A stretch of 64,000 bases of DNA, from the NCBI GenBank assembly GCA_964405805.1, contig CAYOPE010000001.1:4898-68897 (forward strand). The letters run 5' to 3'. Below are positions 1-64,000 of the stretch, piece after piece (within the stretch, counting starts at the first letter, position 1; each line of letters opens with the position of its first letter). The translations under genes and the position numbers were made by a program. This DNA comes from an uncultured Candidatus Saccharibacteria bacterium. Lineage in GTDB: Bacteria > Patescibacteriota > Doudnabacteria > UBA920 > O2-02-FULL-48-8. The notes under the pieces are model-generated. The model was not told where the DNA came from, ran no database searches, and was given only the letters and a program-made list of their open reading frames with translations.

Positions 1-831
1 GAGCACAAAAAAATTCTCGGCATTGAAAACATTGATAAAGTTATAAATATTGATCAATCACCGATTGGCCGCACTCCGCGGTCCAACCCAGCGACTTACA
101 CTGGTGTCTTTACATATATCCGTGACCTGTTTGCCGCTACCCCGGAGGCGCGCATGCGCGGGTACAAGGCTGGCCGGTTTAGCTTTAATGTCAAAGGCGG
201 CAGATGTGAAGTTTGTGGCGGCGATGGTGTGATAAAAATCGAAATGCATTTTTTGCCAGACGTGTACGTGGCTTGTGAAGAATGTAAAGGCAAGCGCTAT
301 AACAAAGAAGCTCTCGATATCCACTACAAAGGCAAAAATATTTCTGAGGTTCTGGAGATGACAGTGGATGAAGCGCATGTTTTCTTCCGCGCCGTACCCC
401 TCATTGCTCGCAAACTCGAAACACTTTCATTAGTTGGATTGGGTTATATGCACCTGGGTCAGCAGGCAACTACTCTCTCTGGCGGAGAAGCGCAGCGTAT
501 CAAGTTAGCAACTGAGCTTGCTCGTGCTTCCACTGGTCGCACACTCTATATTCTCGATGAACCAACAACTGGTTTGCATTTTGATGACGTAAAAAGATTG
601 ATGGGAGTTTTGTCGCGCTTGGTGGAGAAAGGAAACACAGTGCTAGTCATCGAACACAATCTCGATGTCATCAAGTCTGCGGACTGGGTAATTGACCTTG
701 GGCCTGAAGGTGGCAACAAAGGCGGCGAAGTGGTGGCAGTAGGCACTCCTGAGGAAGTAGCAAAGGTGAAGAGATCTTATACTGGTCAATATTTGGCTAA
801 GGTTTTAAAGTCATCAAAGATAAAAGCATAA
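1..831 (+). CDS. uvrA: Excinuclease ABC subunit A, C-terminal part (5' end outside window)
   Basis: Frame 1 is open from nt 1. Translation carries the UvrA C-terminal zinc finger (CEVCGGDGV...CEECKGKRY), ABC signature LSGGEAQR and Walker [11 protein letters not shown]. Confidence 0.9.
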
Positions 832-840
832 TTTTCTGTT

Positions 841-868
841 GTCACTTTTTTGGCAGCAAAAAAGTGAC
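841..868 (+). terminator. Perfect 11-bp-stem hairpin just after the uvrA stop
   Basis: gtcactttttt-ggcagc-aaaaaagtgac palindrome 10 nt after the stop codon. Confidence 0.45.
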
Positions 869-1089
869 AGAAAAAACTGGCGACACGGCAAAAATTATCC
901 AGAATTCTTAGCTCGCTTGTTCTCACATGCGGTTCAGAAATTGCCTAATCGGCAATTTTTCACCGCCACTGCTCGCGTCGAATTCTGACAAAATTTTTGC
1001 AAGTGTCGCGAAGCTCGAAAACCATCTTTATTCAACATTGACAAATGAGCTCAATTTTGTCATTTTAATATGACCATTAACCGAACTTT

Positions 1090-2448
1090 GTGTTTGATTT
1101 AAGACCTCGGAAACCAAATCTAAAGTACTCAGACAAACTGGCGAAAACTTTGAAGCAGCCCGTAGTACCGGCTTTGAAAGAAGACGAAACAACAGAGGTT
1201 GTTCCAGTTGAGCGAGTCAACCAAACTCAGAAAATTGTTGCTGAGAGCAAATTTAAAACTGAATTAGAAAAAGGTGCAAGCCTTTCAATTGTCAATTTGG
1301 TTCAGAGCTTGATTGATCTGGCTTACAGTCTGCATGTTTCAGACATCCACATTGATCCAGAGCTGGATGCAGTGCGCACCAGGTTTCGTATCGATGGCGT
1401 GCTGCAGGATGCTTCCGTTCTTCCAAAAAATATTCATGCCGAAGTCATTAGTCGTATAAAAATTTTGGCAGGCTTGCGCACTGATGAGCATCAGGTCGCG
1501 CAGGATGGCAGATTTCATATTCAGCTGACTTCTGGCTCAGCTGATGTCCGCGTCTCGATTGCACCGACTTATTATGGTGAAAACGCTGTGTTGCGACTGC
1601 TTTCTGATTCAGCAGAAGAATTCACTTTAGAAAGTCTCGGATTTAGCATTCCGAATCAGACGAAGATCATCAATGCCATTCGCAAACCTTATGGCATGAT
1701 TCTGGCCACAGGCCCGACAGGTAGTGGTAAGACCACGACTCTCTATACTTTGGTCAAGATGCTGAATACAAAAGAGACCTCCATCATCACGGTGGAAGAT
1801 CCGATCGAGTATGCCATCTCTGGCATCAATCAGATAGGCGTGAATAACCGCACTGGTCTAACTTTTGCCAATGGCCTGCGCTCGATTTTGCGTCAGGATC
1901 CGAATATAATTATGGTAGGGGAAATTCGTGACGCGGAAACTGCGGGGATTGCGGTAAATACGGCGCTCACTGGCCACTTATTGCTCTCGACTTTGCATAC
2001 TAACGATGCAGCCACGACTTTGCCCAGACTCCTGGACATGAAAATCGAACCATACTTGATTGCCTCTACTGTAAATGTGGCAATCGGCCAGCGACTAGTG
2101 CGCAAAATTTGCGAGCACTGCAAGCTACGCAAAAAATTGACCACCACTGAATCGCGAAGCTTTGCCGAAGTCCTGCCCATGAAAAAATTTCCAGCCAATG
2201 TCATGGTTTATCAGGGCCAAGGCTGCGAAGAATGTAATTTTTCCGGCTACAGAGGACGAATCGGCATTCACGAAGTGCTGGTGGTGGACAATCCGATTCG
2301 TGAAGCAGTGCTACGTAAAGCTTCTTCTGCAGAACTACGCGATATCGCGATTAGTTCTGGTATGACGACTATGGTCGAGGATGGCTTGGAAAAAGTTTTT
2401 AAGGGTGTGACTACGATTGCCGAAATTTTAAGAATGCTTCATGAATAG
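1090..2448 (+). CDS. pilB: Type IV pilus assembly ATPase (PilB/GspE family)
   Basis: Walker A GPTGSGKTTT, GspE-type Asp/His boxes and a C-terminal tetracysteine CEHC...CEEC. First gene of the pilus operon. Confidence 0.9.
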   Translation: MFDLRPRKPNLKYSDKLAKTLKQPVVPALKEDETTEVVPVERVNQTQKIVAESKFKTELEKGASLSIVNLVQSLIDLAYSLHVSDIHIDPELDAVRTRFRIDGVLQDASVLPKNIHAEVISRIKILAGLRTDEHQVAQDGRFHIQLTSGSADVRVSIAPTYYGENAVLRLLSDSAEEFTLESLGFSIPNQTKIINAIRKPYGMILATGPTGSGKTTTLYTLVKMLNTKETSIITVEDPIEYAISGINQIGVNNRTGLTFANGLRSILRQDPNIIMVGEIRDAETAGIAVNTALTGHLLLSTLHTNDAATTLPRLLDMKIEPYLIASTVNVAIGQRLVRKICEHCKLRKKLTTTESRSFAEVLPMKKFPANVMVYQGQGCEECNFSGYRGRIGIHEVLVVDNPIREAVLRKASSAELRDIAISSGMTTMVEDGLEKVFKGVTTIAEILRMLHE

Positions 2449-3487
2449 AATTACGCTGAAAGATCAGATAATTTTTGTTAAGCGCTTAGCTTTGATTGTC
2501 CGATCCGGAACCCCGCTCCTGCAAGGCTTGCAAATGCTCAACAGTCAAGCCGGCTCGAAAAAAATGGGCAAAATTTTGCCGCAAGTAATATATGATGTGG
2601 AGCATGGACAATATTTGGCAGTTGCGTTGGGCAGATTTAGAAAAATTTTCGGTGAATTTGCTATTAACATCATTGAAATCGGTGAAGTTTCAGGGACACT
2701 GCCGGAAAATCTGGATTATCTGGCAGAAGAACTCAAAAAGAAACAAACTTTGCGCCGCAAAGTCATCGGCGCTATGGTTTATCCGGTATTCATGGTCATT
2801 TCGACTTTTGGCGTCACGATTTTATTGACGATTTATTTGTTTCCGAAAATTTTACCAATTTTTAAGAGTGTGAATTTCAGTTTGCCCATTACTACACGTC
2901 TCCTGATTTTTATCAGCACCCTACTGATCAATCACGGCACGCTTTTTTTGATTCTGGCCATGCTTTTAGTCATCGTTTTTCTGCTGCTCATGAGAATTCC
3001 GCCTGTGAAATATTTGTATCAGAGAATTATGCTTTCTGTACCAGTGCTCGGTAACCTCGTTCAGACTTATAACCTGGCCAATATTTGTCGCACCCTCGGT
3101 CTGCTGCTAAAAAGTAATGTCGCGATCGTGCGCACGACCAAAATTACTTCACGCACGACCAATAATTTGGTTTATCAAACTCATTTGGGCGAGATAGCGG
3201 AGACACTTACTAAAGGCGGCCAGATTTCTGACTATATTCAAATGCATACACAGGTATTTCCGACGATTCTCACGCAAATGGTGACTATTGGTGAGCGCAC
3301 AGGAAACCTCAGTCACACTTTTTTGTACCTGGCCGACATGTATGAAGCTGAAGTGGATGAAACCACGAAAAATTTGTCCACGATTTTAGAGCCTATACTT
3401 CTGGTCCTCATGGGACTTATGGTAGGCTTTGTGGCGATTTCTATAATTACACCGATTTATGGCCTCACGCAGAGACTACACCCGTAA
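2441..3487 (+). CDS. pilC: Type IV pilus inner-membrane platform protein (PilC/GspF family)
   Basis: Two GspF-like repeats with TM segments. 8-nt overlap with the pilB stop. Confidence 0.85.
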   Translation: MNRITLKDQIIFVKRLALIVRSGTPLLQGLQMLNSQAGSKKMGKILPQVIYDVEHGQYLAVALGRFRKIFGEFAINIIEIGEVSGTLPENLDYLAEELKKKQTLRRKVIGAMVYPVFMVISTFGVTILLTIYLFPKILPIFKSVNFSLPITTRLLIFISTLLINHGTLFLILAMLLVIVFLLLMRIPPVKYLYQRIMLSVPVLGNLVQTYNLANICRTLGLLLKSNVAIVRTTKITSRTTNNLVYQTHLGEIAETLTKGGQISDYIQMHTQVFPTILTQMVTIGERTGNLSHTFLYLADMYEAEVDETTKNLSTILEPILLVLMGLMVGFVAISIITPIYGLTQRLHP

Positions 3488-3953
3488 AAATGCAAATGGA
3501 TTCACATTAGTTGAAGTCCTGATTAGCATAGGAATTTTGGGTTTGATTGCCGGTCTCGGTCTTTTTATTAGTTTTGATGTGTATCGACATGGCACTTTCC
3601 ACTCTGAACAAGGCGAGATTGTCAGCATTTTACAAAAAGCCAGAAGTCAGTCCATAAATAATATTGATCAAGTAAGACACGGGGTGCATTTTCAATCCAA
3701 TCCTTTAACTTACATTTTATTTGAATGCCCGTCAGGCACTCCACAATGCTCAAGCTATACTGCAAGTAGTTCAGATGTCTCTGTGACTGCTTCCAATAAC
3801 GTTTCTGTCACCAGTACTTTGCCCATGGATATAATTTTTTCGCAGCTAAGTGGGGATTGTATCAGCTGCGTGAGCGCGCAAACCCTAACTGTGAACAATG
3901 GGCCGAGCACCAACAGCATTACTATTAACAGCGAAGGGCGGATTGATGATTAG
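3459..3953 (+). CDS. Prepilin-type N-terminal cleavage/methylation domain protein (minor pilin-like)
   Basis: N-terminus ...KNANG|FTLVEVLISIGILGLIAG has the class III signal peptide motif G-FTLxE. Overlaps the pilC 3' end; leader is unusually long (14 aa). Confidence 0.6.
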   Translation: MASRRDYTRKNANGFTLVEVLISIGILGLIAGLGLFISFDVYRHGTFHSEQGEIVSILQKARSQSINNIDQVRHGVHFQSNPLTYILFECPSGTPQCSSYTASSSDVSVTASNNVSVTSTLPMDIIFSQLSGDCISCVSAQTLTVNNGPSTNSITINSEGRIDD

Positions 3954-5388
3954 AAATTCTGAAGACGGTGTGGCGACACTAGAAATTTTGATTGCTATGA
4001 CTATCATCATCTTGGCTGTGTCAGCCGTGATCGTCGTAGTGTTTAGTGGTCAGTCGTTTTCTGTTGACTCGCAAACTGATCAAGACGCACTCTATAAAAA
4101 CCAAACTTTACTTGAGACCGCGCGAGCCAATGCTTCAAAATCAGTGAGTTTAGTTTCTAGTCAAACTATTTCTGATCCGTTTTATTCTGGCAATCTTTCT
4201 GCTTCGGATCTAAATGTGGACGTGAGCAAACTGGTGAGCACAGCGCTGAACTGGCATACAGATGTCAGGACCCAGGCCATGGCTTCGGAGACAATTGTGG
4301 TGGATCTGAAAGCGGCACTGGGCAGCAGTGGCTGTAGTAATACGGTATCATCTGGCTGGTCCAATCCTACAATTTTAAATCCTTCGCATACGATTGATAT
4401 TGATCCGGATACATTGACGGGTATGACCTATGCTAACAATGTCGTTTATATTACCGGCAATCATTCTTCTGCGAGCAAGGACGATTTTTATACAGTAGAT
4501 GCATCTGATCCAACTTGGCCGAAGCTATATCCGAACGGACATCTAAACACGGGTCCTGGATTGGCAGCGGTCGTGGTTGCTGGGCATTACGCTTATGTAG
4601 CGAATACGAGCACCACAGCCCAGCTGCAGGTGATAGACGTCACAGATCCAGCTAATCCAGTTTATCTGTCCAGTGCCAACAGACAAGTTGCCAGTACGCA
4701 TTCGAGTGTGGGCAATTCTATTTATTATTACAAAAATACCGTGTATTTAGGGCTCACAGCCCATGGCTCAGAACCGCAGTTTGCGATTTTTGACGTAACG
4801 ACTCCGACGAATCCCATAGCAAAAGGAACATATAACCAAATCGGTCATGATGTAAATTCGATCCGAGTTAAAGACGATTACGCTTATGTTGCCAGCCCAG
4901 CTAATGAGAATATGACAATTTTAAATATTAGCAATCCGAATAGTCCGACCAGGGTCGGTGGTTTTACTCCGACGGCGCTGCCAGACAGTAATGGTGTCGG
5001 TTCAAATTACGGCGAGAGTCTATTTGTGACTGGTAACACAGCGTACCTCGGCAGAACTTATGGCACGAATGAATTTTATGTACTCAATGTAAGTACTCCA
5101 GGAAATGTTTCGGTTTCCAATAGCGCTGACTTTGGAAGCGGGAATCAAACCAGTATTAACGGAGTTATCGTTAGATCGAATTTGGTATTTACTACTACCA
5201 ATTCTGTGTTTCAAGTGCGTCAGCTATCGAATCTTAGTAGCGTATTTGGCTCTTTGACATTATCAAGCACTTCTCCTACAGGTGATTTTAATTGTAATGG
5301 TAATGTTCTGTATGTGGGAGTGCTCGGACCGAGTGGTACAAGCGGCCATGATGTCCTAAAAATTATCGGTCCAGGAGCAGGCCCATGA
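3946..5388 (+). CDS. Large pilin-like protein with LVIVD-type beta-propeller repeats (putative pilus-associated adhesin)
   Basis: Start MIRNSEDGVATLEILIAMTIIIL... is pseudopilin-like (GxxTLEI + hydrophobic helix). Body holds >=5 repeats of YAYVA(N/S)...L.V.DV(S/T).P..P (LVIVD repeat pattern). ATG overlaps the previous stop. Confidence 0.65.
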   Translation: MIRNSEDGVATLEILIAMTIIILAVSAVIVVVFSGQSFSVDSQTDQDALYKNQTLLETARANASKSVSLVSSQTISDPFYSGNLSASDLNVDVSKLVSTALNWHTDVRTQAMASETIVVDLKAALGSSGCSNTVSSGWSNPTILNPSHTIDIDPDTLTGMTYANNVVYITGNHSSASKDDFYTVDASDPTWPKLYPNGHLNTGPGLAAVVVAGHYAYVANTSTTAQLQVIDVTDPANPVYLSSANRQVASTHSSVGNSIYYYKNTVYLGLTAHGSEPQFAIFDVTTPTNPIAKGTYNQIGHDVNSIRVKDDYAYVASPANENMTILNISNPNSPTRVGGFTPTALPDSNGVGSNYGESLFVTGNTAYLGRTYGTNEFYVLNVSTPGNVSVSNSADFGSGNQTSINGVIVRSNLVFTTTNSVFQVRQLSNLSSVFGSLTLSSTSPTGDFNCNGNVLYVGVLGPSGTSGHDVLKIIGPGAGP

Positions 5389-5879
5389 TTGATCAAAGAA
5401 AACAACAAGGTTTTACATTACTAGAGACCGTGGTTTATCTCGGTTTGTTTGCCATAGTCATTGGCGGCGGTATGATTGCCACGTATGAGATCATTCAAAG
5501 TTCAGGCAAGGTGAGTAATCAGGCCATGGTATCAGAAGAGGCGAATTTTTTGCTGTCAAAAATTAATTGGGGGCTATCTGGCGCTACTGCCATTAGCATT
5601 CCATCTTCCACGACATTAGTAGCGACGAAAATCATCAATTCGATTTCCACGAATTTAACTTTTACTCTTTCTGGGAGCAATTTAACCCTGCAACGCGGCG
5701 CCAATACCGCTCAAATCCTAAATTCTAGTAATGTCACAGTGTCGAATTTAAATTTTACAAATATTCCAGCAAGTGGCGGCATTCCGCAAGGTGTTACTAT
5801 GAGTCTCACGATAACTTCGCGAGGATCTGGTGGCGTAGTTAGCCGCGATTTTTCTACTACTAAATATTTACGTCAATGA
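5385..5879 (+). CDS. Prepilin-type N-terminal domain protein (pseudopilin)
   Basis: MIDQRKQQG|FTLLETVVYLGLFAIVIGG; 4-nt overlap with the upstream gene. Confidence 0.6.
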   Translation: MIDQRKQQGFTLLETVVYLGLFAIVIGGGMIATYEIIQSSGKVSNQAMVSEEANFLLSKINWGLSGATAISIPSSTTLVATKIINSISTNLTFTLSGSNLTLQRGANTAQILNSSNVTVSNLNFTNIPASGGIPQGVTMSLTITSRGSGGVVSRDFSTTKYLRQ

Positions 5880-6262
5880 AACAAGAAGGATTTGTCGCAT
5901 TAATTTCTGCCATTGTGATTTCTGTCCTACTTTTAGCCATTACTTTTAGCGTGGGCTTTTCGTATTTCTTTGCGCGATTTAATGTCTTAGATTCTGAATC
6001 CAAACAGCGGAGTCTAGGCTTGGCAGAAGCGTGTCTGGACCAAGGCACTCTAGATCTAATAACTAACACTACTGTGACAAGCCCAGTCACAGTCGGCTCG
6101 GAGCAATGTACCATCGTCTCAGCTGTCTTGGCTAGCAACCAGAACACGGTTGTGGCTACAGCTGTAGTCAACCGCGCTTACACCACAGTAAAAATGGTTA
6201 GTAACGCGACCACTGCTGCGATTATTTCTTGGAAAGAATGTGAAAATACTAGTACTTGCTAA
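5876..6262 (+). CDS. Pilin-like small protein (hydrophobic N-terminal helix after a Gly)
   Basis: MKQEG|FVALISAIVISVLLLAITFS; translationally coupled within the pilus operon. Confidence 0.5.
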   Translation: MKQEGFVALISAIVISVLLLAITFSVGFSYFFARFNVLDSESKQRSLGLAEACLDQGTLDLITNTTVTSPVTVGSEQCTIVSAVLASNQNTVVATAVVNRAYTTVKMVSNATTAAIISWKECENTSTC

Positions 6263-6310
6263 GCGTGTCCAAAGCTGCTATAAATATAATCACTAATTAA
6301 TCAAGGATTT

Positions 6311-6799
6311 ATGTTTAAAAACTTTAAGAAATCCCAAAACGGGTTCACCCTGATTGAAATCTTGGTGGTCATGGGGATCATTGCTGTTTTGGCTGCAATT
6401 GTCGTAATTGCTATCAACCCAGCTAGACAGTTTGCGCAAGCCAGAAACACGCAGCGATCCAGTGATATCAATACCATATTGAATGCCATCGGACAAAACG
6501 TAGCAGACAATAAAGGTACGCTAACTTGCGCGAGTATTGTGACTGCCATACCAGTTTCTCCAACTGCAGCAAACGATATTGGTACTGGAGGAGTCGCAGA
6601 TGTAAACTTGAGCTGTCTTACGCCAACGTACATTGCTGGCGGAGTTCCTATGGATCCTTCAGGCGGAACCGCTGGAGACACTAAGTACACGATCCAGCAG
6701 GATACGGTAGCCAATGGTTCGAGATATATAGTATGTGCACCTAATTCGGCGGAAACTGCAATCGTTCCAACTCCAGCAGTCCTCTGTGTTACTCGTTAA
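6311..6799 (+). CDS. pilA: Type IV pilin (likely major pilin, PilA-like)
   Basis: MFKNFKKSQNG|FTLIEILVVMGIIAVLAAIVVIAINPARQ is a canonical type IVa pilin N-terminus. Last gene before a strong terminator. Confidence 0.75.
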   Translation: MFKNFKKSQNGFTLIEILVVMGIIAVLAAIVVIAINPARQFAQARNTQRSSDINTILNAIGQNVADNKGTLTCASIVTAIPVSPTAANDIGTGGVADVNLSCLTPTYIAGGVPMDPSGGTAGDTKYTIQQDTVANGSRYIVCAPNSAETAIVPTPAVLCVTR

Positions 6800-6810
6800 C
6801 CTGAATTCCC

Positions 6811-6841
6811 AAAACCGCCTTTACACAAGGGCGGTTTTTTG
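6811..6841 (+). terminator. Rho-independent terminator of the pilus operon
   Basis: aaaaccgcc-tttacacaa-gggcggtttttt. Confidence 0.7.
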
Positions 6842-6909
6842 TTAAACTTACTATTATGAAAATTTCGAAAGCCCAAAACAACTGGCACCGTAACCAACTC
6901 TGCTTTGTA

Positions 6910-6993
6910 GAGGTTGGTTAGATTTGTATTGATTTATATTTTACCAACCCCTGCAAAGCAGGGGTTTTTTCTTTGGTGAAAAAAGGAGGAACG
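6910..6993 (+). promoter_or_regulatory. Leader module A: GAGGTTGGTTAG box, CCCCTGC-loop-GCAGGGG hairpin + U-run, then AAGGAGGA RBS
   Basis: The same three-part layout recurs at 8232-8320 upstream of a different operon. TTGGTT-N16-TATATT could be a promoter; the hairpin 6948-6964 is followed by TTTTTT. Confidence 0.4.
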
Positions 6994-7752
6994 ATGACGA
7001 GAGCGCCGCGAAGATTTGTCGTACTGGGCGAGAATGATTGGCGAGGCCAGCCATCAGTTGCATATGGAGTCGTCAGACGACTGGCTTACGAGCAGCGTCG
7101 AGCGTCGCATGGATCTACTTATATAAGAGTATTTTTGTTTGACGTTGGTCGCAGAGGTGATCCTTGGGGAGGGCTAGGGCTTGAGGTCAATGGTCAGGTA
7201 TATCGATTTGGCGCAGGAGTAAATCGTTGGCCTGAATATCACAATGGATACGGCGAGCTGACAGAAGTAGGAAAGATGGCTTTAGCTAGTGGAGTCCCGG
7301 GATTTCTCAAAATGGGTTGCGACTGGCGATGGGTGCAGGATGAGCTTGATCTTACGCACCTGTTTACCCAAGGTCAAATAAATCAAGTCGCACTGAACTA
7401 TGCTGATTTGATGAATGAACTTCTACCGACTCCACGTTTTCAGGCCTGGATTTGGTCTAAGCGACTGGGCACAGAGCTTCTGCCGGGTCACTACAACTGC
7501 ACGACTTTCATTCTAGATCAGTTCCGGAAAGTGGGTAGACCGTTGTCGCAACAGAAAACTCCGCTACCGGCATTTGATGCCCTTCTTCAGTTGAGTAAGG
7601 ACCAGGATCAGGACTTACACGCTTTACTCGCAAAGCAAGAGTCTGAGTTAATGGCCTCGCTATTAGTTTTCGATCCTTACTTAGACTGGGGATTGATTGC
7701 CAAGTTCCAATTAGCCTTACCCCGCAACCTAAGTTTGTCGAGTTTGGTTTAG
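6994..7752 (+). CDS. Hypothetical protein (higher GC than backbone)
   Basis: ATG at 6994 follows RBS AAGGAGGA. 253-aa ORF with ~50% GC; no family recognised. Confidence 0.6.
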   Translation: MTRAPRRFVVLGENDWRGQPSVAYGVVRRLAYEQRRASHGSTYIRVFLFDVGRRGDPWGGLGLEVNGQVYRFGAGVNRWPEYHNGYGELTEVGKMALASGVPGFLKMGCDWRWVQDELDLTHLFTQGQINQVALNYADLMNELLPTPRFQAWIWSKRLGTELLPGHYNCTTFILDQFRKVGRPLSQQKTPLPAFDALLQLSKDQDQDLHALLAKQESELMASLLVFDPYLDWGLIAKFQLALPRNLSLSSLV

Positions 7753-7755
7753 ACT

Positions 7756-7788
7756 CAGGACCAAGATACAAAATCTTGGTCCTTTTTA
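7756..7788 (+). terminator. Rho-independent terminator
   Basis: caggaccaagat-acaaa-atcttggtcct-ttttt. Confidence 0.65.
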
Positions 7789-7793
7789 TAGCC

Positions 7794-7838
7794 TTGACAC
7801 AACAAGGAATATAGTATATCATGCTAGCACGTTAGCAT
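7794..7838 (+). promoter_or_regulatory. Putative sigma70-type promoter (TTGACA-N17-TATCAT) overlapped by CTAG-core palindrome CATGCTAGCACGTTAGCAT
   Basis: Seen directly upstream of the yerC-like gene. The palindrome has 6-bp arms ATGCTA/TAGCAT and a GCTAGC core, similar to the CTAG-containing TrpR operator. Confidence 0.5.
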
Positions 7839-7865
7839 AAGGCCCTTAAAACCCCAGTAAACCCT

Positions 7866-8159
7866 ATGGAATCGAGTAAATGGCAAAATCAGGATACGAC
7901 CAAGCTGTTTGAGGCTGTTTTAAAGCTTCGGACAGTGGACGAGTGCGAGGATTTATTTCGCGATCTGCTGACCTTGGCTGAGATTCGGGAGATGAGCATG
8001 AGGTTTAAAGTAGCTCGGATGCTGGATAAAGGAAACAAGTCATATCTTACTATTGCGAAAGAAGCCAAAATTACTACTGCGACCATTACCCGTATCGCTC
8101 ATTGGTTTAGGCACGGGATGGGAGGGTATAAGTTAGTTATCGATCGTTTAAAAAATTAA
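7866..8159 (+). CDS. yerC: TrpR-like DNA-binding protein, YerC/YecD family
   Basis: LFEAVLKLRTVDECEDLFRDLLTLAEIREMSMRFKVARML...SYLTIAKEAKITTATITRIAHW matches the YerC/YecD TrpR-related HTH family. Confidence 0.8.
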   Translation: MESSKWQNQDTTKLFEAVLKLRTVDECEDLFRDLLTLAEIREMSMRFKVARMLDKGNKSYLTIAKEAKITTATITRIAHWFRHGMGGYKLVIDRLKN

Positions 8160-8178
8160 TTATTTTGATTTATATTAC

Positions 8179-8190
8179 CATGCTAGCATG
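8179..8190. promoter_or_regulatory. Perfect 12-bp palindrome CATGCTAGCATG (second copy of the yerC-associated operator-like site)
   Basis: Shares CATGCTAGCA with the site at 7820-7830. Lies between the yerC stop and the downstream leader module B. Confidence 0.45.
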
Positions 8191-8231
8191 TTATAACAGA
8201 CAATTAGTGAATCATACCAGCCCCTCACTTG

Positions 8232-8320
8232 GAGAGGTTGGTTAGGTATGCTTTTGAATTAAAAGTCTTCCTCATCAGCCCCTGCAAGCAAGCAGGGGTT
8301 TTTCGTTGAAGGAGGAGAGC
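8232..8320 (+). promoter_or_regulatory. Leader module B: GAGAGGTTGGTTAG box, CCCCTGCAAGCAAGCAGGGG hairpin + U-run, GAAGGAGGAG RBS
   Basis: Same architecture as module A (6910-6993). Confidence 0.4.
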
Positions 8321-8506
8321 ATGTTCCAAATGCATGATGGGGGGACAGACGTTGATCCGAAAAAGTACCGAAAGGAAGAATACAGAAATCCGAAGAAACC
8401 GGTAAAAGAATGGCCGGACCATTGGACCCAAGAACAAGAGGATTTTGCTTGGTCTCCTTGTGACTGGGATTCTGATCCTGACGATGGCGAACCAAATGCG
8501 CATTAG
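8321..8506 (+). CDS. Small acidic hypothetical protein
   Basis: ATG 8 nt after GGAGGAG. 61 aa, Asp/Glu/Trp-rich. First ORF of a three-gene GC-rich operon. Confidence 0.4.
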   Translation: MFQMHDGGTDVDPKKYRKEEYRNPKKPVKEWPDHWTQEQEDFAWSPCDWDSDPDDGEPNAH

Positions 8507-8517
8507 GAGGAGGGAGA

Positions 8518-9057
8518 ATGAAAGCGATTGGGTTACCTGAAGGCGGTGGACATGGCAAGGTCCGTGGAAATTTCGTTGTTTATCACAACATCGAAGGCCT
8601 AATCGAAGATCTGTTGCCGGTTTATCTGAAGGATATTTTTCGAAAGAAATATCCAAAACCAAACTGGCGCGGGTTTCAAGAAGCCGAAAAACGTCGAATC
8701 AATCAGAAGGCCAAGGAAATAATCTCAGGTCTTGTCTCCATCAGTTGGCCGTTTAACCATTGGAGCACTGGTGAGCGACAGTTGCCTGACATAAAAATTC
8801 AACTGCCGGGCAAAGGCCTAGCTTCCTTGGAGCGATCCATTCGCATGGCCGTTCGACAAACTCGACGCCGAGAATGGCAGGAAGAAAGTGCAAGATATCG
8901 GCGTTGGGCCAAAGATTTACCTGGTGAGCTACGGCGCATTAGAAAGGAGTACCAAGCGGAATTGTCAGCAATCCGCAAAGAAGGTCAAGTGAAGTTGTCA
9001 ATCCAGGTTCCGTACGTAGGTCCTGCAACTCATTCAGATTGGTACAGTCGACACTAG
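8518..9057 (+). CDS. Hypothetical protein with Arg-rich C-terminal helix
   Basis: RBS GGAGGAGGGAG precedes ATG. 179 aa, no recognisable family. Confidence 0.55.
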   Translation: MKAIGLPEGGGHGKVRGNFVVYHNIEGLIEDLLPVYLKDIFRKKYPKPNWRGFQEAEKRRINQKAKEIISGLVSISWPFNHWSTGERQLPDIKIQLPGKGLASLERSIRMAVRQTRRREWQEESARYRRWAKDLPGELRRIRKEYQAELSAIRKEGQVKLSIQVPYVGPATHSDWYSRH

Positions 9058-9066
9058 GAGGTAGCG

Positions 9067-9606
9067 ATGATTCGAAAGATTCAGATTGGTGTCATGGGAA
9101 GCGCAGCAGATTTGGGTTACACCGAAGCTGTGGCCAAGCTCGCTGAAGAAATCGGCAGGGAAGTGGCGCTGGCGGGTTGCACGCTAGTGTTCGGTGCTGA
9201 GAAAGACTGCGACTCACTCTCCACAGCGGCTGGCCGTGGTGCGCGTTCCGCCGGAGGTCTGACAGTTGGCATCACTTACGGCAAGGGTTTGGCAGTGTTC
9301 GATGATGCTGATATCATCATTGCCACTGGACTCGAGCGCGGCGGTGGCCGGGAATTCGTGTTGGCTCTTTCGTGCGATGCGATCATCGCCATCAGCGGTG
9401 GCAGTGGCACTCTCACCGAAATGGTGATCGCGTATCAAGCCAACATCCCGGTCATCGGCATCTACGGCTGCGGCGGCTGGAGTCAGAAGATGTTCGGGGA
9501 GGCGTTTGATACCCGCCGACCACATCTAGCAATTCGGGGTGCTACCAAAGCGAGGCAAGCGGTGGAGTTGGCATTGGCTGCAATTCAAGCAGCAGTAAAG
9601 ATTTAG
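9067..9606 (+). CDS. LOG/TIGR00725-like Rossmann-fold nucleotide-binding protein (SLOG superfamily)
   Basis: RBS AGGAGG precedes ATG. Contains GIYGCGG, ...AIISGGSGTLTEMVIAY (PGGxGTxxE-like LOG motif) and an N-terminal IGVMGSA glycine loop. Confidence 0.65.
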   Translation: MIRKIQIGVMGSAADLGYTEAVAKLAEEIGREVALAGCTLVFGAEKDCDSLSTAAGRGARSAGGLTVGITYGKGLAVFDDADIIIATGLERGGGREFVLALSCDAIIAISGGSGTLTEMVIAYQANIPVIGIYGCGGWSQKMFGEAFDTRRPHLAIRGATKARQAVELALAAIQAAVKI

Positions 9607-9615
9607 ATTCATTGA

Positions 9616-9650
9616 GATCAGGAGAGCGCGAGCTCTTCTGATCTTTTCGT
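9616..9650 (+). terminator. Rho-independent terminator
   Basis: gatcaggagagc-gcga-gctcttctgatc followed by ttttcgttt. Confidence 0.7.
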
Positions 9651-9805
9651 TTGCCTTGACAATGATATTTAAAAGTAATCCAAGAAGAGTATCATAAAAG
9701 TATACAGATCAGCCAAAACAATCTAGGGTCCGGCTGAGTAAGTCACCCTAGTGGCAGATAGATAGGGAGGGAGTGTCTAAATTCGTTTTCAGAAGGAGGG
9801 ATAGC

Positions 9806-10540
9806 GTGAGACAGTTGTTTGAAAATGTCGCGTCTCGTCCAGCACACGTGGGGCCGAGGAAAGCCTGGATCATCTCGGTCACCACTGTCATCTACGCAGC
9901 GATCGGCGGAGCATTGCTCATCGCTCCGTTGTGGGCGACGAATGTTCTACCCGCCGTCGACAAGGTGCTCGAGTGGGAGGCCCCGCCGAAGCCTCCGGTG
10001 CCGGTCAAGATCAAACGACCGGACAGGCCGAAGAAGGACCCGAAGTCGGGTGGAACCACGTCGAACGATCCGGAGCCACGAGTGCCGACGAAGCCTCCGG
10101 ACGACATCAAACCAGAGCCGCCCGGACCACGACCTGGCCCTCCCGGACCCGGACCGGATCCCTGTCCTGGGTGTCTGGAAGTCGATGTACCGAGAGGACC
10201 GATACCCGAGCCACCACCGCCACCCAAGCCACCGGATCCGCCGAAGCCGGAACCGCCGACGCGGCTACCGCCCAGTGTTAGGCAGCCGGTGAAGATCGCC
10301 GATGTACTGCCAATCTATCCGGATGGAGCGAAGAATGCGCGTGTGCAGGGCGTGGTCATTCTCGAAGCCGTGATCAGCTCGGACGGCAGGGTACAGGATG
10401 TCAAAGTCCTGCGTTCGATCCCGCTGCTCGACAGGGCTGCGATGGATGCAGTTCGGCAGTGGCGGTACACGCCCACACTCCTCAACGGCGTACCAGTGTC
10501 AGTGATCATCACGGTCACGCTCAACTTTACCCTGCAGTAG
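9806..10540 (+). CDS. TonB family protein (N-terminal TM anchor, Pro-rich spacer, TonB C-terminal domain)
   Basis: GTG at 9806 follows AGGAGG. Spacer ...KPPVPVKIKRPDRPKKDP...PEPPPPPKPPDPPKPEPP; C-terminal ...VQGVVILEAVISSDGRVQDVKVLRS...AMDAVRQWRYTP. ~62% GC. Confidence 0.7.
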   Translation: MRQLFENVASRPAHVGPRKAWIISVTTVIYAAIGGALLIAPLWATNVLPAVDKVLEWEAPPKPPVPVKIKRPDRPKKDPKSGGTTSNDPEPRVPTKPPDDIKPEPPGPRPGPPGPGPDPCPGCLEVDVPRGPIPEPPPPPKPPDPPKPEPPTRLPPSVRQPVKIADVLPIYPDGAKNARVQGVVILEAVISSDGRVQDVKVLRSIPLLDRAAMDAVRQWRYTPTLLNGVPVSVIITVTLNFTLQ

Positions 10541-10625
10541 TAAGCAGGGGTCTGCCCGAGGCTCGCTCGCATCTGTGCGACGAGCCCCGGAATTTTTTGC
10601 ACAAAAAAACTGGCCTGTCTGGCCA
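10530..10625. terminator. Cluster of three GC-rich hairpins (bidirectional terminator region)
   Basis: ccctgcagtagtaagcagggg (spans the TonB stop), ggctcgctcgcatctgtgcgacgagcc + TTTTTT, and ctggcctgtctggccag + TTTT. Confidence 0.55.
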
Positions 10626-10635
10626 GCTTTTGAGA

Positions 10636-10881
10636 TTATTGTTTGATATGAAGAGCTTCTTTGATTTGATGCACGTCTTTTTCGAGTTTACCCACACGCT
10701 CAGTGACATCGAGTTTTTCGATGAGGAAATCCTGTTGTGCCTGAAAACCGTCATTGACAATTCGGGCCAATTCATCAACAGCATTTCTAATATCATCTTT
10801 AGTGGACAAAGCCTCTAAATCTTGCTTTGTTGCAAAGGGCTTTAGAGCTTTATCTAAGTATTCTTTAGTTAATTCTGACAT
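10636..10881 (-). CDS. Small coiled-coil hypothetical protein
   Basis: 81-aa ORF with AT-rich backbone composition and heptad-like pattern; no family assigned. Confidence 0.5.
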   Translation of the reverse strand: MSELTKEYLDKALKPFATKQDLEALSTKDDIRNAVDELARIVNDGFQAQQDFLIEKLDVTERVGKLEKDVHQIKEALHIKQ

Positions 10882-10961
10882 GTGTTTGCTTTCTTGCCGC
10901 CATTACTAGTGGTCATATTATTCTAAAACCGCAGAAAAAGTTTGTCAAAGGTAAAAAGAAA

Positions 10962-10998
10962 AGCCGCACCCTGCTGAAAGACAGCAAGGGTGCGGCGT
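10962..10998 (-). terminator. Long hairpin with T-run on the minus strand
   Basis: gccgcaccctgctg-aaaga-cagcaagggtgcggc. On the minus strand it is followed by TTTTCTTTTT, downstream of the 11028-11525 gene. Confidence 0.55.
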
Positions 10999-11027
10999 TT
11001 TCGCGCGGGGTGCGGTTGGCACCGTCG

Positions 11028-11525
11028 TTATTCGGAGTGGCCGTGATTCGGCTCGGGCGAGGGTTTCACGCCCGGAGCGTTAACGCGGTGCTTCTCGCCG
11101 CGAATGTTCACGGGATCGAGTTCGAGCAGGCTCACCTGCATTCCGTCGACCTTGATCTTGTCATCCAGCGCGAGGACAACGAACAGCTGGCATTCCTGAT
11201 CGCTATAGAGATACGTTTCGATCAGCTCGCGGTAGATATCACGGACGGCGCCCAGGGCTCGCTTGAAGTCCTGTCCCGAGCGGCTGTCGTTGACGGAAAC
11301 CTTACTGAGCGTCACTTCGACGCCCCAGGCCCCGGCCCTGTCAGAAGTCGGGATACTGAGATCCGTCATCTGGACATAGTGAGTTGCCGGTCCATAGGAA
11401 GCACGATCGACGTGCAGATGCGGAACCGCGACTCCCTCGCGGAATGCGTCTGCGACGTACGAGCTGTCGAGAGCCACGAGGAAATCCTCGGGCATGCTGG
11501 CCGTTGCAACCGCCTTCAGTTTCAC
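11028..11525 (-). CDS. Hypothetical protein (GC-rich)
   Basis: GTG start 5 nt after AAGGAGG on the minus strand. The opposite-strand ORF lacks an RBS. No family recognised. Confidence 0.6.
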   Translation of the reverse strand: MKLKAVATASMPEDFLVALDSSYVADAFREGVAVPHLHVDRASYGPATHYVQMTDLSIPTSDRAGAWGVEVTLSKVSVNDSRSGQDFKRALGAVRDIYRELIETYLYSDQECQLFVVLALDDKIKVDGMQVSLLELDPVNIRGEKHRVNAPGVKPSPEPNHGHSE

Positions 11526-11667
11526 GATAGCCTCCTTCACAAATGACGCGCGCCTTGTTCAGGCGGCTGCCTAAGATCCAGACACGGTTCGTCGTGCTGG
11601 TAGGACAGTCAATTATAGCTAAATCGGGGTCAGGGGTCAAGGGTAGCTTGAGCCACCTCTCTGTCTC

Positions 11668-11708
11668 CGCCGAAGGCGGAGACATCTCTCCTGGAAGGAG
11701 AGAAATAA
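11668..11708. repeat. Two adjacent short GC hairpins of the CTCC-loop-GGAG family
   Basis: tctccgcc-gaa-ggcggaga and tctctcc-tggaa-ggagaga. The latter recurs almost identically at 26416-26434. Confidence 0.5.
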
Positions 11709-11722
11709 TCGGAAAGTTACTA

Positions 11723-11749
11723 TTGGCACTTGACAGAGGGGAGTGCTAA
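11723..11749. promoter_or_regulatory. CIRCE operator 1 (HrcA binding site)
   Basis: TTGGCACTT-gacagaggg-GAGTGCTAA matches the CIRCE consensus TTAGCACTC-N9-GAGTGCTAA. Confidence 0.9.
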
Positions 11750-11769
11750 TAGTAATATTGAATATACGG

Positions 11770-11796
11770 TTAGCACTCAAAGGCTAAGAGTGCCAG
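11770..11796. promoter_or_regulatory. CIRCE operator 2
   Basis: TTAGCACTC-aaaggctaa-GAGTGCCAG. Confidence 0.9.
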
Positions 11797-11856
11797 TTTT
11801 ACCCCTCATCTGCCCTTCGGGCATCTTCTCCCGCAAGGGGAGAAGAAATAAAGAAT

Positions 11857-12585
11857 ATGGACATTAGACAACAGAAAATTTTAGCGGCAATAGTTAAAGA
11901 ATACTCAGAATCTGCCAATCCTGTAGGATCGAAAGAACTCGTAGATAAATACCACTTCTCTGAGTCCTCAGCTACGATCAGAAATGAGATGGCGAGTCTG
12001 GAGAAAGCAGGGTTTATCATGCAGCCGCACAAATCAGCAGGAAGAGTACCGACTGATAAAGGTTATCGGTACTTTGTAAATGAGCTGATGCGGAGATTTG
12101 AATTGTCAGAAAAAGAGCGCCGAGCGCTGAGGGGCGAGTTGATGAAATTGCAGTCTGCCCATGAGCAGCTAGGCAAATCTATCTCAGGTTTGCTTGCTCA
12201 AGTGTCTGGCCAAGCTGCGTTTGCACTGCTTCCCAATCAATCTTCTGCTACCGGGCTTTCTCATATTATCGGTGACCCAGAGTTTAGTGATCCGAAAACT
12301 ATGAAGCAAGTGGCGCAGGTTCTGGAAAATATTGATAAGTTAGGGCTGAGGGGCGAGGGTAGAGGAGTGAGCGCGGAAGCTATTATTGGCGCTGAGTCCA
12401 AGCTCCCTGTGCCGAAGAATTTAAGTTTAGTTGTCTCAAATGTGAAGATGAAAGATGGCAAGAAAGGTGTCATCGGCATCATCGGCCCGAAACGCATGAG
12501 CTATGCGAAGAACATGTCTTTGATTAGCTATTTAGCGAAATTGATTTCCGGGACTGCGATGTTGTTTTTGATAATTAAGGTTTAG
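11857..12585 (+). CDS. hrcA: Heat-inducible transcription repressor HrcA
   Basis: N-terminal winged helix ...QQKILAAIVKEYSESANPVGSKELVDKYHFSESSATIRNEMASLEKAGFI... First gene downstream of the CIRCE pair. Confidence 0.88.
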   Translation: MDIRQQKILAAIVKEYSESANPVGSKELVDKYHFSESSATIRNEMASLEKAGFIMQPHKSAGRVPTDKGYRYFVNELMRRFELSEKERRALRGELMKLQSAHEQLGKSISGLLAQVSGQAAFALLPNQSSATGLSHIIGDPEFSDPKTMKQVAQVLENIDKLGLRGEGRGVSAEAIIGAESKLPVPKNLSLVVSNVKMKDGKKGVIGIIGPKRMSYAKNMSLISYLAKLISGTAMLFLIIKV

Positions 12586-12672
12586 GATTCCTCCCCTAGA
12601 ATAGGGGAGGTTAGGAGGGGTAGATTCCAGGATCTACCACCCCCAGCCCCTCCTATTCTAGGAAGGGAGAAA
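12586..12672. repeat. 85-nt imperfect-palindromic GC-rich element R1 (supplies the SD for grpE)
   Basis: ggattcctcccctagaataggggaggttaggaggggtagattccaggatctaccacccccagcccctcctattctaggaagggaga. Near-identical copy at 62939-63021; partial copy at 26135-26172. Confidence 0.85.
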
Positions 12673-12679
12673 CTACAAC

Positions 12680-13147
12680 ATGCCAGACGAAATGACCTCC
12701 CCCAGCCCCTCCTTAAAAGGAGGGGAGGAACTCACAAACGAAGAACTGCTCAATAACTGGAAGCGAACAGCGGCGGATTTTGAAAATTTTAAAAAGCGCC
12801 GAGAGAGCGAGACGAAAGAATTGATTGATTATGCCAAAGAAATGACTATGCTGCGTCTCATGCCCAGCTTACAGAGCCTTGAGCAAGTGCTGAAGTATGC
12901 ACCTGACGATGAAAAGTATAAAGACTGGATCGCGGGACTCAAGGCGACTGTCATGCAGCTTGAGAAAACCATGGAAGAGCTGGGCGTGGTGAAGATTCGG
13001 ACCGTGGGCGAGCAGTTTGACCCCACTCATCACGAAGCAGTCGAAGAAAAAGAAGGCGAAAGCGGAAAAATTTTATCCGAAGTGCAGCCAGGATTTAAGT
13101 TAAATAATAAAGTAATTATCCCGGCCAAGGTGATTGTCGGAAAATAA
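12680..13147 (+). CDS. grpE: Nucleotide exchange factor GrpE
   Basis: ...AADFENFKKRRESETKE... and a C-terminal beta domain; between hrcA and dnaK. Confidence 0.88.
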   Translation: MPDEMTSPSPSLKGGEELTNEELLNNWKRTAADFENFKKRRESETKELIDYAKEMTMLRLMPSLQSLEQVLKYAPDDEKYKDWIAGLKATVMQLEKTMEELGVVKIRTVGEQFDPTHHEAVEEKEGESGKILSEVQPGFKLNNKVIIPAKVIVGK

Positions 13148-13223
13148 AACGGACCACGAGACTGTCTGACAGACAACCTCATGGTCCCAGGATCCGGCGC
13201 AGCCAAGAGCGCTTGCGAGGTTT

Positions 13224-13358
13224 CTAGTTACGCCACGACTCGATGGAGTTGATCTCTTCCTGCGATTTGCCGAAGTAGCGAATGTGCTCCCAGAGTAATA
13301 GCAAGTAGAGCAGAGCACCAAGGAAATAGAGGCCGAAGTCCGGCTTGCGAATCTTCAT
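13224..13358 (-). CDS. Possible small membrane protein encoded antisense between grpE and dnaK
   Basis: MKIRKPDFGLYFLGALLYLLLLWEHIRYFGK... with GGAGG 5 nt upstream of ATG on the minus strand. Local GC is higher than the backbone. Low confidence. Confidence 0.3.
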   Translation of the reverse strand: MKIRKPDFGLYFLGALLYLLLLWEHIRYFGKSQEEINSIESWRN

Positions 13359-13457
13359 CAGCTCCTCCGCATTGTTGATTGAACCAAGTTTACACTCATA
13401 ACTTGATTGAGTCAATAATAAAGACCCGGTCATTCGACCGGGCAGGAAGGAATATTT

Positions 13458-15308
13458 ATGCCAAAAATTATAGGAATTGACTTGGGTACATCAAACTCAG
13501 CCGCTTCAGTGATGGAAGCAGGTAAGCCTGTGATCATCCCTTCAGCAGAAGGCCAGACCATGGCTGGAAAAGCTTTTCCATCTTATGTCGCCTTCACGAA
13601 AGATAACCAGCTTCTAGTAGGCGAGCCAGCTCGTCGCCAGGCTGTGACCAATCCTGATGGCACATCGTTTGAATTCAAACGCAAAATGGGTCAGAATTTT
13701 AAATATAAACTTGGCGGCAAAGAATATGCGCCAGAGCAGCTCTCTGCTTTCTTACTTCAGAAAATTAAAAAAGACGCGGAAGCATATCTCGGCGAGCCAG
13801 TGAGCAAGGCTGTGATCACTGTGCCTGCGTATTTCGACGATTCGCAGAGACAAGCTACCAAGAATGCCGGCGAGATTGCAGGCCTGGAAGTCGTGCGTGT
13901 GATCAATGAGCCCACTGCAGCGGCATTTGCCTATGGACTTGATAAATCTGGCAAGGATCAGAAGATTTTGGTATTCGACTTGGGTGGTGGCACGCTGGAT
14001 GTGACGATCATGGACTTCGGCGAGCATGAAGGTCAGGCAACTTTTGAAGTTCTCTCGACTTCAGGGGACACGCAGCTTGGCGGAAAGGACATGGACCAGG
14101 CTTTGATTGATTTTGTGGTCTCGGAATTTAAGCGCGAGACTGGCCTGGATCTCACTAATGACAAAATGGCCATGAATCGAGTACGTGAAGCAGTCGAGAA
14201 AGCGAAGATCGAGCTTTCTACCACTCTGGAAACTGATTTGAACCTGCCGTTTATCTCAGCTGATGCTGGTGGACCGAAACATTTGAATCTGAAACTCACT
14301 CGAGCCAAACTCGAGGAACTCGTAAAGCCGATTGTGGCGCGCATGAAGCATCCAGTAGAGCAGGCTCTGACTGATGCCAAGCTCACACCATCTGATATTG
14401 CCAAGATAATTTTGATCGGCGGTCCAACTCGCATGCCAGTGGTTCAGAAATTTGTGGAAGACTACATCGGCAAGCAGGTAGAGCGCGGCATTGACCCTAT
14501 GGAAGCAGTGGCTAAGGGCGCTGCGGTGCAGGCTGGTGTTCTCTCCGGTGATGTCCAAGGCAAAGAAATTCTTTTGCTGGATGTCACGCCTCTGACTTTG
14601 GGCCTGGAAACCTTGGGCGGTGTTGCTACACCATTGATTGAGCGCAACACCACGATCCCAACTTCCAAGTCGCAGACTTTTTCTACTGCTGCTGACAACC
14701 AAACCTCAGTTGAAATCAATGTGGTCCAAGGCGAACGGCCATTTGTCCATGACAACAAGTCACTTGGCAGATTCCACCTGGATGGAATTCCACCAGCTCC
14801 TCGCGGCGTGCCGCAAGTCGAAGTAACATTTGATATAGATGCGAACGGAATCCTCAAAGTTACAGCGAAAGACAAAGCCACAGGCAAATCTCAGAACATC
14901 ACCATCACTGGATCCAGCAATTTGTCCAAAGAAGAAGTGGAGCGCATGAAAAAAGAAGCTGAAGCGCACGCAGAAGAGGATCGAAAGAACAAAGAAGTCG
15001 TCGAGACTCGTAACCAAGCAGATACTTTGATTTCTGTGTCTGAAAAAACCCTGAAAGATGCAGGTGATAAAGTCGCGGAGGCTGATCGCAAAGATGTGGA
15101 AGTGAAAATCCAGGCTTTGAAAGATGTAAAAGATAAACCAGAGCTGGATGCCATCAAAAAGGCGATGGATGAGCTCTCAGCTGCGATCCAGAAAGTGGGT
15201 GCTGCTATGTATCAAAGTCAGGGTTCAGGGGACAGGGGGCAGGGGGCAGATGCAAGCCCTAAACAAGAAGGGCCAGTGGATGCTGAAGTAGTTGACGAGA
15301 AAAAATAA
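13458..15308 (+). CDS. dnaK: Chaperone DnaK (Hsp70)
   Basis: [18 protein letters not shown] and VILVGGPTRMP-type motifs; 616 aa. Confidence 0.97.
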
Positions 15309-15317
15309 TTAATCGGC

Positions 15318-15395
15318 TACGAAGTACGAAATGGGTACGAAAATACGAAAGGTTATCTCTGTTCGTACTTTCGTAAAGATTCGTAATTTCGTAGA
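15318..15395. repeat. TACGAAA inverted-repeat element, copy 1
   Basis: gtacgaaaatacgaaa...gttcgtactttcgta...attcgtaatttcgtaga. Second copy at 50157-50225. Confidence 0.7.
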
Positions 15396-15403
15396 TAAAT
15401 CCC

Positions 15404-15706
15404 ATGGATAACGAAAAGCAGAATATCAATATTAAGGTCACGGATGAGGTGCTCAAAGGCGCTTACTCAAATCTCGTCTTTGCCTCACATACCAAAGAAG
15501 AATTTATCCTCGACTTTGTCAGTGTCTTCGGCCCACAGGGCGTAGAAGTGGCGAAAATCATCACCAGTCCCGGGCATTTCAAGCGAATTGTCGCGGCCAT
15601 GCAGGACAACCTCAAGCGCTATGAGGAACAATTTGGTAAAATAGAGGTACAGGCACCAGGTAATCAATCTCAAAACACTTCCGAATCTTCGAAATTCGGG
15701 TTCTAA
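15404..15706 (+). CDS. Small hypothetical protein (possibly DUF3467-like)
   Basis: ...GAYSNLVFASHTKEEFILDFVSVFGP... resembles the DUF3467 core as I recall it; the family call is tentative. Confidence 0.45.
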   Translation: MDNEKQNINIKVTDEVLKGAYSNLVFASHTKEEFILDFVSVFGPQGVEVAKIITSPGHFKRIVAAMQDNLKRYEEQFGKIEVQAPGNQSQNTSESSKFGF

Positions 15707-15716
15707 ACCAAAATAA

Positions 15717-16502
15717 ATGGATTCACAATTACTGAAAAGAGTAATGTTGGCATTTTTAGCAGTAGCATGCTTTGCCTTTGCCTGGCAGACGCTTGCTACT
15801 GCTTTAAACCATTATTCAGACTTGTCAGTTTGGATCGCACCAGTGGTGCTGGCTTCACTAGGAAGTGTGTTTCTCTCGCTTCTGGCCATCGTGGGCAGTA
15901 GTAAATGGTTTTTCGTCAGCACGAATCTCGCGGTACTACTCTGTTATGTCGCACTCATGCCTAAAAATTTATATGTAGTAGCTGGGGGCGCTATGTTTTT
16001 CTGTCTAAGCTTTCTGTTTGAGCAGCGCGTGAAGTCTGACGAAAAAAGTCGCGCAGATTTTTCGCTTCACAGAGTCCTGCGCAGTAGTGTTTATGTGATT
16101 CTTTACGCTTTACTGCTTATGATTGGCTTTAATATCTACGCTAGAGCAGCTATTAGTCTTGAAAAAGATCCTAAGCACTTCTATGATCGAGTCGGATACT
16201 ATGCCTCCATCGAACTCGAGCATGTGCCGAGCAACCTAGTCGGACTAAATCCGAAAGATCCGCTGATCAAGGACGCTGTCGCAGGCTTGGTCTCTGAAAC
16301 TTTACAGAAACAAGCCTCGAATTATCAGAAATTTTTACCAGTAGCGTTTGCACTACTAGCAGTAGCATTGCTTCGGACGATTGGAATCATATTTATCTGG
16401 CTGACCATGCTATTTGCTCAGATAATTTTTCGATTTTTATTATTCATCAAATTTTTCCGCATCGAACCTGTGCAGGTTGAGGTCCGTAAGCTCCAGATTT
16501 AA
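15717..16502 (+). CDS. Hypothetical polytopic membrane protein
   Basis: Six or more hydrophobic segments; lies between dnaK and dnaJ. Confidence 0.55.
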   Translation: MDSQLLKRVMLAFLAVACFAFAWQTLATALNHYSDLSVWIAPVVLASLGSVFLSLLAIVGSSKWFFVSTNLAVLLCYVALMPKNLYVVAGGAMFFCLSFLFEQRVKSDEKSRADFSLHRVLRSSVYVILYALLLMIGFNIYARAAISLEKDPKHFYDRVGYYASIELEHVPSNLVGLNPKDPLIKDAVAGLVSETLQKQASNYQKFLPVAFALLAVALLRTIGIIFIWLTMLFAQIIFRFLLFIKFFRIEPVQVEVRKLQI

Positions 16503-16504
16503 CT

Positions 16505-17614
16505 ATGGCAAATGATTATTATCAAACTTTAGGCGTGTCGAAAACTGCCAATGCTGACGAGATCAAGCGGGCGTATCGGAAATTGGCGCACGAGCATCAT
16601 CCGGATAAAAACAAAGGCGATGAAGCTAAGTTTAAAGAGATAAACGAAGCGTATCAGGTGCTGTCCAATCCAGATAAGCGCTCGCAGTATGATCGGTTTG
16701 GTGCAGCAGGTTTTTCCGCCGGAGGCGGACCAGCCTCTGGCTGGAATCCGCAGGATTTTGCAGGTTTTAATGTTGATTTCGAAGACGCGTTCGATATTTT
16801 TTCTGACATGTTTGGCGGAGGCGGTCGAAGAACAAGACGCGAGAGAGGCGTGGACCTCGAAATGGAACTCAATCTTACTTTTGATGAAGCAGTTTTTGGT
16901 GTCGAGAAAGAATTGACTCTGGAAAAAACTGATGCTTGCGAGCACTGCAAAGGATCAGGCGCAGAAGTCGGCAGCAAAATTTCCACTTGCCCGAAATGTC
17001 ATGGCCAGGGACAAATCCGAGTTACTCGCAGGACTATCCTAGGACAGATGCAAACAGTCACGACCTGTGATAAGTGCGATGGATCCGGAAAAGTTCCAGA
17101 AAAAGCTTGTCCGGTCTGTAATGGAAGCGGGCAGAAGAGACGAGTCAAGACTTTGACAGTAAAAATTCCAGCTGGAGTGGAAAATGGCCAGCGTATTAGG
17201 ATTGCAAACGAAGGCGAAGTGGGCTACAAAGGTTCAAATTTTGGCGATTTGTATTTGCGCTTGCATGTCTCTGGCAAAAAAGGCTTTAAGCGTGAGGGTG
17301 CCGATATTTATTCTGAAAGCGGCATCAGTTTTTACCAGGCTGCACTGGGGACTACTATTGATGTGCAGACGGTTGACGGCATTATCAAGATGAAAGTCCC
17401 AGCAGGCACGCAATCAGAGAAAGTTTTCCGCCTGAAAGGCAAAGGAGCTCCAGTTCTGAATAGTTCTGGTCGAGGAGACCATTTTGTCACAGTTCACGTC
17501 ATCACACCCACGAAACTTACCAAGAAAGAAAAAGATTTATTTAAAAAACTCGCTGACGAATCCGGCGAGTCAGTAGAAGTCGACGAAGGCTTCTGGAGTA
17601 GATTTACATCGTGA
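16505..17614 (+). CDS. dnaJ: Chaperone DnaJ
   Basis: J domain with HPD (EHHPDKN), Gly-rich linker and four CxxCxGxG zinc repeats. Confidence 0.95.
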   Translation: MANDYYQTLGVSKTANADEIKRAYRKLAHEHHPDKNKGDEAKFKEINEAYQVLSNPDKRSQYDRFGAAGFSAGGGPASGWNPQDFAGFNVDFEDAFDIFSDMFGGGGRRTRRERGVDLEMELNLTFDEAVFGVEKELTLEKTDACEHCKGSGAEVGSKISTCPKCHGQGQIRVTRRTILGQMQTVTTCDKCDGSGKVPEKACPVCNGSGQKRRVKTLTVKIPAGVENGQRIRIANEGEVGYKGSNFGDLYLRLHVSGKKGFKREGADIYSESGISFYQAALGTTIDVQTVDGIIKMKVPAGTQSEKVFRLKGKGAPVLNSSGRGDHFVTVHVITPTKLTKKEKDLFKKLADESGESVEVDEGFWSRFTS

Positions 17615-18122
17615 GCAAATATATAAAAGGAGTGCTAGGTCTTTATTTGATTTTGTTGCCAATTCTTTTTATTTATGATCGGCAAGTTTTTCGCTTTGGA
17701 TTTTTAGGGACAGACACCAAAGCTTTTTTATTTTCGCAGTTACAATTTTGGTTTTTTATTTAGGTTTGAAATTTTTTCGAATCCAAAATTCGATCAATCT
17801 AAATATTAAAATTATAATTTACGCAATTTTTATTGCGATTGCTGAGGAAGCGATATTCCGAGGAGCGATTCAAGGATATTTACAGACCGAAATGAATATA
17901 GTCAGCGCTATCCTGCTTTCAGCCTTAATTTTTGGACTGGCGCATTTATTTAATGGGGCCAAAGGTTTAACTATTCAAAAATGGAACTGGCGACTCGTGG
18001 GTTTAACTTTTTTGGCAGGTATCCCTTTAGGATTGCTATTTGCATTCACTCAGAGTTTACTGTTACCCGCAATATTACATACGATTTTTATCGTTGGAAT
18101 AAAAAATTTTTCGAGTATATAA
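17611..18122 (+). pseudogene. CPBP (CAAX/Abi) family intramembrane metalloprotease, apparently frameshifted
   Basis: The C-terminal 124-aa ORF (frame 3) has EEAIFRG and FGLAHLFNG motifs. A hydrophobic N-terminal segment VSKYIKGVLGLYLILLPILF... sits in frame 1 upstream. The frames are separated by poly-T tracts around 17727-17760. Confidence 0.5.
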
Positions 18123-18123
18123 A

Positions 18124-18165
18124 AAAATCGGCTGGTCTTGGAATTTGCAGTCTTCCAAAACCAGC
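18124..18165 (-). terminator. 40-nt hairpin terminator, copy 1 of 3 identical copies
   Basis: aaaatcggctggtcttggaatttgcagtcttccaaaaccagc. On the minus strand it is a stem-loop followed by GATTTTT; downstream of the 18191-18958 gene. Confidence 0.65.
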
Positions 18166-18190
18166 GGACAATCAGCTGTGCCGCAGCCGA

Positions 18191-18958
18191 TTAGTGAGTC
18201 CCAGGCGACTTCGTTTTCGGTATTCGACCGCCGAGTTCGAGAATGTGTCCCGCTTGTTCAGTGGTCAATCCGAGGACTGAAGGTTTGAGCTGCTCTGTGG
18301 TCAGCCATTTGTATAGATTTTGAAATGCGTAAGAGAACCTTGCGAGGAGCGTCACGTCATCATTGTTGGTGCTTTTTTCTTCTTGAAGCCAGGCTTGGTA
18401 GGTTTCTGGACCCTTTTTGGCTGCTTCGACCAGCCTGATTTCTTTGAGCTCTTCGTCGTCCGCGATATTCCATTCTCTCTTCAAGTCAACCTGAAGCTCT
18501 TTTTTCAGTTCTTCGATCCTATAGGACAGGTCGCTGTTGCTTTGGGTCCACAGAGGAATCGGATTGTCGTAGCTGAATGCTTCTCGAGGCTCAAACGTGC
18601 AGTGAACGAAGTCCTCATACCTGTCGGCGTATCTCATCCTGATCGTCAACTTTTCGAGTAGAGTTCCACCGTTTTTTTTCCGAAGCCCATTCAGTTCTTG
18701 AGCCGTGGTTTTGAGACTTTCGAACAGGGTCTTGTCTTCGTTCGTTTTTTGTACGAGCACGGACGTCGCGGCATAGCGATCGAAGTACGAACAGATGCTC
18801 TCGCTGAGCGGTTCGGTTCGGACATTCTGTAGAAAGATTGCCAGCCGCGCGATCATCTGCTCACGTTCTTTGTCTTTTCCCTGCGCCGAGGTTGGCACGG
18901 CAGCGAACCCGACGAACAACAGAACCAGCGCGATCAGTCCGATCAGTCGTTTCGTCAT
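18191..18958 (-). CDS. Secreted hypothetical protein, paralog 1 (signal peptide MTKRLIGLIALVLLFVGFAAVPTSAQ)
   Basis: Signal peptide plus a 229-aa mature part. Shares a conserved ICSYFDRY / FCSYYERW motif with the neighbouring paralog. Confidence 0.7.
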   Translation of the reverse strand: MTKRLIGLIALVLLFVGFAAVPTSAQGKDKEREQMIARLAIFLQNVRTEPLSESICSYFDRYAATSVLVQKTNEDKTLFESLKTTAQELNGLRKKNGGTLLEKLTIRMRYADRYEDFVHCTFEPREAFSYDNPIPLWTQSNSDLSYRIEELKKELQVDLKREWNIADDEELKEIRLVEAAKKGPETYQAWLQEEKSTNNDDVTLLARFSYAFQNLYKWLTTEQLKPSVLGLTTEQAGHILELGGRIPKTKSPGTH

Positions 18959-19015
18959 GTCATCCTCCCTTCGGATGTGCAGGAGTTATAGCATGAAGAC
19001 GATGCTTTGGTCAAT
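18881..19015 (-). repeat. 5' module, copy 1: ~137 nt identical to 19722-19857
   Basis: Identical sequence covers the signal-peptide coding region, RBS (GGAGGATGACATG in reverse complement) and ~57 nt of 5' UTR. Confidence 0.85.
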
Positions 19016-19016
19016 A

Positions 19017-19059
19017 AAAATCGGCTGGTCTTGGAATTTGCAGTCTTCCAAAACCAGCC
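19017..19059 (-). terminator. 40-nt hairpin terminator, copy 2
   Basis: Identical to 18124-18165; downstream of the 19074-19799 gene. Confidence 0.65.
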
Positions 19060-19073
19060 GTTGCTGCCTGCTT

Positions 19074-19799
19074 CTATGAGCTGGGTTTTCTGAATCCTGG
19101 CGCGGGCATGCTGTGACATTCCATGATTCGCTCAAGTTCCTGCGGTTTCAATGACCAGATCGATGGCGAAACTTGAAAGCGATGATCAGTCATCAGATAC
19201 CAGATCCAGAATGATTCTTTGCAACCTTTTTCGCCTGACTTCCACTGGTTGCGCACGTTCTGAATGTCTTTTATAGACTGCTGGTACAGGTGATCGTTCA
19301 CTTCTTCGATTGACGGAATGTCTTTTGACGAGTAGCTAAGAGCGCTTTCTTTTATCAGGCGATTGAGTAGCAGCGCTACCTCGTACACATTGTCTGTGTA
19401 CAAGGAAAGATCTTCCACGGTTCCTGGTGAAAGTGGCGTTTGAAATCTGCACGTGATCGGGAGGCCATATCCGTACAGTTCGCGTGGTAGTTTTTTGGCC
19501 AATTCACTAGCGGCTGTGCGCTTTGCCAATTCTGCACCGAGATCAGAAACTCCCACGCTTTTCTGCAATTCCTGGTTGAGATTGAGACGGTCGAACAGAA
19601 CCTCGGCTGCTCGCCATCGTTCGTAATAGCTGCAGAATTCGTTGGTTAGGGGTTGCAGTTCCAGGTTCGCGACGATGTTTTTGAGATACGCCACTTGATC
19701 GAACTTCTCTCCGTTACAGCATTGCGCCGAGGTTGGCACGGCAGCGAACCCGACGAACAACAGAACCAGCGCGATCAGTCCGATCAGTCGTTTCGTCAT
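19074..19799 (-). CDS. Secreted hypothetical protein, paralog 2 (identical signal peptide, divergent mature part)
   Basis: The first 26 aa and upstream DNA are identical to paralog 1; the mature 215 aa have diverged. Confidence 0.7.
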   Translation of the reverse strand: MTKRLIGLIALVLLFVGFAAVPTSAQCCNGEKFDQVAYLKNIVANLELQPLTNEFCSYYERWRAAEVLFDRLNLNQELQKSVGVSDLGAELAKRTAASELAKKLPRELYGYGLPITCRFQTPLSPGTVEDLSLYTDNVYEVALLLNRLIKESALSYSSKDIPSIEEVNDHLYQQSIKDIQNVRNQWKSGEKGCKESFWIWYLMTDHRFQVSPSIWSLKPQELERIMECHSMPAPGFRKPSS

Positions 19800-19876
19800 G
19801 TCATCCTCCCTTCGGATGTGCAGGAGTTATAGCATGAAGACGATACTTTGGTCAAAATTTAATTATAAGCTATAAT

Positions 19877-20526
19877 TGTGGAGGGCGCCCCTCCACATAT
19901 GCAATATCGAGATTATAAACAATTTTTTGAAGGCGGAGTTTATCATATTTATAGTCGCGGCCATAACAAAATGGCAGTTTTTCGAGATACTGAAGACTAT
20001 AAATTTTTCCTGCAGCGCCTAGCGGAAATATTAAGCCTTAAGCCTTCTAAAAGCAGATGGCTGAGACCTTTGCCTAAGGGTTCGTTTACGATTTTATGCT
20101 ATTGCCTGATGCCGAACCATTTCCATTTTATAATTCAGCAAGAAACCAAGCTTCCGGTTTCTAAAATAATAGGGAAGTTGTTGACTAGCTACGGGATTTA
20201 TTTTAATAAAAAGTACCAGCAAGTCGGAACAATATTTCAGGATAGATTTATGTCTAAAGAAATTAATAATGATGAGTATTTAGTTCCTTTATCTGCATAC
20301 ATTCATAAGAATCACGCTAAATTTCTTTCTTGGAGATTTTCCAGTTTGGATGACTATATTAAAGGCGACAAAGAACTAATCGTTGACTCGACTTTGATAC
20401 TAAGTATGTTCAACAAAGATCGTCATCGATATTATAAATACATAAAAAGTTATAATAAAACTAAGGAAGATTTGATTACGGATTTAAAATTCGACGAATA
20501 AACGATGTGGAGGGCGCCCCTCCACA
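19877..20526 (+). mobile_element. REP-flanked RAYT (IS200/IS605-like Y1 transposase) unit
   Basis: Identical 21-bp perfect palindromes TGTGGAGGGCGCCCCTCCACA at 19877-19897 and 20506-20526 bracket the transposase gene. Confidence 0.75.
19899..20501 (+). CDS. REP-associated tyrosine transposase (RAYT / IS200-like TnpA)
   Basis: HuH motif LMPNHFHFII and catalytic Tyr in SAYIHKNH (YIHxNP-like); ~200 aa. Confidence 0.8.
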   Translation: MQYRDYKQFFEGGVYHIYSRGHNKMAVFRDTEDYKFFLQRLAEILSLKPSKSRWLRPLPKGSFTILCYCLMPNHFHFIIQQETKLPVSKIIGKLLTSYGIYFNKKYQQVGTIFQDRFMSKEINNDEYLVPLSAYIHKNHAKFLSWRFSSLDDYIKGDKELIVDSTLILSMFNKDRHRYYKYIKSYNKTKEDLITDLKFDE

Positions 20527-20528
20527 TA

Positions 20529-20572
20529 AAAAATCGGCTGGTCTTGGAATTTGCAGTCTTCCAAAACCAGCC
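20529..20572 (-). repeat. 40-nt hairpin element, copy 3 (abuts the 3' REP)
   Basis: Identical to copies at 18124 and 19017. Confidence 0.6.
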
Positions 20573-20782
20573 GTGGTCAGCCAGAAATTTGAGCGTCCTA
20601 CGTTCGGATTCGTTCGAGCTTTCGCTGCCCTCGCCTGAGAGGTTGATCAAGATTGCTCAAGAGGTGGGTGGGCAGTTCGACAGGCTTGCCGCCGTTTTTG
20701 AATACAAGCCTGCCGTCTCGCCACTCCAATTCTTTCCCTGGGTGGCGCATCTGAGCCCAACGCACCGCGAAGTTGCGGTCTC

Positions 20783-21081
20783 TCATTCAGTCCTCCATGG
20801 CAGGCATCGCATCCAGGCAGCCTGTGGAATTTCGACCCGAACATCCGGGTGTTCTTCGAGGAAGAGCTTCAGGCTTTCGGGAAGAAGCCCTCCTCGCAGG
20901 CGCTCGCCAATGGCTGCGGGTGTGACGTCGCGCAGCAGAATTCCGATCATGGCTTCGAGGCCATGGATTCGCCGCACGTCACAGTCGCACTTTTCGTCGT
21001 GACATTTGTGCGTGATGCTTGTCGCCATTTCACCTCGGATCGCAGACACCACGGCCAGATCGCTTGCAGTGTAGAACATCG
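20783..21081 (-). CDS. Hypothetical protein in GC-rich segment
   Basis: ATG (MFYTASD...) 8 nt after AAGGAGG on the minus strand. Contains HKCHDEKCDC. Confidence 0.4.
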
Positions 21082-21324
21082 CTCCGTTCCTCCTTTGTAC
21101 CAAAAAAGCCGCCTTCTTTCGAAGGCGGCTTAAGATTGGCAAATAAAGTTATCTATGCCAAAAAGTCACCTTCGGCTGAAGGCTTCTTGGCTTTCTTGCT
21201 TTGTGACAGAATTAAATTCATAGATAACGTAAAGATATGTTAGAGGAATTGGTAAGGATTGTCAAACACAGAGTGGGTGGAAACGTCACGCGAACGTGGC
21301 GTCTCCACCCGTATCTGCTCTGCA

Positions 21325-21639
21325 TTACTCAGGTGACCGATACGGGAAGTGTGTTTTGTGCGTCCAGTTGCTGCCCATGGTCTTTTTGTAGAGCAACACG
21401 CCTGTGCCCCACTCAGTGACGAAGACGTCGCTTCGGTACTGCTTACCATCGAAGCAGCCGATCTCCCAGGTCAGCGGCGGGTAGAGTTCGCCGCCGCCGA
21501 TCGGTCGATCCTCGCGACTGCTGTCCACGCACACCACGCGGATCCCATGTTCCTTGAACACGATCTCGTTCGGCGCTGCCAACACCCAGAGAAGGAAACC
21601 AATGAGCGCCACGAGCATTGCTTTCTTCAGAATTTCCAT
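21325..21639 (-). CDS. Hypothetical small secreted protein in GC-rich segment
   Basis: MEILKKAMLVALIGFLLWVLAAP is signal-peptide-like; RBS GAGGTG. Confidence 0.4.
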   Translation of the reverse strand: MEILKKAMLVALIGFLLWVLAAPNEIVFKEHGIRVVCVDSSREDRPIGGGELYPPLTWEIGCFDGKQYRSDVFVTEWGTGVLLYKKTMGSNWTHKTHFPYRSPE

Positions 21640-21830
21640 CGCGCACCTCGCAGAAGAGTTGTAAACTACAGAGCATCTGTTTCCGAGCAATTTCGCCAGG
21701 AATTTGGCAAGTTTGCTACAGACGCAGATAACTATAGTTGATTCTAAATTATCTACTTTCTGGGACTTTTGTCAAATGCCGAGATCTTGAAAAAAATCCC
21801 AAAATCTGTATAATACCTAGGCCCTTATGA

Positions 21831-21905
21831 GGGTGCGTAGCTCAGTGGTAGAGCACCTGCCTTTTAAGCAGAGGGTCGCGCGTTCGATCCGCGCCGCACC
21901 CACCA
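21831..21905 (+). tRNA. tRNA-Lys (anticodon UUU as read)
   Basis: 75-nt cloverleaf: acceptor GGGTGCG/CGCACCC, D-arm GCTCAGTGGTAGAGC, anticodon loop CUUUUAA, T-arm GCGCG-TTCGATC-CGCGC, 3' CCA. Confidence 0.8.
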
Positions 21906-21911
21906 AGAATC

Positions 21912-22385
21912 ATGAATGACGAATCATATTTTTTACGACGAATAATTCAGCCAGGACTTCTGGGGCTCATGGACGGCTCAGTCTCAACCCTTGCCCCATT
22001 GTTTGCTGCTGCCTTTGCCACGCGAAACCCGCATGTGGCTTTTTTGATCGGCACATCTGCTGCCACTGGCGCTGCTATTTCTATGGCCTTTGCCGAAGGC
22101 TTGTCTGACAGTGGGGAGCTCACAGGGCGAGGACAACCAGTCATGCGTGGCTCGATCACGGGCCTGATGACTTTTTTTGGTGGCATTCTTCACACATTAC
22201 CATTTTTACTTCGCGATTTGCATGAGGCATTGTATCTTGCATATTTTATAGTTGGCATTGAGCTGATCTGCATTGCATTTATCCGATACCGATACATGAA
22301 AATGAATTTTTGGTGGTCCATGGTGCAGGTGGTGGTCGGCGGGGTACTAGTTTTTCTGGCAGGTTTCTTGATCGGGAGTAGCTAA
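21912..22385 (+). CDS. VIT1/CCC1 family membrane protein
   Basis: Gly/Ala-rich TM helices ...LMDGSVSTLAPLFAAAFA... typical of the VIT family. Confidence 0.6.
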   Translation: MNDESYFLRRIIQPGLLGLMDGSVSTLAPLFAAAFATRNPHVAFLIGTSAATGAAISMAFAEGLSDSGELTGRGQPVMRGSITGLMTFFGGILHTLPFLLRDLHEALYLAYFIVGIELICIAFIRYRYMKMNFWWSMVQVVVGGVLVFLAGFLIGSS

Positions 22386-23068
22386 TGCTGGAAAGACTTC
22401 AAAAATACATTTCCCAGGCAGGGATAGCCTCGCGCAGACACGCTGAGGAGCTGATTGTGGCTGGAAAAGTTAAGGTTAATGGCCAAGTTGTAAAGCAACT
22501 TGGGACCAAAGTTGATCCTGCGAAAGATCAGGTAGAAGTTGAAGGCAAAAAAATTCGTTTGCAGAAGCTGGTTTACCTTATGATGAACAAGCCGAAGCGG
22601 ACTATGACTACCAGGCACGATCCGCGGGCGCGAAAAACCGTGTTTGAATTGCTGCCACCGAACCTCCGAAACGTGGTCTGGCCAGTGGGCCGACTCGACT
22701 TTGATACCGAAGGACTTTTGCTGTTTACAAACGACGGTGATCTGACACAGATGTTGACTCATCCGTCCAATGAACACGAAAAAGAATACGAAGTTGAGCT
22801 AGACAAAGAATTATCTCCTGGGCGAATTGAGAAGATCGAAACCGGCATGATGATTGATGGCAAAAAAACTGCGCCGAGTACCATTCGTACGAATGGTACT
22901 ACAGTGTATATCACGATTCATGAGGGCATGAATCGGCAGGTCAGGAAAATGTTTGGCAGCCTCGGCTACTCGGTTCGAAACCTCAGGCGCATCCGAATTG
23001 GCAAATTAAAACTGAATGATTTACAATTAGGGCAGTACAAAATTATTGACAGAAAGGATATAATTTAA
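22385..23068 (+). CDS. rRNA pseudouridine synthase (RsuA/RluB family)
   Basis: S4 domain ...ASRRHAEELIVAGKVKVNG... and catalytic VWPVGRLDFDTEGLLLFTNDGDL. Confidence 0.85.
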   Translation: MLERLQKYISQAGIASRRHAEELIVAGKVKVNGQVVKQLGTKVDPAKDQVEVEGKKIRLQKLVYLMMNKPKRTMTTRHDPRARKTVFELLPPNLRNVVWPVGRLDFDTEGLLLFTNDGDLTQMLTHPSNEHEKEYEVELDKELSPGRIEKIETGMMIDGKKTAPSTIRTNGTTVYITIHEGMNRQVRKMFGSLGYSVRNLRRIRIGKLKLNDLQLGQYKIIDRKDII

Positions 23069-23382
23069 TGCCAGAAGGTGAATTTCATGAACGAAGAGAA
23101 GATACATACGATTTGGAATCGGCCAAGCAACACCTGCTCGATATGTATGCGAGACTGGCACCGTTTATAAAGATGGATGAGGAGAAAAACAAAGAGGCTA
23201 GGATGGTGATAAAGGATTTAGAGAAAGTCACAAGCACTCTGGACATTAAGGCAAGATTTGAAAAGATGAAAACACTGCTTCCAGAACTTGAGCAAAGACA
23301 AATGTCCGAAGAAGATCTAAAAGTTCTTGAGGATAATTTAGCAACTCTAGACCGTCTGAGAAAAAAAGCTTCCGGGAAGTAA
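23068..23382 (+). CDS. Hypothetical coiled-coil protein
   Basis: 104-aa ORF translationally coupled to the upstream gene. Confidence 0.45.
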   Translation: MPEGEFHERREDTYDLESAKQHLLDMYARLAPFIKMDEEKNKEARMVIKDLEKVTSTLDIKARFEKMKTLLPELEQRQMSEEDLKVLEDNLATLDRLRKKASGK

Positions 23383-23388
23383 CTTGTA

Positions 23389-24630
23389 ATGCGGAAACAA
23401 ACAACACAAGAAAAAAAACAGATAGTAATACTCGGTGGCGGGTTCGCTGGCGTGCGAGCGGCTTTAGATTTGGATGATTACCTGCATGATGATGAAAATT
23501 ACGAAATCATTCTCATCGATCGGAAAGATTATCAGTGCTATCACGCTGGCCTCTACGAAGCAGCTACCACAGAGCATACTTTAGTAGCTGCGCGCAAAGT
23601 CAAACGGACTGTGGCCATTCCTTTTAGCGATATTTTTCCTCACACGAAAGTGAAAGTCTATAAAGCATATATTGAGCGGATCGATACAGTCAGTGGTAAG
23701 GTCGTGACTGATTCAAAAATTATACCTTATGATTACCTGGTCGTAGCTATGGGTAGCATGGCGGATTTTTATGATATTCCGAATCTCGACAAGTATGGCT
23801 ATACCCTGAAAAATTTGGAAGATGCGATCATGATTCGTAATCGGATCGAGGATTTGGTCATGAAAAATGATCAAGGGCAAATAATTATCGGCGGCGGCGG
23901 GTTTGCTGGAGTAGAATTCGCTTCAGAACTTCATAATTTGCTCAAGCATGAATGCCGAGATCATCAGAAAGACCCGAGCAAGTTTAAAATATTGATTGTC
24001 GAAGGTGGCACGAATTTTCTTCCCGGCCTTTCTGAGAAAGTTTCAGGCATGGTAGCAAGCAGAATGGCAGAGATGGGAGTGGAATCCAAGTTTAGCAGCC
24101 TGATCACTGAAGTAGGGAGTGATTTTGTCATGTTGAACATGAAAGATCGGATGCCTGCTGATCTACTGATCTGGACCGGGGGAGTCAGGTCGTGCGTCCT
24201 GCCAGTCGACTGTGCGCTCGAGCATGATAAAAAAGACCGGACCCTGACTTTGCCATCACTAAACCTGGGTCATTGCACAAATATTTTTATTATCGGCGAC
24301 AATCTCTGCATGGTGGATCCAATGACGAAAAAAATGGTGCCGCAAACTGCCCAGGAAGCAGTTCACCAGGGCAAACTAGCGGCGAAAAATATTTATCGCA
24401 TGATAAAAAACAAAACTCTACTGCCGTATCATCCGACTAGCTTGCGTTATGTCATTCCTGTGGGCGGCAAATTTGCCATCATGTATAGCCCGAACCTGAT
24501 CATTTCTGGCTTCTGGGGCTGGGTGATTCGTAAGGCTGCTGACCTGCGGTATTTCATGTCAGTTCTACCGATCTGGAAAGCTCTGGGCTACTGGCTGTTT
24601 GAAAATAATATTTTTATGAAAAATGATTAA
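23389..24630 (+). CDS. FAD/NAD(P)-binding oxidoreductase (type II NADH dehydrogenase-like)
   Basis: IVILGGGFAGV and a second IIIGGGGFAGVE dinucleotide-binding motif. Confidence 0.75.
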   Translation: MRKQTTQEKKQIVILGGGFAGVRAALDLDDYLHDDENYEIILIDRKDYQCYHAGLYEAATTEHTLVAARKVKRTVAIPFSDIFPHTKVKVYKAYIERIDTVSGKVVTDSKIIPYDYLVVAMGSMADFYDIPNLDKYGYTLKNLEDAIMIRNRIEDLVMKNDQGQIIIGGGGFAGVEFASELHNLLKHECRDHQKDPSKFKILIVEGGTNFLPGLSEKVSGMVASRMAEMGVESKFSSLITEVGSDFVMLNMKDRMPADLLIWTGGVRSCVLPVDCALEHDKKDRTLTLPSLNLGHCTNIFIIGDNLCMVDPMTKKMVPQTAQEAVHQGKLAAKNIYRMIKNKTLLPYHPTSLRYVIPVGGKFAIMYSPNLIISGFWGWVIRKAADLRYFMSVLPIWKALGYWLFENNIFMKND

Positions 24631-24636
24631 ATAATT

Positions 24637-25308
24637 ATGATATTTTCTCATTCAGTATTACCAATTTTAATTCTTTGGTTCGGAGTAGTGGTTTGGCATT
24701 TGATCAGATATCATACTTTCAAGTTCCATAAATTTAGATTTTCTGTAGGCAATCATTACTTAATGATGTCCAGTTTTGTCATAGGTTTACTACTTTATGC
24801 TTATGACATTCATTCGGTTAAGCCCATCATTATGTTTTTTGGATTTGCTTTGGCTGGAATCTCTGGTGTTATTTACGAAGAGTTGTTTGGTAAACATTTC
24901 TTACGAAGACGAGATCGAAAAGTCCACTGGTCTTGGTTTATTACGAGTTTTATCGGTTTAGTAATTTTAATTACCTGGTTTTTTTATTCCCGAGTGGGTA
25001 TTAATTCTATTTATGCCACTTCCATAGCATTTGTATGTATCGCAATATGTATAATTTTTATACGAAGAGATTTAATTTGGGATTCTCTACTAAGCGGAAT
25101 ATTAGTAGCATGTGTTATGTTATTAAGCTATCTAATTTTTTTAACGATTTTTCCTGAAGCGATAAAAAGATGGTGGTTTTTAAACAATATCAGTGGCATT
25201 TTGTTTTTAGGCATACCAATTGAGGAATTACTTTGGGCATTTTCCTGGGGACTCGTAGGCGGTCCAATCTACGAATTTATGGTGGGATTAAAATTTAAGA
25301 AGAGATAA
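24637..25308 (+). CDS. Hypothetical membrane protein
   Basis: Multiple TM helices; no family assigned. Confidence 0.5.
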   Translation: MIFSHSVLPILILWFGVVVWHLIRYHTFKFHKFRFSVGNHYLMMSSFVIGLLLYAYDIHSVKPIIMFFGFALAGISGVIYEELFGKHFLRRRDRKVHWSWFITSFIGLVILITWFFYSRVGINSIYATSIAFVCIAICIIFIRRDLIWDSLLSGILVACVMLLSYLIFLTIFPEAIKRWWFLNNISGILFLGIPIEELLWAFSWGLVGGPIYEFMVGLKFKKR

Positions 25309-25352
25309 ACCGGCCTTTTTTGTTTTGTCCAAATTTGATAGAATGAGTCACT

Positions 25353-26435
25353 ATGAACCGAGGTTTCTGGGATAAACTAAAAAAACCGATAATGGCTCTC
25401 GCGCCCATGGCGGATGTGACGGATGCGGTTTTCAGGCAGATAATCGCCAAGTACGGCAAGCCTGCCCGCCATGCCTCGGACGAGGCTCATCAACAAGGTG
25501 TGGCAGGCGGGCCTGACGTATTTTTTACAGAATTCGTGTCCACGGACGGGCTTATGTCAGAAGGACGCAAGCGATTGCTGGTGGATTTTTGGTATGGCGA
25601 AAACGAGCATCCGATAGTGGCGCAGATTTTCGGATCCGTACCAGAAAAATTTGAGCAAGTAGCGAAGATGATCGTGGAGCTGGGGTTTGACGGCGTGGAT
25701 ATAAACATGGGCTGCCCAGTAAAAAAAGTGCTCAATCAGAATTCCTGCTCAGCCCTGATCCGAACGCCGAAGCTGGCGCAAGAAATCGTGGAAGCGACCA
25801 AGCGCGGTGCTGGCAATCTGCCAGTATCCATAAAAACCCGAATTGGATTTAACAAAATTGACATTGAGAACTGGATCCCAACGCTTCTTCAGACGAAGCC
25901 AGCGGCACTGACTGTGCATTTGCGCACTGTGAAAGAAATGTCTTTGGTCCCAGCTCACTGGGAGCTCATGCCGAGGATTGTGGAGCTTGTAAATCAGCAG
26001 GCTCCGGAAGATCGCCCTCTGATTCTGGGCAATGGAGATGTGAAGACGGTGACAGAAGCCGAAGAAAAATGCGCGCAGACAGGTGCGGACGGGGTGATGA
26101 TAGGGCGAGGGATCTTTGGCAACCCGTGGCTTTTCTCCTCCCCTAGAATAGGGGAGGTTGGGAGGGGTAGAACCTATACTCCGTCAGTATCCGAAAAACT
26201 TCGAGTCATGATTGAGCACACGAAACTGTTTGAAGAGAAATTTAAAGGCTTAAAAAATTTTGACATCATGAAAAAGCACTACAAAGCCTATGTCAACGGC
26301 TTTGATGGCGCGAAGGAACTGCGCACGAAATTGATGGAAGCGAAAACGGCTGCTGAAGTAGAAAGTTTAGTTCAAGAATTTCTAGTTGCCACCTCTCTGC
26401 CGCTGCGCGGCATCTCTCCTGGGAGGAGAGAATAA
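25353..26435 (+). CDS. dus: tRNA-dihydrouridine synthase
   Basis: ALAPMADVTD...MGCP...IGRG motifs. Carries an in-frame 36-nt copy of the R1/R2 repeat (26135-26172, peptide SSPRIGEVGRGR). Confidence 0.88.
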   Translation: MNRGFWDKLKKPIMALAPMADVTDAVFRQIIAKYGKPARHASDEAHQQGVAGGPDVFFTEFVSTDGLMSEGRKRLLVDFWYGENEHPIVAQIFGSVPEKFEQVAKMIVELGFDGVDINMGCPVKKVLNQNSCSALIRTPKLAQEIVEATKRGAGNLPVSIKTRIGFNKIDIENWIPTLLQTKPAALTVHLRTVKEMSLVPAHWELMPRIVELVNQQAPEDRPLILGNGDVKTVTEAEEKCAQTGADGVMIGRGIFGNPWLFSSPRIGEVGRGRTYTPSVSEKLRVMIEHTKLFEEKFKGLKNFDIMKKHYKAYVNGFDGAKELRTKLMEAKTAAEVESLVQEFLVATSLPLRGISPGRRE

Positions 26436-26544
26436 TCTGAAAGTGACTATCGCAATGCTGAACTCGTTTCAGCATCTCAAATAAGATCCTGAAACCCGCC
26501 TGACCGGACGGGCAGGTAAATTCAGGATTGCTGGTTATGTGAGA

Positions 26545-26586
26545 CCTCCTCTTAATCTCCTCCTTAAAAGGAGGAGAGATAACTGC
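26545..26586. repeat. 42-nt GC-rich palindromic repeat, copy 1 (exact second copy at 58004-58045)
   Basis: cctcctcttaatctcctccttaaaaggaggagagataactgc; contains the hairpin ctcctcc-ttaaaa-ggaggag. Confidence 0.85.
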
Positions 26587-26650
26587 AGTTAAAAACCCCT
26601 CCCTGCCTGCCGGCAGGCAGGCTTTCAAGGAGGGGCAGGGGAGGTCTCTA
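26583..26650. repeat. gcagttaaa-CCCCTCC...AAGGAGGGG-N-AGGGGAGGT repeat, copy with internal palindrome insertion
   Basis: Related to 57604-57643; here interrupted by gcctgccggcaggc. Confidence 0.6.
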
Positions 26651-26833
26651 TGCCGCTTGGTCTAGGGGAGAATCTTCAAGCTGGGATTGGAGTTTTTCGT
26701 ATTCTAGATGTAGCTCTGCCAAATCTGCGCCGGTATTTTTTTCGCCTGCTTCAATACGAGAAATTTGCTGATGAAGCTCTTGCATTCTACTTTTTATTTG
26801 TTCGCGGTTGTAACCAATTTCAGGTGTAGCCAT
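26648..26833 (-). CDS. Possible small coiled-coil protein downstream of topA
   Basis: MATPEIGYNREQIKSRMQELHQQISRIEAGEK...; no clear RBS. Confidence 0.3.
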   Translation of the reverse strand: MATPEIGYNREQIKSRMQELHQQISRIEAGEKNTGADLAELHLEYEKLQSQLEDSPLDQAA

Positions 26834-26864
26834 GTTGTTTAGATTAATTATGTTTATTATATTC

Positions 26865-29096
26865 TTAAACTTTAGCTTCAGCAACCTCTCGCTCGTAGTC
26901 GCATTCTTTGTTACTGCACTTCAGTGTGCCGTTTTTGGTTTCCATGAGTAGGTCGCCGGACTTTGGGCACTTCTCACCAGTAGGCTTGCCATTCATGAGG
27001 AATTTACATTTCGGATACTTGGAACAAGAATAGAAAATGCCACGCTTGGATCGGCGTTCTACGAGTTCTCCTTCGCCGCAGGAAGGACAGGTAACTCCAG
27101 TTCCTTTTTGAATTTTTTTGATATTTTTACATTCTGGGTAACCGGAGCATCCGAGGAAAGATCCGAAACGTCCGAATTTGACCACCATGGGTCGGCCGCA
27201 GACATCGCAGATCTCGCCAGAGTTTTCGTCAATGATTTTCTGTTCTTCTGGCATGGGCCGAGTGTATTTGCACTCTGGATAATTGCTGCAAGCGATGAAT
27301 TTACCAAATCTACCGAATTTGATTTGCAACTGATGTCCTGAGAGCGGACATTTTTCGTCGAGAACTTCGACATGCTTTTCTACTTCTTTTTCTTTGGTCT
27401 TGAGATTGTCATGGAATGGGCCATAAAATTCGCGGATAACTGGTACCCACTTTTTATCGCCATTAGCAATTTCATCTAGCTGCTCTTCCATGCCTGCTGT
27501 AAATTGCAAATCCACAACTTTTGGGAAATGTTCGACTAAAATGTCATTGACGATAAAACCCATTTCAGTGGGATGGAATTTTTTATCAATTTTATTTACA
27601 TAATCGCGTTCTTGAATCGTGGTAATGGTTGGCGCGTAAGTAGAAGGACGACCGATACCATGTTCTTCCAGAGCTTTAATAAGTGAAGCATCAGTGTAGC
27701 GAGCTGGTGGCTGAGTGAAATGCTGCTTAGGAATAGTTTTGACGATTTTTGGCTTATCGCCTTTGGCTAATTCTGGCAGGAGTCCTTCCTCTTCAGCTTC
27801 TTCTTCATCAGTTCCTTCCAGATAAACTTTCATAAAGCCATCGAATTTGATGACTTGGCCTGTGGCGCGGAAAATATACTTTTTTGTTTGCCCTGGAATC
27901 TCGATGTCTACGCTTGTGGCATCAAAAACTGCTTCAGGCATTTGTGTGGCGATCGTGCGTTTCCAGATCAATTCATAAAGTCGCATCTGATTTTTGTCCA
28001 AATGCTCCTTCACGCTCTCTGGGTCGCGAGTCAGATCAGTTGGGCGCACAGCTTCGTGCGCTTCCTGCGCGTTTTTCTGCTTGGATGAGTATTTGCGAGG
28101 CTGGTCTAGTAAATATTCCTTACCATATTTTTCTAAAATCGCATCTTTGGCAGATCCCAGCGCTTGCTCCGAAAGATTAACTGAGTCCGTACGCATGTAA
28201 GTGATAAGCCCTGTTGACTCGCCATCACCCAGCTCCACGCCTTCGTAGAGCTGCTGGGCATACATCATGGTTTGCTTGGCAGAGAAGCCCAGTTTGCGTG
28301 CTGCTTCCTGCTGCAGAGTCGAGGTTGTGAAGGGAGCAGCTGGTGATCGGCGAACTTCTTTTTTCGTAACTTCTGTGACTTCTGCAGGTCTGTTGGCGAC
28401 GTCAGCAACGATTTTTTTTGCAGCTTCTTCGGTTTTGATAGCAAGCTTATCAACTGTTTTGCCATCAATTTTCGCCAGTCTGCCTAGGAAGTTTGAATCT
28501 TTATGAAAAGTAGTTTCAATGCTCCAGTATTCCTGGGGTTTGAATTTCTGAATTTCTCGCTCGCGTTCGACGATTAGTCGCACTGCCACTGATTGTACCC
28601 GACCAGCAGACAAGCCGCGTTTGACTTTTTTCCATAAGAAAGGCGAGAGCTCGTAGCCGACAAGTCTATCGAGCACGCGGCGGGCTTGCTGCGCATCTAC
28701 CAAATTGAGATCAAGCTCGCGCGGGTTTTCCAGAGCCTCTTGAATTGCAGTTTTCGTAATTTCGTGAAAAGCAATGCGTTTGAGTTCCTTTTTTTTCAAA
28801 TCCAAAGCAGAGATCAGGTGCCAGGCAATAGCCTCACCTTCGCGGTCCTCATCAGTTGCCAGAATTATCTCTGGTGCTTCTTTGGCAAGCTTCTTCAGTT
28901 CTGCCACTCGTTTCTTTGACTTCGGCGGTACTACATATGTCGGCTCGAAATCATGCTCAATATCTATGCCCATCTTGCTTGTCGGCAGGTCGCGGAGATG
29001 ACCGAAAGAAGCCTCGACTTTATACTTTCCATCGAGGAAGCGTGAGATAGTTTTGGCTTTAGTTGGAGACTCTACTATGACTAAAGATTTCGTCAT
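26865..29096 (-). CDS. topA: DNA topoisomerase I
   Basis: TOPRIM domain (IVESPTKAKTI), active-site region ...GLITYMRTDS... and four C-terminal C4 zinc ribbons. Confidence 0.95.
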   Translation of the reverse strand: MTKSLVIVESPTKAKTISRFLDGKYKVEASFGHLRDLPTSKMGIDIEHDFEPTYVVPPKSKKRVAELKKLAKEAPEIILATDEDREGEAIAWHLISALDLKKKELKRIAFHEITKTAIQEALENPRELDLNLVDAQQARRVLDRLVGYELSPFLWKKVKRGLSAGRVQSVAVRLIVEREREIQKFKPQEYWSIETTFHKDSNFLGRLAKIDGKTVDKLAIKTEEAAKKIVADVANRPAEVTEVTKKEVRRSPAAPFTTSTLQQEAARKLGFSAKQTMMYAQQLYEGVELGDGESTGLITYMRTDSVNLSEQALGSAKDAILEKYGKEYLLDQPRKYSSKQKNAQEAHEAVRPTDLTRDPESVKEHLDKNQMRLYELIWKRTIATQMPEAVFDATSVDIEIPGQTKKYIFRATGQVIKFDGFMKVYLEGTDEEEAEEEGLLPELAKGDKPKIVKTIPKQHFTQPPARYTDASLIKALEEHGIGRPSTYAPTITTIQERDYVNKIDKKFHPTEMGFIVNDILVEHFPKVVDLQFTAGMEEQLDEIANGDKKWVPVIREFYGPFHDNLKTKEKEVEKHVEVLDEKCPLSGHQLQIKFGRFGKFIACSNYPECKYTRPMPEEQKIIDENSGEICDVCGRPMVVKFGRFGSFLGCSGYPECKNIKKIQKGTGVTCPSCGEGELVERRSKRGIFYSCSKYPKCKFLMNGKPTGEKCPKSGDLLMETKNGTLKCSNKECDYEREVAEAKV

Positions 29097-29100
29097 AGTC

Positions 29101-30147
29101 CTAATTGTGATTGAAAATAATTGGATCTGTCAAGCCCATCTTCTTTAAAATCGCTGAAGTTTCATCAGGATTGGCCCATCGCGGGCAGCAGTAATCCTCA
29201 ATGATCACAGGCTTAAGCTCAATTTTTTGGATTTGATCTTTGTGATAACTTATTGAAAGCGTTAAACCCTCTTTTGTTTCCTGACTAAACATTTGGTCAA
29301 AGACAAAGTTACCGAGACTATAAAAAATCCATTTGCCTTGGTACTGCTCTACCGTCTGGATCCAGTGCGGATGCTCGCCGATGACCAGATCTGCCCCAGC
29401 ATCGATAGCGGTATGGGCAAATTTGATTTGCGCCTCAGTGGGCTTGCGAGTGTACTCAATGCCAGCGTGCATATTGACTATCACGATATTTGCGCCATGA
29501 CTTTTTAGCCCCAAAATATCTTGTTTCAGCTTTGATAGATCATTAAAGTTGCAAACTTCTGGGCTAGAACTTTTGCCACCATCATTGAGCGCTGTATAAG
29601 AGTAGGCGAGGAAACCGAATTTAGTATTATTTTTTGTGACGATTTGTCCATCATGACAGTCTGAGCCTGTGCCGATCGGCACAATGTTATTTTGGGCAAG
29701 TAAGTTTAGTGTAAAATCAATGCCTTTTTGGCCTTGGTCAAAAGCGTGATTGTTGGCAGTTGATAAAACATCCAGTCCGGCAAAGGTGAGACCTTGCACG
29801 GACTTAGGATCGGCATTGAAAACCAGGCTCCCGTCTACGAAGTGATGACCAGTATCATTAAATGGTGATTCGAGATTGGCAAAAGCAATGTCTGCGTTTT
29901 TAATAAAATCAGCAACTTTTTGAAACGGCAAAGTAAAGTCATTTGCTTCTGTCATTTTCCGGTCCACATTTCGAGAAAGCATGATGTCACCAGCGAAAAA
30001 CAAGGTTGTAGGTTTGAGGTTTGAGATGTGAGTAGTAGCGTGCCGATTCATCGGCTCACTGAGCTTGGATGGCATAAGAAAAAAGACACAAGCAGCAGCT
30101 GCAAGTAAAATAATTAAGACAAAAGTAATTCTAGCGGACTTTGACAT
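29101..30147 (-). CDS. CapA family protein (poly-gamma-glutamate synthesis / metallophosphatase-like)
   Basis: N-terminal TM, FAGDIMLSR...NLE...GEHPHW calcineurin-like motifs. Confidence 0.8.
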   Translation of the reverse strand: MSKSARITFVLIILLAAAACVFFLMPSKLSEPMNRHATTHISNLKPTTLFFAGDIMLSRNVDRKMTEANDFTLPFQKVADFIKNADIAFANLESPFNDTGHHFVDGSLVFNADPKSVQGLTFAGLDVLSTANNHAFDQGQKGIDFTLNLLAQNNIVPIGTGSDCHDGQIVTKNNTKFGFLAYSYTALNDGGKSSSPEVCNFNDLSKLKQDILGLKSHGANIVIVNMHAGIEYTRKPTEAQIKFAHTAIDAGADLVIGEHPHWIQTVEQYQGKWIFYSLGNFVFDQMFSQETKEGLTLSISYHKDQIQKIELKPVIIEDYCCPRWANPDETSAILKKMGLTDPIIFNHN

Positions 30148-31276
30148 AAATCCCTGCGCCTAAATTTTTCACGCGACCTTTCATCTCAAGCATGGTCAGA
30201 CTTGCATTCACAGTCTGCGCTGGCATGGAGACATTTTTAATCAGATCGTTAATGTGAATGCCGTCGCGATTGAGGTGAACTAAGATTTTTTCTTCTTCAG
30301 AAGTGGCCTCAGTGACTATTACCTGCTCAGTTTGAGCGGAATCAATATTTAATTCTTCTAGAATATCAAAAGCCGAATTGACTAGCTTAGCGCCTTTTTT
30401 GATGAGTTGATTGGTCCCTCTTGAGACTTCAGAAAAAATTGAACCTGGCACTGCAAACACTTCCCGATTTTGTTCGAGCGCAAAGTTTGCAGTAATCAGC
30501 GCTCCTGATTCAGCATCTGCTTCGATGACCAGAGTGCCAAGCGAGAGCCCTGAGATGATCCGGTTGCGGATCGGGAAGTTTTGCTTGATAGTACCAAAGC
30601 CCAGAGGGTATTCAGAGACCAGGCAGCCAGCTTCAATAATTTTTTGGGCAAGACTGTAGTTGGTGCGAGGAGAGATGCTGGCGTTGTCCAGGTCTGAAGC
30701 CAGGACTGCGATGGGCACTCCGTCATTTTCTACAGCAGAATTTAGTGCCACAGCATCTACTCCAAATGCAAGACCTGAAAAAATTGCCAAATTGCTATCC
30801 ACTAGGCCGGTCACAATCTCTTCTGTGGCCTGTTTTCCGTAATTCGTCATCTTGCGAGTGCCGACCACTCCAATGCCGAGTTTGTTAAGGGCCTTTTTGT
30901 CTCCTCTTATATATAATAGTGGGGGAGCAGCATGGATTTCTTTCAGTAGTTTGGGATATGTGCTTTCAGAAAAGAGGATTGTCTCGATCTGGCGCCGCGC
31001 CAGCTCGGCAAAAGATTGCTCTGGCTTGATTTTCGGTTTATTTGCTATAATTTGGTTAATAGTTTTTGCAGCTAGTCCGGCATCTATGTATTGGCCATCA
31101 CGGCCGATCCAAGCCTGATAAAAGCTGCCGAAATGATTAAACAGTTTCTGCATGCTCATAGCGCCGATCTCTGGAATGAGGTTGAAAGCGTTAGCAAAAA
31201 TTTTATCTTCTAGGTTCATATGTGTGAGGCCTGCCTCTACCTGTCGGTAGACAGGTGCCGGCAGGCAGGTTGACAT
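30131..31276 (-). CDS. dprA: DNA processing protein DprA (Smf)
   Basis: Rossmann-like core GIGVVGTRK...GVDAVALNSA... and a C-terminal winged helix. The dprA-topA linkage is conserved in many bacteria. Confidence 0.88.
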   Translation of the reverse strand: MSTCLPAPVYRQVEAGLTHMNLEDKIFANAFNLIPEIGAMSMQKLFNHFGSFYQAWIGRDGQYIDAGLAAKTINQIIANKPKIKPEQSFAELARRQIETILFSESTYPKLLKEIHAAPPLLYIRGDKKALNKLGIGVVGTRKMTNYGKQATEEIVTGLVDSNLAIFSGLAFGVDAVALNSAVENDGVPIAVLASDLDNASISPRTNYSLAQKIIEAGCLVSEYPLGFGTIKQNFPIRNRIISGLSLGTLVIEADAESGALITANFALEQNREVFAVPGSIFSEVSRGTNQLIKKGAKLVNSAFDILEELNIDSAQTEQVIVTEATSEEEKILVHLNRDGIHINDLIKNVSMPAQTVNASLTMLEMKGRVKNLGAGIYVKVR

Positions 31277-31504
31277 GGGGAGGTTTTTTTGTTAGAATTC
31301 AGAGTTCTTTACCAAATCATAGCATGTTTAGTGTTCTTGATCCTACCTGCAAGCGGCGAAAGTAGACAGCATCCCTCCTATTGTCTGCAAGTAACCACAA
31401 GTTGAGGCTGAAACGGTTTTCCGTTTTTGGTCTAGCGCTTCGTAGGTAGGGTTAAGATCGTTAAGAATTTTGCGGAGGAAACTTTTTTACCCATGGAGGT
31501 GGGT

Positions 31505-31726
31505 ATGGCCAAGGACGGCCCGTCGATTGGAAAAATGGCAGCATCGGCTCTGTGTCTCGCCATCTTCGTTTCTGCGACTGTGCGCGTCGTGGACAACCCG
31601 GCGATCAAGGAAGTGGTTTTTCACTCGGTGAAGCTGGCTCTGATCGGAGTCGGCCTGCTGAGCACTCTTGCCACTTGTTTTGTGGCCGTGGTGCTGGGTT
31701 GGCACTGGAACTCTGAAAGGAATTAG
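31505..31726 (+). CDS. Small two-TM hypothetical protein (GC-rich island)
   Basis: ATG 5 nt after GGAGGTG. MAKDGPSIGKMAASALCLAIFV...GVGLLSTLATCFVAVVLGW. Confidence 0.35.
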   Translation: MAKDGPSIGKMAASALCLAIFVSATVRVVDNPAIKEVVFHSVKLALIGVGLLSTLATCFVAVVLGWHWNSERN

Positions 31727-32019
31727 GAAATGGCAGAAAACCAATCCGACCTCAAGGTCGGTTCGCGGATAGATCCTGAAGTTGGAAGCTCCGGAGGTAC
31801 CGGAGCGCAGCATCGCGGACAACTAAATACGGAGTCGTCGGAATGATCACAAGAGGTCCTCGTCTCGTGAAGAGAAGCGAAGAGTCATCGCATCCTGCCG
31901 CGGCCCAGCAATCCATGCTCGCCGCACCCAACCCCGTTGAACCCCCGCAAGCCCTAACCCCGAAGACAGCGCAGGAAGCGAGAGTCGCTTTCGCGCAGCT
32001 GTTCAAATAGAGGTGAACC

Positions 32020-32238
32020 ATGATTGGAACACACTCTATTCGGGAAATCCCCAGACTCAAGCCGTTGGCTTCGGATTCTCCAATCCGGCTCCTCGAGAGC
32101 GACAAGCGGCTTACGATAAAGGAAGTCGACCATCTGATCGGCATTCTGCGGACAATGTCCGAGGCCGAGCTGCGACAAGTCCTACTCGTGTGTGAGCAGC
32201 GACTGGCCGCGGTGACTGGCACGAAGTTCCAGTCATAG
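32020..32238 (+). CDS. Small hypothetical protein (GC-rich island)
   Basis: RBS AGAGGTGA precedes ATG; 72 aa. Confidence 0.35.
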   Translation: MIGTHSIREIPRLKPLASDSPIRLLESDKRLTIKEVDHLIGILRTMSEAELRQVLLVCEQRLAAVTGTKFQS

Positions 32239-32594
32239 GCGGATCATGGCAATCAGAGAAGAGAAACGGAGATCGGATGGTTCGCTTCGCTCATCGATCG
32301 GTAGGCATAGAGCGAAGAGGCTGACCAATCTTCGAAAAACAGGCAACCGCGTTCCGGAGAAGAAGCCGCCATGGCTCGAGCGGCCGTACCAAACACCAGC
32401 CTTCGAGCCGCCTCGGCAGATCCTCCGTACAGACGACTGAAGACCACCTCCCACCCGCCCCGCACCCAGCCGGGGCAAGTACCGTCGAGACCGACGCACC
32501 TGCGTCAATCGACTGGTAGGCCGCAAGGCCACAAGAATTTGAAAAGACCCAGCGTTCGTATGCACGACGTTGGGTCTTTCTCATTTATAAATGC

Positions 32595-33134
32595 TTATCC
32601 GTTGAACTTTGACTGCGCAATGTCTAGTCCTTCAGTTTGGAGGATTTCGATAGCGGCTTTGGTTTTTTCGAGAACTTCTTTGACGATTTGTTCTTCGTCT
32701 GAAGAAAATTTTTGTAATACATAAGCATCGCCAGGCATTTGTCCACGCGTTTGAGGATTGTCGATCCCAAGTCTGATGCGGATGAAATCTTGAGTGCCTA
32801 ATTCATCAATTACTGATTGCACCCCGTTGTGGCCTGCGCCTGAAGCACTTTTTTGAATCCGGATAGCTGCAAGTGGCAGATCCAACTCATCATGAACTAC
32901 CACTAGCTCTGCGTCTGGATAAAATTTCAGAATTTCTTTCACAGCCTCACCTGATTTGTTCATAAAAGTTTGTGGTCTGGCTAAAATCACATCATCAAGC
33001 TTGATAAATTCACAATTATATTTGTTTTCCCACTTTTCGCCATTGGCCAGCAAGTCTAAACAGCGAAAACCCAGATTGTGTCTGGTGTTTTCGTATTGTT
33101 TTCCGGGATTACCAAGGCCTACTATGAGCATCAT
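32595..33134 (-). CDS. pth: Peptidyl-tRNA hydrolase
   Basis: MMLIVGLGNPGKQYENTRHNLGF... is a canonical Pth N-terminus. Confidence 0.9.
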   Translation of the reverse strand: MMLIVGLGNPGKQYENTRHNLGFRCLDLLANGEKWENKYNCEFIKLDDVILARPQTFMNKSGEAVKEILKFYPDAELVVVHDELDLPLAAIRIQKSASGAGHNGVQSVIDELGTQDFIRIRLGIDNPQTRGQMPGDAYVLQKFSSDEEQIVKEVLEKTKAAIEILQTEGLDIAQSKFNG

Positions 33135-34450
33135 ACTTTTCTAGCATATTTAATTTGTATGGGCGTGCCTTCAAAACCAAATTTGAGGCGGAATTGTTTT
33201 TCAAACCACTTTTTCCATGCCTCAGCGATGGCGGCTGGAAAATTTACGGTCATTTTAAAAGTCGGAGGGTTAGTCGCAATTTGTTTTAGGTTATAAATTT
33301 TTGGAGCTCTTTGGTCCTCAATCTTACCAGGCATGTGCTCAGTGATAATTTTTTCCAAAAATTGATCAAGGTCATCCTGGTCAGCTTGTTTTTGTGCCGC
33401 TTGCGCGGCACCCTGAGCAAATTTTAGCAGTAAATCCAGACCTTGAGAAGTCTTTGCTGAAGTAAACAGCACTGGCACAAACCACATTTGAGGCAGATAG
33501 TCGGGCAGGACATCGAGTAAGCGATCTTGATCGTCTTTTTTGACCTGATCGATTTTGTTTAGAAGTATAACCACTGCTTTACCAGCTTCGAGGATAGCTC
33601 TGGCAATGGTTTGATCCTGCACTGTGATCTCAGAAGTGGCATCAAGTACAAACAGGGCTACATCAGTTTGACTAATTGTCCTAATCGACTGGAAAGCAGC
33701 TGCGGCTTCCACATCGCTGTCCTGATCCCATTTCTTTTTGATACCAGCGGTATCGAGTAAAATAAATTTTTGTCCATTTGACTCGAAAGGAACCTCAACT
33801 GTTGATCTCGTGGTTCCGGCTTTGTCATGCACCAGGAGCCGTTCTTGTTTGAGCAGAGCATTGATCAGGGATGATTTGCCCACATTTGGTTTACCGACAA
33901 AGGCAATTTTAAGCCCTTGTTCGTTAGGTTTGAGGTTTGAGGTTTGAGGTTTGAGCCGCTTGACCACTTCGTCCAGGATGTCGCCAATGCCTGAGCCGTT
34001 GATGGAAGACATGAGATAAGGCTTGCCAAGGCCCAGTTTTTGGTATGCTTCACCAGCACTCAGTGTTTTGGCATTGCGCGTATCAATTTTATTTACTCCC
34101 AAAACCACTGGTTTGCCACTTTGCGAAAGTTGGGAAGCGATCTGCAGATCTTTGGAACTCGGTATAGTCTGACCATCAACGAGTAATAGGATGAGATCTG
34201 CTTCTTCTTTGGCGATCGCCGTTTGCTTCTGAACATTTTTCTCTAGTTCTGAGTCAGGACGATGGACAATTCCTGCTGTGTCGATGAGATAGAATGATAA
34301 ATCGTTCCAAGCAGTCAGCCCATACGCTCGATCTCTGGTTGTGCCGGCTTCCGGATATGTTAAAGCAGTCCTTCTTTCTAGGACTTTGTTAAAAAAAGTC
34401 GATTTGCCAGAATTGGGAAGCCCGATGATGGCGACGAGTGGAATTTTCAT
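33131..34450 (-). CDS. der: Ribosome-associated GTPase Der/EngA (tandem GTPase domains + KH-like)
   Basis: Two G1 motifs GLPNSGKST and GKPNVGKSS with DTAG motifs. Linker carries the gtttgagg x3 repeat. Confidence 0.9.
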   Translation of the reverse strand: MKIPLVAIIGLPNSGKSTFFNKVLERRTALTYPEAGTTRDRAYGLTAWNDLSFYLIDTAGIVHRPDSELEKNVQKQTAIAKEEADLILLLVDGQTIPSSKDLQIASQLSQSGKPVVLGVNKIDTRNAKTLSAGEAYQKLGLGKPYLMSSINGSGIGDILDEVVKRLKPQTSNLKPNEQGLKIAFVGKPNVGKSSLINALLKQERLLVHDKAGTTRSTVEVPFESNGQKFILLDTAGIKKKWDQDSDVEAAAAFQSIRTISQTDVALFVLDATSEITVQDQTIARAILEAGKAVVILLNKIDQVKKDDQDRLLDVLPDYLPQMWFVPVLFTSAKTSQGLDLLLKFAQGAAQAAQKQADQDDLDQFLEKIITEHMPGKIEDQRAPKIYNLKQIATNPPTFKMTVNFPAAIAEAWKKWFEKQFRLKFGFEGTPIQIKYARKV

Positions 34451-35847
34451 AATGCGTCTTTACCAAGTATGATTACAAAGTCAGCAAAGGAGCCAGAGTA
34501 CGGCACGTCTGAGACAGTGAAGTTATAATGAGACTTTAAATAATCCAAAGTTTTAGGTTTGGTGCCGTGAGAATTGTCATAAAGAATCGTTTGGCTATAG
34601 GGCACTTTGCCTTTGAAGCTCGTGAAATTCACAGTCAGACCAAGCTCTGAAAGTTTACTGAAAGTCGTGGCAGCCAGTCCGGTTTTGCTCGTGGAATTCT
34701 GTGCTTCGATGTCTGCATTTTCTTTTTTCAGTTTCGCCAGCTCAGGGGCCTTTACTAGAAATTCGTGGATATCGGTCAAGGTTTTTCCTTCACAAGGCTC
34801 AACTACATACATGCGTGTAGGTTCTTCTGATAAAGCAGGTTCTGCGACTTTAGTGGCAGTCGTGGCATGAGTTTGTAGATCGACTAAGCCTGCACAAATC
34901 AGATCATCTTGCGGCTCTAGCGAAAAAGAATAGATATTGTCACTACTGATCTGTTTGGCCAAATCAGCAAGCCTTTTGAGTTCATAAGGCTCAAGATTGG
35001 TTCGGAAATTTTCCGTAAAATCTTTGAGAAGATTATTAATCGTGGAAAGGCCGGTAAGATTTAGTTGTAGGATCTTGTTTTTCATAGCTACCAAGATTTT
35101 TTTCTGGCGCTCTGAGCGAGCAAAGTCTGATCCTTCGTTGTTTTCTTCAGAATGCCTGCTACGAGCAAAGATCAGAGCGGTCTTTCCGTCCATGTGCTGC
35201 GGGCCTTTCACAAATGTCACAGGCGCGAGATAACCAGTTGTATCATATGGATAGTCATTAGGGAAGGTCGCATCAGTAAAACTTCTATCTACTGTCACAT
35301 CCACACCGCCTAGATCGTTTACTGCTTGGACGAATCCTCTAAAGTCAATCACGGCATAATATGGAATCCGTAAGCCAGTAATTTTTTCTGCTACATCAAT
35401 CGCTGCATCTCCTGCAGTATTCGGATCATCGCGGAAGGCATAAGCGTAGGCAGCGTTAACTTTGTTGTACCCGTATTTGGGTAGCTCCAAGGCAAAGTCT
35501 CTTGGGATTGAAATTAATGTTACTTCATTTGATTTAGTATCAATACTTGCGACAATCATAGTGTCGGTGAGATGCTCACCCTGATGACCCGCCCCACCGA
35601 TACCAAGCAGTAGAACATTGACAGTGCCCTGAGATTCACCCACTAATTCTTTATCTGAACTTAAAAACAAGCTGCTTACACGAGTGAAGATATTTCCATT
35701 TTTACCAGTGAAAATTTTGTTGGTTCTACCGATCATGTTTAAAACGAACCAGGCGCCCATGCCAAGAACTAATAAAACTAGAGTTACTAGAATAACTTTT
35801 TTTTCGCATAGCCTACTAATTATACGTTTTTTAGCCCTTGTTTTCAA
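34447..35847 (-). CDS. LytR-CpsA-Psr (LCP) family cell-envelope protein
   Basis: N-terminal TM, then NVLLLGIGGAGHQGEHLTDTMIVASID...TLISIPRD LCP catalytic region. Confidence 0.85.
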   Translation of the reverse strand: MKTRAKKRIISRLCEKKVILVTLVLLVLGMGAWFVLNMIGRTNKIFTGKNGNIFTRVSSLFLSSDKELVGESQGTVNVLLLGIGGAGHQGEHLTDTMIVASIDTKSNEVTLISIPRDFALELPKYGYNKVNAAYAYAFRDDPNTAGDAAIDVAEKITGLRIPYYAVIDFRGFVQAVNDLGGVDVTVDRSFTDATFPNDYPYDTTGYLAPVTFVKGPQHMDGKTALIFARSRHSEENNEGSDFARSERQKKILVAMKNKILQLNLTGLSTINNLLKDFTENFRTNLEPYELKRLADLAKQISSDNIYSFSLEPQDDLICAGLVDLQTHATTATKVAEPALSEEPTRMYVVEPCEGKTLTDIHEFLVKAPELAKLKKENADIEAQNSTSKTGLAATTFSKLSELGLTVNFTSFKGKVPYSQTILYDNSHGTKPKTLDYLKSHYNFTVSDVPYSGSFADFVIILGKDAL

Positions 35848-35882
35848 TCCCGGATATCTGTTAAGCTAGTAAAGCACTTAAA

Positions 35883-35957
35883 AGGGCGGTTAGCTCAGCG
35901 GTAGAGCATTGCATTCACATTGCAGGGGCCACAGGTTCGAATCCTGTACCGCCCACC
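35883..35957 (+). tRNA. tRNA-Val (anticodon CAC as read)
   Basis: 75-nt cloverleaf: acceptor GGGCGGT/ACCGCCC, anticodon stem TTGCA/TGCAG with loop UUCACAU, T-loop TTCGAAT, 3' CCA. Confidence 0.8.
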
Positions 35958-35969
35958 AGGGAAATTTCT

Positions 35970-36599
35970 ATGATTGAACCAGAAAATCAAGATCGAAGTA
36001 ATAATGTTTTTGGAGGCTTTGCCTCAGGATTGCTTTTGCTTTGGGATTTTTTGAAAATTGTGATAATTGCCCTAGTTATCATCGTCCCGATTCGGTACTT
36101 TGTATTCCAGCCTTTCATCGTTTCTGGCTCTTCCATGGAACCCAATTTTCAAAACGGCCAATACCTGATTATCGATGAATTAACTTATAATTTTAAACAG
36201 CCGCAACGAGGACAGGTTGTGGTCATGCATTATCCACGTAACCCGAAAGAATTTTTTATCAAACGAATCGTCGGTTTACCTGGTGAGAAAATTCAGATTG
36301 ATAATGGCAAGGTTACAATTTATAACGATGAACATCCCCAAGGTGTTATCATTAGCGAGCCTTACCTACCAAATCAAGGTTTGACTTTTCCGCAAGATAC
36401 TTCAGTAGTGGGAGGAAATAAAATTTTGACTTTGGGATCGGACGAGTATTTTATGTTAGGCGACAACAGGCTTGCTTCTTCTGACTCCCGGACCTGGGGT
36501 GTTCTGGCGCGAAAGTATATGGTTGGAAGAGTTTGGCTAAGAGTTCTGCCAATTAGTGAATTTGGAGTGTTTAATCATTTACCAGCTTATAGCTTTTAG
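35970..36599 (+). CDS. lepB: Signal peptidase I
   Basis: S26 motifs VSGSSMEPN (Ser box), KRIVGLPGE (Lys box) and GDNRLASSDSR. Confidence 0.85.
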   Translation: MIEPENQDRSNNVFGGFASGLLLLWDFLKIVIIALVIIVPIRYFVFQPFIVSGSSMEPNFQNGQYLIIDELTYNFKQPQRGQVVVMHYPRNPKEFFIKRIVGLPGEKIQIDNGKVTIYNDEHPQGVIISEPYLPNQGLTFPQDTSVVGGNKILTLGSDEYFMLGDNRLASSDSRTWGVLARKYMVGRVWLRVLPISEFGVFNHLPAYSF

Positions 36600-36712
36600 T
36601 ATTAATAACGAAAAAAATTAGGTGCGCAGGTTGAATCCAGGGTTATATCAAGCAGTCCTCAACCGAGCACGAATTTTTTTCGAGAGGAGTAATAAGTCGA
36701 CCATAGCGTATT

Positions 36713-38032
36713 TTGCAAAGCAAAATTGCGAAGGTTCGACCAATTACGACAATGGGGCGGCCAAGAAAACTCACACCCACAATTGAAAAGGCGCCACCGA
36801 AATTAGCCGGAGCCAATGATTTACTACCAGAGCACCATCTGTCCTGGGAAGTGTTTTTAGAAAAATTGACTCATACCGCTCATAATTTCGGTTACAGCAA
36901 AATCGAAACTCCGATTTTCGAGGACGCTCGACTGTTTAGCTTCTGGTCACAGGGAAAAGACCAGCTTTTGACCACGCAAGATGCGAAGGGCGGTGCGATT
37001 GCGGCCAAGCCAACCAATATTTTTAGCTTGGTGCGTGCTTATCTCGAGTATCATTTTCCAGAGCGAGAAAAAGTCAGTAAGTGGTATTATCATTCGCCAG
37101 TCAACTGGGTCAGTCCCACGCACGAAATCAAACAAACTGAAGAGTATGGTTTTCAAGTTTTCGGCGCTTTTGCCCCGATCGCTGATGCTCAGATGATCAA
37201 TTTGTTGCAACGTTTATTTTCTGATCTGGGGCTGAAAAATTTGTCTTTAGAAATAAACAACATTGGCTGCATCGAGTGTCAGCCAGCTTATGCTGAGCAG
37301 CTGAAAAATTATTTTAAAGACAAAAAATACGATTTGTGTGAAAATTGTTTGGATTATCTAGAAAACAATCAGCCGCTTCAAATTTTGGCATGCACGAATT
37401 TATCTTGTCATACGGTAGCCTCAGAAGCTCCAACTTTGATTGATTTTTTGTGTGAAAATTGTCGTAAACATTTCATTGGAGTTTTGGAAGGTTTAGATGA
37501 ATTGGGTCTTGTGTACAATTTGAATCCGAAAGTGATCGGTAAACCGTGGTCTCGAAAAACTGTTTTCGAAATCCGATTTCGTGGCGAAACTGGCGATGCG
37601 GTGCTAGGCAGTGGCGGCCATGCGGACGATCTGATTCAAAGTTTGGGAGGACTACCGACTACAGCGCTAGGATTTTCTGGCACGATAGACATGATCATGT
37701 CTTCTTTCGAGCTGGCTAATGTCAAATTTAGTACCAAGCAGCAAGTCGATGTGTTTTTGGTCCCCCTAGGTGACCTAGCTGCGAAAAAAACTCTCAGATT
37801 GTTTACTGAGCTTTGGAATCAGAACATCATGGCTTCAGAATTTTCAGGACCGGGATCGATAAAAACTCAGCTGAAGCTAGCTGAATCGAACAAAGTTAGT
37901 ATTGCTTTGATCATTGGACAAAAAGAAGCACGGGAAGGTACTGTCATCCTCCGTGATGTCCGCTCAGGCATGCAGGAGCTGTTTACTTACGAGCGAATCA
38001 TTGAGGAAGTGAAGAAGCGGCTTGGCAAATAG
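36713..38032 (+). CDS. Histidyl-tRNA synthetase-like paralog with degenerate catalytic motifs and a Cys-rich insertion
   Basis: HisRS-like class II core (GYSKIETPIFE...; motif 3 reduced to GSGGHADDL) and an anticodon-binding-like C-terminus. Motif 2 Arg/Gln residues are absent. Insertion CIEC...CENC...C...C...CENC. The canonical hisS is at 56363. Confidence 0.65.
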   Translation: MQSKIAKVRPITTMGRPRKLTPTIEKAPPKLAGANDLLPEHHLSWEVFLEKLTHTAHNFGYSKIETPIFEDARLFSFWSQGKDQLLTTQDAKGGAIAAKPTNIFSLVRAYLEYHFPEREKVSKWYYHSPVNWVSPTHEIKQTEEYGFQVFGAFAPIADAQMINLLQRLFSDLGLKNLSLEINNIGCIECQPAYAEQLKNYFKDKKYDLCENCLDYLENNQPLQILACTNLSCHTVASEAPTLIDFLCENCRKHFIGVLEGLDELGLVYNLNPKVIGKPWSRKTVFEIRFRGETGDAVLGSGGHADDLIQSLGGLPTTALGFSGTIDMIMSSFELANVKFSTKQQVDVFLVPLGDLAAKKTLRLFTELWNQNIMASEFSGPGSIKTQLKLAESNKVSIALIIGQKEAREGTVILRDVRSGMQELFTYERIIEEVKKRLGK

Positions 38033-38065
38033 TCCAAAATGTGTTATATATAGTGTGAAAGAGAG

Positions 38066-38314
38066 GTGAGTTTTTTGGTAGAAGTGAAAAGAAAAGAGAA
38101 TGAATCGTTTGAATCCCTGCTTCGGCGCTTTAATCGCAAGATTCAGCAAAGCGGTGTTTTGGTTCGTGCTCGCAAGATCAGATTTTTCGTGCCGAGCAAG
38201 TCTCGAAATCTACTTCGTGAAGATGCGGCTCGTAGAGCTGTCAATCGCGAGAAGCGTGAAGAATTGAAAAAACTCGGCAAGCTGCCGACCAAAACCACAT
38301 TCAGGCGACGCTAG
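38066..38314 (+). CDS. rpsU: 30S ribosomal protein S21
   Basis: ...ENESFESLLRRFNRKIQQSGVLVRARKIRFF...KSR... is the bS21 pattern. Confidence 0.8.
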   Translation: MSFLVEVKRKENESFESLLRRFNRKIQQSGVLVRARKIRFFVPSKSRNLLREDAARRAVNREKREELKKLGKLPTKTTFRRR

Positions 38315-38351
38315 GTCGCTCGGATGACTGCAAAAAATGACGGTCTAAAAT

Positions 38352-38384
38352 TTACTAGGCATAAATTTTAGACCTAAGTCATCG
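38352..38384 (+). terminator. 12-bp-stem hairpin after rpsU
   Basis: ggtctaaaattt-actaggcat-aaattttagacc. Confidence 0.45.
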
Positions 38385-38458
38385 GCCTCGTTGCGGCGAA
38401 GCAACTTCGGCCTCTGAATTCATTTTTATGCAGCATCCTCGCTTAAGAAAAAAATTGT

Positions 38459-38896
38459 ATGCTTTTAGAACAAATTGATCAAGATCTCACGGCTGCTTTG
38501 AAAGCCAAAAATGAAGTTGTAGTCACATCGCTTCGCAATTTGAAGGCTGCGATAAAAAATTTGGAGTTGGAGAAAAATAAACCACTTACTGACGAAGATG
38601 TCTCAGGCGTGATGGCGAAGAAAGTTAAGCAGCACAAAGATTCGATCGAGAGTTTCAAAGCAGGCAATAGGCCTGACTTGGTAGCCATAGAAGAAGCACA
38701 AATGCAAGTACTTGTCGCTTACCTGCCGAAACAAATGGGTGAAGCTGAACTCACGGCGATTGTGAAAGAAGTTATCGCAAGTCTCAGCGCCCAAGCATCT
38801 GATTTCGGCAAAGTCATGAAAGAAGTAGTAGGTAAGGTCAAAGGCCGCGCAGACGGCAATATGATTTCTAAAATCGTCAAAGAAAATTTAAAATAA
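38459..38896 (+). CDS. GatB/YqeY domain protein
   Basis: ...LTAALKAKNEVVVTSLRNLKAAIKN... is the YqeY family pattern. Confidence 0.8.
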   Translation: MLLEQIDQDLTAALKAKNEVVVTSLRNLKAAIKNLELEKNKPLTDEDVSGVMAKKVKQHKDSIESFKAGNRPDLVAIEEAQMQVLVAYLPKQMGEAELTAIVKEVIASLSAQASDFGKVMKEVVGKVKGRADGNMISKIVKENLK

Positions 38897-38998
38897 ACCC
38901 CCACACCAAAGGGGAATGAATATTTGAAATATGTTTAAAAATAAAAAAATTAATATGCTCCCACGAATAAAGTTAGAGCATTTGGTGTGGGGGTAAAC

Positions 38999-40246
38999 AT
39001 GGCGCGCGAACAAATATTTGTGGGCCTCGATATCGGATCATCCATGATCCGAGTGGTGGTCGGAAAGCAAGAATCAGAGCTAGGCACACCTAGTATTATT
39101 GGCGTTGGCGAAGCCACCTCTGCTGGCATTCGTAGAGGCGTGATTGTCGACATTGACGAAGCCGTATCCTCGATCTCAGAAGCGCTAGAAAAAGCCGAAC
39201 GCATGACTGGACTGACTATCGACCATGCTGTGGTCTCTGTCGGAGGTGCGCAAATCACGTCCCAGGAAAGCCACGGCGTGATTGCTGTGGCTCGGGCTGA
39301 TGGGGAGATTACCGAAAACGATGTTGTGAGAGTCGTCGACGCTTCGCAAGCCATTTCCATTCCAGCAAATAGAGAAATTCTCCATGTCATCCCGAAAAAT
39401 TTCACAGTGGATGGTCAGACTGGAATCAAAGATCCAGTGGGCATGTCAGGAATTCGCCTGGAAGTCGACAGCCAGATCATTCAGGCCTCAGTGCCATTTA
39501 TAAAAAACCTGACCAAGTGCATCATGCAGGCAGGACTTGAGATTGATGACTTGGTTTTATCACCTCTTGCCGCTGCTCAAGCAGTTTTGAGTAAAAAGCA
39601 AAAAGAATTAGGCGTGGGATTAGTTGATCTCGGCGGCGGGACCACTGGTCTGATCGTTTTTGAAGAAGGCGATCTGGTTTCTTCCACGATTTTGCCAGTA
39701 GGCAGCATGCATATCACGAATGATTTAGCTATCGGCCTTCGCACTTCTGTGGATGCTGCGGAAAAAATCAAGCTCCAGTACGGCCAGGCCGAGATGCGGG
39801 AAGTGAAAAAAGATTTGGATGTGGATTTGGCCAAAATCGACAGGCAAGAAGAAGGAAAGGTGTCAGTTAAGCACATCGCTGAGATCATTGAGGCGCGTTT
39901 GGAAGAGACTTTTGAGCTTGTAAATAAAGAATTGAAGAAAATCAACAAAGACGGCCAGCTGCCAGCTGGAATTGTCTTGACAGGTGGTGGCGCAAAACTT
40001 CCCGGTGTGGTAGAATTAGCCAAAAAGCAGTTGCGTTTACCAGTAGTCAGTGGTCTTCCGGGTTCAGTGACTACTGTCATTGACCGAGTCGATGACCCAT
40101 CGTTTGCTACAGCAGTAGGTTTGGTCCTCTGGGCCAATGAATTTTTACTCGGCAGCAGTCGCACTGTAAATAAATTTGCTCGCAAGGTCCTAGAAAACGA
40201 TACAGTGAACAATTTACGGAAATGGTTTAAGAGTTTTCTCCCATGA
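38999..40246 (+). CDS. ftsA: Cell division protein FtsA
   Basis: Actin-fold motifs [15 protein letters not shown] and [17 protein letters not shown], plus a C-terminal amphipathic tail. Confidence 0.9.
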
Positions 40247-41385
40247 AATTAAGATCCCAACAAGTGAGTCCCAAAATTCAAACTTTTGCTCGAATTAAAG
40301 TTATCGGCGTGGGCGGCTCAGGCCACAATGCCATCCATCGCATGATGGAAACCGGTATTCATGGTGTGGAATTTGTCGCTATCAACACTGATGCACAAGC
40401 GCTTCACAATTCCGAAGCTGATTATAAAATTCATATCGGAAAAACTTTGACTCGTGGTCTTGGCGCTGGTATGAATCCAGACATTGGTCGTGCTGCAGCA
40501 GAAGAATCCAAAGATGAGATCCTAGATGTCATTCGGAACGCTGACATGGTCTTTATCACTTGTGGTCTTGGTGGTGGTACTGGTACTGGCGCTGCTCCAG
40601 TCGTGGCCGAGCTTGCGAAGAAGACTGGCATTCTGACCGTAGGTGTAGTCACCAGGCCATTTGCTTTTGAGGGTCTGAAGCGAAAAGAGATTGCTGAGAA
40701 GGGCCTAGATCAGCTCAAGCAGCATGTCGATACCATAATCGTCATTCCGAATGATCGAATTTTACAAATTATTGATAAAAAAACTTCGCTTCTTGATGCT
40801 TTCCGTACTGTGGATGATGTTCTGCACCAAGGTGTGGCTGGAATTTCGGATTTGATCACTACACCTGGCATGATCAATGTTGACTTTGCTGATGTGAAGG
40901 CAGTCATGCAGAATGCAGGCTCAGCACTTATGGGCATTGGCCGCGGCACTGGCGAAAATCGAGCCATGGATGCAGCCAGAGCAGCAATTGATTCGCCATT
41001 ACTCGAACTTTCTATTGACGGGGCACGTGGAGTCCTCTTTAACATCACTAGCGGCAAGGATTTGAGCATGTATGAGGTGGAAGAAGCCGCGAAATTTATT
41101 ACCAAATCAGTGGATCCAGATGCAAAAATTATTTTTGGCGCAGTTATCGACGATGAGATGGACGAAGAAGTGAAGATTACTGTGGTCGCCACAGGTTTTT
41201 CCGCCGGAGGCGGATCCGCCTATGGCGGAGATGATACATATAAACGACGGGAAGAACCCATGAAGACTGAAGTGAAGAAGCCGGTGTTTGCACCGAAAGT
41301 CATTGAAGAAGAACCAGAGCATCACGACACTTCAGATCAAGACGAACTCGAGATCCCAGCGTTTATACGAAAGAAGATTAAATAG
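40243..41385 (+). CDS. ftsZ: Cell division protein FtsZ
   Basis: Tubulin signature [14 protein letters not shown]-terminal conserved peptide [12 protein letters not shown]. Confidence 0.97.
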
Positions 41386-41469
41386 TCACGTATCACGTAA
41401 CAAAACCACGTTCAGGCGTGGTTTTTTGATTTTCGACTTTATGCTATGCTACGGCTAACATAAACACTC

Positions 41470-42135
41470 ATGGCCAAACAAAAACCAGGCCAGAGGAGGA
41501 AAATGAAGACTTATAGCAACGTCGTTCTTGTCGATCACCCAGTGGCGCATGATGCGCTACGGATTCTGCGCGACAAGAACACCGAGCCTGCTGCTTTTCG
41601 AGCAGCAGCGATGCGCATCAGCCTGATCCTGGCTGCAGAGGCTCTCCGGGAGGCTCCGACTGAAGAGAGAGTCGTGCAAACCCCGCTGGCGGAAGCAGCT
41701 GCTCAGAGCCTCAAAGACATCGTGGTCGTGCCAGTGTTGCGCGCAGGTCTCGGCATGCTCGACGCCGTCTTGCAGCTGGCGCCAAACGCCCACGTCGGTC
41801 ACATCGGATTGCAGCGAGACGAAGTGACGGCCGTGGCGTCGCAGTACTACCTGAAACTACCGCCAAATCTCGAGAGCTCTCTCGTTCTGCTGGTTGACCC
41901 CATGCTCGCCACCGGCGGCAGCGCTGTGGCAGCAGTTGATCTTCTGAAACTCGCAGGAGCCACGAACATCAGGATGATCTGCATCGTGGCGGCTCCTGAG
42001 GGCATCGCACTCATGACCGAGAAGCATTCGGATGTCACGATCTATACGCCTGCAGTGGACAGTCATCTGAACGACCAAAAGTACATCGTGCCGGGTCTCG
42101 GTGACTTCGGCGACCGACTCTACGGCACATTCTAG
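41470..42135 (+). CDS. upp: Uracil phosphoribosyltransferase (GC-rich island)
   Basis: PVLRAGLGM and VLLVDPMLATGGSAVAAVDLLK PRPP-binding motif, C-terminal YIVPGLGDFGDRLYGT. ~60% GC. Confidence 0.88.
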   Translation: MAKQKPGQRRKMKTYSNVVLVDHPVAHDALRILRDKNTEPAAFRAAAMRISLILAAEALREAPTEERVVQTPLAEAAAQSLKDIVVVPVLRAGLGMLDAVLQLAPNAHVGHIGLQRDEVTAVASQYYLKLPPNLESSLVLLVDPMLATGGSAVAAVDLLKLAGATNIRMICIVAAPEGIALMTEKHSDVTIYTPAVDSHLNDQKYIVPGLGDFGDRLYGTF

Positions 42136-42322
42136 AACTAAAAGCACAAGGGCCGATCAATAGTGGTCGGCTCGAGGAAGTGTGGTTCACAGCAGCCACG
42201 CTTTTCTTTTTGCTTTTTTTCTATTTTATAATTATAGTAACCGCAACGGAAACCTGTCTGCCGACAGGCAGGCGAAAGTTTTCAGGGTGCTATCAGCACC
42301 TTTACAGAAAGGTTGGAGGAAG

Positions 42323-43822
42323 ATGGACAAGCTTAACGCGGTCGAAGTTGGTCAGCATATGGCAAATATTGGCGTCATGGGTGATGCCTGCGGCGGAGTT
42401 CAGATCGACATCGCCGTGGCCTATCGTCAGACGCCGGAAGGACTGGTCGAAGGAACGACATGCGACCATGACTGCACGAACAACGAAGGCTGTGGCAATT
42501 ACGACTGCCCGGCTCACTACAGCGCTCCTGGAAACAGAGGTTTGAAAATCACGAGCATGGCGCCGGCTGATGTCATGCTGGACCGGATCACCAACGCTGT
42601 CTGGGGAGTACGCCGGGCCGTGGAGCGGTTTCTGGAAGTTGATTACCACGGCTTCTGTTACACGTCTGAGATTCGTGACGAAGTCGTGAAAGGTGTGATC
42701 GAGAGCCGGCTGCGCATGGGCAAGGTCATCGTGAATGTCTTTGGCGGCGAGCCGCTTCTCTACCCGCACTTCCTTCAGCTCGAAGGGGCGCTGATGGACC
42801 GCGGTTACACGTTGAACGTCACGACCACGGGGGACAAATGGCTCGATCCGAAGTTCGCCAAGGCCATGGAAGACATCGAGCCCACTGTGCTGGCATTGAG
42901 CCTGGATGATCTGACGATTCCGGAACTCCGGCGCCTCTCGAAGCTCACGCCCGAGCAGATCAAGCAGGAATGGAAAGCTCTCAGGGCGAAAAACCCCAAG
43001 CATGGGCAGGCGCTCAAAGCCCTCGAAGCCGTTTACGTCTTCGCGTACTACAAGGAACGTGGCGGCTATCCCAAGGGCAAGAAGCTCCTGGCCAACGCGG
43101 TGGTCCACAAAGGCAACCTGTCTCACATTCGCGACATGTTCGAGGTCGTGGCTGAAGTCGCTCCGGGGATCGTGTTCAATCCGTACGCAGGTCAGGCTGC
43201 GTTCGACCACGATGAAACAACCGGCCTGCGGCGTCGTGGAGAATTCGGCGCCGACGAAGTCCAGCAGTTCTCGGATTTCGTGGACTGGTCGATTTCGGAA
43301 AGCAAGCGGCCGGATGGTGTGATCGTCAAACGTTTGCCGCACTGGCTCCTGCATCGGGCAGCACTCGATGTTCACGAAGGTAAGACACGGGAGCAGTCCG
43401 ACGCCATCGCTGGGTGGAACTCCTGGCGCTGTCACAATCACGTGGGCGCGGGATTCTTCATGCAAGTCGGTCGATCACCGAAAGTGCGGATACCGAATCA
43501 GCCGCAGGTGATTTCGATTCAGGGCCTGCACGGAAAGACCGGCAGTAACGGCCAAGTCTATCCGGGCGGGCATCTGGGGTGCTTCTGGGATCCGACGACC
43601 GTAACCCAGGACGGACAGTACCACGACCAGATGGAGGTCATGGATTACCTGCACTACGGCATGAAATCTCTCGCGCAGAAGTCTGCTGATCCCTGTCCCG
43701 GATGCCGAATGCCGCGGCTTGACTCACTCCATCTCGTGATCCTCGAGGCAGGGATTCCGACTGACGATCCGACGCTGAAGAACCGGTATCTGAATCTGCG
43801 TCGAGAGCACGCCGGGTTCTAA
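42323..43822 (+). CDS. Hypothetical Cys-rich protein, possibly a divergent radical-SAM-type enzyme
   Basis: ATG after GGAGG. N-terminal cluster CDHDC-x5-C-x4-C, then VNVFGGEPLL (radical-SAM-like glycine motif) and LNVTTTGD ~22 aa later. C-terminal cysteines CPGC. The Cys spacing is not the canonical CX3CX2C. Confidence 0.45.
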   Translation: MDKLNAVEVGQHMANIGVMGDACGGVQIDIAVAYRQTPEGLVEGTTCDHDCTNNEGCGNYDCPAHYSAPGNRGLKITSMAPADVMLDRITNAVWGVRRAVERFLEVDYHGFCYTSEIRDEVVKGVIESRLRMGKVIVNVFGGEPLLYPHFLQLEGALMDRGYTLNVTTTGDKWLDPKFAKAMEDIEPTVLALSLDDLTIPELRRLSKLTPEQIKQEWKALRAKNPKHGQALKALEAVYVFAYYKERGGYPKGKKLLANAVVHKGNLSHIRDMFEVVAEVAPGIVFNPYAGQAAFDHDETTGLRRRGEFGADEVQQFSDFVDWSISESKRPDGVIVKRLPHWLLHRAALDVHEGKTREQSDAIAGWNSWRCHNHVGAGFFMQVGRSPKVRIPNQPQVISIQGLHGKTGSNGQVYPGGHLGCFWDPTTVTQDGQYHDQMEVMDYLHYGMKSLAQKSADPCPGCRMPRLDSLHLVILEAGIPTDDPTLKNRYLNLRREHAGF

Positions 43823-43852
43823 ACGTAAATGGAGGACGGATGAAGAGACTGG

Positions 43853-43890
43853 CGGGTGCGCGTAGCGATTACGCGCCCCGCCTTTTTTCA
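43853..43890 (+). terminator. GC-rich rho-independent terminator
   Basis: ggcgggtgcgcgtagcgattacgcgccccgcc-tttttt. Confidence 0.7.
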
Positions 43891-43958
43891 TTTGCTAGTT
43901 TTTGTTTGTGGACGCTATAATGCATAAGTCAACCGAGACTCCGAGTTGGAGTTCTCAC

Positions 43959-44456
43959 ATCAACGGAGGTTTGCCTATGTGTCCCGAAAGTCTCGCGCAT
44001 CTCGCACGAGGAACGGCCGAGGTCGGTGATCAAGTCGTCGCCAAGGACTTCAAGCACCAGGGCAGCAGTCACACGTTCACGATGTACGCGCGCACGGACA
44101 ACCCGACGTGTCCGGTCTGTCTGCCGAACGGCGCCACGATCTGCTTCAAGGATCCGTCGAGGCGGGTTCGCCGGCTCGCGGAAGTCACAGACGGTCCGGT
44201 CGTGGCCACACTCGCCAACGGCGCGTTCTACGAGAGCACGTTCGCATTCGCGAACGGCGCGACGGCCACGCTGTCGGAGATCCGCGGTGCGGTCTTCAAC
44301 GTCATTCCCGCCATCGCCACGAGCGACGAGATCAACGAGGAGGCGCGGCGCATCTTCACTGAACTCAGCCCGGAACTCGATCCGGTGCTCGCTCAGGCCG
44401 CGGCGACGGCACGCATCGCCCGAACCCAGTCGCGCGGCCAGACGGTCGCGGCGTAG
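43959..44456 (+). CDS. Hypothetical protein (GC-rich island)
   Basis: ATG 8 nt after GGAGG. The alternative frame 44026-44820 is Arg/Ser low-complexity and judged spurious. Confidence 0.5.
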   Translation: MNGGLPMCPESLAHLARGTAEVGDQVVAKDFKHQGSSHTFTMYARTDNPTCPVCLPNGATICFKDPSRRVRRLAEVTDGPVVATLANGAFYESTFAFANGATATLSEIRGAVFNVIPAIATSDEINEEARRIFTELSPELDPVLAQAAATARIARTQSRGQTVAA

Positions 44457-44620
44457 CACGTCGCGTTCGACGCCGACACAACCAAGCGACGCAGGAAGCG
44501 TCGGGGCGGTTCACCACCAGGTGATCCGCTCTTTTCATTTGTCAGAAAATGCATGCGTTTGGTATCCTATAGTATCAAGCGCAGGGCTTGGTAATGTTTT
44601 CAGTCTGAAACGGAGGAGAG

Positions 44621-46102
44621 ATGATCCCAAGATATACGAATTCTCGGATCCAGGCTATCTGGTCGGATCAGAACAAGACCAGGCTCTGGGATTGCAGCGA
44701 ACTCGCTGCGGTCCAGGCTTCGGAAGAGCTTGGCGAATTTCCTGCCGGCGTGTATCAGAAGATTGCCGCATCGCTCGCAGCACATCCTGTGGATCTCGAG
44801 TGGTGGCTTGCGAAAGATAAAGAAATCCATCACGACCTCAATGCCTACCTCGAAGAGCGGCTGCGGTTCATCGTCAAGAACCTACAGATCTACTTTCATC
44901 GCTACATGACCTCGTTCGACACGGAGGAGCCGGCGTTCGGCCGAATGCTTCGTGACTCAGTCGACGTGGTACTCGAAATGTGTGCTGAACTCGATCTGAT
45001 TCTGGCTTCGCTGGCGCGCAGATACCAGTACACGGTCATGATCGGACGCAGTCATCAGCAAGGCGGCGATCTGCAGACTTTCGGCAAAAGGGTCTGCACG
45101 TGGCTACGAGATCTTCGTACTGCCGCCCAGATTCTGGGCGATGTATCGGTCGATCTCAAGTACTCGAAGATGTCAGGGGCCATGGGTAACTATGGTCTGT
45201 TCAAACCAGAAGTCGAGCGCCGAGCACTCGCGATTCTCGGCTTCGAGCCGTACGTCGGTGCCACACAGATTATGCCGCGGGTGCTTTACGTGCCAGTGGC
45301 TGCTGCGCTTTCGGGTTTGGTCTCGACTATTTCGAAAATCGGCAATGACATCCGCCTCGGCGCGCGCAGTCCGAAGCCCATCTGCCAGGAACCGTTCAAG
45401 AAAAAACAGAAGGGTTCGTCGGCCATGCCGCACAAGAAGAATCCGATTCGCTGCGAACAGCTGGAAGGCATGGCCAGGGTTGCCCGTGGCTTCCTATCGA
45501 TGAACGCCGAAAACGTGCAGACTGACGAGGAGCGCGCCATCGAACAGTCCTCAGTGGAACGAATCGCATGGCCGGACCTGTTTCATGTCACTTGTCAGGC
45601 TCTGGATGTGCTGACCCAGGTCACGTCCGGGTTGAAAGTCTATCCCGATAACATGCTCTGGGAACTCGTCCAATCGCGTGGTTGCTACGCGGCGTCACAG
45701 GCCAAAGAAGTCCTAAAGACCATGGGCGAGGAGCTGTGGAATGACGCTGAGGAGCCGTACCGAATAGTCCAACTGGCTGCGTTCAACGTCTTTGAACCCA
45801 GCCAGAAAGCAAAGCGCATGCGCGAATTCCCGGAAACCTCGTTTGCTTTCGCCGAAAATTTCCTGATGGCGCCACACTCGTTCGAAACCGAGTGTGTCAC
45901 CATCCAGGAGGTGATCGTGCGCGGGCGGCTGCGGGTATCTGATGAGCTCGACGCGGACGAAGCAGTGGTGCAGCGCTGGAATCGCATTCTGGATTCGATT
46001 TTCGCGGACGAACGGAATCGCGACCAGTGGACGGAAATTTTTCGTCCAGCAGTACTTCTGGCTCACGAGTCCGCGATCTTCGCAGCGCTCTTGGGCGAGT
46101 AG
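44621..46102 (+). CDS. purB: Adenylosuccinate lyase (fumarate lyase family)
   Basis: N-terminus MIPRYTNSRIQAIWSDQNK... and the fumarate-lyase signature GSSAMPHKKNP. Confidence 0.85.
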   Translation: MIPRYTNSRIQAIWSDQNKTRLWDCSELAAVQASEELGEFPAGVYQKIAASLAAHPVDLEWWLAKDKEIHHDLNAYLEERLRFIVKNLQIYFHRYMTSFDTEEPAFGRMLRDSVDVVLEMCAELDLILASLARRYQYTVMIGRSHQQGGDLQTFGKRVCTWLRDLRTAAQILGDVSVDLKYSKMSGAMGNYGLFKPEVERRALAILGFEPYVGATQIMPRVLYVPVAAALSGLVSTISKIGNDIRLGARSPKPICQEPFKKKQKGSSAMPHKKNPIRCEQLEGMARVARGFLSMNAENVQTDEERAIEQSSVERIAWPDLFHVTCQALDVLTQVTSGLKVYPDNMLWELVQSRGCYAASQAKEVLKTMGEELWNDAEEPYRIVQLAAFNVFEPSQKAKRMREFPETSFAFAENFLMAPHSFETECVTIQEVIVRGRLRVSDELDADEAVVQRWNRILDSIFADERNRDQWTEIFRPAVLLAHESAIFAALLGE

Positions 46103-46201
46103 AATTCGGGTTTTGAGTTCGGGCGGGTTGCGCTTGCAGCCCGCCCTTTTTCTATAGTATGATGTCCTATCTAGTTCCCTTCGTTCTGAGAGGAGGATTG
46201 T

Positions 46202-46798
46202 GTGACCGAAGCTGTGATCTTTGACTGCTGCGAAGTACTCTTAACCGGAGTTAAGGGTTGCTACGAGCAGTTCGGAAAACTGCTCGGAACCGATCCTGCG
46301 ACTGTGAAGTCTCGCCTCATGTGCGACATGGCTATGCGTCTGTTTTCCGGCCAGGCCACAGAAGAGGAGTATTGGACTGATGTCATCCGGCGTTCAGGCT
46401 GGACTCACGATAGTAAAGTCTTGGGCAAGCAGCTGCGCCGAAGCTTTCGAGAGATCCCAGGTACACGCAATCTCATCCGAGCCATGCGACGACAGGGATA
46501 CAAAACCGGTCTGCTTTCAGTGCACGCCCGCGAGTGGGTCGAGTACTGTCAGAGGCGCTTTCGTCATCACTGTCTGTTTGATGTGGTGCACTACTCGTAC
46601 CAGTTCCAACCGTCCAAACCGCATCCAGAATCGTTTGTGAATCTGGCTGCGGCACTGGGCGTCAGTATCACCAACTGCGTGGTCGTGGATGACCGCGCTG
46701 AAAATATCATTGCGGCCAGGACCCTGGGTGCCCAAGGGGTGATTTTCGAAACTGCTGAGCAGACAGAAGCAGAACTGTTTTCCCTGCTCAGACTCTAA
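46202..46798 (+). CDS. HAD-superfamily hydrolase-like protein
   Basis: GTG after GAGGAGG. AVIFDCCEVLL (motif I-like, second Asp replaced) and VVVDDRAENI (motif IV). Confidence 0.55.
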   Translation: MTEAVIFDCCEVLLTGVKGCYEQFGKLLGTDPATVKSRLMCDMAMRLFSGQATEEEYWTDVIRRSGWTHDSKVLGKQLRRSFREIPGTRNLIRAMRRQGYKTGLLSVHAREWVEYCQRRFRHHCLFDVVHYSYQFQPSKPHPESFVNLAAALGVSITNCVVVDDRAENIIAARTLGAQGVIFETAEQTEAELFSLLRL

Positions 46799-46815
46799 CT
46801 GACGAGGAGTGTGAC

Positions 46816-48114
46816 ATGACGACTAAGTTTGTTCGAGGCGAGAAGGTGGCCGAAGGCAAGACCAAGGTGATTTACGCAGACGAGAACGACCCGACCGGCG
46901 CCATCGTCTTTTCCAAGGACGATCTGACAGCCGGCGACGGCAAGCGGCACGAGGTCTTCGATGGCTTCGGCGCACTGTCGAATCTGACGACGATCAACAC
47001 ATTCAGCCTGCTCCGCGCCTGCGGCATCCCGGTGGCGTTTCGCGAGAAGATCGATGACAGGACGCTCTCAGCGGATCTGACAGACATGATTCCGCTCGAA
47101 GTGGTGACGCGTCGCGAGGCGCACGGCTCGTTCCTCAAGCGCCATCCGTACCTGAAGCGCGACCACTACTTCCCGCGCCTCGTCTTCGAGCTGTTCCTGA
47201 AGACATCGGGAAAGAAGTGGAAGGAACACAATCTGCTCTGCGACGATCCTTACATGGACTACACGTCGCGACAGGAGCAGGGTTTGGTCGGGTTGTTCTT
47301 GCCCGATCAGCCCCTCTGGTCGCAGCCTTCACCTATGCATGTGGTGAACAGTTCTGAGATCGAAGGGTTTGAGCGCCTGCAGGAGATCGAGGAGATCACC
47401 AGAAAGGTCACCCTCGTCCTGGACAAGGCGCTGCAGATGGTCGGGATCAGGTTCGCGGACATGAAGATCGAGTTCGGAATCACGAAAGATGGCCGACTCG
47501 TGGTCTCAGACGTGATCGACAGTTCGTCGTGGCGGATCGTGGGACCGGACGGGAAGTACATCGACAAACAGCTGTTTCGAGACGGAGCCGAGGTTCCAGT
47601 CATGGCGCAGGTTTTCGCCCGAGGGCTCGAGATCACAAGCCGGTTTCAGGTGCCACCGAAGCAGCAGATCGTCATCTGGACCGGCTCACCGAAGGACGAG
47701 GTCTCGAAGTTCAAAGAGTGGTTGGAGAGTCATCCTCTGCCAATCCAAGTCGTGTATGTGGCCCTGTCCGCGCACAAGCAGCCTGTCCTGGCCGTTCAGA
47801 AGCTCCAGCAGCTCGTGCAGATGACGCCGGACACAGTGGTGGTGGCGTTCATCGGCCGATCCAACGGCGCCGGCCCCACGCTCTCCGGTGCAGTCAGTGT
47901 GCCTGTCCTGACTGTGCCGGCGGACTTCCAGAAAATGCCGGAAGATGTCTGGTCGAGTTTGCGCACACCGAGTGACGTGCCAGTCTCGACCATGCTGGAA
48001 CCCGGGAATGCCCTGCTTCAGGCGGTCCAGATCTTGGCGATGCGCAATCCGCAGCTATATATGGAGCTGCGTCATCGACAGGAAGATCGCCTGAGCAACT
48101 TCGCGCTGCTGTAG
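46816..48114 (+). CDS. purC: Bifunctional PurC-PurE fusion (SAICAR synthetase N-terminal, AIR carboxylase/PurE-like C-terminal)
   Basis: N-terminal ...GEKVAEGKTKVIYADENDP...VFSKDDLTAGDG... is PurC-like. The C-terminal 150 aa (LSAHKQP, GRSNGAGPTLSG, VPVLTVP, NALLQAVQILA) parallel PurE motifs (SAHRTP, AGGAAHLPG, VPVIGVP). Confidence 0.7.
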   Translation: MTTKFVRGEKVAEGKTKVIYADENDPTGAIVFSKDDLTAGDGKRHEVFDGFGALSNLTTINTFSLLRACGIPVAFREKIDDRTLSADLTDMIPLEVVTRREAHGSFLKRHPYLKRDHYFPRLVFELFLKTSGKKWKEHNLLCDDPYMDYTSRQEQGLVGLFLPDQPLWSQPSPMHVVNSSEIEGFERLQEIEEITRKVTLVLDKALQMVGIRFADMKIEFGITKDGRLVVSDVIDSSSWRIVGPDGKYIDKQLFRDGAEVPVMAQVFARGLEITSRFQVPPKQQIVIWTGSPKDEVSKFKEWLESHPLPIQVVYVALSAHKQPVLAVQKLQQLVQMTPDTVVVAFIGRSNGAGPTLSGAVSVPVLTVPADFQKMPEDVWSSLRTPSDVPVSTMLEPGNALLQAVQILAMRNPQLYMELRHRQEDRLSNFALL

Positions 48115-48204
48115 AGCAGTTCGACGACGGGCGCGCGAAAGTCACGGGCGGGGGCGATTGTTTATCAGGTTCTTCTGAACCTGACAAGCTTCGCTCCCGA
48201 TTTT

Positions 48205-49365
48205 TTATTTTGTTTCTACGAGATCCCACACATATTTCGCGGCGTTGATGGGTTTGCCGATGAGGGGATCGTGGTGAAGCTGGATGAATGGCGCGCCATT
48301 GCACTCAATGATCCCGCATTTTTGCTCTTTGTAAGATTTAGTGATGTCAGGAATGATAAAATCAAAGCCGAGAATTGATACATCCAGAAGCTGGCCAGCT
48401 TTCGCCAGCATCTCTTTCGTCTCTGGATGTGTCTCATCAGTGCAGTCATAAGAAGTGCCGCCATAATTGACGCCAATTTTTTCAGAAAGTGCCACAGTCT
48501 GATCTTTGGCCAAAATTAAATCCATACCGAGACTATTGCGCTGCATGAAATACGGATTGACTTTTATCTCTTTTACTTTGTCCGGTCTCTGGGCATCTTT
48601 GATTTTGATGAGTTCTGCGATAGTGTGAATGCCATCACCAGTGACCTGAGGCGAGGAGCCGCCTAGGACTCCGACTAGTTTGCCTCCGATCACAGTACCA
48701 CGCTGCACATCGCCATAGAGATGTTCTTCGATGATAACCCAGTGGCAGACTTGCTTGGAAATTTTAAAAGCTTTTTCCAAATCGTCTTTGGTGTAGACCA
48801 TGGTCGTGGTGTGTCGGCCGCGGGAGCCAGCACGCGGCTTGACGATAAGAGGCTTTTCGAGGGCATCAAATGTTTTGAGGGCTTGAGATACTCTAGTAAA
48901 TGACCCACCAGCAGCCACAGGGAAGTGATATTCGAGTAATTTTTTCTTCAGAAGATATTTATCATCAATCCAAGTTAGGTTTGAGGTAGCGACTTTTTCT
49001 GATCTTGGCAGATTCATAAAATAATGCCAGCGGTTTTGGAGCTTTACTCGATACAGATCTATGGATTTGCCAAATGGCTTGAGTTCCTCGATCTGAAGTC
49101 CTCTGGCGAGCGCTTCTTCCCATAGGACACGCGCACGATCATAAGGAATATTTTTTATATCGCGATTGATTTGAATGAGTCCGAGTGGTTTCAGAACATG
49201 AAAAACAGAAATGCCGATCCATTCGCCAAGTTTGTCCATGATTTGGCCCAACCGACTCTGGACCAAGGTCCGCCTGATCGGGCTAAACAGAATATCTATG
49301 GATTCATAGAATTTGTGAGTCCTGTGCGGTATGGGGTTATTCCCACAGTAAAGGCAGGTTTGCAT
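48205..49365 (-). CDS. ATP-grasp domain protein (cyanophycin-synthetase-N-terminal-like / amino-acid ligase)
   Basis: ATP-grasp core (...KPRAGSRGRH..., GGTSYDCTDETHPE...ILGFDFIIPDITKS). Start placed at MQTCLYCGN because the upstream 78 nt of the longer ORF translate a palindromic repeat. Confidence 0.65.
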   Translation of the reverse strand: MQTCLYCGNNPIPHRTHKFYESIDILFSPIRRTLVQSRLGQIMDKLGEWIGISVFHVLKPLGLIQINRDIKNIPYDRARVLWEEALARGLQIEELKPFGKSIDLYRVKLQNRWHYFMNLPRSEKVATSNLTWIDDKYLLKKKLLEYHFPVAAGGSFTRVSQALKTFDALEKPLIVKPRAGSRGRHTTTMVYTKDDLEKAFKISKQVCHWVIIEEHLYGDVQRGTVIGGKLVGVLGGSSPQVTGDGIHTIAELIKIKDAQRPDKVKEIKVNPYFMQRNSLGMDLILAKDQTVALSEKIGVNYGGTSYDCTDETHPETKEMLAKAGQLLDVSILGFDFIIPDITKSYKEQKCGIIECNGAPFIQLHHDPLIGKPINAAKYVWDLVETK

Positions 49366-49402
49366 GAGTGAATTATACCCCTCACCCGGCGCTTCGCGCC
49401 AC

Positions 49403-49426
49403 CCTCTCCCGGAAGCGGGAGAGGGA
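49403..49426. repeat. Perfect hairpin ccctctccc-ggaa-gcgggagaggg (CTCC/GGAG hairpin family)
   Basis: Same family as 11668-11708, 55227-55248, 55631-55649 and others. Confidence 0.6.
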
Positions 49427-49566
49427 AAATCTGAATTTGACAAACTAAATTCTCAGAAGACACTTTTGTTGATAAGTTTTTCTAGATGTAGAGCGGTAAA
49501 GCAAAATCTATCGAAAAAGTGGGTTTTGACAGGTTTCTATATATAGCGATATATTAACTATGGTTA

Positions 49567-49582
49567 ACACAAGATATTGTGT
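49567..49582. promoter_or_regulatory. NrdR box
   Basis: ACACAAGATATTGTGT is a perfect 16-bp palindrome matching the NrdR-box consensus acaCwAtATaTwGtgt, ~130 nt upstream of nrdR. A degenerate partner (tatatagcgatatat) lies ~30 bp upstream. Confidence 0.6.
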
Positions 49583-49710
49583 TTCCGAAGGCTTAAGGCT
49601 TAGCCTGAGACAAAAAATCAAACAAAAAAGCTTAAGATTGGTTCATTTTACATAGTATCGAGAGGCTTGATGAAGCGTTTTCGCCTATTTTTTTTCGTTC
49701 TCAAAAATCC

Positions 49711-50154
49711 ATGCGTTGCCCTAATTGTTCGAATGAAGACACAAAAGTTTTAGACTCTCGCCCCATCTCTGATGGGATGGCTATTCGGAGGCGCCGGGAA
49801 TGTACGAAATGTGGGGCTAGGTTCTCCACTCACGAGGAAATGGAACTGCTGGATCTGACTGTGGTCAAGCGTGATGGCAGCACCCAGGCCTATATGAGAG
49901 AGAAAATCGAGAATGGGATCAGAAAAGCTTTTGAGAAAAGGCCTCTGAGCCACGATGATTTCCATGCTTTGATCGTCGGCATCGAGCAGGACATCCAGAA
50001 AACCGGAAAAAGTCAGGTCGCGACCAAAGAAATCGGCAACATCGTCATGAAGCGCATAAAAAGTCGGGATCAAGTCGCTTACATCCGGTTTGCAAGTGTG
50101 TATCGCAAGTTTGCAGACGTAGAAGAGTTTGTCAGAGAAGCAAAAAAACTATAA
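49711..50154 (+). CDS. nrdR: Transcriptional repressor NrdR
   Basis: Zn ribbon MRCPNCSNEDTKVLDSR...CTKCGARF followed by an ATP-cone. Confidence 0.9.
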   Translation: MRCPNCSNEDTKVLDSRPISDGMAIRRRRECTKCGARFSTHEEMELLDLTVVKRDGSTQAYMREKIENGIRKAFEKRPLSHDDFHALIVGIEQDIQKTGKSQVATKEIGNIVMKRIKSRDQVAYIRFASVYRKFADVEEFVREAKKL

Positions 50155-50156
50155 TC

Positions 50157-50225
50157 TACGAAATTACGAAATAGTACGAAAATACGAAATGTTCGTACTT
50201 TCGTAGAAAATTCGTACTTCGTAGA
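50157..50225. repeat. TACGAAA inverted-repeat element, copy 2
   Basis: gtacgaaaatacgaaatgttcgtactttcgtagaaaattcgtacttcgtaga, between nrdR and nrdJ; compare 15318-15395. Confidence 0.7.
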
Positions 50226-50254
50226 TAGTAACAAGAATTAACTAAGAACAAACC

Positions 50255-52909
50255 ATGCAACCAAAAGAAAACCTACAAGAAAGAAAAGTAAATGCACTCG
50301 CTGAGCTTGGCGAAAAGATTTTCCTCGATCGCTACGCCATTAAGGACGCGAAAAAGGAAAGTCTCAGTGTAGGTGATACTGCGGTGGTATGTGTGAACCT
50401 AAAAACCGGGCAGCGTGAGATCGGGGTACTGGAAAAAATCGACAGAGAAGCACGCGAAGTAGTAGTCAAGCTTCGTGATGGCACTCTCGAAACTCGATCT
50501 ATTGATCATGTGGACAAGCCATTGGAAACTATGCCAGAACAGATGTTTGAACGCATTGCCAAACACATTGCATCAGTTGAAAACACAGATGAATTGAAAC
50601 AAGAATGGGAAGGACGATTTCGCGAGCTCATGAATGACTGGAAATACGTGCCAGCAGGAAGAATTTTTACAGGCGCAGGCACTGGCCAGAATCTGACTTT
50701 TTATAATTGTTACGTCATACCTTCCCCGCGCGATTCGCGAGGTGGAATTTTCGAGACCCTGGGCCAAATGGCGGAAATCATGTCACGCGGCGGCGGGGTA
50801 GGAATCAATGTCTCGACACTGCGTCCTCGCTACGCTTATGTGAAAGGCGTGAATGGCCGTTCTTCTGGCTCTGTGTCCTGGGCATCACTTTATTCATTTG
50901 TCACTGGGCTCATTGAGCAGGGCGGATCCAGACGCGGAGCGCTGATGTTGATTTTAAACGTCTGGCATCCTGATGTCGTGGATTTTATCAATTCGAAAAA
51001 AGAAGCCGGCAAGATTACGAATGCGAATATTTCTGTAGGAATCACAGATGATTTCATGACTGCGGTGAAGAATGACCAGCCGTGGGATCTAGTTTTTCCA
51101 GACACTTCAGATCCGATGTACCGCGATCGCTGGGATGGAAACATCGGTCGCTGGAAGGAAATTGGTGGTAAAGTCATCAAGCACAAGACGGTTCGTGCCA
51201 AAGACATTTGGGAAAATATTATTTCCTCTGCATGGTCTTCTGCTGAGCCTGGCATGTATTTTATTGATCGAGCGAATTACTACTCCAATTCTCACTATTT
51301 CGCAGATCTGCCATGCACGAATCCTTGTGGCGAGCAGCCGCTGCCTGCCTGGGGCGTGTGTAACCTCGGTCACATCAACCTTGCCAAGCACGTGGATTAC
51401 AGTAAAAAAGATGTGGACTGGAATAAATTAAAGAGAACTGTGCAGGATGCAGTCAGATTTCAGGACAATGTCATTGATGCGACACCTTATTTCTTTGATG
51501 AAAATTATCAGCAGCAAATGAGTGAGCGCAGAGTTGGCATGGGCACGATTGGTCTTGCTGAAATGCTGATTCATTTGGGACTCCGTTATGGTTCTCCTCA
51601 AGGAGTTGAGTTTATCGATAAACTTTACCAGTTTATTTCTATCACAGCCTACGAAACTTCAGTTGATCTCGCTCGTGAAAAGGGTGCGTTTAGTAAATTC
51701 GAAGTTGATAAGTTTTTGCAATCAGGCTTCATGCAGCGAATGCCAGAATACATTCGCCATCTCGTGCGCCAATACGGAATTCGAAACGTAACTATTTTGA
51801 CACAAGCACCGACTGGGACTGTGGGAACAATGGTAGGAACATCCACAGGCATCGAGCCGTTCTTCTCTTGGACATATTTCAGAAAATCTCGACTCGGTGT
51901 GCATCAGGAGCACATCAAACTTGCCAAAGACTGGCTGGATGCGCATCCAGGCGAATCTCTGCCTGACTATTACGTCACAGCTATGGAACTGACTCCAGAA
52001 GAGCACGTGCGTGTGCAGGCTGCTGTGCAGCGCTGGACTGATAGCGCTATCTCAAAAACTGTAAATGCGCCAGAAAACTATACTGTGGAGCAAACTGCGA
52101 AACTCTATGAGTTGCTGTATGATTTGGGAGCTAAAGGCGGGACGATTTACAGAGATGGCTCACGTGATGAACAGATCTTGGCTGTAGATCATAAAAAATT
52201 GGGCAAAGATGCGGCTGAACAAGTGGAGAATGGTAAAGCTGTGATCAAACAGGAACAGCCTGTTCAACCAATACCAACTCCTGAACCTGCCCCAGCACCT
52301 CAAATGCCACCGCAGCCTCAGATGAACTCAATCCAACCCCGCAAGCGACCAGATGTCATGCAAGGATCGACTTATAAAGTCGCGACAGCTTATGGTAATC
52401 TTTATGTCACGGTCAATGAAGACGAGTATGGACCATTTGAAGTTTTCTCGCAGCTTGGCAAGGCTGGTGGCTTCTTCGGCGCTCAGACTGAAGCGATTTG
52501 TCGCATGATTTCTCTGGCACTGCGCTCAGGAATTAGTTTGCCTACAGTTGTCGAGCAGCTCAAAGGCATCCGCGGTCCGGATCCCATGTTCCACAATGGT
52601 GAGCGCATTTTGTCGCTCCCAGATGCGATTGCAAATGTCCTAGAAAATCACATTAAGCGCGGACAGAAAGAACTCCAGCTGGATTTTTCAAAGATAGAAA
52701 AGTCTTCCTTCGCTAAAGCTTCGGAGGACAAGCAACCCGTCTTTCAAGCAGTAACCAAAGAAGTTCATTCTACCGGTTCCGCGTTTGTCACCACACAGAA
52801 GGCAGTTGCTGACTTTGGCGATGCGCCAGTGTGTATGGTTTGTAGCAACATGCTTCGCATGGCAGAAGGTTGCATGAAATGTGAGTACTGCGGGTGGAGT
52901 AAATGCTGA
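50255..52909 (+). CDS. nrdJ: Class II (adenosylcobalamin-dependent) ribonucleotide reductase
   Basis: Active-site NPCGEQPLPAWGVCNLGHINL and a C-terminal Cys-rich tail CMVCSN...CMKCEYCGWSKC; 884 aa. Confidence 0.88.
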   Translation: MQPKENLQERKVNALAELGEKIFLDRYAIKDAKKESLSVGDTAVVCVNLKTGQREIGVLEKIDREAREVVVKLRDGTLETRSIDHVDKPLETMPEQMFERIAKHIASVENTDELKQEWEGRFRELMNDWKYVPAGRIFTGAGTGQNLTFYNCYVIPSPRDSRGGIFETLGQMAEIMSRGGGVGINVSTLRPRYAYVKGVNGRSSGSVSWASLYSFVTGLIEQGGSRRGALMLILNVWHPDVVDFINSKKEAGKITNANISVGITDDFMTAVKNDQPWDLVFPDTSDPMYRDRWDGNIGRWKEIGGKVIKHKTVRAKDIWENIISSAWSSAEPGMYFIDRANYYSNSHYFADLPCTNPCGEQPLPAWGVCNLGHINLAKHVDYSKKDVDWNKLKRTVQDAVRFQDNVIDATPYFFDENYQQQMSERRVGMGTIGLAEMLIHLGLRYGSPQGVEFIDKLYQFISITAYETSVDLAREKGAFSKFEVDKFLQSGFMQRMPEYIRHLVRQYGIRNVTILTQAPTGTVGTMVGTSTGIEPFFSWTYFRKSRLGVHQEHIKLAKDWLDAHPGESLPDYYVTAMELTPEEHVRVQAAVQRWTDSAISKTVNAPENYTVEQTAKLYELLYDLGAKGGTIYRDGSRDEQILAVDHKKLGKDAAEQVENGKAVIKQEQPVQPIPTPEPAPAPQMPPQPQMNSIQPRKRPDVMQGSTYKVATAYGNLYVTVNEDEYGPFEVFSQLGKAGGFFGAQTEAICRMISLALRSGISLPTVVEQLKGIRGPDPMFHNGERILSLPDAIANVLENHIKRGQKELQLDFSKIEKSSFAKASEDKQPVFQAVTKEVHSTGSAFVTTQKAVADFGDAPVCMVCSNMLRMAEGCMKCEYCGWSKC

Positions 52910-53145
52910 TGGATTTTTTAGATGAACAGAAACAAGCTGGTCCAAGGGCTCCTAGTAAAGAGAGAAGAAGAGAGGAGCGACCAAAAAATAATCCTAAAGA
53001 AGATCTAGGCTACAGAATTAAAGGATTGGAAGCAGCAAAAATGGAGCCTGGTATGAGTCCGGCAGATCTAGCGGCACTGGATCGAAGCATTGAGGCGCTG
53101 AAAAAGAAACAAGCAGAAAAAAATCAACCGAAACAAGAAGATTAA
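52903..53145 (+). CDS. Small basic hypothetical protein, translationally coupled to nrdJ
   Basis: 80-aa Lys/Arg/Glu-rich ORF overlapping the nrdJ stop by 7 nt. Confidence 0.4.
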   Translation: MLMDFLDEQKQAGPRAPSKERRREERPKNNPKEDLGYRIKGLEAAKMEPGMSPADLAALDRSIEALKKKQAEKNQPKQED

Positions 53146-53148
53146 AAG

Positions 53149-53177
53149 ATGGGCGGTCCGCCGTCAGCGGACCGCCT
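53149..53177 (+). terminator. Rho-independent terminator
   Basis: ggcggtccgc-cgtca-gcggaccgcc followed by ttaaaaattt. Confidence 0.55.
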
Positions 53178-53186
53178 TAAAAATTT

Positions 53187-53639
53187 ATGGACTGTGTATT
53201 TTGTAAAATTGTTAGTGACGAGTTTGATTCCGCAAAGATCTGGGAAGATGAAAACTATCTGGCGATTTTGGACGTGAATCCCAATGTCCGAGGCATGACT
53301 TTAGTAATGCCCAAAAAGCATTTTGATTCTGATTTGTTTGATATGCCAGAGCAAGATTATAGTGATTTTTTGATTGCAACACGCAAAGTAGCTAAGCTTT
53401 TAGAAAAAAGTCTAGAAGTAAAGCGGGTTGCTCTTGTACTTGAAGGCATGGGTATCAATCATTTGCACGCAAAGTTGTATCCCTTGCATGGTCTTGATGA
53501 AAAATTCCAAGAGATGTGGGCGAGGGACCGTGTGTACTTTGATAAATACGAAGGCTATATCACGACGCAACTTGGTCCCAAGAAAGAATTGGCTGAACTA
53601 AAGCAATTAGCCGAAGAGATTAAGAAAAATGTCGGCTAA
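53187..53639 (+). CDS. HIT family protein
   Basis: MDCVFCKIV... and histidine triad region INHLHAKL. Confidence 0.75.
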   Translation: MDCVFCKIVSDEFDSAKIWEDENYLAILDVNPNVRGMTLVMPKKHFDSDLFDMPEQDYSDFLIATRKVAKLLEKSLEVKRVALVLEGMGINHLHAKLYPLHGLDEKFQEMWARDRVYFDKYEGYITTQLGPKKELAELKQLAEEIKKNVG

Positions 53640-54162
53640 AAAAGGTTTAACCATAATTTACATTGGCGATGGGAAGGGGAAGACCTCTGCGGCGGCGGGG
53701 TTGGCTGTGCGCGCTGCGGGCACAGGATTTAAAGTTTTGTATTTGCAGTTTGTGAAAGGCGACTGGCCGAGCGGTGAGCGAGAAGTTCTGTCGAAACTGA
53801 AAAATGTGGAAGCGAAACTCATGGGCAGAGGATTTGTAGGAATCCTCGGAGATCGTAAACCGATTGAGGAACATATAAAAGCTGCGAAGAATGCGATGAA
53901 AGAGTCGATCAAAGCTCTGAAATCAAAAAAGTATGATCTGGTGATCCTGGATGAAGCGATTTCCGCCATTGAATCTGATTTGCTGACTATTGCTGATGTG
54001 GAAAAAATTATCAAATCCAAGCCAGCCGAAGTTCATCTATGCCTCACAGGCCACAAGCGGATAAAAAAATTGATTGACTTGGCAGATCTGGTCACAGAGA
54101 TGAAGATGATTAAGCACCCATACTATCAGGGGATACTAGCACAACGAGGCATTGACTATTGA
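53629..54162 (+). CDS. cobO: Cob(I)alamin adenosyltransferase (CobO/CobA/BtuR family)
   Basis: GLTIIYIGDGKGKTSAAAGLAVRAAGTGFKVLYLQFVKG is the family P-loop region. Confidence 0.8.
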   Translation: MSAKKGLTIIYIGDGKGKTSAAAGLAVRAAGTGFKVLYLQFVKGDWPSGEREVLSKLKNVEAKLMGRGFVGILGDRKPIEEHIKAAKNAMKESIKALKSKKYDLVILDEAISAIESDLLTIADVEKIIKSKPAEVHLCLTGHKRIKKLIDLADLVTEMKMIKHPYYQGILAQRGIDY

Positions 54163-54205
54163 TAATACTCTGCTAATATTTGGGGGCGCTTAATTTAATA
54201 AATCT

Positions 54206-54661
54206 ATGACAAACCTAGGCAGAAAGATTGAAATATTTATAATCGTGGTCATTATTGCGGTGATTGGCATTGTCTACGCGTTTAGAAAGCCAGCGATTGC
54301 ACCGACCACAAACACAGAACCGAGCCAAAATACTCAGCAACAAGAAGAACAGCCAGTCTCGTCAGGCATGCCAGTGCCGGGAAGTGACGTGCAAGACAAA
54401 GTCGTGGTCACGGCTAATGTCATTGAGTACCGAGGAGTGGATGGGAAAAACGCTCTTGAGCTTCTGCAAGCTTCGCATCGCGTGGACCTAAAGCATTATT
54501 CTTTTGGGGACTTAGTCACAGGAATTGATGGAATTACTCCTGACGCTAGTCACTTCTGGGCTCTCTACGTGAACGGTCAATTTTCCCAAGTCGGTGCATC
54601 TGCTTATATCACGAAATCTTCTGACACGATCAGATGGCAAATAGATGAGGTAAAAAATTAG
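54206..54661 (+). CDS. Membrane-anchored DUF4430-like protein (putative corrinoid-binding, transcobalamin-like)
   Basis: N-terminal TM, Gln-rich linker, ~90-aa C-terminal domain. The family call rests on my recollection of the DUF4430 pattern plus the B12 gene context. Confidence 0.45.
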   Translation: MTNLGRKIEIFIIVVIIAVIGIVYAFRKPAIAPTTNTEPSQNTQQQEEQPVSSGMPVPGSDVQDKVVVTANVIEYRGVDGKNALELLQASHRVDLKHYSFGDLVTGIDGITPDASHFWALYVNGQFSQVGASAYITKSSDTIRWQIDEVKN

Positions 54662-54727
54662 TAATTAATCTGCGCAATGCTGAACTTGATTCAGCATCTC
54701 AAATAGAGATCCTGACTTTCGTCAGGA

Positions 54728-55264
54728 TTGCGTATCGGCAATATGGCTTATTTCTTAGTTTTTTTTGGGGCACTACTTAGAGTCATTCCACATGCGGCGA
54801 ATTTCGTGCCTATTGGCGCTATCGCTCTTTTTGGCGGTGTGTATCTCAGAAAGCGTGAAGCGCTTGTGCTGCCGCTTGCTGCCATGATTTTGTCAGATAT
54901 TTTTATTGGCTTTGATTCGCTCGAGTCGAGATTGACTATTTACGGATGTTTTTTGCTCAGTGGTTTGATCGGACTGACGATTCGTAACCACAAAAGTATT
55001 TGGACAGTAGTCGGCGGAAGCTTGCTTGGCTCGACGTTATTTTATTTGATCACAAACTTTGTCTGGGTTTATTCTACAAAAATGTATCCGCACACCTGGG
55101 CAGGCCAAATGGCGTCTTACACCAATGCCTTACCGTTTTTCCGAAACACAGTCATGAGTGATTTGTTTTACGTCGGAGTTTTGTTTGGAAGCTATGAATT
55201 AGTTAGACATTTTCAAAATAAAACTTCCCTCTCCTTTGAAGGAGAGGGATCGAGGGAGAGGTAG
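54728..55264 (+). CDS. Small polytopic membrane protein, possibly an ECF-transporter S-component-like (CbrT-like) protein
   Basis: ~6 TM helices in 178 aa, adjacent to cobO and DUF4430. The 3' end overlaps a GGAG hairpin repeat. Confidence 0.4.
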   Translation: MRIGNMAYFLVFFGALLRVIPHAANFVPIGAIALFGGVYLRKREALVLPLAAMILSDIFIGFDSLESRLTIYGCFLLSGLIGLTIRNHKSIWTVVGGSLLGSTLFYLITNFVWVYSTKMYPHTWAGQMASYTNALPFFRNTVMSDLFYVGVLFGSYELVRHFQNKTSLSFEGEGSRER

Positions 55265-55267
55265 ATT

Positions 55268-55612
55268 ATGGTCAAATTGTCTCGAGTTATGGTGGCTCGT
55301 AGTAAAGATTTAAGATCGAGGCAAACTCAGTGGGAAGAGATTCTCTGGGACCATTTAAGAGCTAATCATTTTGCCGTTAAGTTTAAAAGACAAGTAGTAA
55401 TTGGCGCATATATTTTCGATTTTGGCGCCAAAAGAAAAAAGTTATTGATAGAACTAGATGGAGCCGGGCATCGCGGTAAGGGAAAGATTGCAGATGAAGA
55501 AAAGATAAAATATGCCCTATCAAGAGGTTTTACTGTTCTGAAGTTTTGGAACAGTGAGATTGAAAGATCGCTAGATAAGGTTTTAGAAGAAATTTTTCAA
55601 AAGATACAGTAG
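55268..55612 (+). CDS. DUF559 (Vsr-like endonuclease fold) protein, paralog 1
   Basis: ...FKRQVVIGAYIFDFGAKRKKLLIELDGAGHRGK...GFTVLKFWNSEI matches the DUF559 pattern. Confidence 0.8.
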   Translation: MVKLSRVMVARSKDLRSRQTQWEEILWDHLRANHFAVKFKRQVVIGAYIFDFGAKRKKLLIELDGAGHRGKGKIADEEKIKYALSRGFTVLKFWNSEIERSLDKVLEEIFQKIQ

Positions 55613-55675
55613 CACCCTCTCTCCCAACCTCTCTCCCTGAAAGGGAGAGAGGAGTTCTAAACGGTAGATATTTTT

Positions 55676-55894
55676 ATGATCATAAAAGTTCATGTAAGAA
55701 CCCATGCCCACGAAGAGAAGATTGAAGAGGTGGGCGTGGATGAGTATAAACTCTGGACCACAGCGATCCCTGAGAATGGCGAGGCCAATGAGGCTGTGAT
55801 CGACATGCTGGCGGATTTTTTTGATACTTCGCCTTCGAAGATCAGGATAATTTCTGGAAACAAAAGCACGCATAAGTTGATAGAAATCGAGTAA
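55676..55894 (+). CDS. DUF167 (YggU family) protein
   Basis: ...KLWTTAIPENGEANEAVIDMLADFF...SGNKSTHKLIEI is the UPF0235 pattern. Confidence 0.7.
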   Translation: MIIKVHVRTHAHEEKIEEVGVDEYKLWTTAIPENGEANEAVIDMLADFFDTSPSKIRIISGNKSTHKLIEIE

Positions 55895-55958
55895 GCTCCC
55901 GTTGACTGGGAGCTGTTTTTTTGCTATGCTGATTGGCCACAAAGGCAGGAGGATTTCC

Positions 55959-56240
55959 ATGGCTCAGATTTCGGCAAAGGTCAGGGCGCAGGACAGTCCG
56001 GAAACGGCCCGCACGGTGTTGGACGAGCTCGAGGGCACGATGCGATTGTATCGATCGATGACCCTTACCGTGCTGGGCAGGATTTCTCTGGTGATGGCCG
56101 GAGAGATCCACCGAGAAACAGCGGATCGACTCGCGGAGAAAGGGAACGACCCAGTGGTGATTACCCGGATCGAGTCGCTCGACCACTTGCTCGTGACAGT
56201 CCGGTGCAGCGCCGCGGAAGTGACGCTGCTCAAGGAGTAA
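55959..56240 (+). CDS. Hypothetical protein in a small GC-rich cassette
   Basis: ATG after GGCAGGAGGAT; followed by GC-rich terminator 56272-56304. Confidence 0.45.
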   Translation: MAQISAKVRAQDSPETARTVLDELEGTMRLYRSMTLTVLGRISLVMAGEIHRETADRLAEKGNDPVVITRIESLDHLLVTVRCSAAEVTLLKE

Positions 56241-56271
56241 CCAACAAGCTCGATTCGTCGGCTCGACTTCA

Positions 56272-56304
56272 CAGGCGGGGGCGCGTGTCGCTCCCGCCTT
56301 TTTT
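56272..56304 (+). terminator. GC-rich rho-independent terminator
   Basis: ggcgggggcgcgtgtcgctcccgcc-tttttttatt. Confidence 0.7.
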
Positions 56305-56362
56305 TATTGTCAAAAAACTGGTAAACTTAAAGAGATCCTAAAACAAGTTCAGGATTACGAAT

Positions 56363-57601
56363 ATGGCAAAAGAAATACCTCAGGTACTCAAGGGCTTTCG
56401 GGACTATCTGCCGCAGGAGCAGGCTGCTCGAAAGAAAATAATTGCGAAAATCTCTGAAGCTTTCGAGCGTTTCGGGTTTTTGCCTTTGGATACGCCAGCT
56501 CTGGAGCCATACGAATTATTTAAAGGCAAAATCGGCGAAGACGAAAAATTAATTTATAAATTTCAAGATCTCGGTGATCGTGAAGTAGCGTTGCGCTATG
56601 ATTTAACAGTCCCACTAGTGCGCGTGGTTTCTGAGTATCAGGATTTGCCGAAACCGTTTAAACGATACCAGATCGCCAATGTCTGGCGCGCTGACAAACC
56701 ACAAAAGGGAAGATACCGAGAATTCACGCAGTGCGACATAGATATCGTGGGCAGTAACTCGAAAATCGCAGACGCGGAAATCATCGCAGCTATGCTTGCG
56801 GCCTACAATAGTCTGGAGATGGGAAATTTTACTGTAAAAGTCAATGACCGCGAGCTAGTAAATCAGGTTTTAAGTGGGCTTGATGTGCCCAAAGAAAAAG
56901 TGGCTGGGTTTATCCGCATCATGGATAAGGTTGCTAAGATTGGTGAAGAGAAAGCATCAGCTATGCTGGTCGAAGCTGGATTTGAAAAAGAAATTCTGAA
57001 GAAATACTCGGAAGCTTGGGAAAGTTCTAGCAAATCATACTTCGACCAATTGCAAAAGCTACTTAGTGGCATGGGCGTGCCGAATATAGTTTTCGATAAA
57101 TACCTCATGCGCGGACAAGACTACTACACTGGCATCATTTTCGAATTTGAAATGAAAGAAAAACCAGAATTTGGCTCGCTCGGCGGCGGCGGTAGGTATG
57201 ATAAAATGTTTGGTCAGGTCACTGGCACTGACATGCCGGCAGTGGGAGGATCGATCGGCTTTGATCGGATGTTTGCGGCCCTTCAGGAAATGGGAGTGAT
57301 CGCCCCTCAGACTGCTGCTGAAGTGATTGTCTTTAATTTGGATGAAAAATTGACTGCAGAATATCTAAATATCGTAACCAATCTTCGAAACGCAGGAATC
57401 GATACTGAATTTTATTATGATGCCGTGAAAATTGATAAGCAATTTAAATATGCAGAGAGCAAAAACATGCAGGTCGCAGTGATCTTTGGCGAAAAAGAAG
57501 CAGGAATGCGCAAAGTCAACCTGAAAAATTTGCAAGAAAAAGAACAGCGGACCGTGGACATGGATGATTTGGTGACAGAAGTGAAGAGCATGCTCTGGTA
57601 A
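56363..57601 (+). CDS. hisS: Histidine--tRNA ligase (canonical)
   Basis: Motif 1/2/3 intact (...RYDLTVPLVR..., RYQIANVWRADKPQKGRYREFTQCD, GGGGRYD) and an anticodon-binding domain. Confidence 0.95.
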   Translation: MAKEIPQVLKGFRDYLPQEQAARKKIIAKISEAFERFGFLPLDTPALEPYELFKGKIGEDEKLIYKFQDLGDREVALRYDLTVPLVRVVSEYQDLPKPFKRYQIANVWRADKPQKGRYREFTQCDIDIVGSNSKIADAEIIAAMLAAYNSLEMGNFTVKVNDRELVNQVLSGLDVPKEKVAGFIRIMDKVAKIGEEKASAMLVEAGFEKEILKKYSEAWESSSKSYFDQLQKLLSGMGVPNIVFDKYLMRGQDYYTGIIFEFEMKEKPEFGSLGGGGRYDKMFGQVTGTDMPAVGGSIGFDRMFAALQEMGVIAPQTAAEVIVFNLDEKLTAEYLNIVTNLRNAGIDTEFYYDAVKIDKQFKYAESKNMQVAVIFGEKEAGMRKVNLKNLQEKEQRTVDMDDLVTEVKSMLW

Positions 57602-57650
57602 CCCGCAGTTAAACCCCTCCTTTTAAGGAGGGGTAGGGGAGGTAGAGTTT

Positions 57651-58058
57651 ATGCATCGTACAATAGGTTTTCGAAAAACTATCCCGATCAGAAGACAGCT
57701 CCGCAGAAACCTCACTGCTCCTGAAAAAGTATTCTGGGAACAAATTGCAAACCGACAGTTTCAAGACCTAAAGTTTGTAAAACAACATGGTATCGGTCCC
57801 TATATCGTAGACTTTTGTTGCCGAGCTTTAATGCTGATTATAGAAATAGATGGCGATAGTCATGCTACAAACTTTGGGATATCTCAAGACAAAGTCAGAA
57901 CCGGATATTTAGAAAACCTAGGCTACAAGATTATTCGCTATAATAACCACGATGTCATCAATAACCTCGATGGAGTGTTCCAAGATCTGAAAAGCAAAAC
58001 CGACCTCCTCTTAATCTCCTCCTTAAAAGGAGGAGAGATAACTGCGCGGGAGTCCTAA
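57651..58058 (+). CDS. DUF559 (Vsr-like endonuclease fold) protein, paralog 2
   Basis: ...KFVKQHGIGPYIVDFCCRALMLIIEIDGDSH...GYKIIRYNNHDV. The C-terminal 14 codons translate the 42-nt repeat (58004-58045). Confidence 0.8.
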   Translation: MHRTIGFRKTIPIRRQLRRNLTAPEKVFWEQIANRQFQDLKFVKQHGIGPYIVDFCCRALMLIIEIDGDSHATNFGISQDKVRTGYLENLGYKIIRYNNHDVINNLDGVFQDLKSKTDLLLISSLKGGEITARES

Positions 58059-58059
58059 T

Positions 58060-59544
58060 ATGAATCTAACCAAATCCAAAATTTTTTTGATCCTTTGCTT
58101 GGGCTTCATTGTGGGCATTGCGATCGGGCGATTCATAAGTTATCAAATCATGGCTGTGTGTGCCATGATTTTTATAATTGTTGCCACAGTCAATTGGCCA
58201 AATAGAATTGCTGCGGTTGTGGGAATAGCCGGGCTTGTTTTATTGCTCGGCGCTGTTAGATTTAAGACGAATTTCGCGCAGAATGATCTTGCGGCATATT
58301 ATAACCAGAAAGCCGAAGTGATTGGTGTGATCAGTGAAGAACCAGACGAACGGTCAGACAAAGTTTATCTGACTTTGGGCGATCTTGAGATCAATGGAGC
58401 GAAAAAACAGTCGAAAATTTTGCTAACTGTGAATTTGTATCCCAAATACGAGTATGGCCAGAAGCTGAAGTTCACAGCCAAGATCACTGAGCCAAAAGAA
58501 TATACAGATTTTTCCTACAAAAATTATTTATCGCGCTTTGGCATTGACGCAGTCGTGTATTTGCCGAAAATCGAAGTTGTGGACGGCCAGTTTGGTAATT
58601 CTATCAAGCTTGGCATCTTGCGTTTGAAGCAGAAATTTGTGAAAGCCCTCGGCAATGTCCTACCAGAACCACAGAACGCATTTCTTGGCGGCTTGCTTTT
58701 GGGAGCCAAAAGGCAAATCCCGAAAGAGCTGTCAGATCAATTTAGTAAAACAGGCACGTCACATATTGTCGCTATCTCTGGCTACAACATCACGATCATT
58801 GCCGGCGGCATCGAATGGCTACTGGCTTGGTTTGGCGTGCGAAAAAGGATTTCATTTGGCATTGCGATCATAGCGATCGTCGGCTTTGTAGTTATGACTG
58901 GCGCTTCTGCTTCTGCGGTGCGCGCGGGCATCATGGGCATTTTACTTTTACTGTCTCTGAATGTCGGCAGAGTAAGTGTGGCAGCGAATGCATTAGCATT
59001 TACCGCAGTGGTCATGCTTCTGATCAATCCGCAAATTCTGGCTTTTGATGTGGGCTTTCAGTTGTCATTTGCTGCGCTGATAGGAATTATCTATTTAGTG
59101 CCACTGATTGAACCGTATTTTTTGTGGCTGCCAAATTTTCTAAGCGCTCGGCAATATTTTTTAGCGACTCTCGCTGCCCAAATTTTTACTTTGCCGATCC
59201 TGGTCTATAATTTCGGCCAGCTTTCACTCGTCTCACTGCTCCCAAACATTCTAGTCCTACCCACAGTGCCAGCTGCCATGCTGTTTGGATTTATCACGGG
59301 ACTCATGGCTATGATTTGGGCCAAGCTTGCGTACTGGGCAGCCGGGATTACGTGGTTGATCCTGACTTACATTCTGAAAGTTATTGGATTTTTTGCGCAT
59401 CTGTCATTTGCCTCAGTCTCGATTCACGTCAATTTTTGGTGGGTCGTCTGTTATTACTTGCTTTTGAGTCTAATTTTTGTTAAACTTAGTAGGCAAAAGG
59501 AGGCCGACGCGCTAGCGTTGGCAAAACACGAAAATGAGTTTTAA
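58060..59544 (+). CDS. comEC: ComEC/Rec2 family DNA internalization channel (no C-terminal beta-lactamase domain)
   Basis: Competence domain ...[16 protein letters not shown]... with 10+ TM segments. Confidence 0.85.
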
Positions 59545-60184
59545 TAAAATTTTAACAGGATTGATAGTTATCGGTGTCGTGGTCGCTGGCTACTTCTATT
59601 TTAAGACCAACAAAGTCCAAATGCCGAATCCTCAGACCTTAACTACAAATAATCAAGAAACTACCACAGAAAATAATCCGCCAGCGAATCCGAACGCGCC
59701 TGTGGCTGTGTTTGATGTCAAAGATTTCGGCACTTTCGAAATCACACTCAATGCCAAAGCCGCACCGAAGACTGTAGCGAATTTCGTCAAGCTTGCGCAG
59801 CAAGGATTTTACAATGGCCTGACTTTTCATCGTATTGTCGAAGGTTTCATGATCCAGGGCGGGGACCCGAAAGGTGATGGCACTGGCGGACCTGGCTACA
59901 CTGTGCCAGCTGAGATTGGACTCAAGCATACTCTTGGCGCGATCGCCATGGCGCGTACTGGTGATCAGGTCAATCCGACCAAAGCTTCTTCTGGCAGTCA
60001 ATTTTATATCACACTTGCTCCGCAGCCGAGTCTGGATGGTCAGTACACTGTGTTTGGCTATGTCACTTCTGGCATGGAAGTAGTCTCGAAGATCGGCCTG
60101 ACCCCTACTGATGTCAGTCCGCAAACCGGCGAACAGTCGACTCCGATTACTCCTGTGATAATTAATAAGATTACGATTAAATAG
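59534..60184 (+). CDS. ppiB: Peptidyl-prolyl cis-trans isomerase, cyclophilin type
   Basis: [15 protein letters not shown]...GGPGY is the cyclophilin signature; N-terminal TM anchor. Confidence 0.9.
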
Positions 60185-60187
60185 CTC

Positions 60188-61255
60188 ATGGATAAAACTG
60201 AATTTCCGATTTTTAAGACCAAGATTGCTGGAGTTGATCAAAAATTCGATTTAAATAATGTTGCGAGCAGGAAAGAATATTTTCAAGCCAAGGTCGGCAC
60301 TGAGATTGCGAAACTAAAAAAGTTTTTGGACAAGACCGCCTTTGTTTCTTTTTTGATTGGTAAGAAAAATTCAGGAAAAGGCACGTATTCGAAGATGTTT
60401 AAGGAGATGGTGAATCCAGAGAAAGTGGGGCATCTGTCTGTGGGCGATTTGGTGCGCGATATTCATCAAGCTTTAGAAAGTACTCCGGAAGCCAAAGAAA
60501 AATTACTCGAATTTCTGAAAGATAATTATCGGGGCTTTCATAATTTGGAGGAAATTTTGGATTTGATCTCAGGCCGAAGCCAATCAACTCTCATTTCTTC
60601 AGAGTTAATTTTGGCTTTAATCAAATACGAAATTGGCAAGCGGCCGAAGCAAGCACTATTTATCGATGGCTTCCCTCGAGCTTTTGACCAAATCAGCTAC
60701 TCTTTATTTTTAAAAGAAATTATTGGTTACACTCACGAACCAGATTTTTTGGCTTTTATTAGTGTGGCCAATTCTGTGATAGATGAACGCATAAAATACC
60801 GCGTGATTTGTCCGATTTGTAAAACTCCTCGCAATACTAAATTGCTGGCCACACACAAAGCAGGTTATGATGAGAAAACTAAAGAATTTTATCTAATTTG
60901 CGATGATCATAACGAGCGCATGGTGCCCAAAGAAGGTGATGAACTAGGAATTGAGCCCATTCGCGAGAGATTAGAAGTGGATAATCAGATTTTCCAGCAA
61001 CTTTTGAAGCTCACTGGCGTGCCCAAAGTGTATCTTCGAAATTCGATCCCAGTAGCTGTGGCCAAAGAGTACGTGGATGATTATGAAATTACCCCAGAAT
61101 ACTATTATGAGAAAGACGCAGCCACAGGAGAGGTAAAAATTTTGCAGCGACCATGGACGATCAAAGATGACGATGGCGTGGAATCCTACAGTTTGCTACC
61201 ACAGGCCGTGGTAGTAGCTCTCATAAAGCAAACAGCACAGATCTTGGGTTTGTAA
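60188..61255 (+). CDS. Extended adenylate-kinase-like P-loop protein
   Basis: P-loop IGKKNSGKGT, LSVGDLVRD (AMP-binding-like) and an LID-like zinc knuckle CPICKTPRN...CDDHNERMVPKEGDE. 355 aa versus ~215 for canonical Adk. Confidence 0.45.
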   Translation: MDKTEFPIFKTKIAGVDQKFDLNNVASRKEYFQAKVGTEIAKLKKFLDKTAFVSFLIGKKNSGKGTYSKMFKEMVNPEKVGHLSVGDLVRDIHQALESTPEAKEKLLEFLKDNYRGFHNLEEILDLISGRSQSTLISSELILALIKYEIGKRPKQALFIDGFPRAFDQISYSLFLKEIIGYTHEPDFLAFISVANSVIDERIKYRVICPICKTPRNTKLLATHKAGYDEKTKEFYLICDDHNERMVPKEGDELGIEPIRERLEVDNQIFQQLLKLTGVPKVYLRNSIPVAVAKEYVDDYEITPEYYYEKDAATGEVKILQRPWTIKDDDGVESYSLLPQAVVVALIKQTAQILGL

Positions 61256-61352
61256 AATCTTGAGCAGTCCTGAGAAATCAGAGCTGTTTTTGTTTTGACA
61301 CAGGTTGCGTTTCGCGATAATATAAATAGCCGATTTCGGCAGGAGGATACCT

Positions 61353-61628
61353 ATGGCACGGATACAGCGAGACCCCCAGCGCAGCACGATCATCTTGGCG
61401 ACAGTTGTCGTCAAGGGTGGCAAGGGCCGACAGGCTGTGGCCTTCAACGTCGGGTCAGAAGACATCGAGAAAGCCAAGAAGGAACTCGCGGCCGCGGCTG
61501 ACGCGGACGGCAACATGCTCTGTCTCAGCGAAATTCCGATTTGGACCGGTGACGCGGTTGCCTCGTATCGTGAAGTCGTTGGTCGCTTGGTCACCAAGCA
61601 CGTCGTGGCCAAGCAGTCGGCCGCATAA
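61353..61628 (+). CDS. Hypothetical protein (GC-rich cassette gene 1)
   Basis: ATG after GGCAGGAGGAT, the same RBS context as 55959. Confidence 0.4.
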   Translation: MARIQRDPQRSTIILATVVVKGGKGRQAVAFNVGSEDIEKAKKELAAAADADGNMLCLSEIPIWTGDAVASYREVVGRLVTKHVVAKQSAA

Positions 61629-61641
61629 CGAAGGAGGTCTC

Positions 61642-61947
61642 ATGCACTTTGTGGCCATCGTGAGCTTCAATCTGCCGCACAGAACCGGGGTTGGAGTCAG
61701 TCACACCAAGGCTTTCCTGGCAGAAAGCCGTCCGATTGCGCAGTTCTTCGTCGAGCAGTTCGCCAGACTGCTTCGGGAAAAGGAGGGGTCAGTCACTCAT
61801 TTTTCTGTGGTCGGTGCTGTCCACGAGCTGATCCCTATCGACAGCACTACTGATGTGCCGGCTCTGGTCCAGAGAATTGTGGACGAGCTCGTGGAGGAAC
61901 GCCGGAAAGAGGTTGCGAGATCACGTCAGGAATACCTGCGCGACTGA
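61642..61947 (+). CDS. Hypothetical protein (GC-rich cassette gene 2)
   Basis: ATG after GAAGGAGG; ends before GC-rich terminator 61960-61996. Confidence 0.4.
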   Translation: MHFVAIVSFNLPHRTGVGVSHTKAFLAESRPIAQFFVEQFARLLREKEGSVTHFSVVGAVHELIPIDSTTDVPALVQRIVDELVEERRKEVARSRQEYLRD

Positions 61948-61959
61948 TACTCCGAGTTT

Positions 61960-61996
61960 CCAAGAGGCGGGACGCCTTGCGTCCCGCCCTTTTCTT
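61960..61996 (+). terminator. GC-rich rho-independent terminator
   Basis: ggcgggacgccttgcgtcccgcc-cttttcttttg. Confidence 0.7.
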
Positions 61997-62021
61997 TTGC
62001 CAATTTTGCTATAATAGACCC

Positions 62022-62939
62022 ATGCCTGAATTACCTGAGGTCGAAACCGTGGTTTCTGAACTGCGGTCGAAGCTGAGAAATAAGAAAATAAAAGAAGTCA
62101 GGGTGCTGCTGCCGAAAATGGTCGCAATCGGTCCGCATACTTTACCCAATCTGAGACGGACCGATTCGCAGACAGCAGCAGACTTTGCGCGGACACTGCG
62201 GAATCAGAAAATTTCTGGTGTTTCTCGTCGTGCTAAAATGATTATCATTGATCTTGCAGGTAAGTACGCCATCTTGGTCCATCTTAAGATGACGGGCCAA
62301 CTGATTTTTTTCGACAAAAAACATTTGGACAAGCAAATCAAGCTTTTGAATATTGAAAACACGAAAGCGGTCCACCTGCCTGCCAAGTCCACGCATGTAA
62401 TTTTTGATTTTGCGGATGGATCGAAACTTTTTTACAATGACTTTCGGCAGTTTGGGTATCTGAAATTGGTCACAGATAAAGAATTGTCACAGGTTTCGGA
62501 GCTGCAAGGCTATGGACCAGAGCCTTTGGCCGCAAATTTCACGTACGTGAAATTTGCTGAACTGCTGAAGAAGAGATCCAACGCGCTGATCAAGCCGTGG
62601 CTTATGGATCCCACGATCATCGCAGGCATCGGCAACATTTATTCTGACGAAATTCTGTATTTTGCCAAAGTCCGGCCAGACAGACGAGTGAAAAGTTTGT
62701 CTGGGACTGAGAAAAAATTGGTTTTCAAAGGCATAAAAAAGATTTTGCAGGATGCAGTAAATCATTACGGCTCATCAGTCGGGGACTTTGTCAGACCCTC
62801 AGGCGACTGGGGCACGTATGGTCTTCTTCATAAGGTTTACGGCCGCGCCGGGGAAAAGTGTAAAAGATGTGGTACTATAATAAAGAGCATGAAATTTAAT
62901 GGCAGGACGGGTTGCTACTGCCCGCGAGAACAGAGGTAG
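62022..62939 (+). CDS. mutM: Formamidopyrimidine-DNA glycosylase
   Basis: MPELPEVETVV N-terminus (catalytic Pro2/Glu3), H2TH region, C-terminal zinc finger CKRCG...CYCP. Confidence 0.9.
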   Translation: MPELPEVETVVSELRSKLRNKKIKEVRVLLPKMVAIGPHTLPNLRRTDSQTAADFARTLRNQKISGVSRRAKMIIIDLAGKYAILVHLKMTGQLIFFDKKHLDKQIKLLNIENTKAVHLPAKSTHVIFDFADGSKLFYNDFRQFGYLKLVTDKELSQVSELQGYGPEPLAANFTYVKFAELLKKRSNALIKPWLMDPTIIAGIGNIYSDEILYFAKVRPDRRVKSLSGTEKKLVFKGIKKILQDAVNHYGSSVGDFVRPSGDWGTYGLLHKVYGRAGEKCKRCGTIIKSMKFNGRTGCYCPREQR

Positions 62940-63021
62940 GTTCCTCCCCTAGAATAGGGGAGGTTAGGAGGGGTAGATTCCAGGATCTACCACCCCCAGC
63001 CCCTCCTATTCTAGGAGGGGA
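62939..63021. repeat. 85-nt palindromic GC-rich element R2 (supplies the SD for the 63031 ORF)
   Basis: Differs from R1 (12586-12672) at only 2-3 positions. Confidence 0.85.
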
Positions 63022-63030
63022 GAAAAAACC

Positions 63031-63375
63031 ATGCAAGATGATAAATGGGAAGCGCTAAAAGAAGAATTGAAACGCAAGTTCAAAGTCGAAGATCAGCACT
63101 TTGAAGATTTGATTACGTCCACTGCGGATGGGCCAGTTATTTCTGGCAAGGTCGAAGTGATTATCTTCGAAACTCCCATGGGTAAGATCAAACTTGTGCG
63201 TGAAAGCAAACCCGTGGTCCTGGGCAAAAAAGAATTCTACAGTCATCAGCAGGGAAAAGCCGCCAGGACTGAGTACCAATTTTCAGACACAGAATTTTCT
63301 CACAAGATCAAAGCATATAAATTAGATGATGAAGACGAATGGAAGGAGATGGATGCTGCAGCATTTGGAAATTAA
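63031..63375 (+). CDS. Hypothetical protein
   Basis: ATG 8 nt after GGAGGGGAGA, which is contributed by repeat R2. Confidence 0.5.
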   Translation: MQDDKWEALKEELKRKFKVEDQHFEDLITSTADGPVISGKVEVIIFETPMGKIKLVRESKPVVLGKKEFYSHQQGKAARTEYQFSDTEFSHKIKAYKLDDEDEWKEMDAAAFGN

Positions 63376-64000
63376 GGAAAATCAGAAACAAAAGTTAGCA
63401 GAGGCGATTGTTTCAACTCTAGTTTTTTTCAGTTTGTATAATTTACCTCTCTCTTCGCGTCGCGTTTTTGAACTACTGCTCGGAACTAGATCTACGCAAG
63501 CAGAAGTCGATGAGATGTTGAATTTTTTGGCAGTAAATAATCTCATTTTCACTCAGAATGGTTTGTTTGCGCTGAAAAAATGGGACGCAGCAGTATATAA
63601 TGCCAATCAACTAGAGCTCACGAAAAAATGGCAGAAGATTGATCGCTATTTTTCTTGGCTTGCGGTTCTACCATTTGTCCGCCAGATCTCAGTGATCAAT
63701 AGCTTGGCCCTAGGCACGGCTGACAGCGACTCAGACATTGATTTTTTGGTCATCACTAATCCTGGTCGGCTGTACTTTGTGCGATCAATCATCATTGTCC
63801 TGTTTCGCTTGCTCGGGGTTTACAAAACACGACAAAAAATCAAAGACAGATTTTGTTTTGGCTTTTTTGTCTCAGAGAGAAAACAAGATCTACACGAGCT
63901 ATTGTTGAAACCTCAAGATCCGTATTTGGTTTTCTGGCTGGCAAACATGCGACCGATACTTGGTCGGCAAGCATACGAGCACTTTATGCAAGAAAATGCT
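63353..64000 (+). CDS. Nucleotidyltransferase-domain protein (3' end outside window)
   Basis: ORF open to the window end; ...NSLALGTADSDSDIDFLVIT... is a minimal nucleotidyltransferase (GS-x9-DxD) motif. Confidence 0.5.
   Translation, partial: MLQHLEIKENQKQKLAEAIVSTLVFFSLYNLPLSSRRVFELLLGTRSTQAEVDEMLNFLAVNNLIFTQNGLFALKKWDAAVYNANQLELTKKWQKIDRYFSWLAVLPFVRQISVINSLALGTADSDSDIDFLVITNPGRLYFVRSIIIVLFRLLGVYKTRQKIKDRFCFGFFVSERKQDLHELLLKPQDPYLVFWLANMRPILGRQAYEHFMQENA

Follow-up and report, generated by a model that had tools for sequence, protein, structure and literature searches.

GC-rich gene cassettes in variable slots between conserved operons of a putative Doudnabacteria chromosome

How does a streamlined bacterial genome come to carry numerous small GC-rich gene cassettes between its core operons, and does their frequency call for a dedicated means of capture? 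The question is raised by a 64,000-nucleotide stretch of a metagenome-assembled contig (hereafter the window), for which a systematic acquisition mechanism, with hairpin repeats as its junctions, had been proposed. We consider it probable that conserved core operons of 44% GC are here split by variable slots, seven of which are occupied by cassettes of 55-61% GC that were acquired horizontally, with no dedicated capture machinery; we infer transformation as the route and a GC-rich source.

Composition of the window and its conserved backbone

The FtsZ protein is 85% and 81% identical to those of two Doudnabacteria MAGs, and by its sequence the window is assigned to a chromosome of Candidatus Doudnabacteria (CPR/Patescibacteria). 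Relatives keep the gene orders dprA-pth-der-...-ftsA-ftsZ and nrdR-nrd-...-hisS-comEC-...-mutM, and the core proteins flanking the slots are 74-88% identical to those of close relatives. Three features are putative parts of a DNA-uptake route, the first of which is missing between uvrA and a trpR-like gene in the relative L169:

1090..6799, plus strand: type IV pilus/pseudopilus cluster with PilB ATPase, PilC platform and pilins (Pfam T2SSE, E 9e-118; T2SSF; N_methyl)
30131..31276, minus strand: dprA, whose product loads RecA onto incoming single-stranded DNA (DNA_processg_A and WHD_DprA in the Pfam annotation precomputed for the Logan gene call)
58060..59544, plus strand: comEC, the DNA import channel (Pfam Competence PF03772, E 2.3e-53, plus DUF4131)

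When GC content is taken in 400-nt windows, its standard deviation is 0.060 against 0.025 in shuffles, and 39 such windows reach at least 55% GC where 0.23 are expected; this heterogeneity is far above chance and the mosaic is real. A two-state HMM on GC, run across the 64 kb, delimits seven high-GC segments (9096-10590, 10963-11694, 20567-21616, 31490-32530, 41538-48156, 55935-56298 and 61337-61989) with a mean of 57.9% GC, which together span 11,954 nt (18.7% of the window), and places the backbone at 44.4% GC rather than the ~38-40% first claimed. Under a second parameterisation the high-GC state covers 16.5%. Across 101 comparison loci its median is 0 and its 90th percentile 6.6%, so that the load of the window is unusual and the claim of an unusual frequency of cassettes stands.

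Ten GC-rich blocks had been listed. Seven of these stand out (9806-10540, 11028-11525, 20580-21700, 31480-32590, 41470-48120, 55959-56304 and 61353-61996), whereas 8321-9606 is half right, the SLOG gene at 9067-9606 having 57% GC and 8518-9057 only 48%. The remaining two are not GC-rich: 6994-7752 (49% GC, GC3 0.46) and ~13150-13440 (47-49% GC). Within the second of these, two hairpins do enclose a small minus-strand ORF. Beyond the original list, there are low-GC outlier genes of 33-37% GC at 10636-10881, 17748-18122, 19878-20501 and 24637-25308.

The description of the blocks as foreign-looking is borne out by gene-level composition. The GC content of island genes lies 3.6-7.9 SD above that of 27 syntenic core genes, and their GC3 of 0.59-0.82 exceeds GC2, as genuine coding sequence of GC-rich origin should. 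GC3 jumps by 0.2-0.35, with edges that are sharp at the cassette boundaries. The dinucleotide distance delta* between islands and backbone is 125, and each small island is nearer to the 6.6-kb island than are ~99% of size-matched backbone pieces; hence, all seven islands have a common dinucleotide signature unlike that of the backbone.

The cassettes and their cargo

Each cassette is self-contained, with a Shine-Dalgarno site ahead of one or a few complete ORFs and a strong intrinsic terminator behind them, and is inserted after the terminator of one core gene and ahead of the promoter of the next:

Island 1a, 9067..9645, plus strand: SLOG cluster-4/LOG-like gene, 179 aa, 57% GC (Pfam PF18306, E 1.4e-27; terminator hairpin 9614-9645)
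Island 1b, 9806..10592, plus strand: full-length TonB-like gene, 62% GC (Pfam PF03544, E 2.1e-22; terminator 10553-10592, dG -23.7)
Island 2, 10959..11525, minus strand: gene for a 165-aa member of a conserved, functionally unassigned family, 60% GC, GC3 0.72 (terminator 10963-10997)
Island 3, 20567..21690, minus strand: two small genes with an AT-richer spacer between them (HMM segment 20567-21616, 55% GC)
Island 3 genes, minus strand: 20783-21079 (98 aa) and 21325-21639 (104 aa, signal peptide); the gene calls are singleton clusters
Island 4, 31490..32579, plus strand: tight series of small ORFs of 73/77, 38, 55, 72 and 64 aa, 58% GC (terminal hairpin 32543-32579)
Island 5, 41503..48200, plus strand: 6.6 kb, 57.6% GC, four terminator-capped units (Pfam matches; terminator predictions)
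Island 5 unit 1, plus strand: upp 41503-42135 and radical-SAM protein 42323-43822 (terminator 43851-43882)
Island 5 unit 2, plus strand: 159-aa protein without assigned function 43977-44456 (terminator 44502-44531)
Island 5 unit 3, plus strand: purB 44621-46102 (terminator 46122-46146)
Island 5 unit 4, plus strand: HAD hydrolase 46202-46798 and purC-purE fusion 46816-48114 (terminator ~48146-48200)
Island 6, 55935..56298, plus strand: single 93-aa orphan gene 55959-56240, 60% GC, GC3 0.76 (RBS GGCAGGAGGAT; terminator 56274-56298)
Island 7, 61337..61989, plus strand: genes for 91 aa (61353-61628) and 101 aa (61642-61947), 59% GC (RBS GGCAGGAGGAT; terminator 61966-61988)

The island hairpins consist of a stem-loop followed by a T-run and lie at the 3' ends of genes, for which reasons we read them as ordinary intrinsic terminators; the original prediction that GC-rich hairpin terminators bound the blocks is borne out at the 3' end in most cassettes. 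Its statement that many genes start at GGCAGGAGGAT-type ribosome-binding sites was overstated: the exact 11-mer occurs just twice, at 55944 and 61338, and at least two matches with one mismatch allowed arise in 25 of 100 shuffles, so that it is not significant alone.

Pfam confirms upp, purB, the purC-purE fusion and small unknown proteins as block content. The nucleotide-metabolism cargo comprises the SLOG/LOG-like gene, upp, purB, the HAD hydrolase and fused purC-purE, and the other cargo the TonB-like gene, the radical-SAM gene and about ten small proteins, for seven of which a set of 1.84 billion representative proteins contains no homolog. Non-self matches reach 73% identity for PurCE, ~70% for Upp and at most 50% for the remaining island proteins. 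PurCE combines an N-terminal SAICAR_synt with a C-terminal AIRC domain, like a PAICS-type bifunctional enzyme, an architecture found in all 120 best-listed homologs. The named ones are mostly from Verrucomicrobiota, which also supply the nearest, at ~50% identity; from the named bacterial PAICS-type members the window protein differs in this low identity and in its occurrence in a CPR genome together with purB. Besides purB and purC-purE, no other de novo purine genes were seen in the window.

The TonB-like protein, called at 244 aa in L171, has a membrane anchor, a proline-rich spacer and a TonB_C domain, the last being typical of diderm bacteria and out of place in the Doudnabacteria lineage. 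The 165-aa protein of island 2 has ~65 homologs, all at 48% identity or less; its AlphaFold model (pLDDT 95) gives only a weak fold match, which is tautomerase-superfamily-like. Island 3 is flanked by the RAYT/D3 hairpin and tRNA-Lys, and searches with its products gave ~6 distant homologs for the 98-aa protein and none for the 104-aa protein. Island 4 has a conserved ncRNA-like element on one side and pth on the other; no homologs were found for its ORFs, nor for the 93-aa protein of island 6.

The same slots in relatives

We compared five slots with their counterparts in a few distant relatives (proteins 56-88% identical), a comparison that lies across rather than within species. The relatives keep the flanking gene order, with the slots empty or holding different genes that are mostly GC-rich too, and no island gene but SLOG has a syntenic ortholog of at least 75% identity in them. 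Where close relatives carry genes in a shared slot, most of these are unrelated or reach only 33-59% identity.

At SLOG|hrcA, L169 carries the SLOG gene itself (77% nucleotide identity, 56% GC), followed not by the TonB-like and 165-aa genes, both of which it lacks there, but by two other GC-rich small genes. The dprA|pth slot is only 275 nt long in L008 and has a CYTH-like ORF in L006. None of the island 5 genes as such was found downstream of ftsZ in 80 relatives. The ftsZ|nrdR slot holds pyrF genes in L002 and L003 that are mutually only 35% identical, a radical-SAM gene in L089 (48% identical), and in L083 a type-2 OMP decarboxylase, a phosphoribosyltransferase, purB and purCE, the last two being 50% and 59% identical to those of the window and the nearby NrdR 80%. 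L089 and L092 have nothing in the DUF167|hisS slot, and L093 has a different ORF of 57-60% GC there. Finally, ndk|mutM is empty in L092 and has a distantly related cassette in L100, where a 96-aa ORF is 33% identical (E 3e-8) to the 101-aa protein of island 7.

The same genes at uniform GC in relatives had been named as counter-evidence; this is nearly so for purB and purCE of L083, but the whole of L083 is 53-57% GC. The divergence of SLOG from its L169 counterpart is backbone-like although both are 56-57% GC; this gene and the 33% homolog in the L100 slot show that some islands are not recent. The GC excess of SLOG owes part to amino-acid composition (GC2 0.51). Since relatives are GC-rich at the same slots, recent foreign DNA that has not yet ameliorated cannot explain everything, and recurrent replacement from a GC-rich pool would be consistent with the pattern.

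Origin of the cassettes

Natural transformation is a plausible route because pilus genes, comEC and dprA all lie within the window, and from their presence DNA could be brought in through the type IV pilus, ComEC and DprA. Its fixation might then occur through illegitimate recombination or through homologous exchange within the conserved flanks, and exchange in the flanks would also explain cassette turnover among related strains. The source could be a GC-rich gene pool, perhaps that of a diderm neighbour or host, and part of the cargo (LOG-like nucleotide hydrolase, upp, purB, HAD phosphatase and fused purC-purE) may patch the nucleotide economy. Oliveira and colleagues reportedly described in 2017 chromosomal hot spots of horizontal transfer, in which a few core-flanked intervals gather different accessory genes across strains, and these are said often to be free of mobility genes and consistent with homologous recombination in the flanks. 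The slots described here likewise hold different genes between core genes, although they number five and were followed in a handful of distant relatives rather than within a species.

Phage delivery, or descent from other mobile elements as prophage morons or decayed islands with the orphan genes as cargo, is unlikely. A phage moron consists of one or more ORFs with a terminator, and sometimes a promoter, that together form an autonomous unit between two conserved genes; in the Hendrix/Juhala concept its GC content is unlike that of its neighbours, and some relatives have it while others do not. The cassettes resemble it in their ORF-plus-terminator build, deviant GC and patchy presence, but are placed among the housekeeping operons of a cellular chromosome with no phage genes nearby. 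The numerous orphan small proteins, the island adjoining a tRNA gene and a transposase, and an ORF read by eye as a putative tyrosine-integrase N-terminus in a GC-rich island of the non-syntenic L026 could also be so explained, and a viral route of transfer has been put forward for Patescibacteria (PMC12455944). Against this, the small island proteins match no PHROG family at E ≤0.01, the radical-SAM protein and PurCE have no relatives found in IMG/VR, and integrase, capsid and terminase genes are not in the window; no integrase or phage gene turned up among the ORFs scanned, which took in nearly all those of at least 80 aa. Moreover, the 14-point GC excess would be left unexplained. Phage GC usually follows that of the host.

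A dedicated capture system, either integron-like or based on an HUH/Y1 single-strand transposase with the 3' hairpins as recombination sites, is improbable. It could account for the closure of every cassette by a strong GC-rich hairpin, for GGCGGG...CCCGCC stems common to four hairpins of islands 5-7 (0.06 expected), for the GGCAGGAGGAT site of two cassettes and for the renewed use of several slots in relatives, and it would fit the RAYT of the window. Like attC cassettes, these are small, carry a single gene in most cases and end in an imperfect palindrome. However, IntI, attI and an array are lacking, the cassettes being scattered, and the window gave no match to a tyrosine or serine recombinase. 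The hairpins have T-runs, show no conserved core sites and bear no relation to one another from cassette to cassette; those of the GGCGGG type were not seen at the relatives' cassettes. Islands have no DNA in common except chance matches of 11-14 nt, and this applies to their left and right ends too. As in REP/RAYT systems, the window encodes a RAYT (IS200-like Y1 transposase) with identical palindromes on both sides and has several repeated intergenic hairpins, but these palindromes (TGGAGGGCGCCCCTCCA) are found solely beside RAYT and are unrelated to the island hairpins. The recurring repeat families D1, D3, D4 and D8 belong to the 44% GC backbone and lie off the island edges except for the third D3 copy (20529-20574). 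The proposed role of the hairpin repeats as junctions of a systematic acquisition mechanism is not supported.

Vertical Doudnabacteria genes whose GC was raised locally by GC-biased gene conversion, amino-acid composition or selection are a similarly improbable source. The syntenic SLOG gene with its high GC2, the GC-rich genes in corresponding slots and the L083 purB and purCE of near-uniform GC beside a conserved NrdR would fit, whereas the low identity of most same-slot genes next to that of the flanking core proteins, the sharp GC3 jump, the differing dinucleotide signature and the out-of-place TonB_C argue for a foreign origin.

A mis-assembly or binning chimera that joined DNA of a GC-rich organism to a Doudnabacteria contig is very unlikely, even though the source is metagenome-assembled and the Logan contig L082 stops at 48119 near the right edge of the large island, since 12 of 14 junctions are reproduced at 100% identity by a second assembler, syntenic core genes lie on both sides of each block, the blocks are whole genes exactly within intergenic spaces, and the same kind of inserts occurs in relatives from other samples. 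The second assembly, Logan contigs of the single run SRR12313479, possibly from the same reads as the source contig and free of coverage information, gives seven contigs identical to the window that cross both edges of islands 1, 2, 4 (L085), 6 and 7; of island 3 they cross the right edge, and of the large island the left. There, L001 and L082 match fully and the final 37 nt of the right edge lack cover. Mis-assembly is hence largely excluded.

With no sign of a special capture mechanism, the window is a dense case of ordinary horizontal gene transfer, repeated into intergenic hot spots, with cassettes probably from other organisms. Lateral transfer of a cyo operon into soil Doudnabacteria is on record (Nicolas et al. 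2021, PMC8407418), and islands and horizontal transfer, including nucleotide-metabolism genes, account for up to 13% of Patescibacteria genome length, with pili/competence proposed as the route (Gios et al. 2025, PMC12455944). The compositionally deviant segments of this streamlined genome agree with those in cargo and proposed route, but fill 16-19% of 64 kb, are mostly tiny (0.4-1.5 kb, one or two genes) and GC-richer than the backbone. Genomic islands of Patescibacteria are thus known already; here the local load is higher and the slots are reused in relatives with different cargo.

Compositional mosaic and assembly integrity

The window has an overall GC content of 46.9%. A two-state HMM over single bases, run until convergence, resolves it into a backbone of 44.4% GC and seven high-GC segments (islands 1-7) with a mean of 57.9%, which sum to 11,954 nt (18.7% of the window). 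Chance comes nowhere near this heterogeneity: across 400-nt windows, GC has a standard deviation of 0.060 vs 0.025 ± 0.001 in shuffles, and 39 such windows reach at least 55% GC as against 0.23 expected. The 27 syntenic core genes lie at 44.1 ± 2.8% GC, none of them being GC-rich, and the island genes have GC z-scores of +3.6 to +7.9. With the exception of the LOG-like gene of island 1 (SLOG), the genes of the window with at least 54% GC have no syntenic ortholog of 75% identity or more.

Table. GC-rich islands (HMM boundaries) and their gene content
Island 1, 9096-10590: first unit, SLOG cluster-4/LOG-like gene (PF18306, E 1.4e-27); second unit, full-length TonB-like gene (PF03544, E 2e-22)
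Island 2, 10963-11694: one gene of 165 aa, minus strand
Island 3, 20567-21616: two small genes of 98 and 104 aa, minus strand
Island 4, 31490-32530: tight series of small ORFs of 38-77 aa
Island 5, 41538-48156 (6.6 kb): four terminator-capped units, namely upp with a radical-SAM protein; a 159-aa protein; purB; a HAD hydrolase with a SAICAR-synthetase/AIR-carboxylase fusion
Island 6, 55935-56298: single 93-aa gene
Island 7, 61337-61989: gene pair, 91 and 101 aa

The mosaic that the original prediction described is real in substance, the sliding GC profile agreeing with the HMM, but several of its details are wrong. The backbone, put at 38-40% GC, measures 44%, and the ten proposed GC-rich blocks reduce to the seven HMM segments: the stretches 6994-7752, 8321-9057 (within the second block) and ~13150-13440 each have 47-49% GC. 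The 11-mer ribosome-binding site GGCAGGAGGAT, whose type was said to be common, is shared by two cassettes (55944, 61338); these are its only exact matches and are not significant alone. That foreign-looking blocks are unusually frequent is borne out. Under an HMM criterion applied alike to the comparison loci, the island load of the window is 16.5%, exceeded by three of the 101 loci, for which the median is 0 and the 90th percentile 6.6%; the closest relatives are over-represented among the loci with any island.

Islands of 52-66% GC on backbones of 43-48% also occur in further Patescibacteria loci (L009:512-3182, L011:2524-4770, L005:1974-5954 and L026:18733-20667). Several of these encode large secreted proteins, and one ORF of the L026 island resembles, by eye, a tyrosine-integrase N-terminus. 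The window additionally holds genes that deviate towards low GC:

10636-10881: gene, 33-37% GC
17748-18122: CAAX protease, 33-37% GC
19878-20501: Y1 transposase, 34% GC
24637-25308: lycopene-cyclase-domain protein, 33-37% GC

The backbone is that of a Doudnabacterium: FtsZ is 85% and 81% identical to those of two Candidatus Doudnabacteria MAGs, and genes typical of CPR/Patescibacteria are present, including a type IV pilus cluster, hrcA-grpE-dnaK-dnaJ, topA, dprA, pth, der, ftsA-ftsZ, nrdR-nrd, hisS, comEC and mutM. Seven contigs of the Logan assembly of run SRR12313479 are 100% identical to the window:

L171: window 7623-11847
L170: window 20545-21878
L085: window 27658-34099
L001: window 39120-42775
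L082: window 43975-48119
L086: window 52553-57113
L087: window 60525-62731

Twelve of the 14 island junctions lie inside these contigs. The second assembler thus covers both edges of islands 1, 2, 4, 6 and 7 and the right edge of island 3, L170 stopping on its left at a repeated hairpin. For island 5, it reproduces the left edge and the interior, leaving just the final 37 nt on the right unbridged. On both sides, every island borders core genes that keep their order in relatives. Mis-assembly is very unlikely, because the Logan contigs match the junctions, the flanks are syntenic and no core gene is GC-rich. The last point also leads us to reject a chimera of two related Doudnabacteria differing in GC, which is further countered by the composition switching in intergenic DNA and not inside shared genes.

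Anatomy and predicted cargo of the islands

The islands are built from complete ORFs, one or a few in each, in which GC3 > GC1 > GC2; the units carry a Shine-Dalgarno site at the 5' end and terminate in a strong stem-loop followed by a T-run. In island 1, an AT-rich spacer with promoter-like sites separates the two units; the TonB_C domain of the second is typical of diderm bacteria. The 165-aa protein of island 2 is a member of a family with some 65 proteins, typically near 145 aa in length, one of which is encoded on a 2-kb contig with no informative gene context. Its model (pLDDT 95) shows in a fold search a weak resemblance to the tautomerase superfamily (E about 2e-3, TM 0.4-0.5). Island 3 lies between a RAYT-associated hairpin and tRNA-Lys, the RAYT being the Y1/IS200-like transposase listed among the low-GC genes.

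Most of the small island proteins are orphans. Six of the gene calls are singleton clusters in a collection of 15 billion proteins, and exhaustive phmmer searches of 1.84 billion representatives returned only the self-match for the 104-, 73/77-, 55-, 72-, 93-, 91- and 101-aa proteins, and a handful of distant homologs each for the 98- and 159-aa proteins. Scans against NCBIfam and PHROGs gave no meaningful family for the small island proteins.

The larger genes of island 5 point to nucleotide metabolism at several places. The gene at 46816-48114 (purCE) encodes SAICAR synthetase and AIR carboxylase as one PAICS-like fusion, which together with PurB would convert AIR to AICAR; the window showed no genes for the remaining steps of de novo purine synthesis. 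Adjoining upp is a gene (42323-43822) for a cysteine-rich 499-aa protein with a borderline Radical_SAM match (E 1.4e-6), for which no equivalog was found.

Reuse of intergenic slots in relatives

Five slots, i.e., variable intergenic intervals between conserved core genes (SLOG|hrcA, dprA|pth, ftsZ|nrdR, DUF167|hisS and ndk|mutM), were compared in ten loci from relatives (L002, L003, L006, L008, L083, L089, L092, L093, L100 and L169). The gene order around the islands is conserved in these relatives and the slot contents are variable. The islands themselves are patchily distributed, being absent or replaced at syntenic sites; the exception is SLOG, which is present in L169. Judged by their predicted gene content, the slots are reused by relatives for unrelated cargo, which is mostly GC-rich and at ftsZ|nrdR is enriched in nucleotide metabolism.

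L169 is 79% identical to the window at the nucleotide level in dnaK, 80% in uvrA and 77% in SLOG, which there has 56% GC. Between SLOG and hrcA, the TonB-like, 81-aa and 165-aa genes are missing from it, and their place is taken by two unrelated cysteine-rich genes, one of 85 aa (58% GC) and one of 101 aa (56% GC). The dprA|pth slot spans 1,319 nt in the window vs 275 nt in L008, where it contains a conserved ncRNA-like element and a terminator and nothing else; in L006, it holds a CYTH-like ORF. The genes of island 5 are found downstream of ftsZ in none of 80 relatives, many of which have nrdR within about 1-2 kb after ftsZ. The closest relatives have other GC-rich nucleotide genes in this slot: pyrF (58% GC) in L002; a pyrF 35% identical to that of L002 and a phosphoribosyltransferase (61% and 55% GC) in L003. 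In L083, the slot has a type-2 OMP decarboxylase, a phosphoribosyltransferase, purB and purCE, the last two 50% and 59% identical to those of the window; immediately after these genes comes nrdR, its product having 80% identity. L089 encodes here (2-1027) a homolog of the radical-SAM protein at 48% identity, in a segment of 58% GC. Since PurB and PurCE are at 50-59% vs 80% for NrdR between the two genomes, their history points to replacement rather than simple descent.

The DUF167|hisS slot is 140 nt long in L089 and 59 nt in L092. In L093, whose HisS is 74% identical, it harbors a different 136-aa ORF of 57-60% GC with its own GC-rich terminator, and L100 and L091 have other inserts again. 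The ndk|mutM slot is 215 nt in L092; in L100, next to a MutM of 79% identity, it is filled by a two-gene cassette of 49-53% GC on a 43% backbone, the second gene of which is 33% identical (E 3e-8) to the 101-aa protein of island 7. Hence some cassettes are old, as SLOG is common to L169 and the 101-aa gene has this homolog in L100.

Several variable sites of backbone-like composition were also observed. Upstream of mutM, the window encodes a 355-aa adenylate-kinase-domain protein (60188-61255, 40% GC); the counterpart in relatives (L089:14118-14714, L092:4777-5355 and L100:14887-15471) is an unrelated protein of about 195 aa, by eye nucleoside-diphosphate kinase-like, so that the window gene appears to be a non-orthologous replacement with a GC content close to that of the backbone. 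The grpE|dnaK spacer, which corresponds to the proposed block at 13150-13440, is another variable slot, with an ORF for a membrane protein of about 45 aa between two hairpins in the window (13224-13361, minus strand) and an unrelated 108-aa ORF of 35% GC in L169 (8105-8431). Finally, a 5.7-kb type IV pilus cluster (1090-6800) separates uvrA from a trpR-like gene in the window and is followed by a 252-aa gene (6994-7752). L169 (1404-4668) lacks both the cluster and the 252-aa gene, its uvrA being followed directly by the trpR-like gene; therefore, this block of backbone GC is also variable.

The ncRNA-like element between dprA and pth is about 120 nt long (window 31335-31455, plus strand; L008:575-700; L006:860-985). 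In its long closing stem, compensatory changes distinguish the window from L008; the element also includes a hairpin with an invariant 13-nt loop, CAUCCCUCCUAUU, that resembles an anti-Shine-Dalgarno sequence. An Rfam search with the window copy was negative with the threshold relaxed to E 1. The insertion of island 4 lies immediately on the 3' side of this element.

Possible source, probable route and meaning of the likely acquisitions

The islands resemble one another in signature. The dinucleotide distance (delta*) between islands and backbone is 125 × 10^-3; the small islands lie at 62-77 from the 6.6-kb island, and size-matched backbone pieces at 152-171, at most 1% of them coming as close to it as the small islands do. 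Hairpins of the form GGCGGG...CCCGCC-T occur four times in islands 5, 6 and 7 vs 0.06 expected, and none is found in the window backbone or in relatives. This shared signature is compatible with a single donor lineage or a single gene pool, and it could in part be generic to GC-rich coding DNA. Homolog searches with PurCE and Upp found no donor. For PurCE, the nearest matches stand at 73%, 59% and 56% identity, one or more of them in a Doudnabacteria-like context, followed by hundreds of fusion proteins at about 50%; among these, as among the best 120 bacterial homologs listed, all of which have the fused architecture, the named ones are mostly Verrucomicrobiota. Upp has thousands of protein matches at 67-72% identity, and its tblastn matches to plasmids, at 52% identity or less in scattered taxa, are uninformative on the donor.

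The original prediction suggested for these cassettes a systematic acquisition mechanism with the hairpin repeats as candidate junctions. Of this interpretation, the foreign and unusually frequent cassettes stand. The hairpin junctions and the systematic mechanism find no support: the islands share only chance matches of 11-14 nt at either end (blastn-short), the hairpins look like ordinary intrinsic terminators and no dedicated capture system was seen. Pfam scans of nearly all window ORFs of at least 80 aa returned neither an integrase nor a phage gene; mobility genes in the window are limited to the 34% GC RAYT, and island 3 alone is associated with a tRNA or mobility gene (tRNA-Lys and the RAYT), such an association being a classical though optional mark of genomic islands. 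Mobilization by a REP/RAYT system is unlikely, as the palindrome TGGAGGGCGCCCCTCCA is confined to the two flanks of the RAYT (19879 and 20508). An attC cassette array is countered by the dispersal of the cassettes over 52 kb, not head-to-tail, and their 3' hairpins, followed by T-runs, have no common sequence beyond the GGCGGG stems in four cases. The islands are alike to phage morons in architecture and to chromosomal hot spots of horizontal transfer in distribution; a prophage or phage moron origin is unlikely, as PHROGs gave no match at E 0.01 or better for the small proteins, and two IMG/VR scans found no relatives of the radical-SAM or PurCE proteins. An integron is likewise unlikely, no integrase domain having turned up in the Pfam scans, whose coverage of ORFs from 80 aa upwards was nearly complete.

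The backbone has repeats of its own. The RAYT (19878-20501; PF01797, E 1.7e-10) is bracketed by identical copies of its palindrome (19879-19895 and 20508-20524) and followed by the last of three copies of a 46-nt hairpin repeat (18123, 19016 and 20529). Tandem paralogs for secreted proteins with an identical signal peptide (18191-18958 and 19074-19799, both minus strand) share a 133-nt repeat at 99% identity, neither having a Pfam match. Repeated REP/MITE-like intergenic palindromes, located in the backbone and not in islands, directly follow hrcA, mutM, dnaK, nrdR and other core genes; one family is an 85-nt composite palindrome with two copies 99% identical. The repeat pairs are:

12588-12672 and 62941-63025, with a partial copy at 26135
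26543-26586 and 58002-58045
26451-26483 and 54673-54705
15317-15397 and 50156-50227

The islands fit the definition of horizontally acquired islets, and the window is predicted to encode a full natural-transformation toolkit: a PilB ATPase, PilC platform protein and pilins (T2SSE, T2SSF and N_methyl), ComEC (Competence, PF03772) and DprA (DNA_processg_A). Pili and competence have been proposed as a route of gene gain in Patescibacteria (PMC12455944). In the most likely model, environmental or host DNA would be taken up by the cell, whole transcription units would become fixed in permissive intergenic slots, and slot contents might later be swapped between related strains, with the conserved flanks supporting homologous recombination. 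Earlier publications describe genomic islands and lateral transfer in Patescibacteria, Doudnabacteria among them (PMC12455944; PMC8407418); worth noting here are the local island density, acquired DNA that is GC-richer than the recipient and the reuse of slots.

Beyond this uptake model, we consider it improbable, though conceivable, that slots across this Doudnabacteria clade are repeatedly refilled with terminator-capped mini-cassettes from one GC-rich pool, perhaps the DNA of a diderm host, by an unrecognised and at least semi-targeted process, of which insertion next to terminator hairpins would be an example. Were this so, the common cassette signature would be a fingerprint of the host and the process a cellular counterpart of phage moron acquisition.

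Islets of this size are liable to be missed by predictors tuned to large integrase-bearing regions, which calls for caution in annotation. CPR bacteria have tiny genomes and obtain nucleotides from other cells. The window shows what density of foreign patching is possible in such a genome, with about one-fifth of 64 kb foreign-looking; the patches include upp, purB, a purC-purE fusion and a LOG-like gene, and they occupy a small number of reusable slots that separate conserved operons. Genes that bacteria gain by transfer are as a rule AT-richer than the recipient, and acquired DNA that is GC-richer is therefore unusual; its single signature across the islands offers a possible handle on the donor or the episymbiont's host.

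Follow-up and report, generated by a model that had tools for sequence, protein, structure and literature searches.

A Type IV Pilus Operon of Patescibacteria Encoding a Modular Minor Pilin with a Predicted LVIVD β-Propeller

The stretch of DNA analyzed here (64,000 nt in full, hereafter "the window") contains an operon of two assembly genes followed by five pilin-like genes (Table 1). An earlier note on this DNA had described a compact type IV pilus (T4P) operon of seven ORFs in a single orientation, closed by a strong terminator. All seven ORFs were confirmed on the forward strand, the matches to PF00437 and PF00482 together with the pilin-like genes in series bore out the pilus assignment, and a terminator hairpin (ΔG −15.7 kcal/mol, z −3.22) with a U-run was located directly downstream. 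Five of the six junctions within the operon are overlaps (8 nt between pilB and pilC, and then 29, 8, 4, and 4 nt in operon order), and the probable major pilin gene is the only one to follow an intergenic gap (48 nt). No sigma-70 promoter was detected in a scan upstream of pilB; the hexamer TTGACA is present at positions 1038–1043, without a good −10 partner. An assembly artefact or a pseudogene was considered for the largest pilin gene and ruled out, because the identical ORF occurs, uninterrupted, in an independent Logan assembly of run SRR12313479. The pilB gene call also recurs in a Logan contig.

Table 1. Positions of the features in the window. A slash in a leader sequence follows residue G−1; E, E-value.
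Feature	Position	Strand	Evidence and remarks
Pilus operon	1090–6799	+	Seven same-strand genes: PilB, PilC, four minor pilins, probable major pilin
PilB/GspE-type assembly ATPase, 452 aa	1090–2448	+	GTG start; PF00437 T2SSE, E 9e-118
PilC/GspF platform protein, 348 aa	2441–3487	+	PF00482 T2SSF, two copies, E 2.2e-46
Minor pilin 1, 164 aa	3459–3953	+	PF07963, E 2e-7; leader ...NANG/FTLVE, Glu5 present
Modular minor pilin with predicted LVIVD β-propeller, 480 aa	3946–5388	+	PF08309, AF2 model, homologues
Leader (aa 1–8) and predicted pilin module (aa 9–128)	3946–4329	+	AF2 model; G8 and E13 conserved
Linker (aa 129–155)	4330–4410	+	Contains Cys130; W138 and P141 conserved
Predicted seven-bladed β-propeller (aa 156–480)	4411–5385	+	Seven four-stranded blades
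Minor pilin 3, 164 aa	5385–5879	+	PF07963, E 9.6e-7; QQG/FTLLE, Glu5 present
Minor pilin 4, 128 aa	5876–6262	+	GspK-like; G/FVALIS, no Glu5; probable tip cap or nucleator
Probable major pilin, 162 aa	6311–6799	+	PF07963, E 1.8e-9, best N_methyl match of the operon; QNG/FTLIE
Intrinsic terminator	6811–6845	+	12-bp hairpin stem (6811–6838), then U-run
dprA	30131–31276	−	
comEC	58060–59544	+	

The assembly ATPase scored 493 bits against the GspE model TIGR02533 and 472 bits against the PilB model TIGR02538, both under the equivalog cut-offs. It scored 242.6 bits against the ComGA model (cut-off 300), and the match to the ComGB model in the operon was likewise below its cut-off (128.9 bits against 240). 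TIGR02538 and NF052607 scored under their cut-offs, so that assignment to the type IVa pilus (T4aP) subtype is tentative. As the earlier note had stated, pilM, pilN, pilO, pilQ, and a prepilin peptidase gene are missing from the window, at least among its ORFs of ≥120 aa (eleven window ORFs had no Pfam match), where Peptidase_A24, PilM/N/O, PilT, and secretin were not found. PilD, PilM/N/O, and PilT were also not found adjoining the operon at two related loci in NCBI metagenome-assembled genomes (MAGs). The FtsA encoded in the window gave a match to PilM_2 that was sub-threshold only. The prepilin peptidase for the pilins of this operon would be encoded elsewhere in the genome. The best explanation of the gene content is a type IVa-like pilus that the operon would build on a Patescibacteria cell with a single membrane. 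A pseudopilus resembling the type II secretion system (T2SS), which would export proteins rather than form an external pilus, seems highly improbable to us. Although the best NCBIfam matches of the ATPase and the platform protein were GspE and GspF, one minor pilin is GspK-like, and minor pilin 1 matches GspH weakly, all of the Gsp matches fell below their equivalog cut-offs, and GspC/D/L/M and secretin were not found in the window. Moreover, minor pilins of the HIJK type are common to T4P and T2SS (PMC9934059), pili have been observed on Patescibacteria cells, and the homologous loci of Nanosynbacter lyticus TM7x make filaments (PMC11623550).

The earlier count of five prepilin-like ORFs stood, with the qualification that minor pilin 4 has no Glu5 and that the largest of the five gives no N_methyl match. 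Minor pilin 1 is kept at the same position in related operons, and E14, E52, K59, and W62 are conserved in an alignment of minor pilin 3 orthologues. The probable major pilin has four cysteines and is the most conserved pilin between loci (37–59% identity). Minor pilin 4 appears to be a lollipop pilin, with GspK and PilA of Streptococcus sanguinis as its probable closest counterparts. None of its 20 homologues from databases and none of its 33 pilin-like orthologues at related loci has Glu at position +5, where I, M, T, or V stands instead. Because it is GspK-like and never carries Glu5, it is likely to be the tip cap.

The second of the minor pilin genes encodes a protein of 480 aa (corrected from an earlier 481), which we refer to as the propeller pilin. 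Its N-terminus, MIRNSEDG/VATLEILIAM, contains G−1 and E+5 and continues into a hydrophobic segment. In an alignment of 84 homologues, this motif was almost invariant: of the residues aligned at −1, 73 of 76 were Gly, and of those aligned at +5, all 81 were Glu. The strict pattern, G-x4-E followed by a hydrophobic stretch, was found in 170 of the 245 proteins retrieved in the search. The signal peptide models suggested in the earlier note gave a mixed outcome, in that PF07963 and TIGR02532 had no match at E ≤1 and the PilV model TIGR02523 matched aa 8–119 weakly (E 4.5e-4, below the cut-off). Some homologues do match PF07963. In the AlphaFold2 (AF2) model of the protein (pLDDT 90.6, pTM 0.84), the N-terminal part is predicted to adopt a pilin fold, with a long helix α1 (residues 9–65) and an antiparallel β-sheet (strands 73–76, 81–90, 94–104, and 109–119), at a block pLDDT of 82–95. 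The prepilin character of the protein is therefore supported jointly by the G−1/E+5 motif, the weak TIGR02523 match, and the predicted fold, and the product would be cleaved after Gly8 and incorporated into the filament. Its content of GAST residues, 38.3%, is typical for an exposed pilin. It could alternatively be a surface propeller held in the membrane outside the filament, with the pilin-like helix as a mere anchor; the missing Pfam N_methyl match would agree with this, and PilX1 and PilX2 of TM7x also lack predicted PilD signal peptides. The near invariance of G−1 and E+5 in the homologues, the complete pilin sheet into which the helix is predicted to lead, and the fixed position of the gene within the minor pilin series all speak against it, and we give this alternative very little credence.

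The earlier note had proposed that the pilin N-terminus is fused to an LVIVD β-propeller, and this was supported by the motif, by a profile match, and by the structural model. PF08309 (LVIVD) matched the propeller pilin in two stretches with 55.7 bits, well above the Pfam gathering cut-off of 20.2 (E 2.9e-15). In the confident AF2 model, the pilin module is followed by a seven-bladed propeller, so that the LVIVD repeats are predicted to close into a β-propeller. The "at least five" repeats counted earlier correspond to five clear blades of the YAYVA type, and the total rises to seven with two degenerate blades. Among the 84 homologues, Cys130 of the linker and Cys450 occur together in 67, are both absent from 16, and occur singly in one; this co-occurrence fits a disulfide tying the linker to blade 7, which we consider probable from the alignment. 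Mean identity in the family is 40% for the propeller (41–48% for blades 2–5) versus 22% for the pilin sheet. Q226-L227-Q228, E278-F279, D283, and N304 are among the residues that the family conserves. The propeller has a pI of 5.5, compared with a median of 4.7 in the homologues, 90% of which lie below 6. The structural neighbors of the model were generic propellers of the WD40 type at approximately 10% identity, with no pilus or lectin propeller among the top matches. The PilY1-type domain (IPR008707) gave no Pfam match at E ≤1 and was absent from the top 50–60 structural matches. A profile search of solved structures returned a marginal WD40 match only, and thus no family member with a solved structure.

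Full-length homologues of the propeller pilin number in the hundreds, and all those with a taxon label are from Patescibacteria, in agreement with the CPR origin assumed in the earlier note. The same seven-gene order was found in NCBI MAGs and in Patescibacteria species representatives. When 41 related operons were picked by PilC alone, the LVIVD pilin was present in 38 of them. The earlier note had suggested examining related operons for domain swaps: one operon of this set has no LVIVD pilin, and another has a CarboxypepD_reg pilin in its place; the LVIVD module can therefore be absent or be replaced. Further modules of the adhesion type occur in sister operons, where the LVIVD pilin is extended by Ig-like regions and the orthologue of minor pilin 4 carries SpaA_2 together with vWA. 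The architecture is less new than the earlier note implied, because the protein belongs to this large conserved family and because Dataset S1 of Raynaud et al. 2021 already contains thirty proteins of the same domain architecture (IPR012902-IPR013211, the latter being the LVIVD repeat), including one from Candidatus Falkowbacteria. Those entries are catalogued only, with the motif described as "of unknown function," and nothing is given there on a structure, on the surrounding operon, on the size of the family, or on a partner pilin. The propeller pilin described here would escape the filter of that survey because it gives no N_methyl match. Proteins of this type are therefore on record already, and earlier work has dealt with a close functional analogue.

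That analogue is PilX2, a heptabladed-propeller minor pilin encoded in a five-pilin locus of TM7x; its deletion halved host binding and left filament extrusion unaffected, and it contributes experimentally to host binding and competitive fitness (PMC11623550). PilX2, which belongs to the T4P-2 system of this member of the Saccharibacteria, resembles the propeller pilin in its Patescibacteria origin, its C-terminal seven-bladed propeller, its size, which exceeds that of every other minor pilin in a locus of five pilins, and its GAST content (36.4%). On the other hand, the PilX2 propeller, compared here by description only, consists of RCC1 rather than LVIVD repeats, PilX2 has no predicted PilD signal peptide, in contrast to the canonical G−1/E+5 motif of the propeller pilin, and the TM7x pilin locus lies apart from pilB2/pilC2, whereas here all of the genes form one operon. 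In S. sanguinis, the minor pilins PilB (vWA) and PilC (lectin) are likewise modular and act with PilA (PMC8179133, PMC9934059). That system differs in its modules and in having three minor pilins instead of four; its pilin structures are solved and its ligands known, whereas the propeller pilin is known from its sequence and a model. In the HIJK and PilABC systems, the subunit without Glu5 is added first and bulky modules fit at the tip only (PMC9934059). Compared with the GspH-I-J-K and FimU-PilV-W-X cores, to which the operon has only weak sequence matches (GspH and PilV models), the arrangement here differs: Glu5 is missing from the smallest subunit (128 aa) and retained in the bulky one, unlike in T2SS, where the bulky subunit is GspK itself. 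PilY1/PilC of diderm T4aP is a tip β-propeller presented by a complex of four minor pilins, as proposed here; however, PilY1, itself no pilin, is carried by the minor pilins, whereas here the propeller is fused to one, and the propeller families differ, since the propeller pilin had no match to PilY1-family models in Pfam or among the top structural matches.

Most Patescibacteria have yet to be cultured, and a life attached to other microbes is assumed for them. The best candidate for the organ of attachment is the type IV pilus; to our knowledge, pilus experiments in this group have involved Saccharibacteria only. The best reading of the operon, and one that we hold to be reasonably probable, is that its minor pilins form a tip complex displaying a ligand-binding propeller. 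PilB and PilC would polymerize the major pilin, and assembly would be started by a complex of the four minor pilins encoded between PilC and the major pilin. The GspK-like pilin without Glu5 would go in first and so end at the very tip, and the propeller pilin would join through its ordinary pilin module; the LVIVD propeller, held to the linker by the disulfide, would be too bulky for any place except the tip. There it may bind a ligand; the likeliest candidates are glycans or proteins conserved on the surface of a host, a partner cell, or a substrate. The tip or pilus-displayed adhesin of the earlier note fits this anatomy and two studied analogues; adhesion itself we infer, as we do the position at the tip, the binding of a ligand, and any part played in attachment to a host. 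The conserved propeller and the nearly universal gene speak against an adhesin that evolves fast and is specific to a host; they agree with a ligand that is conserved or with a structural role. As a tentative and rather doubtful extension, the LVIVD pilin and its Glu5-less partner might be a conserved tip device of the main T4P across much of the Patescibacteria (Paceibacteria-like lineages), equivalent to a PilY1 fused into a pilin, with an unusually conserved, acidic propeller recognizing one ligand common to many hosts; if so, it would offer a general handle to study or block the attachment of ultrasmall bacteria to other cells. The analysis defines a second propeller-bearing putative tip pilin, far more widespread in environmental lineages than the PilX2 type, and supplies concrete constructs and targets for study: the partner pilin is conserved, a disulfide is probable, and the model is confident. 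The LVIVD repeat, in the literature a surface-protein motif of unknown function, thereby gains a likely biological setting.

The earlier note had also hinted at DNA uptake, pointing to comEC and dprA, both of which were indeed found in the window. A competence pilus with the propeller as a DNA receptor is nevertheless very unlikely: both genes are outside the operon, at distances of 51 kb (comEC) and 23 kb (dprA, on the opposite strand), the acidic and conserved propeller argues against a DNA receptor, the ATPase scored higher against the GspE and PilB models than against ComGA, and TM7x T4P-2 mutants, including pilX2, transform normally (PMC11623550). A role for the propeller pilin mainly in priming or stabilizing the pilus, as a PilY1-like function inside a pilin rather than in target binding, we regard as unlikely. 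PilY1 and minor pilins prime T4aP in Myxococcus, according to work cited in PMC11623550; the prevalence of the LVIVD pilin in the PilC-anchored operons and the better conservation of the propeller than of the pilin sheet would suit such a role, and the conserved cysteine pair suggests a rigid architecture. Against it stand the operon without an LVIVD pilin, the operon with another modular pilin in its place, and the lack of PilY1/PilC-family matches in the Pfam scan. Priming and adhesion by the propeller pilin can coexist.

The pilus operon consists of seven plus-strand ORFs in one orientation that end at a hairpin with a U-run, as the earlier note had described from the sequence; successive genes overlap by 8, 29, 8, 4, and 4 nt, except for the last gene, which is set apart by a 48-nt gap. 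Identical pilus genes were found in the Logan assembly of run SRR12313479; therefore, the long LVIVD ORF, which was intact there too, is not an assembly artefact. The 130-nt spacer that separates the operon terminator from another strong, terminator-like hairpin holds an extra hairpin and a 17-codon ORF, and could be a small transcript.

Features of the pilus operon, the LVIVD pilin and the rest of the window (nucleotides unless marked aa)
Feature	Position	Strand	Basis or remark
PilB/GspE-type ATPase	1090–2448	+	PF00437, E 9e-118
PilC/GspF platform protein	2441–3487	+	PF00482
Pilin ORF	3459–3953	+	prepilin N-methylation motif match
LVIVD ORF	3946–5388	+	Pfam LVIVD, 55.7 bits (cut-off 20.2)
LVIVD pilin: N-terminal helix, 57 residues	aa 9–65		AlphaFold2 model
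LVIVD pilin: four-stranded sheet completing standard pilin module	aa 73–119		AlphaFold2 model
LVIVD pilin: short linker, pilin module to propeller			AlphaFold2 model
LVIVD pilin: seven blades, four strands each	aa 156–475		AlphaFold2 model
Pilin ORF	5385–5879	+	prepilin N-methylation motif match
ORF without family match	5876–6262	+	family-model scans
Pilin ORF	6311–6799	+	prepilin N-methylation motif match
12-bp hairpin, with U-run	6811–6838		dG -15.7 kcal/mol, z -3.2
Spacer	6842–6972
Extra hairpin in spacer	~6890–6920
Second terminator-like hairpin	6946–6966
TonB C-terminal domain ORF, 255 aa	9773–10540	+	PF03544, E 2e-22
IS200-like Y1 transposase ORF	19878–20501	+	PF01797, E 1.7e-10
dprA	30131–31276	-
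Histidyl-tRNA-synthetase-like gene	36713–38032	+	E 3e-17
GC-rich block	42000–48000		GC 0.56–0.58 (~0.45 elsewhere)
Histidyl-tRNA-synthetase-like gene	56363–57601	+	E 1.5e-40
comEC, 494 aa	58060–59544	+	DUF4131 and Competence domains only

The 480-aa LVIVD pilin begins MIRNSEDG|VATLEILIAM, and an alignment of 84 homologues bore out the proposed pseudopilin N-terminus, with Gly-1 in 73 of 76 aligned residues and Glu+5 in 81/81. The LVIVD assignment also held against the Pfam model, and an AlphaFold2 model built from the same alignment was confident (pLDDT 90.6, pTM 0.84), placing the anticipated propeller after the pilin module. Of the 84 sequences, 67 had both Cys130 (linker) and Cys450 (blade 7), 16 had neither, and 1 had a single one of the pair; this co-occurrence points to a probable disulfide locking the linker to the propeller. 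The protein is GAST-rich (38%) and carries 11 N-x-S/T sequons.

The neighboring ORF 5876–6262 has the motif G|FVALIS, and its family lacked Glu at +5 in all 20 database homologues and all 33 pilin-like locus orthologues. The Glu5-less subunit of the HIJK and PilABC systems is the first in and ends at the tip, the only place where its partners' bulky modules can be accommodated (PMC9934059). Architecture, conservation, and synteny are demonstrated here; we infer that the LVIVD pilin is processed as a prepilin, located at the tip, and binds a ligand. In the best-supported reading, drawn by analogy, the four-member minor-pilin complex would prime the filament and finish at its tip, where the propeller would serve as a head that binds a ligand. 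Among experimentally studied proteins, the nearest analogue is PilX2 of the saccharibacterium TM7x, a minor pilin from a five-pilin locus with a heptabladed propeller, which is of the RCC1 rather than the LVIVD type; its deletion halved host binding, while filament extrusion persisted and transformation was unaffected (PMC11623550). The alternative that the propeller is a DNA receptor is unlikely, given its acidity (pI 5.5 here; median 4.7 across homologues, and <6 in 90%), com genes unlinked to the pilus operon, and an operon ATPase scoring under the ComGA cut-off.

A word-indexed search with the LVIVD pilin returned 319 homologues, the best 120 of which shared 31–50% identity, mostly over the full length; those with a named taxon were all from Patescibacteria or Paceibacterota MAGs, and some of them are annotated as PilV by JGI. 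Cluster representatives at 50% identity were also searched exhaustively, giving 12,676 matches at E ≤1e-3 and 624 at E ≤1e-30, a mixture of full-length pilin-propellers (450–520 aa) and giant multi-LVIVD surface proteins. Among GTDB species representatives, all 23 loci matched from the first ten residues lay in Patescibacteria-labelled MAGs, save two labelled "uncultured bacterium", whereas propeller-only matches were spread over numerous other phyla, archaea included. Two genomes carried a pair of neighboring LVIVD-pilin paralogues (L018:4337–5836 and 7001–8287; L021:606–1916 and 7001–8359).

When the seven proteins were searched by tblastn, gene order was kept in most GTDB species-representative loci with an N-terminal match, and also in two NCBI MAGs. 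To avoid circularity, metagenome loci were fetched via PilC alone, and those extending ≥2.5 kb downstream, 41 in all, were counted. The LVIVD pilin was present in 38, at the same position as here in 36 and after the major pilin in two (L111, L117). The exceptions lacked the large pilin (L095), lacked pilins (L097), or encoded in its place a 597-aa pilin bearing a CarboxypepD_reg domain (L136). The LVIVD module is therefore swappable or losable, yet a hallmark of the operon type. Some LVIVD-pilin orthologues have added Ig-like C-terminal extensions, and in some operons the Glu5-less orthologue of ORF 5876–6262 was enlarged to 600–834 aa and carried SpaA_2 prealbumin-like and vWA domains (L140:9513–12017 and L143:4324–6828, both 834 aa; L148:5220–7019), indicating two module-bearing tip pilins in those operons. 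Four species-representative loci (L014, L016, L019, L022) have a 1.7–3 kb insertion between the orthologues of ORFs 5876–6262 and 6311–6799, so that the major pilin is set apart from the minor ones. Small GIY-YIG-type ORFs (MxYTYxLQSKKDGKWYTGAT...) were inserted in or fused to orthologous operon genes, at the 5876–6262 position or the LVIVD-pilin N-terminus (L124:9553–10290, L155:10360–11082; proteins P0008, P0177), and may be a mobile nuclease frequenting these operons.

Mean identity was 40% in the propeller (41–48% in blades 2–5) versus 22% in the pilin sheet. This conservation, with the near-universality of the gene in the operon type, tempers the idea of a host-specific adhesin and suggests that the ligand is conserved or that the propeller acts in part structurally, in the manner of PilY1.

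The concept of a modular pilin is already established. Raynaud et al. (2021) listed, in their Dataset S1, 30 proteins that combine a prepilin motif with IPR013211, the database entry for the LVIVD repeat, which their text mentions as a motif of unknown function; the present protein is thus an uncharacterised example of an already known pilin type. Our literature search found no paper treating LVIVD pilins as such. The present analysis adds the size of the family, which is confined to Patescibacteria, and its constant location within a conserved operon, together with a Glu5-less, GspK-like partner, a probable disulfide, and a confident predicted model.

A scan of the remaining ORFs in the window, down to a length of 120 aa, located the dprA and comEC genes reported in the earlier note and detected no prepilin peptidase, PilM/N/O, PilT, or secretin. 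ComEC is short, and the domain scan detected no C-terminal metallo-beta-lactamase domain. The TonB domain, clear in an ORF within a locally GC-richer stretch (0.50–0.54), is surprising in a CPR bacterium that presumably has a single membrane. A Y1 transposase ORF is also present. The GC-rich block, encoding a radical-SAM protein, a Lyase_1 protein, a HAD hydrolase, and a fused SAICAR synthetase-AIRC protein, may have been horizontally acquired. Of the two histidyl-tRNA-synthetase-like genes, the first is far more divergent, perhaps a paralogue that serves a different function.

Follow-up and report, generated by a model that had tools for sequence, protein, structure and literature searches.

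Genes and sites at the yerC locus

The stretch of DNA analysed here, 64 kb long and called the window in the following, carries on its forward strand a yerC/hisR-like gene (7866-8159) that encodes a TrpR-fold helix-turn-helix repressor of 97 amino acids. The best promoter-like match within positions 6800-9800, TTGACA-N17-TATCAT, agrees at 11 of 12 positions and lies directly ahead of this gene at 7794-7822 on the same strand, with the -35 element TTGACA at 7794-7799, a 17-nt spacer and the -10 element TATCAT at 7817-7822. Transcription of yerC is predicted to start near A7829. The upstream gene (ORF 6973-7752) is followed by its intrinsic terminator on the forward strand at 7757-7783, an 11-bp stem followed by a T-run, which marks the yerC promoter as that of a separate transcription unit. 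The palindrome CATGCTAGCACG was read at 7820-7831, as CATGCTAGCAC(G), and has the final 3 nt in common with the -10 element. A perfect 12-bp palindrome, CATGCTAGCATG, was read behind the gene at 8179-8190. The promoter, both palindromes and the yerC gene between them had been described in an earlier sequence-only reading of this DNA, and all of them could be confirmed from the sequence. An identical copy of the contig is present in SRR12313479. The distances given there were right within 1-2 nt: the first 12-mer ends 34 nt ahead of the ATG, and 19 nt separate the stop codon from the second palindrome.

Each palindrome is embedded in a larger array on the forward strand, a probable operator. 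Operator 1 (7817-7839) consists of TA boxes at 7817-18, 7825-26 and 7833-34, spaced 8 bp, and extends from roughly -12 to +11 relative to the promoter. Its core at 7820-7839 is a 20-bp HisR-type palindrome, CATGCTA-GCACGT-TAGCATA. Operator 2 (8176-8198) has its TA boxes at 8176-77, 8184-85 and 8192-93 and lies 17 nt past the yerC stop codon; here CATGCTAGCATG forms the common centre of two overlapping 20-bp sites. Both operators contain the longer 18-mer TAnCATGCTAGCAyGTTA. A putative weak internal promoter, TTAAAA-N17-TATATT (8148-8176, forward strand, 9 of 12 positions), ends 2 nt ahead of the second palindrome, its poorly matching -35 element lying inside the last yerC codons. In the closest relative, L162, the equivalent at the same place reads TTGAAA-N18-TATATT. 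A transcript started about 7 nt past TATATT would lack the ATG at 8180.

Behind operator 2 follow, all on the forward strand, a leader peptide ORF (8180-8245), an attenuator RNA (8216-8305) and a putative controlled operon (8321-9645). The latter comprises a 61-aa ORF (8321-8506), a 179-aa ORF (8518-9057) and, as last gene, a SLOG/LDcluster4 LOG-like gene (9067-9606), and closes with a terminator at 9614-9645.

The two sites stand alone in the window. With at most one mismatch the 12-mer occurred in these two places only, against a mean of 0.2 in dinucleotide shuffles. A weight matrix, built from orthologous loci with the 64-kb window left out, scored operator 1 at 35.9; operator 2 reached 30.1 on the minus and 25.9 on the plus strand. 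The highest score elsewhere in the window was 8.0, and shuffled windows peaked at 10-18. A chance origin of the two sites can be excluded. Neither the 12-mer nor the weight-matrix scan detected a further site in the 64-kb window, including upstream of leader module A, and the motif is thus not a generic repeat in the 64 kb scanned. CTAG is not depleted (118 observed, 119 expected, ratio 0.99), so the presence of this tetranucleotide alone does not make the sites remarkable.

The regulator and its probable effector

The 97-aa protein matched the Pfam family PF01371, Trp_repressor (3.4e-20, 72 bits), and the NCBIfam family TIGR02531, YerC/YecD (82.2 bits, cutoff 42.2). It had been proposed to be YerC/TrpR-like. 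The assignment to YerC held, whereas the Trp-type part did not, the score against the TrpR equivalog TIGR01321 amounting to 24.2 bits with a cutoff of 67.25. Among solved structures, 3G1C, 3FRW and 3KOR matched at 1e-16 to 2e-14, the best being 3G1C from E. eligens (1.2e-16), which is counted as a HisR protein in the survey of histidine repressors in Firmicutes, Actinobacteria and Synergistetes (Ashniev et al. 2022, PMC9413887). The DNA-contact residues given there for HisR are Tyr, Thr-Ala-Thr, Ser/Thr and Arg (PMC9413887). In 33 clade members Y60, T71, A72, T73 and R76 were invariant and T75 nearly so, and these positions align with 3G1C. Judged by its sequence, the regulator is a member of the YerC/HisR histidine-repressor family.

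The helix proposed to bind histidine in HisR carries the motifs FFEDV and RFEVAKM in Firmicutes (PMC9413887). The corresponding motifs FFRDL and RFKVARM, invariant in the clade studied here, differ from these by two acidic-to-basic changes, to R32 and K48, and the effector pocket may therefore differ from that of Firmicute HisR. The co-repressor is most likely free histidine, as the His-codon leaders and the his genes linked to yerC, both described below, indirectly suggest.

Conservation of the probable operator motif

Among 13 non-redundant yerC loci of at least 60% identity, 12 have the strict 12-mer YRTGYTARCAYR between -150 and +5 relative to the start codon and 8 have it no more than 200 bp past the stop codon; the remaining 637 kb of locus sequence contained 5 occurrences. 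In the wider set of loci a relaxed form was used, the 19-mer TA-N-YRTGYTARCAYR-YTAR, written out as the search pattern TANYRTGYTARCAYRYTAR, of which at least 15 of the 18 specified positions had to agree. It was present within 156 nt upstream in 133 of 150 non-redundant yerC homologues (89%), compared with 0.8% of 877 control windows. The motif does accompany yerC orthologues in relatives. The sequence-only reading thus withstood both objections raised in advance against it, absence of the motif beside yerC orthologues and, within the 64 kb scanned, its spread as a generic repeat.

The aligned sites share TA at -3/-2, +6/+7 and +14/+15, in 35-42 of 42 upstream and in 13 of 13 downstream sites. 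The box core across the 42 upstream sites is YTAR, with C in 20 and T in 22 at position 1 and G in 22 and A in 20 at position 4. CTAG, TTAA, TTAG and CTAA all occur, and the invariant element is a TA every 8 bp with CAYG between. The CTAG half-sites from which the sequence-only reading had taken the operator to be built are hence not the conserved element, since within the core only TA is invariant. By this alignment the operator comprises three YTAR boxes at 8-bp intervals, i.e. overlapping 20-bp HisR-type palindromes, and the functional unit is about 20-28 bp long and not the 12-bp palindrome. No correlation was visible between the recognition helix and the core variants GCTAGC and GTTAAC, since all loci share the helix (S/T)TAT(I/V)TR(V/I)A(H/Q)W.

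The position of the arrays is conserved as well. A promoter TTGACA-N17-TAT(C/A)AT precedes the upstream site in L162, L082, L163, L164, L083, L003, L004 and L086, and in the aligned loci there is always an overlap between the array and the -10 and +1 of a TTGACA-N17 promoter. The geometry expected for autorepression, noticed before in the window, is thus conserved. An identical copy of the 20-mer of operator 1 occurs in L162, L163 and L164, and L082 has it in its downstream site. Orthologous downstream sites lie 17-23 nt past the stop codon in L162, L082, L083, L086 and L084 and farther away in L089 and L085.

The leader peptide and the attenuator

The leader peptide in the window, MLACYNRQLVNHTSPSLGEVG, starts from an ATG within operator 2, has its lone His codon at 8213-8215 (N-H-T) and ends on a TAG at 8243-8245 that falls in region 2 of the attenuator. 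Its orthologues end in AHHYSPSLGEVG (L162, with H-H-Y), AHHHNFSLGEVG (L083) and NHHSNRSAGGVG (L082). In ten unfused loci the leader peptide contains HH or HHH; its His codons vary synonymously between CAT and CAC, it has an in-frame Met, and its stop falls within region 2. Relatives have 2-4 His codons; with the single one in the window, sensing of histidine by the attenuator may be weak here. Four further loci (L163, L164, L004, L002) encode the leader peptide as a C-terminal extension of YerC.

The attenuator RNA can form a 1:2 hairpin (8216-8242), a 2:3 antiterminator pairing 8228-8246 with 8270-8288, and a 3:4 terminator (8277-8300) followed by a T-run. Folding yielded a minimum free energy of -40.2 kcal/mol (z -3.4) and, for the antiterminator, -23.9 kcal/mol (z -3.3). 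Pairing over 15 leaders reached 95.6% in the terminator and 78.5% in P1; alifold gave the antiterminator as consensus. In the leader alignment 86.6% of all cells were paired, compared with 41-60% when the register was slid. Since the leaders are conserved in sequence, support from covariation is thin, with only 2 pairs of the attenuator helices changing on both sides among the 15 leaders; the structure rests on conservation, thermodynamics and coding pattern, not on covariation. A short ORF, a regulatory codon, a stop in region 2, alternative structures and a T-run place this leader in the class of leader-peptide attenuators. Rfam returned two tRNAs as the only matches over the whole window and in a permissive scan of 6780-8560. 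The his operon leader RF00514 gave no match at the gathering threshold and none at E ≤ 10 on 6780-8560. Leader matches to mir-955, OmrA-B, PsrR1 and Trp_leader (21 bits) were below gathering scores and were discarded, as they reflect only a hairpin and a terminator.

Genes behind yerC

A link to histidine became apparent in the genes that follow yerC in relatives. About 44 loci carry hisS behind yerC, in the same orientation and at a distance of some 50-190 nt (mostly about 100 nt). No other gene pair is as common across the wider subfamily as yerC-hisS. Pfam confirmed HisG, PRA-CH (HisI) and HisRS behind the leader in L091, L083 and L092. The SLOG orthologue directly follows yerC and the leader in L082 and L083, in the latter with hisI (PRA-CH) behind it; in L041 it also lies behind yerC, where no leader was identified. 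Other genes behind yerC are mostly of unassigned function: SLOG, DUF6282 and p223/p270. None of the three genes of the operon in the window is a recognised histidine gene, and neither of the two hisS-like genes in the window has a site or a leader.

Discussion

We propose that both palindromes are operators of the YerC/HisR-type repressor encoded between them, which would repress its own gene and, backed by the attenuator, control the downstream operon. We hold this reading, based on conservation and arrangement of the sequences, with a probability of about 0.72; binding, effector, transcription start sites and direction of regulation are inferred. The three-box array amounts to two overlapping 20-bp palindromes (xxxxxTA-N6-TAxxxxx), and repressor dimers would accordingly bind side by side on each array. 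Operator 1 covers the -10 and the predicted start point of the yerC promoter, a strong one, where the co-repressor-bound protein would shut off its own synthesis. No terminator is found between yerC and operator 2 or the leader. Operator 2 would block transcription into the leader in one of two ways, as the operator of the weak internal promoter or as a roadblock to read-through from yerC. A ribosome stalled at the His codon or codons would mask region 1, regions 2 and 3 could then pair, and the terminator at 8277-8300 would not form. With leader module B identified as a leader-peptide attenuator, two layers of control would act on the LOG-like operon: the repressor would sense free histidine and the attenuator charged tRNA-His. 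Expression of the 61-aa ORF, the 179-aa ORF and the SLOG gene would require that free histidine and charged tRNA-His are both low.

The same protein and sites could also work without a second promoter, operator 2 serving as a roadblock or an auxiliary operator, for example in looping, and all transcription of the operon stemming from the yerC promoter. The terminator-free stretch from yerC to the leader is in line with this, as is the weak -35 at site 2. The leader ATG, only 2-8 nt past the yerC stop in L086, L083 and L088, suggests translational coupling, and where the leader peptide is the C-terminus of YerC, in the four relatives mentioned above, the operon has one promoter. However, all 13 downstream sites have an A/T-rich, -10-like ATATYA in front of them, and in the more distant genomes L116, L159 and L052 the downstream copies lie within full TTGACA-N17 promoters of the next operon. 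A downstream site that is a promoter operator is also suggested by L082, where this site and its spacer to the ATG duplicate the upstream one. We therefore consider this variant possible, with the odds clearly against it. A DNA loop of fixed phase was rejected, since sites 1 and 2 are 325-468 bp apart in relatives and have no common helical phase.

Another question concerns the ligand. The sites might be YerC operators in a neo-functionalised branch of the family that, in this CPR clade, responds to another metabolite. This would fit the basic residues that here take the place of two conserved acidic ones in the putative histidine-binding helix, and the mostly unassigned function of the downstream genes. 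The HH and HHH leader peptides directly downstream in the same clade argue against it, as do hisG, hisI and hisS among the controlled genes and the prevalence of the yerC-hisS pair, and we regard a different ligand as unlikely.

It would be far less probable still that the repeat has no regulatory role, with site 2 as a relic of a duplicated yerC promoter region or with CATG...CATG merely supplying leaderless mRNAs with their start codons. The downstream copy of L082 and its spacer to the ATG do resemble the upstream one. The yerC ATG forms the end of the palindrome, 7 nt past the -10, in L083, L003 and L004, and the ATG of the leader peptide lies inside the palindrome in the window and in L162, L085, L084 and L089. 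Yet the palindrome with its 8-bp periodicity is kept in several phyla despite fully diverged flanks, whether or not an ATG is used, and the leader peptide does not keep one frame with respect to the palindrome, which is crossed in another frame in L083 and L086. A role of the self-complementary palindromes, both of which would be transcribed, as RNA 5'-terminal hairpins acting on stability or translation can practically be dismissed, since the stem that CAUGCUAGCAUG allows has no more than 4 bp around a 4-nt loop and is too short and not conserved, the predicted pairing uses non-conserved flanks, and the conserved 8-bp TA periodicity is a signal of a DNA face and not of a helix.

The proposed repressor-operator system with its attenuator resembles several known systems, but also shows some differences. 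HisR operators are 20-bp palindromes, cacTTTAnnnnnnTAAAgtg, autoregulation was predicted in about half of the genomes studied, and HisR of R. gnavus binds in a histidine-dependent manner in vitro (PMC9413887). Our system shares with HisR the family (PF01371/TIGR02531), the DNA-contact residues, the 20-bp palindromic frame around TA-N6-TA (site 1, CATGCTA-N6-TAGCATA, has 7 of 10 symmetric pairs), the predicted autoregulation and a genomic association with histidine genes, the last one in relatives. It differs in the half-site consensus, CAyGyTA instead of cacTTTA in the published lineages, in sites that form arrays of 3-4 boxes, one of them behind the gene, in the two basic pocket residues and in controlled genes that mostly are not histidine biosynthesis genes. 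The lineage, CPR/Patescibacteria, lies outside the coverage of the survey, where attenuators were sought only in the absence of HisR; the combination of a His leader-peptide attenuator with a repressor is a layout absent from it (PMC9413887).

With E. coli TrpR, acting on the trp, aroH and trpR operators, the regulator has in common the fold, the autoregulation of the repressor gene, here predicted, and boxes at 8-bp intervals. TrpR dimers bind in tandem on tandem CTAG boxes. Here, the CTAG core is not conserved, the spacer is CAYG and not TTAA, the effector is presumably histidine, and the protein is not a TrpR equivalog. For TrpR, GNACT half-sites with 8-bp spacing and the consensus TGTAcTnGTnnACnAgTACA are cited in PMC9413887. 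The leader, in turn, resembles the enterobacterial his leader (RF00514) and the firmicute His attenuators (PMC9413887) in its short peptide with, in relatives, consecutive His codons, the stop in region 2, the mutually exclusive 1:2, 2:3 and 3:4 pairings and the intrinsic terminator at the end. Unlike these, it has no Rfam match and 1-4 His codons only, is placed behind a repressor gene, in some genomes being translated as the C-terminal tail of the repressor, and would control genes outside biosynthesis.

A broader interpretation, which we consider somewhat less likely than not, is that the repressor gene, the two operators and the His-codon attenuator form one portable histidine-starvation cassette with interchangeable cargo in this CPR clade. 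The C-terminal tail of YerC (NHHHRSSGGVG before the stop) would in some genomes be the leader peptide of the attenuator itself, so that translation of the repressor mRNA would act as the sensor of tRNA-His. The cassette would occupy a fixed locus ahead of hrcA-grpE-dnaK and carry as cargo the SLOG/LOG-like gene, the 179-aa ORF, DUF6282, the pair p223 and p270 or a HAD hydrolase. To our knowledge, the CPR hosts of this cassette are generally thought to be unable to make histidine. If the cassette interpretation is true, the cargo could constitute an undescribed histidine-salvage or starvation response.

Conclusion

For the narrow claim of the sequence-only reading, the outcome mostly confirms what appears to be an ordinary autoregulated amino-acid repressor. 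The kind of amino-acid control is known; new are the site variant and the layout, in an uncultivated CPR bacterium. This layout is unusual in that a predicted repressor operator is stacked on a ribosome-mediated attenuator, with the leader peptide fused to the repressor in some genomes. We know of almost no transcription-factor regulons in CPR/Patescibacteria that have been defined experimentally or computationally. Here, repressor, operator motif, promoter architecture and attenuator are all readable from the sequence and conserved over about 150 loci, and whole genomes can be searched with the operator motif. Candidate histidine-starvation genes are now the SLOG/LDcluster4 gene, DUF6282 and two families without a Pfam match. 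All in all, the regulon proposed here can be tested and may help to clarify histidine sensing in reduced, probably auxotrophic symbionts.

Results

The yerC promoter of the window, read from the sequence, consists of a -35 element TTGACA (7794-7799), a 17-nt spacer and a -10 element TATCAT (7817-7822), and was the top sigma-70-like match within 6800-9800 (11/12 positions). The 12-mer CATGCTAGCACG (7820-7831; site 1) overlaps the -10 hexamer, the yerC ORF of 97 aa (7866-8159) follows after a predicted UTR of about 37 nt that lacks a Shine-Dalgarno sequence, and a perfect palindrome, CATGCTAGCATG (8179-8190; site 2), lies 19 nt 3' of the stop codon. This arrangement, proposed in the sequence-only reading, was confirmed on the sequence. 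When up to one mismatch was allowed, the 12-mer occurred in the 64 kb only at these two sites, which share 16/18 positions of TAnCATGCTAGCAyGTTA; shuffled sequences average 0.2 such occurrences.

The encoded protein matched Pfam Trp_repressor (3.4e-20) and NCBIfam TIGR02531 YerC/YecD (82 bits, cutoff 42), and the TrpR equivalog was rejected (24 bits versus a cutoff of 67). Its closest solved structure was 3G1C, one of the HisR structures of the study that renamed B. subtilis YerC as HisR, a TrpR-family histidine repressor (PMC9413887). The DNA-contact residues listed there (Y60, T71, A72, T73, T75, R76) are kept. The recognition helix, (S/T)TAT(I/V)TR(V/I)A(H/Q)W, was constant in all loci with the CAYG-YTAR motif, whereas Firmicute HisR has ..STATISRVNRS.. 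at this place, a difference that fits a putative subfamily-specific half-site. R. gnavus HisR requires L-histidine for binding in vitro, and a helix was proposed for histidine binding (PMC9413887). Since two acidic residues of that helix are Arg and Lys across the whole clade (FFRDL, RFKVARM), the effector could here differ from histidine.

Homologues were found almost exclusively in CPR/Patescibacteria MAGs, such as Doudnabacteria, Uhrbacteria and Peribacteria; the exact window protein was also present on a Logan contig from SRR12313479. We gathered 164 homologue-bearing loci (designated L), of which 150-151 were left once duplicates were removed. The nearest relative, L162 (89% identity), is syntenic with the window in the order pilin, unknown gene, yerC, cargo genes and TonB_C gene. 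The strict pattern YRTGYTARCAYR occurred upstream of yerC (-150 to +5 of the start codon) in 37/151 loci, including 12 of the 13 at >=60% identity, and within 200 bp 3' of the stop in 12 loci, eight of them among these 13. A degenerate 19-mer that adds flanking boxes, TA-N-YRTGYTARCAYR-YTAR, was searched with up to three mismatches allowed among its 18 specified positions. It was found upstream in 133/150 loci, as compared to 0.8% of 877 control windows of matching size drawn from these loci, and downstream in 20/143. A weight matrix built from relatives alone scored the window sites at 35.9 and 30.1; the runner-up position in the window reached 8.0 and shuffles peaked at 10-18. The motif thus accompanies yerC orthologues. 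A generic repeat, the alternative that had to be considered, fails on the two occurrences in 64 kb and on the five matches of YRTGYTARCAYR in 637,090 bp of the loci outside the surroundings of yerC.

Alignment of 42 upstream and 13 downstream sites did not bear out the claim that CTAG is the conserved element: in the upstream sites C (20/42) and T (22/42) alternate at the first box position and G (22/42) and A (20/42) at the fourth. The invariant feature was a TA every 8 bp with CAYG between the boxes, the TA at -3/-2, +6/+7 and +14/+15 relative to the 12-mer being present in 35-42 of 42 upstream and in 13/13 downstream sites. In the window these boxes fall at 7817/18, 7825/26 and 7833/34 for site 1 and at 8176/77, 8184/85 and 8192/93 for site 2; some genomes, for example L010, L029 and L051, have four. 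HisR operators were described as palindromes of 20 bp, cacTTTAnnnnnnTAAAgtg, whose letters vary by lineage (PMC9413887). In this frame site 1 reads CATGCTA-GCACGT-TAGCATA, and the 12-bp palindrome of site 2 is the overlap of two such 20-mers. The architecture of the sites in the window and its relatives is that published for HisR. Some operator arrays (L086 2924-2990, L083 ~4711-4781) are interrupted by a hairpin, GC-rich and 30-50 nt long, as in CATGCTAGCACGTTAGC[ctgcccg..cgggcggg]CATAAG, which looks like a small insertion element landed in the site.

In every close relative, as in the window, the array overlaps the core promoter of yerC. One layout, that of the window, is TTGACA-N17-TATCAT followed directly by GCTAGCA..; in the other, TTGACA-N17-TA(A/G)CAT, the -10 is itself a half-site. 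The geometry suspected for autorepression thus held, and the predicted layout is the classical overlap repression of a regulator's own promoter. HisR autoregulation was predicted for about half of the genomes covered in PMC9413887. In L083, L003 and L004 the 12-mer ends in the yerC ATG, at a distance of exactly 7 nt from the -10; a putative leaderless mRNA is implied.

No terminator was found between yerC and site 2 in the window. Directly behind site 2 stands a conserved leader of four parts, leader module B of the sequence-only reading: a short ORF ending (G/E)(E/G)VG, with its stop codon within the conserved GGTTGGTTAG; a hairpin of regions 1:2 (8216-8242); an alternative 2:3 helix (-23.9 kcal/mol, z -3.3) in which the 5' half of the terminator is tied up; and the terminator itself (8277-8300). 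Folded as a whole, the leader has an MFE of -40.2 kcal/mol (z -3.4). Among 15 aligned leaders pairing was 95.6% for the terminator and 78.5% for P1, the RNAalifold consensus was the antiterminator, and covariation was sparse because the leader sequence is conserved. The leader matched no Rfam family.

In relatives, HH or HHH stands in the leader ORF immediately 5' of region 1: the peptides end ..AHHYSPSLGEVG in L162, ..AHHHNFSLGEVG in L083 and ..NHHSNRSAGGVG in L082, and L086, L084, L089, L085, L003, L088 and L091 have likewise HH/HHH peptides. Codons vary synonymously between CAT and CAC, and each peptide has an in-frame Met. The leader layout is that of a ribosome-mediated histidine attenuator. 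In L163 (5268-5321), L164 (5271-5324), L004 (3271-3324) and L002 (3254-3294) YerC itself ends, in frame, with this peptide (..LNHHHRSSGGVG), so that the repressor tail is the predicted sensor peptide of the attenuator; the second operator is absent from these four loci. The window peptide, MLACYNRQLVNHTSPSLGEVG (8180-8245), starts at an ATG within the palindrome. Since it has a single His codon, histidine sensing by the window attenuator may be weak.

A second attenuator copy, leader module A (6856-6970), precedes an unknown ORF (6973-7752). Its peptide MKISKAQNNWHRNQLCFVEVG (equivalent in L162: MLTCLSKIQNHRWTKLCFVEVG) has conserved W, H and R codons; the GAGGTTGGTTAG and CCCCTGCAAAGCAGGGGTTTTTT elements are the same, and no HisR-type site was found near it. 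In several relatives (L163 ~5400-5480, L162 ~3030-3075, also L164, L086, L084 and L002) the attenuator terminator is followed by a conserved ORF of very small size, with a strong Shine-Dalgarno sequence in front; it has the motif x(I/V)HRxxGGxGPH and may encode another leader peptide or a coupling peptide. The N-terminus of the window 179-aa ORF (MKAIGLPEGGGHGKV; 8518-8565) resembles it.

The window cargo, the genes downstream of the leader, comprises a 61-aa ORF, the 179-aa ORF and a SLOG/LDcluster4 'LOG-like' gene, closed by a terminator at 9614-9645. The same SLOG gene stands behind yerC and leader in L082 and L083, the latter having hisI (PRA-CH, 1e-33) next in line; in L041 it stands behind yerC, and no leader was identified there. 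Behind the leader of L091 come hisG-hisI-hisS; L092 and L008 carry hisS, and L088 carries hisG. About 44 loci of the wider CPR subfamily (for example L007, L093, L016, L054, L128) have a same-strand hisS ~50-190 nt (mostly ~100 nt) 3' of yerC, a pair that the HisR survey does not mention (PMC9413887). Among the further cargo are DUF6282, an AstE/AspA-like hydrolase, a HAD hydrolase and two families that have no Pfam match. The window also holds two histidyl-tRNA-synthetase-like genes (36713-38032, 56363-57601), upstream of which neither a HisR-type site nor a His leader was found.

The cassette stands ahead of hrcA-grpE-dnaK in the window, L163, L164, L002, L004, L086 and L005. The cargo that separates it from the conserved flank, either TonB or hrcA-grpE-dnaK, varies even among close relatives (window 8321-9606, L162 2722-4435, L163 5506-7048, L004 3692-5320), being SLOG, a HAD hydrolase, a p223+p270 pair or DUF6282. 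In this respect the locus acts as a hot spot at which genes are exchanged under one control region. Directly after the operon follows a protein with a TonB_C domain and a long Pro-rich linker (9773-10540; syntenic in L162, 4590-5324), unexpected because the lineage is not known to possess an outer membrane. A GC-rich island of the window (42000-48000; 0.56-0.58 versus ~0.45 elsewhere) with a radical-SAM protein, a Lyase_1 (purB-like) gene and a SAICAR-synthetase/AIR-carboxylase fusion may have been acquired horizontally.

Discussion

We propose that histidine-bound repressor would occupy each three-box array as two dimers. At operator 1 this would keep RNA polymerase off the yerC promoter. Operator 2, which according to the sequence-only reading could control the LOG-like operon, would either repress a weak internal promoter (TTAAAA-N17-TATATT, 8148-8176) or block read-through from the yerC promoter. 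In favor of an internal promoter, an A/T-rich, -10-like ATATYA precedes 13/13 downstream sites, distant downstream sites lie within full TTGACA promoters (L116, L159, L052), and the L082 downstream site, taken together with the stretch up to the ATG, is a duplicate of the upstream one. Leader peptides fused to YerC or adjacent to its stop, and the poor -35 at site 2, hint to a block of read-through. The attenuator would act as a second check, on tRNA-His charging.

The his genes behind yerC or the leader in relatives argue for a strong histidine link for the family; for the window's own cargo the suggested link is indirect. HisR-type repressors that regulate their own gene and have a palindromic operator are already known. 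New are the CPR lineage with a half-site of its own, the three-box arrays, the two operators bracketing yerC and the stacking of a repressor operator on a His leader-peptide attenuator, the published survey having sought attenuators only where HisR is absent (PMC9413887). New as well are the leader peptides that some genomes have joined to the repressor and a cargo that is mostly uncharacterised.
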